Shown here piece after piece: positions 1 through 20,597 of a DNA stretch of 20,597 nt (positions are counted from its first letter, which is position 1; each line of letters begins with the position of its first letter). This DNA comes from an uncultured virus (IMG/VR IMGVR_UViG_3300028840_004776) (taxonomy: Duplodnaviria > Heunggongvirae > Uroviricota > Caudoviricetes), in IMG/VR virus record IMGVR_UViG_3300028840_004776. The stretch is one strand, 5' to 3'. The notes below the pieces were generated by a model that saw nothing but the letters and a program-made list of their open reading frames with translations, ran no database searches and was not told where the DNA came from. Position numbers and translations under genes: made by a program.

Positions 1-428
1 TTTTCTTGATGCACTTGTATTTGTTTTGTGTGTTTAGATTTGTTATTTTCTTTTGGATCTATTTTTGTCGGGAATGATTGTATTGGTGATATTAGAGGTG
101 GCGGAGCTTGTAGAGTTTCTCTGTGTTGTCTTCTTAGTCTGTGTATTTCGTTTCTTGTTTTTGCTAAATCCCTATGATATTTCTTGTTTAATAAGTTATA
201 TTGTTCTTGTAATGCGTTATAATTATTTGCAAAATCTTTTACCAATTCTTTTACATTTTTTACTTCTCCGATTATAAAATCACATGTATTTATATGTGAA
301 TTCATATCAGGTGTATGACTTAATTGAATCATACACTTTTTTGTTGGAATCATTTTGGCTTGATCAATGTGATCGGTGATTGAATTTAGTGTTCCTATAA
401 TCTCTATAATAACTACTTTTTCACTCAT
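1..428 (-). CDS. Hypothetical protein, possible coiled coil (3' end beyond window)
   Basis: Not in ORF track. Hand translation from ATG at 428 (AAGGAG upstream) gives MSEKVVIIEIIGTLNSITDH...NNYNALQEQYNLLNKKYHRDLAKTRNEIHRLRRQH..., open to position 1. Confidence 0.7.
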   Translation of the reverse strand, partial: MSEKVVIIEIIGTLNSITDHIDQAKMIPTKKCMIQLSHTPDMNSHINTCDFIIGEVKNVKELVKDFANNYNALQEQYNLLNKKYHRDLAKTRNEIHRLRRQHRETLQAPPPLISPIQSFPTKIDPKENNKSKHTKQIQVHQE

Positions 429-449
429 TTTTTTTACTCCTTTTTTTGA

Positions 450-716
450 TTAAAATCTATATAATGTTTCTTGTTGATTTGCGAACCAAATTATATAGAT
501 TCCATCACTTGTTTCGCAGATGCATTTGTCTTTGTCTTCATGATACTGTATCGTACCAAAGTTGCATTGAATATTTGGATTATTTTCAGTACAAATATTA
601 ATATTGTGTTGGTAGTATTCATCATAAAGCAATACAACAATAAAAGCAAACAATATTCCAATAATAATCATTGTAAAATACCAAAGACATGATTTTATTT
701 CTTTTATATACATCAT
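450..716 (-). CDS. Small hypothetical membrane protein
   Basis: 88 aa; one hydrophobic segment (FTMIIIGILFAFIVVLLY) then a Cys-containing tail; ATGA overlap with the upstream ORF. Confidence 0.6.
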   Translation of the reverse strand: MMYIKEIKSCLWYFTMIIIGILFAFIVVLLYDEYYQHNINICTENNPNIQCNFGTIQYHEDKDKCICETSDGIYIIWFANQQETLYRF

Positions 717-961
717 ATTTGTTTCATTTTTCTTTGAAGTTTTTTGGTTTCAAGAAAATTTCTTATTATAGTGCATAATTTGTAATTTTTTATTCTTGTA
801 TAATCTTGTAAGTAATCAATAAATATATTCATTTCCTTGGCAATAGTACATGGTGATTTATTGTATTCAATGCATTTTTTATGCACCCATATTGTGGCAT
901 CAATACACGCATCAAGGTCATGAAGTTGGTTTACAACATCAAATTTTGTTGTTCTTGACAT
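713..961 (-). CDS. Hypothetical protein
   Basis: Start reassigned to ATG at 961 (MSRTTKF...) behind AGGAG. Contains LDACIDATIWV, similar to INACNDAIWWV in ORF 1296-1910. Confidence 0.6.
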   Translation of the reverse strand: MSRTTKFDVVNQLHDLDACIDATIWVHKKCIEYNKSPCTIAKEMNIFIDYLQDYTRIKNYKLCTIIRNFLETKKLQRKMKQI

Positions 962-963
962 TT

Positions 964-1290
964 TTACTCCTCTATGAATGTAAAATTTCTGCACCCAATA
1001 ATTTTGTTATTATTATCGCGAACAAGATTATTTGGTACTATAAAATCTGTTCTATTTGAAAATGAAGCAACAACTCTACTAACAATAAAAAGTGTATTTG
1101 GTTCTTTGTTTGGTGTATCAATCAATCCAAGAGATATTGTGGTTACAATATCTATGTCATTTATTGTTCTTACAAAACATTCTTCAAACTCAATACGTGG
1201 AACTTTTCCACATGGTTCTATTGTTTTTACAGAACCATTGCTTAGAAAAACATTAATTTTATGCGGTGTTGCGTTTTTGATTATTGTCAT
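964..1290 (-). CDS. Conserved phage hypothetical protein
   Basis: 108 aa with NATPH, LFIVSRVVA and RTDFIVP..LVRD....IIGC motifs that I recognise from small uncharacterised phage proteins; AGGAG RBS. Confidence 0.75.
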   Translation of the reverse strand: MTIIKNATPHKINVFLSNGSVKTIEPCGKVPRIEFEECFVRTINDIDIVTTISLGLIDTPNKEPNTLFIVSRVVASFSNRTDFIVPNNLVRDNNNKIIGCRNFTFIEE

Positions 1291-1295
1291 TTTCT

Positions 1296-1910
1296 TTACT
1301 CCTCTTCAAGTATTTTGCTAATATCAATGTTGTCTCTAATATAATTAGAAACAATATTATCGTAATTATGTTTCAAACATATCATCTTACCATAATTAAT
1401 AACTTTATTTGCTCTATGTGCAATATTGTCTCTATTGTTTCCTTTTCCTTGATATATTTTAATTATTATTGCTTCATTGAAATTATACAAACATAAAAAT
1501 TTATTTGTTGAATATGTGTATCCGTACAAATCATATAATAATTCTGATACATTAAATGATTTATTTTCTATAATACTTTTTTGGGTCAATTCCATTATTT
1601 GATTCACAATATCTTGTTCTTTTTTTTGTGAATGCAATGTGTGTATTCTAATTATGTGTTGTTCTTCTATAAAATGCGGTAATATATATATTCTAATTAC
1701 ATCATGCAATAACAATAATATACTATCTAAATCAGGGGAATTGTTGATTTTATTTGATGTAACAATCAAGAACCAAATCATCCAATCGGGAAAATTACAC
1801 TTTTCCCATAATTGTTTTGGTGACAAATGTTTTTGGTTTTTAACCCACCAAATAGCATCGTTGCATGCGTTTATTTTTACCAATTGTCTGATTAATTGCT
1901 CTGTGTTCAT
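1296..1910 (-). CDS. Phage hypothetical protein
   Basis: 204 aa; N-terminal AC..AI.W...LW..C...DWMIW pattern typical of uncharacterised phage proteins; ATGA overlap with the upstream gene. Confidence 0.7.
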   Translation of the reverse strand: MNTEQLIRQLVKINACNDAIWWVKNQKHLSPKQLWEKCNFPDWMIWFLIVTSNKINNSPDLDSILLLLHDVIRIYILPHFIEEQHIIRIHTLHSQKKEQDIVNQIMELTQKSIIENKSFNVSELLYDLYGYTYSTNKFLCLYNFNEAIIIKIYQGKGNNRDNIAHRANKVINYGKMICLKHNYDNIVSNYIRDNIDISKILEEE

Positions 1911-2803
1911 CCCATACTCCTTGATAATCGCTTTAAACGGATAGCTGTTTCAAGCTCCGCAACCCATGGATTTTTATGAAATAACTTGTTGTGTTCACGG
2001 ATTAAGATTTCATCATCAATTAGCTGCATTATTGCATTATCGATTGAATCCTGAGAAACACCAAGTTCTGTTTTGAGCACGATTACAAATTGGTCGTATG
2101 CAATAAATGTATTTCCGGATTCTATTGTTTGCTGTTTTATAAATACAATACATCCGGCACGAACACGAAACGGGGAATCAAATTTGATACCTATTTTTTG
2201 AGCAATAAAATCGACGGTCTTCCAACCGAAACCATCAATATCTTCAATCATGCAATATGGGTTGTATTGCAAGGTTTCTTTGGTTTTATCACCATATTTT
2301 TCAACAATTAATTTGATTTGATAATCAGTCAATCGCCATTGTTTTAACCATATAAACAACTCCGAAGAGTCAAAAACTTTTAAATACTTTTGATTGATTT
2401 CTCGGGCCCGGTCTTCCGTAATGCCTTTAATTTCAGTTAGTTTCAAAGGTTCCGTTTTAATTATTTCTAATGTTTTATCTCCGAATTTTTCAACAATCAA
2501 TTCCGCCCGTTGTTTTCCGATATTTGGAAGTTTTGATTCTAAAAAACCTAAAATACCAATATGATCTGTTGGTTCAATAAATTCAAATGAATCTATTTTT
2601 ACTTGATTACCAAATTTCTCATGAAAAACCCAAGTTCCAACAAACTTTATTTCATCTCCGACAGATACCCCAGGCAATGATCCGACAACAACATATTCTC
2701 CCCCATGGTGATCTCGAATAGTAGCTATTGTCCAATGTGCTGAACCTTTGTATCTAATAGATACAATTCCTCCTTGTCCGTTAAATTGTTCTGTATCAGC
2801 CAT
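1907..2803 (-). CDS. RecD2/TraA-family N-terminal region (OB-like plus helix-hairpin-helix) lacking the helicase domain
   Basis: Motifs GTWVFHEKFGNQ, LPNIGKQRAELIVEKFG, LTEIKGI, NPYCMIEDIDGFGWKTVDFIA, DSPFRVRAG match the RecD2 N-terminal half; no Walker A; GGAGG RBS. Confidence 0.85.
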   Translation of the reverse strand: MADTEQFNGQGGIVSIRYKGSAHWTIATIRDHHGGEYVVVGSLPGVSVGDEIKFVGTWVFHEKFGNQVKIDSFEFIEPTDHIGILGFLESKLPNIGKQRAELIVEKFGDKTLEIIKTEPLKLTEIKGITEDRAREINQKYLKVFDSSELFIWLKQWRLTDYQIKLIVEKYGDKTKETLQYNPYCMIEDIDGFGWKTVDFIAQKIGIKFDSPFRVRAGCIVFIKQQTIESGNTFIAYDQFVIVLKTELGVSQDSIDNAIMQLIDDEILIREHNKLFHKNPWVAELETAIRLKRLSRSMG

Positions 2804-2829
2804 AATAACACCTCCAATAAACAGACCCC

Positions 2830-2860
2830 CCCCATGGGGGATACTGAGTCCCCCATGGGG
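2830..2860. promoter_or_regulatory. GC-rich hairpin formed by two CCCCATGGGG palindromes
   Basis: Arms ccccatggggga (2830-2841) and tcccccatgggg (2849-2860) are exact reverse complements with a 7-nt loop; intergenic. Confidence 0.5.
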
Positions 2861-2890
2861 AAGTTTTGTTTTTGTTGTATTTAATCGAGT

Positions 2891-3754
2891 TTAAAACGTA
2901 TTTGGATCAAAATCAGTAGGGTCGCCGACGTATTGTTCTGACTGTTGTTCTTCGTCAATTTCGTCATTTCTTTGAATTGATCTAGATAAATCAAGCTCTT
3001 TCATTTGTTCGTACAGTGCTTTAAATGAAGCTCTTTCATCCGGTTGTGTTGGTGTTAAAGATGAAAAATTTACAACGTAAAATGTTCCGCGTGCATTCGT
3101 TTCTTGTGTCGTTGACAATTCGCATTTTATTCCGTAAAGCGGTGATCTAATTGACCGAACATAAGATAAAAACCTTCTTACGGATTTAATGCTTTTTCCA
3201 TGCAATGTCACGAAAAATGGATATGGAATATCATTCGACAGTTCAAGACCTAACAATGTGTATGTTTTTTTGCATTCCGGCGGTTCATTGTTTGATCCCC
3301 ATTTTGAGCTCGGACAAACCGACATATATTTATTTGGACCAACTTTTTTATGACATGTTTGACAAACAGGATTTTCAATATCTGGATCTGGTGTGATTCT
3401 ATTAGAGCTGCGGCACAACGGCATACCGGTGCGATCATCAGTATCGGAAGATGGCCAAAGTACCATTCCCTTTCGATACAATAAAAATGCACATTGTGCA
3501 CTTTGAACGTAATTTTCAGATAGCGTATCGAGTAGACCACCCGGAGCCCAGCCAGGTTTTAGTTTCGATGATGTTCCTTGAAGGATTTGAAATCTGGGTA
3601 GTATGAGATCATCATCATCCCAGTCCTCGAAACCATCATTGGCATCATCAACGGTTGAATTTTGTTGTGCAATAGAAACATCAACCGTTTCGATTGTTTG
3701 TGTTTCTTCTTGTGTTTCTTCTTGTGTTTCTTTTTTTGTTTTTTTTCGTGCCAT
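2891..3754 (-). CDS. Phage single-stranded DNA-binding-like protein
   Basis: DDLILPRFQILQGTS N-terminal motif, Cys cluster, NARGTFYVVNF, and an acidic tail ending in Phe (DPTDFDPNTF) as in phage SSBs; near a PD-(D/E)XK nuclease. Confidence 0.6.
   Translation of the reverse strand: MARKKTKKETQEETQEETQTIETVDVSIAQQNSTVDDANDGFEDWDDDDLILPRFQILQGTSSKLKPGWAPGGLLDTLSENYVQSAQCAFLLYRKGMVLWPSSDTDDRTGMPLCRSSNRITPDPDIENPVCQTCHKKVGPNKYMSVCPSSKWGSNNEPPECKKTYTLLGLELSNDIPYPFFVTLHGKSIKSVRRFLSYVRSIRSPLYGIKCELSTTQETNARGTFYVVNFSSLTPTQPDERASFKALYEQMKELDLSRSIQRNDEIDEEQQSEQYVGDPTDFDPNTF
3698..3732. repeat. 12-bp tandem repeat x~3 encoding ETQE
   Basis: Unit ttgtgtttcttc at 3698, 3710 and 3722 (last partial). Confidence 0.85.
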
Positions 3755-3839
3755 TATTCCCTCATTTTACTGTTGTGACCCCATAGGCGGCTACACGGCG
3801 GTCCCATGGGTGTATGCGTTATTATTGTATATAAAATAT

Positions 3840-4250
3840 TTATGCAATCAACTTATTTTTTATTTTTGTTTCTTGATAATCAAATTGCAAACTGTTTATT
3901 ATTTTTGTTATTCTAAAATGATTTTCTTCTTTCGTTTTTTTATTAATTATTGTTATGTTATGCATAGAACTGTTATTATTTTGTTTATTGGTATAATATT
4001 TTATATATTGTTCAATAACGTTTTTGGTATTATTGCCAAAGAATATCAATGATTTATTTGGAAATTTCGACGAAAATATTTCAAATAAAAATTCTACGTT
4101 GGGATTTACCAAGTATTGTTGTTTATACTCTAATAAAATTTCTTCTATCCATTCATCAAATGTCATTGTTTTGTTTTTATTATTTTTTACAATTATTCTT
4201 AATAAACAAAACAATATTTGTTGAAATTTTTTCGTCGTTAGTGTTTGCAT
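3840..4250 (-). CDS. Hypothetical protein
   Basis: 136 aa, co-oriented, starts 3 nt after the stop of the pentapeptide gene; no recognisable motif. Confidence 0.55.
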   Translation of the reverse strand: MQTLTTKKFQQILFCLLRIIVKNNKNKTMTFDEWIEEILLEYKQQYLVNPNVEFLFEIFSSKFPNKSLIFFGNNTKNVIEQYIKYYTNKQNNNSSMHNITIINKKTKEENHFRITKIINSLQFDYQETKIKNKLIA

Positions 4251-4253
4251 TCT

Positions 4254-5156
4254 TTAATCCCCTATTGGTTCCAGTAACATCAAACTTGAACATCTTGCTT
4301 TACCATCTGAATTGTATGGAACAATGTTATCGGCTAAATCCTTCCATCGAAGTAAACATTTCCATATTTTCTTACCATTTTCTTTTTTGATCCATTTTAA
4401 CGTGGCATAATTTATTCCGCATCCACATTCTTCGGCTGGGTTTCTATTTACAGTTTCTTCAATGATAAATCCTGGTTGTATTATCCAATTTTTGGGTGGA
4501 TAATACTTGAATTTGGTTTCAAATGCTTTATATACAACAAATCCATCTTTTGTTTCTTCAAAATTTTCTTCCAAGAATTTTATAGAGCTATAAAAGTTTT
4601 TTACTTTGGATAAATTAGTACAGGATAAATCAATATTGGATAAATTAGCATTGGATAAATCGGCATTGGATAAATCGGCACAAGATAAATCAGTATTGGA
4701 TAAATCAGTATTGGATAAATTAGCATTGGATAAATCGGCATAAGATAAATTGGCATAAGATAAATTAGCATTGGATAAATCAGTATTGGATAAATTAGCA
4801 TTGGATAAATCGGCATAAGATAAATTGGCATAAGATAAATTAGCATTGGATAAATTAGTACAGGATAAATTAGTACTGTGTAAATCAGTATTGGATAAAT
4901 TAGCATTGGATAAATCGGCATAAGATAAATCAGCACCGGATAAATTAGTACTGTGTAAATTAGCATAAGATAAATTAGCATTGGATAAATCGGCATAAGA
5001 TAAATTAGCATTGGATAAATCGGCATAAGATAAATTAGCATTGGATAAATCGGCATAAGATAAATTAGCATCGGATAAATTACAACCAGCAAACCATAAT
5101 TTTGATAAATCTTGGTTTGGACCAAGACTATTTAAATCAATGGTACTTTCTCTCAT
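4254..5156 (-). CDS. Pentapeptide repeat protein with C-terminal phage-type domain
   Basis: About 32 consecutive [N/Y/C][A/T][D/N]LS units, then a globular domain (GFVVYKAF...ECGCGINYATLKW...VPYNSDGKARC); AAGGAGG RBS. Confidence 0.93.
   Translation of the reverse strand: MRESTIDLNSLGPNQDLSKLWFAGCNLSDANLSYADLSNANLSYADLSNANLSYADLSNANLSYANLHSTNLSGADLSYADLSNANLSNTDLHSTNLSCTNLSNANLSYANLSYADLSNANLSNTDLSNANLSYANLSYADLSNANLSNTDLSNTDLSCADLSNADLSNANLSNIDLSCTNLSKVKNFYSSIKFLEENFEETKDGFVVYKAFETKFKYYPPKNWIIQPGFIIEETVNRNPAEECGCGINYATLKWIKKENGKKIWKCLLRWKDLADNIVPYNSDGKARCSSLMLLEPIGD
4605..5087. repeat. 15-bp periodic repeat encoding the pentapeptides
   Basis: Recurrent units such as ggataaattagcatt and agataaatcggcata-like variants, with exact longer duplications. 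Confidence 0.9.
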
Positions 5157-5173
5157 TTTTTTCCTCCTTGCTT

Positions 5174-6286
5174 TTATCGAATCTTATCAGCAATAATACC
5201 AAGTTCTTCATGAGCAATATCGAGTTGTTCATAAAAATCCCAGTCATCGTACCAACACAGGGATTTGTATTCACAAACACCGTACGGTCCAATACAATGC
5301 GTGCCACGCGGGGCGGGATACCCATGGGTATCATAGAATTTGATCAGCCTAGACGTGTTCCAAGCTAACTCAAGGGCATTTATGATATTTGCTTCCGATA
5401 CAGGAATGATGTATCGCCCAAAAAATCTGCTTTGTTCTTTTGTGTATAATTCAATACACCGATTGTAATATTGAAGTGGTGTTTCATCATTTGCCCTAGA
5501 TCGTTTTCCTGTTGTTGATTTGGTTTTTTTCAATGGTTTGATTGATGGTTTTCTTATGATATCCAATACAGTAAATTGTGGATATCGTTTATCATGTTGT
5601 CCCTCCATGAACTGATACAAAGGCATTTGAATGCCAAATTCCAAGTTTTCAATAATTGTAGAAAACTCCATGGAGGTTGTCTTCAATTCCCATGAAACCG
5701 TTTTGTGACACTTTTTATGAATACCTTCACCATCACTTTTTCCAGCAATTGCAAATGATTTCGATAATCTAAGAGTTTTGGGGTTTACGAGATGCATTGG
5801 TCCTAAAACTCTTTCAAAGTATTTGAAATCAATTTCTTTATCTATTGTTTTGTTTGTAAAATTGGTTTCATGGTATATACTGTTATATATTTTCACCATT
5901 GCTCTTGCTTTTATGAGATCAAACCTTGCGTATTGTTTAATCTTATCAAGATCTTCTTCTGGTAGTAATTTTTCTAATTTATTGATAATATCTTTGAATG
6001 TTTCTACGACTTTAAGAATTGCAAACTCAAGCGAATGTCCACTTTTTAGAAAATCAAGTGCTAGATGTACCGCACTTCCAATTGTTGTTGCAGCATTGTA
6101 TTTTATTGGATATATTGCTTTGTTATATGACAAATCATATTTTTTTGGACATATATAAAATGTATTTATAGAGGAATTAGTAAGCACTCTTTTTGGGATA
6201 TTCTCTGTCCAAAGACAATCAATATAAAATATTGATTTTTTTTGCTTGTTTTTTTCTTTTGATTGTTGTATATTATTTTTATTCAT
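5174..6286 (-). CDS. PD-(D/E)XK superfamily nuclease (RecB/Cas4-like phage exonuclease)
   Basis: LTNSSINTFYICPKKY, IGSAVH, IAGKSDG, WELKTT, QMPLY and C-terminal C......CEYKSLC (one plus three Cys pattern of the Fe-S staple). Confidence 0.85.
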   Translation of the reverse strand: MNKNNIQQSKEKNKQKKSIFYIDCLWTENIPKRVLTNSSINTFYICPKKYDLSYNKAIYPIKYNAATTIGSAVHLALDFLKSGHSLEFAILKVVETFKDIINKLEKLLPEEDLDKIKQYARFDLIKARAMVKIYNSIYHETNFTNKTIDKEIDFKYFERVLGPMHLVNPKTLRLSKSFAIAGKSDGEGIHKKCHKTVSWELKTTSMEFSTIIENLEFGIQMPLYQFMEGQHDKRYPQFTVLDIIRKPSIKPLKKTKSTTGKRSRANDETPLQYYNRCIELYTKEQSRFFGRYIIPVSEANIINALELAWNTSRLIKFYDTHGYPAPRGTHCIGPYGVCEYKSLCWYDDWDFYEQLDIAHEELGIIADKIR

Positions 6287-6334
6287 TTTTTGATCCTTGT
6301 TTGATCCTTATTTGTATTTTTTTTTATGTATCAT

Positions 6335-6352
6335 GGCTCCCCCGGGGGAGCC
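6335..6352. promoter_or_regulatory. Perfect 18-bp GC-rich palindrome
   Basis: ggctcccccgggggagcc is its own reverse complement; intergenic between 6286 and 6366. Confidence 0.55.
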
Positions 6353-6365
6353 TATTTATTTCGGC

Positions 6366-6758
6366 TTATTCTCTCAATAAATCACATACTTCAATTCCAG
6401 TTATTTCAGATAATAAAACCAGGGATTTCAAAGAAATCCCTGATTTGTTACCTAACAAGCCATATATATTAACTATTTTAATATTATTATTAAATTTATT
6501 ATTATATTTTTTGATTTCTATTTTTAGAGTGGTGTCATTTTTAATTAATTTTAATTTGATATTTTTTTTAATAATTAATTTGTGTTTATTTGTGATGCGC
6601 TCAATTCGAGCATCATCACGATTCAAAGTGCTCATTTGCATACCTTGTCTGACTATATCTCTAAATTGTAAAGATTTTTTTGATTCAGTCAAGATTTTTT
6701 TTGATTCAGTCATGAAAAAAATTTCTTTTGATTTCTTACATAAATAATGTATACTCAT
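6366..6758 (-). CDS. Hypothetical basic protein, possible Cro/C1-type HTH regulator
   Basis: C-terminus GISLKSLVLLSEITGIEVCDLL resembles the end of XRE-family HTH domains; divergent from the primase gene; start uncertain. Confidence 0.45.
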   Translation of the reverse strand: MSIHYLCKKSKEIFFMTESKKILTESKKSLQFRDIVRQGMQMSTLNRDDARIERITNKHKLIIKKNIKLKLIKNDTTLKIEIKKYNNKFNNNIKIVNIYGLLGNKSGISLKSLVLLSEITGIEVCDLLRE

Positions 6759-6786
6759 GAAAGCTTATGTGCTCTATAAACGAAAC

Positions 6787-6825
6787 AAAAAAAAAAAAAA
6801 AAAACGCGGATTGTAGATCCGCGTT
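6787..6825 (-). terminator. Intrinsic terminator-like hairpin
   Basis: Stem cgcggat (6805-6811) / atccgcg (6817-6823), 5-nt loop, followed on the minus strand by an 18-nt T run (A run 6787-6804 on plus). Confidence 0.7.
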
Positions 6826-6855
6826 AAAAAAAATTGATTGGAGGTCTTTTGATAT

Positions 6856-9240
6856 ATGTTAATTAAAGATAATAACGAATCAGAACAAAATGTCAACAAC
6901 AAAAAAACAATTTGTGACATAGCTGTTTGGTACGCGACAAAATTTGGTTGGTTCGTGTTTCCTGTTTGGTGGATAAATCCGCATACTGGCCATTGTGCTT
7001 GTCAAGAAGGACCAAACTGCACACGCCCAGGAAAGCATCCACTTGTCGGGCAATGGAAAGTTGCAGCAACTAATTTTGATAAAACAATAATGCATTGGTG
7101 GAAAAAATGGCCACTTGCAAATATTGCGATTATAACAGGAAGAAAATCAGGATTGGTTGTTGTTGATATTGATTTAAAAGATAAAATCAGTGGAATTAAA
7201 GCAAATTTATCATTCCCTGATTTAGTAGAAGAAATACAGTTGAATACAAATACAATTACTGCAATAACTGGCTCAGGAGGAAAGCATCTATTTTATAAAT
7301 ATCCAGAAATAGATAAAAAAATTCCATGTGTTACAAACCTACGTAATGGAATAGATATTAGAGCCGACGATGGATATGTTGTTGTCCCACCATCAATACA
7401 TATTTCAGGAAAACGATATTCATGGAATATGTATTTCAAACCATCAAAAGCAAAATTACTTGAATTAAATGACAAATTACTCAAACTAATACTTGAAAAA
7501 AAAACACCAACCAAACCACCAACCAAAAAAAAACAAAAAAAAGATAAAGACAAAGATATTCTGCTGAAAAATATTCATACCACAAAATTTGGGTATTCGT
7601 TACTGCGCATCCATATTAAAGAACTAAATGAAGCAGAAAAAGGCACACGAAATGATACTTTAAATAAAATCTCATATACAATTGGTGGTTATATTTCAAC
7701 AGGATTCATTAATGAATATGAAGCCATTGTTGAATTAAAAAATGCAGCAAAAAAAATTGGACTATCAGAAAATGAAGCATCAAGAACCATTCAGTCCGGA
7801 ATAAAAAACGGATTAAAGCACCCAATGACTCCCATGGGGGATTCATTGACAATTCGACGATTAACGGATCATGGAAATGCATACCGAATAATTGGTGAAT
7901 TCGGTGAAAACATTAAATATTCAACAACAAAAGGTAAATGGTATCGATGGAACAAACATGTATGGAAAATTGATGAGTTTGATACCGCATCATTGGATTT
8001 ACATATTAGTATGTTGGCCATTATGCAAAATGAAACTAGTAATATTGATGACAAAGATGAAAAAAAAGTTGTTCAAAAATTCATCAATAAATCACACAAT
8101 CTTCCAGCAATTAATGCAACCAGAAAGTTGATAAAACAATTTGATATTGTTACCGTAAATGATCGCTTTTTTAATAGAGACAAAATGAAGCTAAATTGTC
8201 TAAATGGAACGATAAATTTGAAAACCGGAGATCTGTGTGCACATATTCCGGATGACTACATAACAAAAACAATTCCAGTGGAATATAATAGAAACGCAAA
8301 ATGTAACAGATGGATGCAGTTTTTGAATGAAATTATGGATGGAAACAAAGAAGTTATTGATTACATTCAACGAGCTATTGGATATTCATTAACAGGAAAA
8401 ACAAAAGAACAAGTATTTTTTATTATGCACGGTGATGGCGCAAACGGAAAATCGACATTTATAGAAGTTATTTCTGAATTGTTGGGAGATTACTTCAAAC
8501 AAGCAGATATGAATTCATTTTTAGAAACAAATCAAAACAACAATATAAAAAATGATCTTGCACGGTTATCCGGAGCAAGATTTGTGACATCATCAGAAAT
8601 AGAACAAAATAAGAAATTATCTGAAAGTTTGGTGAAATTATTAACTGGAAGCACGAATATCACTGCAAGATTTCTTTATAAAGAATATTTTTCTTATAAA
8701 CCAAACTTCAAACTTTGGCTTGAAACAAATCATAAACCAAAAATAAAAGGCACCGACAAAGGTATTTGGCGTCGAATAAATTTGATTCCTTTCAACGCGT
8801 CCTTTGACAACGAAAAACGTGACAAAGATCTTCGTGAAAAATTATTAAATGAACTTCCGGGAATACTTAATTGGGCAATCGAAGGTTGCGTTCAATGGCA
8901 AAAAATTGGTCTCGGTCCACCCATGGTTGTGCTCGCTGCTAACTCTGAGTATCAAAATGAGCAAGATCCAATTGGAGAATTTTTGGATAATTGGTGCAAT
9001 ATTGGAAATGATTATTACACCTCAACAGGATCACTTTACAAAGGATACCAAGAATGGTGTAAAATCAACGGGCAAAAACCATGGACACATAAAGCATTCA
9101 GTATGTACATGAAGAAAAAATTTGAATATAAAAATGTCAATGGCAGAAAAAGAATTTTCATTGGCGTAGATTTACTACCGGCATATGAACGATTTGAAGA
9201 TGAGAATTTTTGTGAAAATGGTTTTGATGGAAAGTTTTAA
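6856..9240 (+). CDS. Bifunctional primase-polymerase fused to D5/P4-family SF3 helicase
   Basis: Prim-Pol motifs CAC...C.RPGKHP, ANIAIITG, VVVDID, TGSGGKHLFY, DIRADDGYVVVPPSIH; LTDHGNA and LNCLNGTINLKTG (D5 N-terminal); Walker A GDGANGKST; VKLLTG, TNHKP, GIWRR. Confidence 0.95.
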   Translation: MLIKDNNESEQNVNNKKTICDIAVWYATKFGWFVFPVWWINPHTGHCACQEGPNCTRPGKHPLVGQWKVAATNFDKTIMHWWKKWPLANIAIITGRKSGLVVVDIDLKDKISGIKANLSFPDLVEEIQLNTNTITAITGSGGKHLFYKYPEIDKKIPCVTNLRNGIDIRADDGYVVVPPSIHISGKRYSWNMYFKPSKAKLLELNDKLLKLILEKKTPTKPPTKKKQKKDKDKDILLKNIHTTKFGYSLLRIHIKELNEAEKGTRNDTLNKISYTIGGYISTGFINEYEAIVELKNAAKKIGLSENEASRTIQSGIKNGLKHPMTPMGDSLTIRRLTDHGNAYRIIGEFGENIKYSTTKGKWYRWNKHVWKIDEFDTASLDLHISMLAIMQNETSNIDDKDEKKVVQKFINKSHNLPAINATRKLIKQFDIVTVNDRFFNRDKMKLNCLNGTINLKTGDLCAHIPDDYITKTIPVEYNRNAKCNRWMQFLNEIMDGNKEVIDYIQRAIGYSLTGKTKEQVFFIMHGDGANGKSTFIEVISELLGDYFKQADMNSFLETNQNNNIKNDLARLSGARFVTSSEIEQNKKLSESLVKLLTGSTNITARFLYKEYFSYKPNFKLWLETNHKPKIKGTDKGIWRRINLIPFNASFDNEKRDKDLREKLLNELPGILNWAIEGCVQWQKIGLGPPMVVLAANSEYQNEQDPIGEFLDNWCNIGNDYYTSTGSLYKGYQEWCKINGQKPWTHKAFSMYMKKKFEYKNVNGRKRIFIGVDLLPAYERFEDENFCENGFDGKF

Positions 9241-9246
9241 TTTTGT

Positions 9247-10011
9247 TTACTTATAAACAATTGAATATGAAGTATTTTTAAAAATATCTTTTACTGGAAC
9301 ACGTGCCTGTAAATTTTCTGTAATAATATCCACTTGATCAAAAACCATTTGATGTGGATTCGTATCAAATGGTTTTGGTGTATTTGATTTGCGTAAAGAA
9401 TTTATCTCAAAATTTATTGTATCAATTGAAGACAATGTGTCATTTTTTGTTGATACAAAATCTTGGGTATCAGCTAGTTGTTGATGAACGATCTCCCCAT
9501 GGGTCAGATACAGAATTACTAAATTGTCTTCGATAGCATTTAGGCCATCATTGTAGCCCATTTCCCAAATGAACTTAAATTCGTCATTTTTTGATATAAT
9601 TTCCCAATACTCAGAAAAATTTAAGAAATTTGGATCTTTTTTGATATTTTTTTCCCACTCTGACCAGAAATGATCAAGTACGGCATCGTGAGCCGAGGCG
9701 GCAGCAGATGTCGTTACAACTGTCTGTGCATCGATGACCAATTGGACGCCGCTTGACTCAAGTAAAAACAAACCTCTCAGGTGTTCAGAAAAATCAATGA
9801 TATTTTTTACACGATATACCGTTATTGATTCATCTACTTCAATTACTTGTGTGACGTAGAGAAAAGTGCCTTGAGCTTTCCTCAAGGCATCAATCAATTT
9901 TTCATAAGTTTCTGTCGTGTCGTATGGTTGACCAATAAATTGGCCAACATAATAATTGTTTTTAGAGAAAAAGAATTTTTCTCTCTCTTCCCTATGAACC
10001 CCTTTTTCCAT
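9247..10011 (-). CDS. Hypothetical protein
   Basis: Long ORF convergent with the primase; start reassigned to ATG at 10011 (MEKGVH...) behind GGAGGT at 10021-10026. Confidence 0.75.
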   Translation of the reverse strand: MEKGVHREEREKFFFSKNNYYVGQFIGQPYDTTETYEKLIDALRKAQGTFLYVTQVIEVDESITVYRVKNIIDFSEHLRGLFLLESSGVQLVIDAQTVVTTSAAASAHDAVLDHFWSEWEKNIKKDPNFLNFSEYWEIISKNDEFKFIWEMGYNDGLNAIEDNLVILYLTHGEIVHQQLADTQDFVSTKNDTLSSIDTINFEINSLRKSNTPKPFDTNPHQMVFDQVDIITENLQARVPVKDIFKNTSYSIVYK

Positions 10012-10072
10012 TTTTTTGTGACCTCCATTATTAATGGTATACAAAATAATAATTGTATACAAGAAAAAAATA

Positions 10073-10155
10073 ATATTTATTATTTTGTTTACACGCACCT
10101 AGTAGTGCTTTGTGTAGCTACATATTTATTATTTTGTTTACACGCACCTAGTAGT
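10073..10155. repeat. 34-bp exact direct repeat x2
   Basis: atatttattattttgtttacacgcacctagtagt at 10073-10106 and 10122-10155, separated by 15 nt. Confidence 0.9.
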
Positions 10156-10209
10156 ATTTTGGTGTAAGCAAAATATTCACAAATACATAAATGTAGTATC
10201 AGCAACAAA

Positions 10210-10364
10210 CCCATGGGGGGATTTGTACATGGCCACACCAAAGGGTTGATGTAATCCCATGGGGGGATTTGTACATGGCCACACCAAAGGGTTGATGTAA
10301 TCCCATGGGGGGATTTGTACATGGCCACACCAAAGGGTTGATGTAATCCCATGGGGGGATTTGT
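10210..10364. repeat. 46-bp perfect tandem repeat, 3 full copies plus a partial
   Basis: Unit cccatggggggatttgtacatggccacaccaaagggttgatgtaat starting at 10210, 10256, 10302 and 10348 (partial). Confidence 0.95.
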
Positions 10365-10609
10365 GTTGTGTTGATTTTTTTATTGGCAAATATAATGTGT
10401 TCCGTGTTGTTAAAAAATATTATAATCCGTGTTTTATTATCACGGAACACAACAAGGATAAACCCATGTACCGGTTATGGTTTTTGTTTCCGGTAAACAA
10501 GTAATCCCCATGGGTTTTTTGTTTCTCCGTTTTTTATAAACCACCAAACTCCGGTATCACAACATCTATGACACAAGCGATGTAATCCACCATGGGGATT
10601 ATTTGTTCC

Positions 10610-10882
10610 TTTTGTAACTTATTTTTTTTACAACGCGTTGTTCGCGTGAGCATTTTTTTACTTTTGTAACTTATTTTTTTTACAACGCGTTGTTCGCGTG
10701 AGCATTTTTTTGTAATTAGTTCGCGTGAGCATTTTTTTGTAATTAGTTCGCGTGAGCATTTTTTTACTTTTGTAACTTATTTTTTTACAACGCGTTGTTC
10801 GCGTGAGCATTTTTTTGTAATTAGTTCGCGTGAGCATTTTTTTGTAATTAGTTCGCGCGGATGAATACGTGCGAACTAATTA
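10610..10882. repeat. Composite iteron-like array ending in an inverted repeat
   Basis: Core gttcgcgtgagcattttttt at 10640, 10692, 10719, 10746, 10797, 10824 and partial at 10851 (spacings 52,27,27,51,27,27); inverted pair taattagttcgc (10845-10856) / gcgaactaatta (10871-10882). Confidence 0.93.
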
Positions 10883-11131
10883 AATTTTATTAATACTTGT
10901 ATTATTTATGTTAGTGGTGATTTATTTTTGGCACAAAATTAGCAAATCCTATTTTTATATTTAATTAAAGACTTTTTGTAAAAACATACGCGTGATCTTT
11001 TTTAATAATATTTGTATTTAACAATGGAAAATTCCTTATCAGGAGTATAATATTCCAGTATTTATTTTTTTCTGTATTGAATAAATTCAATACTTTAGTT
11101 ATTTTATATTTGATACAAATTACATTTCTTG

Positions 11132-11162
11132 ACAGATTGAATTTTTCAAAAATTCAATCTGT
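11132..11162. repeat. 31-bp palindrome (15-bp perfect arms, 1-nt centre)
   Basis: acagattgaattttt-c-aaaaattcaatctgt. Confidence 0.9.
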
Positions 11163-11617
11163 ATCAATTGATATTATTGCATTTATACATATGATACACA
11201 TTTTTGCATTAAAACATGAATTAAAAAAATTTGGTGAAATAGGGGGGGTAATAGCATAATATATATTAAGTATAAATGTTTATTAGGAATGGAGAGGGGG
11301 GAAAAATATATATAAACAATAGGGTTTTAGTGTATCATGTATCAATGATGATTTTTTGCGATTCATAACACTATGAAATAATTCAACAAATAGACTAAAT
11401 TTTTTGAAAATTCTAAAATATTATCTGCATCAAATGGCACAATTTGACACAAAAATGAGGTCATAAACTACCCACCCCTGGGTCAATAGTTACCCATGAG
11501 GTCATAAATGACCTACCATCATAAAATTAGAATAGTTCAGTTTTTTGTGGGCATTGCTCGATTTTTTTTCGAGCAATTACAAAAAAAACTTGAGTCTGTT
11601 ATGAATTTTCTATACAA

Positions 11618-12271
11618 TTGCTGTCAATGTCGGACAATGAATCCAATTTCGTGCTAACAGCACCAAGCAGACGAGAATGCCCACAAAAGGGTAAGCCCCA
11701 TGGGGCTCCTCAGAAAGCTCCTCAGAAAGCTCCTCAGAAAGCTCCTCAGAAGACCGAGAAGCATTCTGGACCAAATACATTACAACAGCTCTTAAGACAG
11801 CGTAAGCCCCACAAGAGGGCCAGCAATAGTCATCAATACCCCATGGGGCATGAAACCACTCAGAGTGGCAGCAATGCCCACAAAAAACCCATGGGGCATG
11901 AAACCACTCAGAGGGCCAGCAATAGTCATCAATACCCCATGGGGTCAGAAGTCATTCTTGATCATCAACATGACCGAACACAAAAAATTCTCAATGGAAC
12001 CGTTGATGACTTTGTGGCTGATCCAAAAAAGCCAACAATTTTATTCGAGTGCACCCATGGGGTTATCTATTTTGTAAGCTCTATTGAAAAATATAAAAAG
12101 TTAATACAAGAAAATAAAATCGTTTTTACTCCAAAAGAAATTGAAAAAATAATAAAATTAAAACAAAATAAAAATTATACTCAAGAAAAAAGTTTTGAGC
12201 TTATTGAGAAAATAATAGAAACCAAAAAAGTTTTTCCGGCAACACGAATTACAGAAATCAAAGTTTCATGA
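11618..12271 (+). CDS. Hypothetical protein with repetitive N-terminal half
   Basis: 217 aa (ATG at 11627 is an alternative start); QKAP and PMGHETTQ repeats, then a globular-looking C-terminus; ATGA overlap with the resolvase gene. Confidence 0.65.
   Translation: MLSMSDNESNFVLTAPSRRECPQKGKPHGAPQKAPQKAPQKAPQKTEKHSGPNTLQQLLRQRKPHKRASNSHQYPMGHETTQSGSNAHKKPMGHETTQRASNSHQYPMGSEVILDHQHDRTQKILNGTVDDFVADPKKPTILFECTHGVIYFVSSIEKYKKLIQENKIVFTPKEIEKIIKLKQNKNYTQEKSFELIEKIIETKKVFPATRITEIKVS
11705..11751. repeat. 12-bp tandem repeat x4 encoding APQK
   Basis: gctcctcagaaa at 11705, 11717, 11729 and 11741 (11/12). Confidence 0.92.
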
Positions 12272-12870
12272 GTACTATTAAATTACCACGGCTATTGTGT
12301 GTTGACCCTGGTAAGGTGTGCGGTGTTTCATTGTTTGTTCCGAAGTCATGTGTGGTATCCCATGGGGACTCGCAAGATTTTGTTTGCAAAATTAGATACT
12401 CAATTACAGTTCATCAAAAAATGAAAACGAATAGTTTTGATGTATATTCTTTTTTGAAAAGTATAAATTTTGGATATTTTTTTGATAAATTAATTATCGA
12501 GGATCAGTTTATTGGTAAATTTGGTAAATCAAATCAAACGACAGTATTTAATTTGGTGCAATCTAAATCATATTGGATTGTATTATATGAATTAATTATG
12601 TCAAAAATTGGAAAGAATGCTGAGATAATTCAAATAAAACCAACAACATGGCAATCGTATATGATGCCTAAATTTGGTAAAGATAAGAATATTAATAATA
12701 AGAAAAAATCAATTGAATTATGTAATAAATTATGTGGTATTAAAACAAATGACCATGTTGCTGATTCTATAATGATGGGTATTTATTATCTGAATAATTT
12801 TTGGAAAGATCATGATATTCTTTCAAAATACTCAAAAGTTAGTTTTGAGTTTGATGATTACATTGAGTAA
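12268..12870 (+). CDS. RuvC-like Holliday junction resolvase (RNase H fold)
   Basis: LLCVDPG, LIIEDQF, IKPTTWQ and DHVADSIMMG supply the D, E, D..D catalytic pattern. Confidence 0.8.
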   Translation: MSTIKLPRLLCVDPGKVCGVSLFVPKSCVVSHGDSQDFVCKIRYSITVHQKMKTNSFDVYSFLKSINFGYFFDKLIIEDQFIGKFGKSNQTTVFNLVQSKSYWIVLYELIMSKIGKNAEIIQIKPTTWQSYMMPKFGKDKNINNKKKSIELCNKLCGIKTNDHVADSIMMGIYYLNNFWKDHDILSKYSKVSFEFDDYIE

Positions 12871-12887
12871 ACACAAAGGAGAAAAAA

Positions 12888-13100
12888 ATGATAATCAAAA
12901 TTGGTAAAGAACATCCTGTAACTGTTGATACAGTTGGTGAAAGAGTTGAGCTCGAAGAAGTATATTGTGGTCTTGGAATTCAAACAGAACAGGGACATTT
13001 TAGTGTATGTCAAAGAGATCATGGAATACATGTTTTGTTAGATGGATATATTGTTTTTGCGAGCTGTGATAATTTACCAAAAACTTCTTCGCTTGATTAA
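12888..13100 (+). CDS. Small hypothetical protein
   Basis: 70 aa; AAGGAG RBS 7 nt upstream of the ATG. Confidence 0.65.
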   Translation: MIIKIGKEHPVTVDTVGERVELEEVYCGLGIQTEQGHFSVCQRDHGIHVLLDGYIVFASCDNLPKTSSLD

Positions 13101-13153
13101 GATTTTTGAACAGTAATACATTTTTGTAGATTGTGTTACATGAGTGATTTTTG

Positions 13154-13434
13154 TAATGTTTATGGTGTGTTATGAATGCTTGTGTGAACAGCGTTTATTT
13201 GCTGAATAGTGCTCAGCAGATGAATGCTGTTTCGCATACGCTGTTTAGTGTACACAAGCAAGGTTTTATAATGTTTATGGTGTGTTATGAACAATTATGT
13301 GAATGGTATTCATTTGGTGAACGCTGTTTAGCGTGTATAAGCAAGATTTATTCTGGGTTATTTTGGAAAACATTTATCTAATATTTTTATATATTTGGAA
13401 TAGTTTTTGATAAACGTTTTCCAAAATAACTTAG
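13154..13434 (+). ncRNA. Candidate structured RNA or leader
   Basis: Nested helices 13177-13186/13251-13260, 13187-13194/13238-13245, 13198-13205/13213-13220, 13224-13227/13234-13237, plus a 22-bp stem 13357-13378/13409-13430; no family recognised. Confidence 0.35.
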
Positions 13435-13452
13435 GGTAAAGGGACAAAGAAA

Positions 13453-13962
13453 ATGACAATTAATAACGCATTAAGAAATCTTGAGTATCGACTTGATGGT
13501 TTAAAAAATAAAAACAAATCTTATGAATCCATTACTTGGTTTTGTGAGAGGTTTGCGCATGATTTCGTTTATTTGGCCAGTCCATATAGTTCCCCATGGG
13601 ATCAATTGAAAAAGAATCGATTTAAAGAAATTAGTTTGATTGCTGCTTATTTGTATCGTCAATTAATTAAATTAAATACTGTTATTTATTCACCGATATG
13701 CCATGGAGTTCCAATGGCTGTGGTTGATAAAAATCTTCAAGGCGATTATGAATATTGGCGAAAATTTGACGAGGCTTTTATGTTAAAATCAACAAAGTTG
13801 ATGGTTGTTTGCATGGGTGGTTGGAAAAAATCCAAGGGTGTAAGAGCTGAAATTGATTTTGCTAAACAAATAGATTTACCTATTTATTATTGTTTTACTA
13901 AGAACAGATCTATGTTCATAACAAATAAAGATAGTGATCTTGTTGGATTTAATTTGGGTTGA
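13453..13962 (+). CDS. DUF1937-family protein (nucleoside 2-deoxyribosyltransferase-like fold)
   Basis: VYLASPYS, YSPICHG, YEYWRKFD and GWKKSKGVRAEIDFAKQIDLPIYY motifs. Confidence 0.85.
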   Translation: MTINNALRNLEYRLDGLKNKNKSYESITWFCERFAHDFVYLASPYSSPWDQLKKNRFKEISLIAAYLYRQLIKLNTVIYSPICHGVPMAVVDKNLQGDYEYWRKFDEAFMLKSTKLMVVCMGGWKKSKGVRAEIDFAKQIDLPIYYCFTKNRSMFITNKDSDLVGFNLG

Positions 13963-13990
13963 AAAAAAGGAGCAAAAAAGGAGCAAAAAA

Positions 13991-14590
13991 ATGGATGAGA
14001 CAAAAAGAAGAATGCTTGAGTTATTGAAAAATAAATCATTCAAGCAAGGTGAATTTACTCTTGCATCGGGTAAAAAGAGCGATTTTTTTATTGATTGCAA
14101 GGAAGTAACTCTTATGGCTCAAGGGTTATTGTATTCTGGTTTGATTTTTTTTGATTTTATTAAACGTTGGTATTTGTGCGGAAGTTATAAGGTAGATTAT
14201 CTTGTTGGTGTTCCGCTTGGTGGTTGTACGATTGTTGATGCTACTGCTTTTGTTTGTTCATTGAATAAAATTGATATGAACATTCTTTATATAAGAGATA
14301 CTAAAAAGAATCATGGAACAAAACAACGAATTGAAGGTTTGAAATCAATACATAAAGGTAATAAGGTTATTTTGATTGAAGATGTTGTTACAACCGGTGG
14401 ATCATCAATAAATGCAATTAGGGTGCTTCATGATGCTGGATTAAAAGTCGAATGTGTTTTGACTTTGATTGATAGATTAGAAGGTGGATCAGAGAATATC
14501 AAAAACAAAACAGGAGTTTATCTTTATTCTATATTTACAAGAAATAATTTTATCAAAGAAATTGATAGTAAAAATGAGGTGATAAAATGA
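13991..14590 (+). CDS. pyrE: Orotate phosphoribosyltransferase
   Basis: GEFTLASGKKSDFFID, GVPLGG, IRDTKKNHGT flexible loop, PRPP motif VILIEDVVTTGGS, LIDRLEGG; start reassigned to ATG at 13991 behind AAGGAG. Confidence 0.92.
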   Translation: MDETKRRMLELLKNKSFKQGEFTLASGKKSDFFIDCKEVTLMAQGLLYSGLIFFDFIKRWYLCGSYKVDYLVGVPLGGCTIVDATAFVCSLNKIDMNILYIRDTKKNHGTKQRIEGLKSIHKGNKVILIEDVVTTGGSSINAIRVLHDAGLKVECVLTLIDRLEGGSENIKNKTGVYLYSIFTRNNFIKEIDSKNEVIK

Positions 14591-15660
14591 ATAAAAAAGA
14601 TACAAATTTATCATACAAAGAATTAATAAAAAGATTTGAAGAACGTATAAAAAGTTGTGATAGTTGCAATAGTCGCAAAGAACAAGAATATGGACATGGA
14701 CAAAAACAGATACCACAGGCATTGCAGGCTGCGCAAGCATTGCAGGCTGCGCAAGCATTGCAGGTTGCGAATGTGTTAAAGGTACCTTACGCATCTCATG
14801 CTCCACAGGCTCCACAGGCAGCGCAGGCATCTCATGCTCCACAGGCAGCGCAGGCTCCACAGGCTCCACAGGCAGCGCAGGCAGCACAGGCAGCGCAGGC
14901 AGCACAGGATCCACAGGCAGCGCAGGCAGCACAGGCAGCGCAGGCAGCGCAGGCAGCACAGGCAGCGCAGGCAGCACAGGCTCCACAGGCAGCGCAGGCA
15001 GCACAGGCTCCACAGGCAGCGCAGGCAGCACAGGATCCACAGGCAGCGCAGGCAGCACAGGATCCACAGGCAGCGCAGGCAGCACAGGATCCACAGGCAG
15101 CACAGGCAGCACAGGATCCACAGGCAGCGCAGGCAGCACAGGATCCACAGGCAGCACAGGCAGCACAGGCTCCACAGGCAGCGCAGGCAGCACAGGATCC
15201 ACAGGCAGCACAGGCAGCACAGGCTCCACAGGCAGCGCCTCAACAAGAACAAGCAGAAAAATATGAATTAAATGTTATTATTTATTTTGATAAAAATTAT
15301 TGGAATGGAGTTTTTGATTTTGTGGTCAATTGTTTTGATATTGGTATAACAAAAGAAAAAATTCATAAAAGGATTGATGAATTTATAAAAATAATTGTAA
15401 TCAAATATTTTGATAAAATAAATACCAATGGATCATTATTAGGTACCAAAATTATTAATGAATTAAATATTGATGTCGAATCTGTGTTTTGTGAAAAAAA
15501 CAAAGGAAAAGGACCAGTCGTTGTTTATATTGATTCTGATAATAAGTTGTTTTCTTTTGATAATACTTACTGTGTGTGTAAGATGTTTGAAGTTGTTGTT
15601 CATAATGAATTATTTAGGTCGTTGTATGACTTGATACAAAGAGATACAAAAAGGAGATAG
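14587..15660 (+). CDS. Hypothetical protein with a long Gln/Ala/Pro tripeptide-repeat tract
   Basis: 357 aa; ATGA overlap with pyrE; AT-rich unique ends flank about 170 aa of QAA/QAP/QDP repeats. Confidence 0.75.
14715..15238. repeat. GC-rich 9-bp-unit tandem array with 18- and 27-bp higher-order periods
   Basis: Units caggcagcg, caggcagca, caggctcca, caggatcca; preceded by gcattgcaggctgcgcaa repeats. Confidence 0.95.
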
Positions 15661-15664
15661 AAAA

Positions 15665-16624
15665 ATGAAACAAGATAACAAACAAACCAAATCAGATAAT
15701 GGTGATATATTAAAAAAGAATATGTTGTATCTGTCTGGATTGAATACTGAATACCTTTTAAAAATTCATACTCAGAAATTTCATGATGTTTTTGAGTTGG
15801 AATTTAAAGAAGGAAAAATTGATCGTGGTAAATTAATTATGAAATTAGTTTCTGAATATACAGCGCAAGGAATTCATGCTGCTAGTGATGTGATCGAAGA
15901 AACACCCATGGGGAATTTTGATTTGCGAGATATTAAAAACCAAGGCAGTCTTAAGGTTTATAAAATTGATTATAGCAACAGCGATGATGACAGCGATGAT
16001 GATAACGATGATGACAGCGATGATGATAACGATGATGATAACGATGATGATAACGGCAACAACAATAATGATCCAATGGTTGATATCAGAAAAGCATGGA
16101 AAGAAATTGAAGTATTAAAATACGAAAAGGAAACAAAACTCAAAGATATAAAGGGTAAAATAAAAGACAAGGAACACGAAACAAAAACGCTTGTTTTTTC
16201 TCAAGTTCGTGATGTGGATAAATTGCATAGTAGTTGGGTTGAATTAAATAAACTAAAAGAAGACAAAAAAGATTTATCAAAAAAATATAACGAAAAGATA
16301 AAAAATTTAGACAGAACAAGAGATAGGTTGCTGAGAGATGTTAGACAGCTAAAATTGTTTGATTCTTGTTTAAATAAATCAGAACAGTTTGAGAAACTAG
16401 ACACCGATGATGTTGAGTTTGCTGATGAATTTAATAATAAACAACAAGTTGATCCTAAAAGATATGTTGTAAAAAAGAAGGCACGAAAAAACAAACAGAC
16501 AACGGACAGCACGGAACAGACAACGGACAGCACGGAACAGACAACGGACAGCACGGAACAGACAACGGACAGCACGGAACAGACAACGGACAGCACGGAA
16601 CAGACAACGGACAGCACGGAGTAA
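15665..16624 (+). CDS. Hypothetical protein with acidic tract, predicted coiled coil and C-terminal heptapeptide repeats
   Basis: 319 aa; AAGGAG RBS; DDDS/DDDN tract; K/E/L-rich helical region; QTTDSTE x6 before the stop. Confidence 0.8.
   Translation: MKQDNKQTKSDNGDILKKNMLYLSGLNTEYLLKIHTQKFHDVFELEFKEGKIDRGKLIMKLVSEYTAQGIHAASDVIEETPMGNFDLRDIKNQGSLKVYKIDYSNSDDDSDDDNDDDSDDDNDDDNDDDNGNNNNDPMVDIRKAWKEIEVLKYEKETKLKDIKGKIKDKEHETKTLVFSQVRDVDKLHSSWVELNKLKEDKKDLSKKYNEKIKNLDRTRDRLLRDVRQLKLFDSCLNKSEQFEKLDTDDVEFADEFNNKQQVDPKRYVVKKKARKNKQTTDSTEQTTDSTEQTTDSTEQTTDSTEQTTDSTEQTTDSTE
15978..16055. repeat. 12-bp tandem repeat x6.5 encoding the Asp-rich tract
   Basis: Units acagcgatgatg and ataacgatgatg. Confidence 0.9.
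16495..16620. repeat. 21-bp perfect tandem repeat x6
   Basis: Unit acagacaacggacagcacgga encoding QTTDSTE. Confidence 0.95.
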
Positions 16625-16628
16625 GACA

Positions 16629-16826
16629 ATGGATGCAATCGTTTGTCCATATTGCAAGGTCGAATATGAAATAGAAAGTGATTATGATTTTGATGAAATA
16701 GTTACATATCATGGAAGTCAGGATGGACCAGTTGAAATCGAATGTCCAGATTGCAATAGAGTTTTTTATGTTAAGGAATATGTTAAACGAATTTATTTTG
16801 TTTATAAAGACAAAAAAGATGCTTGA
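16629..16826 (+). CDS. Small zinc-ribbon protein
   Basis: 65 aa with CPYC and CPDC; GGAG upstream. Confidence 0.8.
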   Translation: MDAIVCPYCKVEYEIESDYDFDEIVTYHGSQDGPVEIECPDCNRVFYVKEYVKRIYFVYKDKKDA

Positions 16827-16841
16827 TGAAAGAATACAAAA

Positions 16842-17096
16842 ATGGGAAAAACAAAAGAAGAAGAGATAAATAAATTTGCGATATTTGTAGAAGATCAAAA
16901 AAGAAGATATTGTGAGTTTTTGGAAGATATTATATTAGATATTATTGATAATAAAATAGTACCAATTAATATGATTTATGAAAAAGAAAAAGAAACGTGT
17001 TATATCAATGGAAGAATTGTGAATATTCCATCAAACAAAGAATCTATTACCATTGAGTTACTTAGGAGAAAAAATGATTGGTCAAAAAGTTATTGA
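16842..17096 (+). CDS. Hypothetical protein
   Basis: 84 aa, co-oriented, fills the gap in the operon. Confidence 0.6.
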   Translation: MGKTKEEEINKFAIFVEDQKRRYCEFLEDIILDIIDNKIVPINMIYEKEKETCYINGRIVNIPSNKESITIELLRRKNDWSKSY

Positions 17097-17766
17097 GGCG
17101 AGAGATATTCCGGATGCCTGGTTTCAAGCCGTTGATTGCCTTCTTAAAAAAGGCCGGCAATGGACAGTAACCCATGGGTCATATAAGGGTCAAAAAAGAT
17201 GGGAGTTTGATTATGTGACAATACATATTAAGTATCCTGGATCTCGACCTCTTGTTCCCGAGATGCCAGTTCATCTTTCTCATATACCGCCGCCTACAAC
17301 AATGGAGTATGTTGAAGAATATCTTCCATATTTAATGGAAGATGAAGAACTTAAAAAAAACGAGCAATACACATATGGGCAACGTATAAAATCTCAAATG
17401 AATGAAATAATAAGTAGATATACAATCCATGGGTTTGGTAGTAATCAGGAATGTATTACTGTAGCACGACCAGAGGATATTGAGTTAGATGATCCTCCTT
17501 GTTTGAGAACTATAGATACTAGAATTTATAAAAAGGAATGTTTATTACCGAATGAAAAACAAGCATTGCATTTTGTTGTATATTTTAGGTCTTGGGATTT
17601 ATGGAATGGTTTTCCTGTTAATTTGGCTGCTATTCGGTTAATGCAAGAGTACATGGCTGAGCAAATTGGTGTTGAAGCGGGTGAAATAATTGCTTCATCA
17701 AAAGGTTTACATATTTATGATCATGTGTGGGATATTGCTAAATTAAGAACGGATTTTAAGAAATGA
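17074..17766 (+). CDS. thyA: Thymidylate synthase (short, archaeal-like ThyA type)
   Basis: YTYGQRI, catalytic PPCL, YFRSWDLWNGFPVN and SKGLHIYD; start reassigned to ATG at 17074 behind AGGAG. Confidence 0.85.
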   Translation: MIGQKVIEARDIPDAWFQAVDCLLKKGRQWTVTHGSYKGQKRWEFDYVTIHIKYPGSRPLVPEMPVHLSHIPPPTTMEYVEEYLPYLMEDEELKKNEQYTYGQRIKSQMNEIISRYTIHGFGSNQECITVARPEDIELDDPPCLRTIDTRIYKKECLLPNEKQALHFVVYFRSWDLWNGFPVNLAAIRLMQEYMAEQIGVEAGEIIASSKGLHIYDHVWDIAKLRTDFKK

Positions 17767-17981
17767 CTAAGCCAATCGAAATAGATCTTTATTGTGTTTG
17801 TTGCGAAACAGATACAGGACATAATAGATATGTGTTACAAGATATTATTATTTGTCAAAGATGTGATAATTTAATGTCACAAAAAGAAAGAAATAATTTA
17901 TCATATCTTCATCGAATGAGATTAATTTTAACTGATCAATGCCATATAAATAACATCATAAAAAACATTGAATATAGGTAA
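17763..17981 (+). CDS. Small putative zinc-binding protein
   Basis: 72 aa with CVCC and CQRC; ATGA overlap with thyA. Confidence 0.6.
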   Translation: MTKPIEIDLYCVCCETDTGHNRYVLQDIIICQRCDNLMSQKERNNLSYLHRMRLILTDQCHINNIIKNIEYR

Positions 17982-18006
17982 AAACAGAAAAAAGGAGAAG
18001 TAACCC

Positions 18007-20597
18007 ATGGGATTGCGCTTTGAAGCTAATTTTGAACAAGATACTGCGTGGTATGAAAAAGAGACAAAAGAAGGTGTAAAAAGGATTGCTAAAGTTATTG
18101 ATTCAGATGGTAAAATTATATTTGAAAAAGAAATTATTGCACCAAAAAATTGGTCGCAAAATGCTGTAAATATTGTTGCTTCTAAATTTCTTAGTAAAGA
18201 CGAAAATTCAGTTTATCAATTAGTTGATAGGGTTGTTGATACAATAGCAAACTGGGGAAAAGATGATAATTATTTTAATACAATCAATGATTTTCATGTA
18301 TTTATAAGTGAATTAAAGTATTTGATCATTAATCAGTATGGACAATTTAATAGTCCTGTTTTGTTTAATATTGGTATCAATAATTATCCACAGTGTTCAG
18401 CTTGTTTTATAAATTCTGTAGAAGATACCATGGAATCAATTATGGATTTAGCTAAAACAGAAGGATTGATTTTTAAATACGGAAGTGGGTCAGGTGTAAA
18501 TTTATCAACACTTCGTTCGAGCAAAGAACATGTTACCGGAGGTGGATATGCGTCCGGACCTATTTCGTTTATGAAGGGATATGATGCGTTTGCTGGTGTA
18601 ATAAAAAGCGGTGGTAAACTTAGGCGTGCTGCAAAGATGGTTATTTTGAGTATTGATCATCCAGATATTATGAAATTTATTTGGTGTAAATCAAAAGAAG
18701 AACATAAAGCAAATACATTGATTAAAGAGGGGTATTCTGGCGGAATAAATGGGGAAGCTTATTCATCTGTGTTTTTTCAAAATGCAAATAATAGTGTTCG
18801 TGTTAATGATGAATTTATGACACTTGTTGCACAAAATAATGCTGATTTTGATTTTGAAACAAAAGCAGTAACAACAGGTGAATTGATTCAAAAATATAAT
18901 GCTTATGATTTGTTGTTTGAAATTGCTCAAGCCGTACATGAATGTGGTGATCCAGGAATACAATTTGATGATACAATCAACGAATGGAATACATGTAAAG
19001 AATCAGGAAGAATTAATGCATCAAATCCGTGTTCCGAATTTATTTGGCTTGATGATTCGGCTTGTAATTTAGCATCATTGAATTTATTGAAATTTTTAAA
19101 TAATAATAATGATTTTGATGTAGTAAAATTTAGTAAAGCAGTTGATATTTTTATAACGGCTCAAGATATTATTATTGATAAACAAAGATATCCAACTGAA
19201 AAAATTAAGAAAAATTCTAAAGAGTATAGACCACTTGGTCTTGGGTATACAAATTTAGGCGCATTATTAATGTGTATTGGCGAACCATATGATAGTGAGT
19301 ATTCAAGGAAGTTTTCTGCTGCAATAACATCATTGATGACTGGTGAGGCATATCTTCAAAGTGCTAAAATTGCTTCTGAAAAATCTCCATTTTTGAATTA
19401 TGCAAAAAATAAAATATCGATGAACAATGTAATAAATAAGCATAATATAGAAACATGTTGTTTATTGGAAAAATGCAATGTGCGTAGTTTGGAAAACATA
19501 CTAATGTTAGCAAAAACAACATGGGAAGATGCGATACGTATTGGTAGTAATTTTGGTTATAGGAATGCACAGACTACATTGTTAGCTCCGACTGGAACCA
19601 TATCTTTTATAATGGATTGCGATACCACCGGAATTGAGCCAGATATTTCGTTAGTAAAAAGAAAGAGTCTTGTTGGTGGAGGTGTAATGAAAATTGTTAA
19701 TAATTCAGTCAATAGATCTCTTGAAAAACTTGGTTATAACAAGAATGAACGAATAGAAATTATTAAATACATAGAAAATAATGAAACAATTATTGGTGCT
19801 CCTATATTACAAGAGATTGATATTCCTGTATTTGATTGTGCTTTGTCTGGTGTAGATGATCGATGCATATCATATATGGGGCATCTTCTTATGATTGCAG
19901 CGGTTCAACCGTTTTTATCAGGTGGTATTTCAAAAACCATTAATATACCTCATAGTTCAACAGCAGAGATTATATTTGATATTTATTGCAATGCATGGAA
20001 ACTTGGATTAAAATCTGTTTCTGTATATCGCGAAGGATCAAAACAAGCTCAGCCAATAAATATAAAAAAGAAAGAAAAGAAAGAAAAAAAAGAAAACAAT
20101 TTATTGCATAGAAAACGAATGCCTGATGAACGGAATAGTTTGACACATAAATTTTCCATAAGTGGACATGAAGGATATTTGACGGTTGGAATGTATAATA
20201 ATGGTATGCCTGGTGAAATTTTTGTTAGGATATCAAAGGTTGGATCAACAATAAGTGGATTGATGGATTCATTCGCAATAGCTATTAGTATGGCATTACA
20301 ATATGGTGTTCCATTGGATGTATTGATTGATAAATATTCGCATATCAAATTTGAACCGAGTGGTTTTACAACGAATTCAGATATTCCTGTTGCGCAGTCT
20401 GTTATTGATTATATATTTTGTTGGTTGGATAAAAAGTTTTTATCGACAGATAATAAAAACAACAAAGACAGTAAAGACAACAAGGATAGCAAAGACAGTA
20501 AAGACAACAAGGATAGCAAAGACAGTAAAGACAACAAGGATAGCAAAGACAGTAAAGACAACAAGGATAGCAAAGACAGTAAAGACAACAAGGATAG
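18007..20597 (+). CDS. nrdJ: Adenosylcobalamin-dependent (class II) ribonucleotide reductase with TSCPD-type domain; 3' end beyond window
   Basis: Absent from the ORF track because no stop falls in the window. Hand translation from ATG 18007 (AAGGAG RBS): FNSPVLFN, PQCSACFI, KYGSGSGVNLS, SGGKLRRAAKM, CGDPGIQF, ASNPCSEF, ACNLASLNL, RPLGLGY, APTGTISF, SGGISKTIN, YREGSK, GEIFVRISKVGST, FEPSG. Confidence 0.96.
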   Translation, partial: MGLRFEANFEQDTAWYEKETKEGVKRIAKVIDSDGKIIFEKEIIAPKNWSQNAVNIVASKFLSKDENSVYQLVDRVVDTIANWGKDDNYFNTINDFHVFISELKYLIINQYGQFNSPVLFNIGINNYPQCSACFINSVEDTMESIMDLAKTEGLIFKYGSGSGVNLSTLRSSKEHVTGGGYASGPISFMKGYDAFAGVIKSGGKLRRAAKMVILSIDHPDIMKFIWCKSKEEHKANTLIKEGYSGGINGEAYSSVFFQNANNSVRVNDEFMTLVAQNNADFDFETKAVTTGELIQKYNAYDLLFEIAQAVHECGDPGIQFDDTINEWNTCKESGRINASNPCSEFIWLDDSACNLASLNLLKFLNNNNDFDVVKFSKAVDIFITAQDIIIDKQRYPTEKIKKNSKEYRPLGLGYTNLGALLMCIGEPYDSEYSRKFSAAITSLMTGEAYLQSAKIASEKSPFLNYAKNKISMNNVINKHNIETCCLLEKCNVRSLENILMLAKTTWEDAIRIGSNFGYRNAQTTLLAPTGTISFIMDCDTTGIEPDISLVKRKSLVGGGVMKIVNNSVNRSLEKLGYNKNERIEIIKYIENNETIIGAPILQEIDIPVFDCALSGVDDRCISYMGHLLMIAAVQPFLSGGISKTINIPHSSTAEIIFDIYCNAWKLGLKSVSVYREGSKQAQPINIKKKEKKEKKENNLLHRKRMPDERNSLTHKFSISGHEGYLTVGMYNNGMPGEIFVRISKVGSTISGLMDSFAIAISMALQYGVPLDVLIDKYSHIKFEPSGFTTNSDIPVAQSVIDYIFCWLDKKFLSTDNKNNKDSKDNKDSKDSKDNKDSKDSKDNKDSKDSKDNKDSKDSKDNKD
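20464..20597. repeat. 27-bp perfect tandem repeat, at least 5 copies, in frame within nrdJ
   Basis: aaagacagtaaagacaacaaggatagc (KDSKDNKDS) at 20464, 20491, 20518, 20545 and 20572 (cut by the window edge). Confidence 0.95.

Follow-up and report, generated by a model that had tools for sequence, protein, structure and literature searches.

A palindromic octamer repeated about once per kilobase in an AT-rich phage-like genome resembles the cyanobacterial HIP1 word

The octamer CCCATGGG was studied in an uncultured tailed-phage-like genome (IMG/VR IMGVR_UViG_3300028840_004776), of which a stretch of 20,597 nt with a G+C content of 32.2% was analysed and is referred to here as the window. Its genes include those for a PD-(D/E)XK nuclease, a PrimPol-D5 primase-helicase, a RuvC-like resolvase and a thymidylate-synthase-like protein, and a 1.6-kb repeat-rich non-coding region (10012-11626) adjoins the primase-helicase gene. 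The phage genome is at least 82.6 kb in size and is present in sediment and seawater metagenomes. An independent metagenome contig matches positions 1-6804 without differences and reaches 2 kb further upstream, so that 22.6 kb and 27 genes were examined in total. The 21 exact copies of this 8-base palindrome which had been counted by hand in the initial annotation were all recovered at the same positions (Table 1), a density of 1.0 per kb. They are not confined to the window, as two more lie in the 2 kb upstream, giving 23 in 22.6 kb.

Table 1. Exact copies and one-base variants of CCCATGGG in the window. Residues are those encoded across the octamer.
Feature	Position	Location	Residues	Remarks
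Outer-base variant CCCATGGA	1963-1970			
Outer-base variant	2702-2709			
Two exact copies	2831-2838, 2852-2859	87-nt spacer, Pam3-gp34-like gene / RecD2 N-terminal gene		27 and 48 nt upstream of start at 2803
Inner-base variant CCCATAGG	3780-3787	Beside site 3803		
Exact copy	3803-3810	Intergenic spacer		48 nt upstream of start at 3754
Exact copy	5321-5328	PD-(D/E)XK nuclease gene, minus strand	T-H-G	
Exact copy	7831-7838	PrimPol-D5 primase-helicase gene	P-M-G	
Outer-base variant	8920-8927			
Exact copy	9496-9503	Unknown gene 9247-10011, minus strand	T-H-G	
46-nt tandem array, four exact copies	10207-10364	Non-coding region 10012-11626		Copies at 10210, 10256, 10302, 10348
Exact copy and outer-base variant ACCATGGG	10507-10514, 10589-10596	Within 10492-10612		
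Inner-base variants	11475-11482, 11493-11500			
Exact copy	11697-11704	Gene 11627-12271	P-H-G	
Three 48-nt tandem units	11814-11957	Gene 11627-12271	P-M-G	Copies at 11840, 11888, 11936
Exact copy	12054-12061	Gene 11627-12271	T-H-G	
Exact copy	12359-12366	RuvC-like resolvase gene	S-H-G	91 nt past start
Exact copy	13593-13600	DUF1937 / nucleoside 2-deoxyribosyltransferase-like gene	S-P-W	Third frame
Exact copy	15905-15912	Unknown gene 15665-16624	P-M-G	
Exact copy	17171-17178	Thymidylate-synthase-like gene	T-H-G	
Outer-base variant	17426-17433			
Exact copy	18004-18011	nrdJ start		ATG is the nrdJ start codon

Firstly, the number of copies expected by chance was determined. Markov models of order 0, 1, 2 and 3 predict 0.04, 0.13, 0.09 and 0.19 copies, respectively, and the enrichment therefore persists against this composition-aware background; the mean in 100 dinucleotide-preserving shuffles was 0.06 and the largest value 2, compared to 21 observed. 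Expectations rise to 1.9 at order 4, 11 at order 5 and 18.4 at order 6, the last two being circular because the 6- and 7-mer counts themselves consist of the octamer. When the octamer was masked from the background, 0.05 copies were expected in the 22.6 kb against the 23 observed. Among all 256 palindromic octamers CCCATGGG stands alone at the top, the runner-up, TTTATAAA, having 9 copies where 4.5 are expected. Five of the 21 copies are extras within two tandem arrays, and collapsing those arrays (46 nt, four copies; 48 nt, three copies) leaves 16 independent copies, in agreement with the earlier estimate of about 16.

The tandem extras and the order-6 expectation are what could be said for an octamer that is not real but arises from composition, from tandem duplication, from a protein motif, or artificially during assembly or library construction. 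Chimeric joins at the sites, raised earlier as a possible source, were not seen: contigs from three runs in three studies, two of which runs look like a single data set filed twice, span the sites, are identical there and have no joint on any of them. Identical sequence in other assemblies and the lack of joints mean that the set of sites is real DNA. With the Markov, masked and codon-aware expectations exceeded, three reading frames used and independent assemblies identical, the artefact or by-product reading is refuted, and we give it almost no weight.

Fourteen of the 23 copies are inside genes, several of them in mid-gene, and within genes the octamer is read in all three frames. The frames given in the initial annotation for the primase, the nuclease, the thymidylate-synthase-like protein, the resolvase and the DUF1937 protein are correct, as is the overlap with the start of nrdJ. 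In 1000 synonymous-codon shuffles the mean number of coding copies was 2.09 and the maximum 6, compared to the 14 observed, so the enrichment also persists against a codon-shuffled background. All five PMG tripeptides and all eight [TSPA]HG tripeptides (13 of 13 together) are spelled with the octamer, although the codons this requires are rare (CCC is 15 of 220 proline codons and GGG 36 of 322 glycine codons). The tripeptides themselves are in excess of what amino-acid composition predicts, PMG by 24-fold (5 seen, 0.21 expected) and [TSPA]HG by 6-fold (8 seen, 1.36 expected). The data show that the octamer overrides the codon preferences of the phage, and even its amino-acid composition. The earlier statement that it is not a protein motif is upheld by the codon-aware shuffles, the spelling of the tripeptides and their excess; it is neither a protein motif, nor a codon effect, nor a composition effect.

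Two of the coding sites could be compared with homologous proteins. In an alignment of 14 homologues of the primase-helicase, site 7831 falls in a gap-rich, non-conserved linker. At site 17171 the histidine and glycine are conserved in thymidylate-synthase homologues and the preceding residue is variable; threonine, as ACC, completes CCCATGGG here. Relatives have Q or D at this threonine and do not carry the octamer (3 of 80 loci, the only ones matched by the pattern). The word was absent from all 80 loci around primase relatives and all 80 around thymidylate-synthase relatives, and none of eight whole IMG/VR records that were counted carries it.

Eight one-base variants were found where 1.8 are expected. 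These comprise the five near matches reported before (1963, 2702, 8920, 10589 and 17426) and three others at 3780, 11475 and 11493. Five of the eight, a small number on which to base the statistic, are altered at an outer base, and that concentration indicates that the inner CCATGG is kept. With 23 exact copies to 8 variants, the data show that the octamer is kept almost without decayed copies. The three units of the 48-nt array (repeat family D10) are mutually just 81-88% identical, but CCCATGGG is intact in each of them. Palindromic arms had been described as often extended. Site 5321 is indeed the centre of a perfect 16-nt palindrome (5317-5332) and site 11697 that of a 14-nt palindrome (11694-11707), but extension is not general, the flanks being nearly uninformative except at position +1 (C in 0 and G in 18 of 40 non-identical half-sites).

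Taken as a whole, these properties make it very probable that CCCATGGG is a selected or driven tag acting at the DNA level. A sequence-specific protein with two-fold symmetry would read it on duplex DNA, and for that reason it would be made and maintained at this level, whether selection or a directional drive of repair or conversion were responsible.

Action in RNA, with paired copies forming hairpins that terminate, stabilise or process transcripts, is in comparison a distant prospect. There is a tendency to pairing among the intergenic copies. In minus-strand RNA a stem of 15 bp joins the copies at 2831 and 2852 (-38.6 kcal/mol, z = -4.95), and those at 10507 and 10589 are the inner ends of an inverted repeat of roughly 20 nt and close a long stem (fold of 10480-10620, -34.2 kcal/mol, z = -3.1). 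A lone octamer, however, cannot fold, as it offers only 2-3 bp around a loop of 2-4 nt, and the majority of the copies are single and intragenic. For the spacer 3755-3839, which holds site 3803, and for the nrdJ start region, shuffled sequences fold at least as well (z = 0.18 and 1.35, respectively). In addition, hairpins made from paired copies do not require exact palindromy.

The distribution of the sites bears on what the protein might be. The density is 3.5 per kb in non-coding and 0.70 per kb in coding DNA, a difference of about 4-5 fold. Of 18 collapsed sites, 11 fall in the interval -60 to +250 around a start codon compared to 5.9 at random (P = 0.012), this interval having been picked after inspection. 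Regular spacing was not significant (P = 0.09). The units of the 46-nt array (repeat family D7) are 98-100% identical, and the non-coding region that holds them, together with one more exact copy and one variant, is origin-like or regulatory.

These features, and the base preference at +1, are those expected if the copies were sites for a phage-encoded dimeric DNA-binding protein other than a methyltransferase, which we regard as rather unlikely. It might be a genome-wide repressor or organiser, like those acting at stoperators or dispersed centromere sites. Another candidate is the part of the PrimPol-D5 primase-helicase that binds the origin; the array would then be the origin, and loading or priming would take place secondarily at the dispersed copies. 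Non-coding density, gene-start bias and the tandem array fit a DNA-binding regulator or initiator at least as well as they fit methylation. The stoperators of cluster A mycobacteriophages are many repressor sites spread across a phage genome; they are asymmetric, aligned with transcription and almost all intergenic. Like them, CCCATGGG is a short word in dozens of near-exact copies genome-wide, many near gene boundaries. Unlike them it is a perfect palindrome, is largely intragenic and is accompanied by no identified repressor gene in the 22.6 kb. Families of binding sites are usually longer and more degenerate than these exact copies with their uninformative flanks. None of the window proteins has a recognisable HTH, RHH or ParB-like domain, and nothing comparable to the word was seen in the 80 loci around relatives of the primase, nor were relatives with their own dialects of it found.

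A Chi-like self-tag, by which the phage RecD2-like helicase and PD-(D/E)XK nuclease, or a helicase-nuclease of the host, would spare or process tagged DNA, is improbable. Both a two-part RecD2-like helicase and the nuclease are encoded in the 22 kb, which as a gene neighbourhood is weak support on its own, and a spacing of about 1 kb is like that of recombination signals which are over-represented. Known Chi sites lack symmetry and are biased in orientation. The palindromy of CCCATGGG would free such a signal from orientation.

The reader of the word may alternatively be sought outside the phage. A search for the methyltransferase or DNA-binding protein envisaged in the initial annotation found neither a methyltransferase domain or motif among the 27 genes nor a recognisable sequence-specific DNA-binding protein in the 22.6 kb of phage sequence. 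The window proteins also gave no Pfam hit to a SprT-like protein. This lack of a reader gene would suit a host word (HIP-like, or of an uptake or repair type), read by host proteins and carried by the phage through long co-residence or recombination. Density and independence of frame equal those of chromosomal HIPs (PMC4390886). Genes amounting to about 6.5 kb, including the five small ORFs which interrupt RecD2, are free of sites and would fit recent acquisition, a grouping made post hoc. Neither a close relative of the phage nor its host was found. The search for genomes with dispersed copies was a weak test: among at least 120 contig loci listed as having three nearby copies there was none, as all were local tandem arrays, and 117 of the 120 listed had a G+C content of 45% or more. 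No organism with CCCATGGG as an iterated palindrome was found in the literature searched. We consider a host word quite unlikely.

Uptake sequences are asymmetric chromosomal signals in competent bacteria. They are described as USS and DUS in the Pasteurellaceae and Neisseriaceae (PMC1939737), and HIP1 has recently been proposed as an uptake signal (PMC13756078). CCCATGGG is like them in occurring about once per kb, in being intragenic regardless of frame and in having spacer pairs that can form hairpins. Unlike them, it is tied to DNA uptake by nothing that was found.

Viruses such as this phage are normally expected to avoid palindromes. CCCATGGG resembles the still unexplained HIP1 of cyanobacteria, yet it sits in an AT-rich virus. 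HIP1 is GCGATCGC, and GGGATCCC, TCGATCGA, GGCGCC and others are alternate HIPs of cyanobacterial chromosomes (PMC4390886, PMC5861425). The proposal of a HIP1-like system stands as regards density, use of all frames, presence in non-coding DNA and a bias of variants to the outer bases; the cognate methyltransferase it implies was not seen in the 22.6 kb. The functions put forward with that proposal, namely a methylation mark, a binding site or a recombination or packaging signal, are putative. Both are exact G+C-rich palindromic octamers at about 1 per kb, HIP densities being 0.5-2.5 per kb (Elhai 2015, PMC4390886). Both are found in every frame of coding DNA and reach a higher density in non-coding DNA, and neither codon nor amino-acid usage accounts for them. 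Variants of HIP1 that differ by one base are likewise concentrated at the first and last bases (PMC4390886), and the inner 6-mer is of the restriction-modification type. The differences are the sequence itself, its absence from the relatives examined and its carrier, which is virus-like, 32% in G+C and from sediment and seawater, not a cyanobacterial chromosome.

The leading reading, which we hold tentatively, takes CCCATGGG as a true 'genome word' of HIP type on duplex DNA with a methylation-linked mechanism; the link to methylation is itself possible but somewhat doubtful. Following Elhai's HIP model, a phage- or host-encoded methyltransferase of inner CCATGG-type specificity would mark the sites, and a methylation-dependent process needing a mark roughly every kilobase would then favour the full octamer. 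Observed over expected is about 100-450 for CCCATGGG, which equals or exceeds the 15- to 300-fold over-representation of HIP1 (Xu et al. 2018, PMC5861425). Outside the octamer CCATGG is also enriched, with 9 copies against 2.6-3.2 expected, and CATG occurs at about the expected frequency (76 and 73, respectively).

All 21 exact copies of the octamer CCCATGGG listed in the initial annotation were recovered by a pattern search of the window, and the near-matches, reading-frame assignments and extended arms described there were also correct. The octamer is an exact palindrome with the core CCATGG. The window has a G+C content of 32.2%, and Markov models of orders 0 to 4 predicted 0.04, 0.13, 0.09, 0.19 and 1.9 copies, respectively. 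In 100 dinucleotide-preserving shuffles of the window the mean was 0.06 and the maximum 2. Models of orders 5 and 6 predicted 11 and 18 copies; these expectations are circular, because 21 of the 27 CCCATG and 21 of the 24 CCCATGG in the window are the word itself. Enrichment persisted under composition-aware nulls, with 21 copies against 0.19 for the order-3 model and, when the word was masked from the background, 23 copies against 0.05 in the 22.6 kb made up of the window and the sequence immediately upstream. Overall the enrichment is about 100- to 450-fold. The next palindromic octamer in the window, TTTATAAA, occurs 9 times compared with 4.5 expected, and none other is enriched in the manner of CCCATGGG. 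Two tandem arrays account for five surplus copies among the 21, so the earlier estimate of about 16 independent copies was right; with the arrays counted once there are 16 sites in the window and 18 in the 22.6 kb.

The upstream sequence, 2,009 bases, was taken from metagenome contig L122 (8,968 bases, the only one found), which is 100% identical to positions 1-6804 of the window. It adds two more exact copies of CCCATGGG, both within the gene for the helicase core of a RecD2-like protein, and the enrichment is thus not confined to the window, as the initial annotation had allowed it might be, but continues 2 kb upstream. Matching sequence was found in three sequencing runs from three studies of sediment and seawater metagenomes, all three as assembled contigs, although two of the runs (X1 and X2) appear to be the same data deposited under two entries. 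The run contigs span the sites with zero differences, and their breaks lie in tandem repeats and in a poly-A run rather than in the word. Chimeric joins at the sites, for example from NcoI-based library construction, had been named as a possible source; no listed joint coincides with a site and the contigs match, so that an artefact of this type is excluded as far as assembled contigs show. The word is present in independent assemblies, and neither chance nor artefact is a credible source for it. The identical primase protein is recorded on three contigs, the longest of 82,597 bases, and the genome is therefore at least 82.6 kb, of which 22.6 kb was examined. In X1 and X2 the contigs add up to a depth of about 45-75 over 4670-20000 but of no more than 3 over 1-4669. 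Such a hole proves nothing. The listed contigs begin at 5042, inside the pentapeptide repeat, yet L122 bridges both sides of the drop at 100% identity. The drop may come from an assembly break, from filtering or from a population variant in the left arm.

Fourteen copies lie within the 27 genes of the 22.6 kb, in all three reading frames (5, 8 and 1 copies), and the proteins run through them uninterrupted. They are read as P-M-G five times, x-H-G eight times and S-P-W once. All five PMG tripeptides are written CCC-ATG-GGG and all eight [T/S/P/A]-H-G tripeptides xCC-CAT-GGG; both outer codons are rare, CCC making up 15 of 220 proline codons and GGG 36 of 322 glycine codons. From amino-acid composition 0.21 PMG and 1.36 [TSPA]HG tripeptides were expected, compared with the 5 and 8 observed (24-fold and 6-fold over-representation, respectively), and it follows that the DNA word dictates the amino acids. 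One thousand within-gene synonymous shuffles gave a mean of 2.09 coding sites and a maximum of 6, against 14. This is a conservative null, since the shuffled genes keep the tripeptides and the rare codons. An alignment of 14 homologues places the primase site in a linker with many gaps and no conservation. In the thymidylate-synthase-like protein the H-G at the site is conserved, and the variable residue before it is Thr (ACC), which completes the word; only three of 80 loci around thymidylate-synthase relatives were matched by the pattern search, and these have Q or D there, without the word. Codon choice and even the protein sequences are bent to hold the word, which is a feature of the DNA maintained against codon preference and protein composition, symmetric, sharply bounded and present about once per kb.

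The flanks of the word are nearly uninformative except at position +1, where C is found in none and G in 18 of 40 non-identical half-sites. The full 10-mer CCCCATGGGG occurs at five sites, and G+C within 20 nt is mildly raised (0.41-0.43, compared with 0.32 overall). With their arms, the palindromes measure 8-16 nt. Small mobile palindromic elements (MITE, REP or GC-cluster) are recognised by a conserved longer element with its own ends or target duplications, and the word is not placed among them because no flank is conserved beyond position +1. One-base variants are scarce, with 8 observed against 1.8 expected; in this small sample five of the eight deviate at the first or last base, retaining the inner CCATGG, and one at each of three inner symmetric positions. 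Copies of CCATGG that lie outside the octamer are also in excess, 9 where 2.6-3.2 were expected, but CATG shows no enrichment (76 observed, 73 expected). A sharp, symmetric word with few decayed copies looks more like restriction-modification-type specificity, or a sequence that is actively renewed, than a family of transcription-factor sites. Two A+T-rich hexamer palindromes are absent from the window, TTCGAA (5.8 expected from an order-2 model) and GTTAAC (3.7 expected), which may represent restriction avoidance, the opposite of the CCATGG enrichment.

Phages are generally expected to purge short palindromes, these being restriction targets, and the phage studied here does the opposite. To our knowledge the only described counterpart is HIP1, an iterated palindrome of cyanobacteria that has gone unexplained for three decades. 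The initial annotation had proposed a HIP1-like system, and the likeness was upheld in abundance, density, independence of frame and codon, and the position of the deviations. HIP density is given as 0.5-2.5 per kb (PMC4390886); the word is found here at 1.0 per kb (23 copies in 22.6 kb), or 0.8 per kb for the 18 collapsed sites. Like the HIPs, it is an exact palindrome far above composition-aware expectation, present in non-coding DNA as well as in every frame of genes, and unexplained by codon or amino-acid usage. One-base deviations from HIP1 are described as biased to the first and last positions, the inner hexamer being a methyltransferase site (Elhai, PMC4390886), and the five outer-base variants among eight match that bias, in a small sample. 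HIP1 is also reported as more enriched in non-transcribed DNA (Xu et al., PMC5861425), and here too the word is denser in non-coding (3.5 per kb) than in coding DNA (0.70 per kb). The carrier differs: HIPs are carried by cyanobacterial chromosomes, whereas the word lies in a phage-type module. Further hallmarks of HIPs are a genome-encoded methyltransferase for the word or its core (PMC4390886), a distribution over the whole genome at quasi-periodic intervals and, for HIP1, conservation of sites between related genomes beyond neutral expectation (Xu et al. 2018, PMC5861425). We call the word HIP-like, and not a member of the HIP family: it does not lie on a cyanobacterial chromosome, and the likeness covers abundance, density, independence of frame and codon, and the position of the deviations.

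A methyltransferase or DNA-binding protein for CCATGG or CATG, which the initial annotation had suggested looking for, was not found among the 27 proteins of the 22.6 kb using Pfam, PHROGs, NCBIfam, PADLOC and motif searches, and no methyltransferase, HTH, RHH, ParB or SprT-like domain was recognised in them. Nor did any protein of the window give a PaaX-like match. PADLOC returned RecD-type matches and one small family (PDLC01138), described as an unknown small protein "sometimes fused to CARF", and nothing else; the ORF concerned also matches two PHROGs without assigned function. The genes at 9247-10011 and 11627-12271, which flank the repeat region, had no usable Atlas match, and a permissive Pfam search with 13 ORFs without assigned function gave nothing credible. 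The word is probably read as duplex DNA by a two-fold symmetric protein. A methylation-linked, HIP-type system with a CCATGG core is tentatively placed first among the possible mechanisms, because of where the one-base variants fall, the enrichment of CCATGG in its own right and the density of the word.

Nearly as likely as a methylation-linked system is a phage DNA-binding protein that is not a methyltransferase. Such a protein might regulate or organise the whole genome, or it might be the part of the primase-helicase that binds the origin, in which case the 46-nt array would be that origin. This reading is favoured by the enrichment in non-coding DNA, by the tandem array and by a bias to gene starts. 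With each array counted once, 11 of the 18 sites fall in the interval from -60 to +250 around a start codon, compared with 5.9 at random (P = 0.012), a hint only, because the interval was chosen after seeing the data. The spacing of the sites is slightly more even than random, though not significantly (coefficient of variation 0.68, P = 0.09). Phage stoperators are asymmetric words, oriented with transcription and essentially intergenic, which are bound by a cognate repressor; the word differs in being a perfect palindrome with 14 of its 23 copies in coding DNA, and no repressor-like domain was found. A promoter element was rejected, as no -10-like or TATA-like box follows the sites at a fixed distance, and sigma-70-like matches in 9900-11700 are below the shuffle mean (7 compared with 10.2). 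Intergenic copies tend toward pairs able to pair mutually as RNA or single-stranded DNA. Sites 2831 and 2852 fold together with -38.6 kcal/mol (z = -4.95), and sites 10507 and 10589 with z = -3.1; single copies, like two other spacers, gave folds no more stable than those of shuffled sequence, and it is very unlikely that RNA hairpins are the primary function of the word.

No close relative of the window was detected by megablast of its whole length against 50,697 phage records, or by scanning IMG/VR with single proteins, the primase and nrdJ; the nearest primase is 36% identical. An exact 25-mer of the 46-nt repeat is absent from IMG/VR. Profile scans of IMG/VR collected 160 loci, 80 near distant relatives of the primase and 80 near those of the thymidylate synthase, and none of them has an iterated CCCATGGG or a comparably enriched palindromic octamer. 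The best other palindrome among them was ATCCGGAT, with 8 copies against 0.58 expected in L377, a contig of 7,778 bases and 40% G+C encoding a distant thymidylate-synthase-like relative. This locus may come from a different virus with an iterated palindrome of its own. In eight whole IMG/VR records CCCATGGG was at background or within one local array: there were 7 copies in 182,770 bases (G001), none in 109 kb, none in 7.8 kb and 2 in 120 kb, and in the other four (G005-G008) all were single local arrays or stray copies. Two nearby copies were found at at least 121 loci of IMG/VR, three nearby copies at 46 loci of IMG/VR (a complete scan) and at at least 120 loci of genome_contigs (185,579 species genomes). 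None of the matches listed in these three scans is dispersed; all are local tandem arrays, mostly in G+C-rich DNA. That the word is a tag owned by the host and carried by the phage is less likely than either a methylation-linked system or a phage binding protein. An archaeal host, suggested by the methanogen-type thymidylate-synthase model, was rejected since the closest named homologues are in bacterial MAGs. The literature found on palindromes or octamers in phages describes no iterated palindrome of this kind and does not name CCCATGGG, and the HIP literature found concerns cyanobacteria only.

It is possible, though doubtful, that the octamer is the address of a viral self-identity system with a two-fold symmetric reader, and one of a widespread and undescribed set of lineage-specific "genome words" in phages and giant viruses. 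For the reader, whose gene would lie in another part of this genome of 82.6 kb or more, a genome organiser, a methyltransferase partner and a helicase-nuclease governor are all conceivable. A compact viral genome carrying about one site per gene would narrow the search for the reader of such a word to a far smaller system, and would also extend HIP-type tags beyond cyanobacteria.

The genes of the region form a phage-type module for replication, recombination and nucleotide metabolism (Table). The RecD2-like helicase is split, its core lying about 2 kb further downstream of the N-terminal gene on the same strand, with five small ORFs between them that are without the octamer. Control of this helicase and the PD-(D/E)XK nuclease by the word, in the manner of Chi, is distinctly unlikely. 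Shine-Dalgarno-like GGAG(G) boxes precede the starts, and neighbouring genes overlap by ATGA.

Genes and tandem arrays of the region. Positions are those of the window except where L122 is named.
Feature	Position	Strand	Remarks
RecD2-like helicase, core gene	L122:7037-8419		Upstream of window; aligns to positions 339-740 of 763-residue RecD model
Small ORF between RecD2 parts	964-1290	minus	PADLOC PDLC01138, E = 6.8e-18, full length
RecD2-like helicase, N-terminal gene	1907-2803	minus	OB + HHH domains
Pam3-gp34-like protein
Pentapeptide-repeat protein
PD-(D/E)XK nuclease
PrimPol-D5 primase-helicase	6856-9240
Tandem array, 46 nt x 4	10207-10364		Carries CCCATGGG copies
Tandem array, 48 nt x 3	11814-11957		Carries CCCATGGG copies
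RuvC-like resolvase
DUF1937 / deoxyribosyltransferase-like protein
Orotate-phosphoribosyltransferase-like protein
Thymidylate-synthase-like protein	17074-17766		Type first modelled on methanogens
nrdJ

Between the leftward and rightward genes is a 1.6-kb non-coding, repeat-rich region (10012-11626), which looks like an origin or a divergent control region. Its repeats comprise two 49-nt units (10073-10161), the 46-nt array and, at 10602-10857, several copies of a unit of 27-52 nt in which T-runs follow a short hairpin; the region also has a hairpin with a 15-bp stem at 10845-10882 and a long stretch rich in A+T. Terminator-like hairpins number 9 in the non-coding region, compared with 1.3 in shuffles. 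Rfam and tRNA scans of the window found nothing. The thymidylate-synthase-like protein matches TIGR03283 end to end, at 90.5 bits, below the cutoff of 174.6. Its many homologues, with 60-77% identity, are on contigs of 180-290 kb, and the gene therefore circulates among large phages, uncultured and widely differing in G+C. Tandem repeats that keep the reading frame are unusually common in the genes (4516-5172, 14671-15290, 15966-16073, 16473-16640 and 20421-20597), which include a 15-nt pentapeptide repeat, a 9-nt repeat of about 40 units (A-A-Q/P-Q-A), a 12-nt Asp-rich repeat and a 21-nt repeat of six units. A 27-nt K/D/S/N repeat closes nrdJ, where the window stops.
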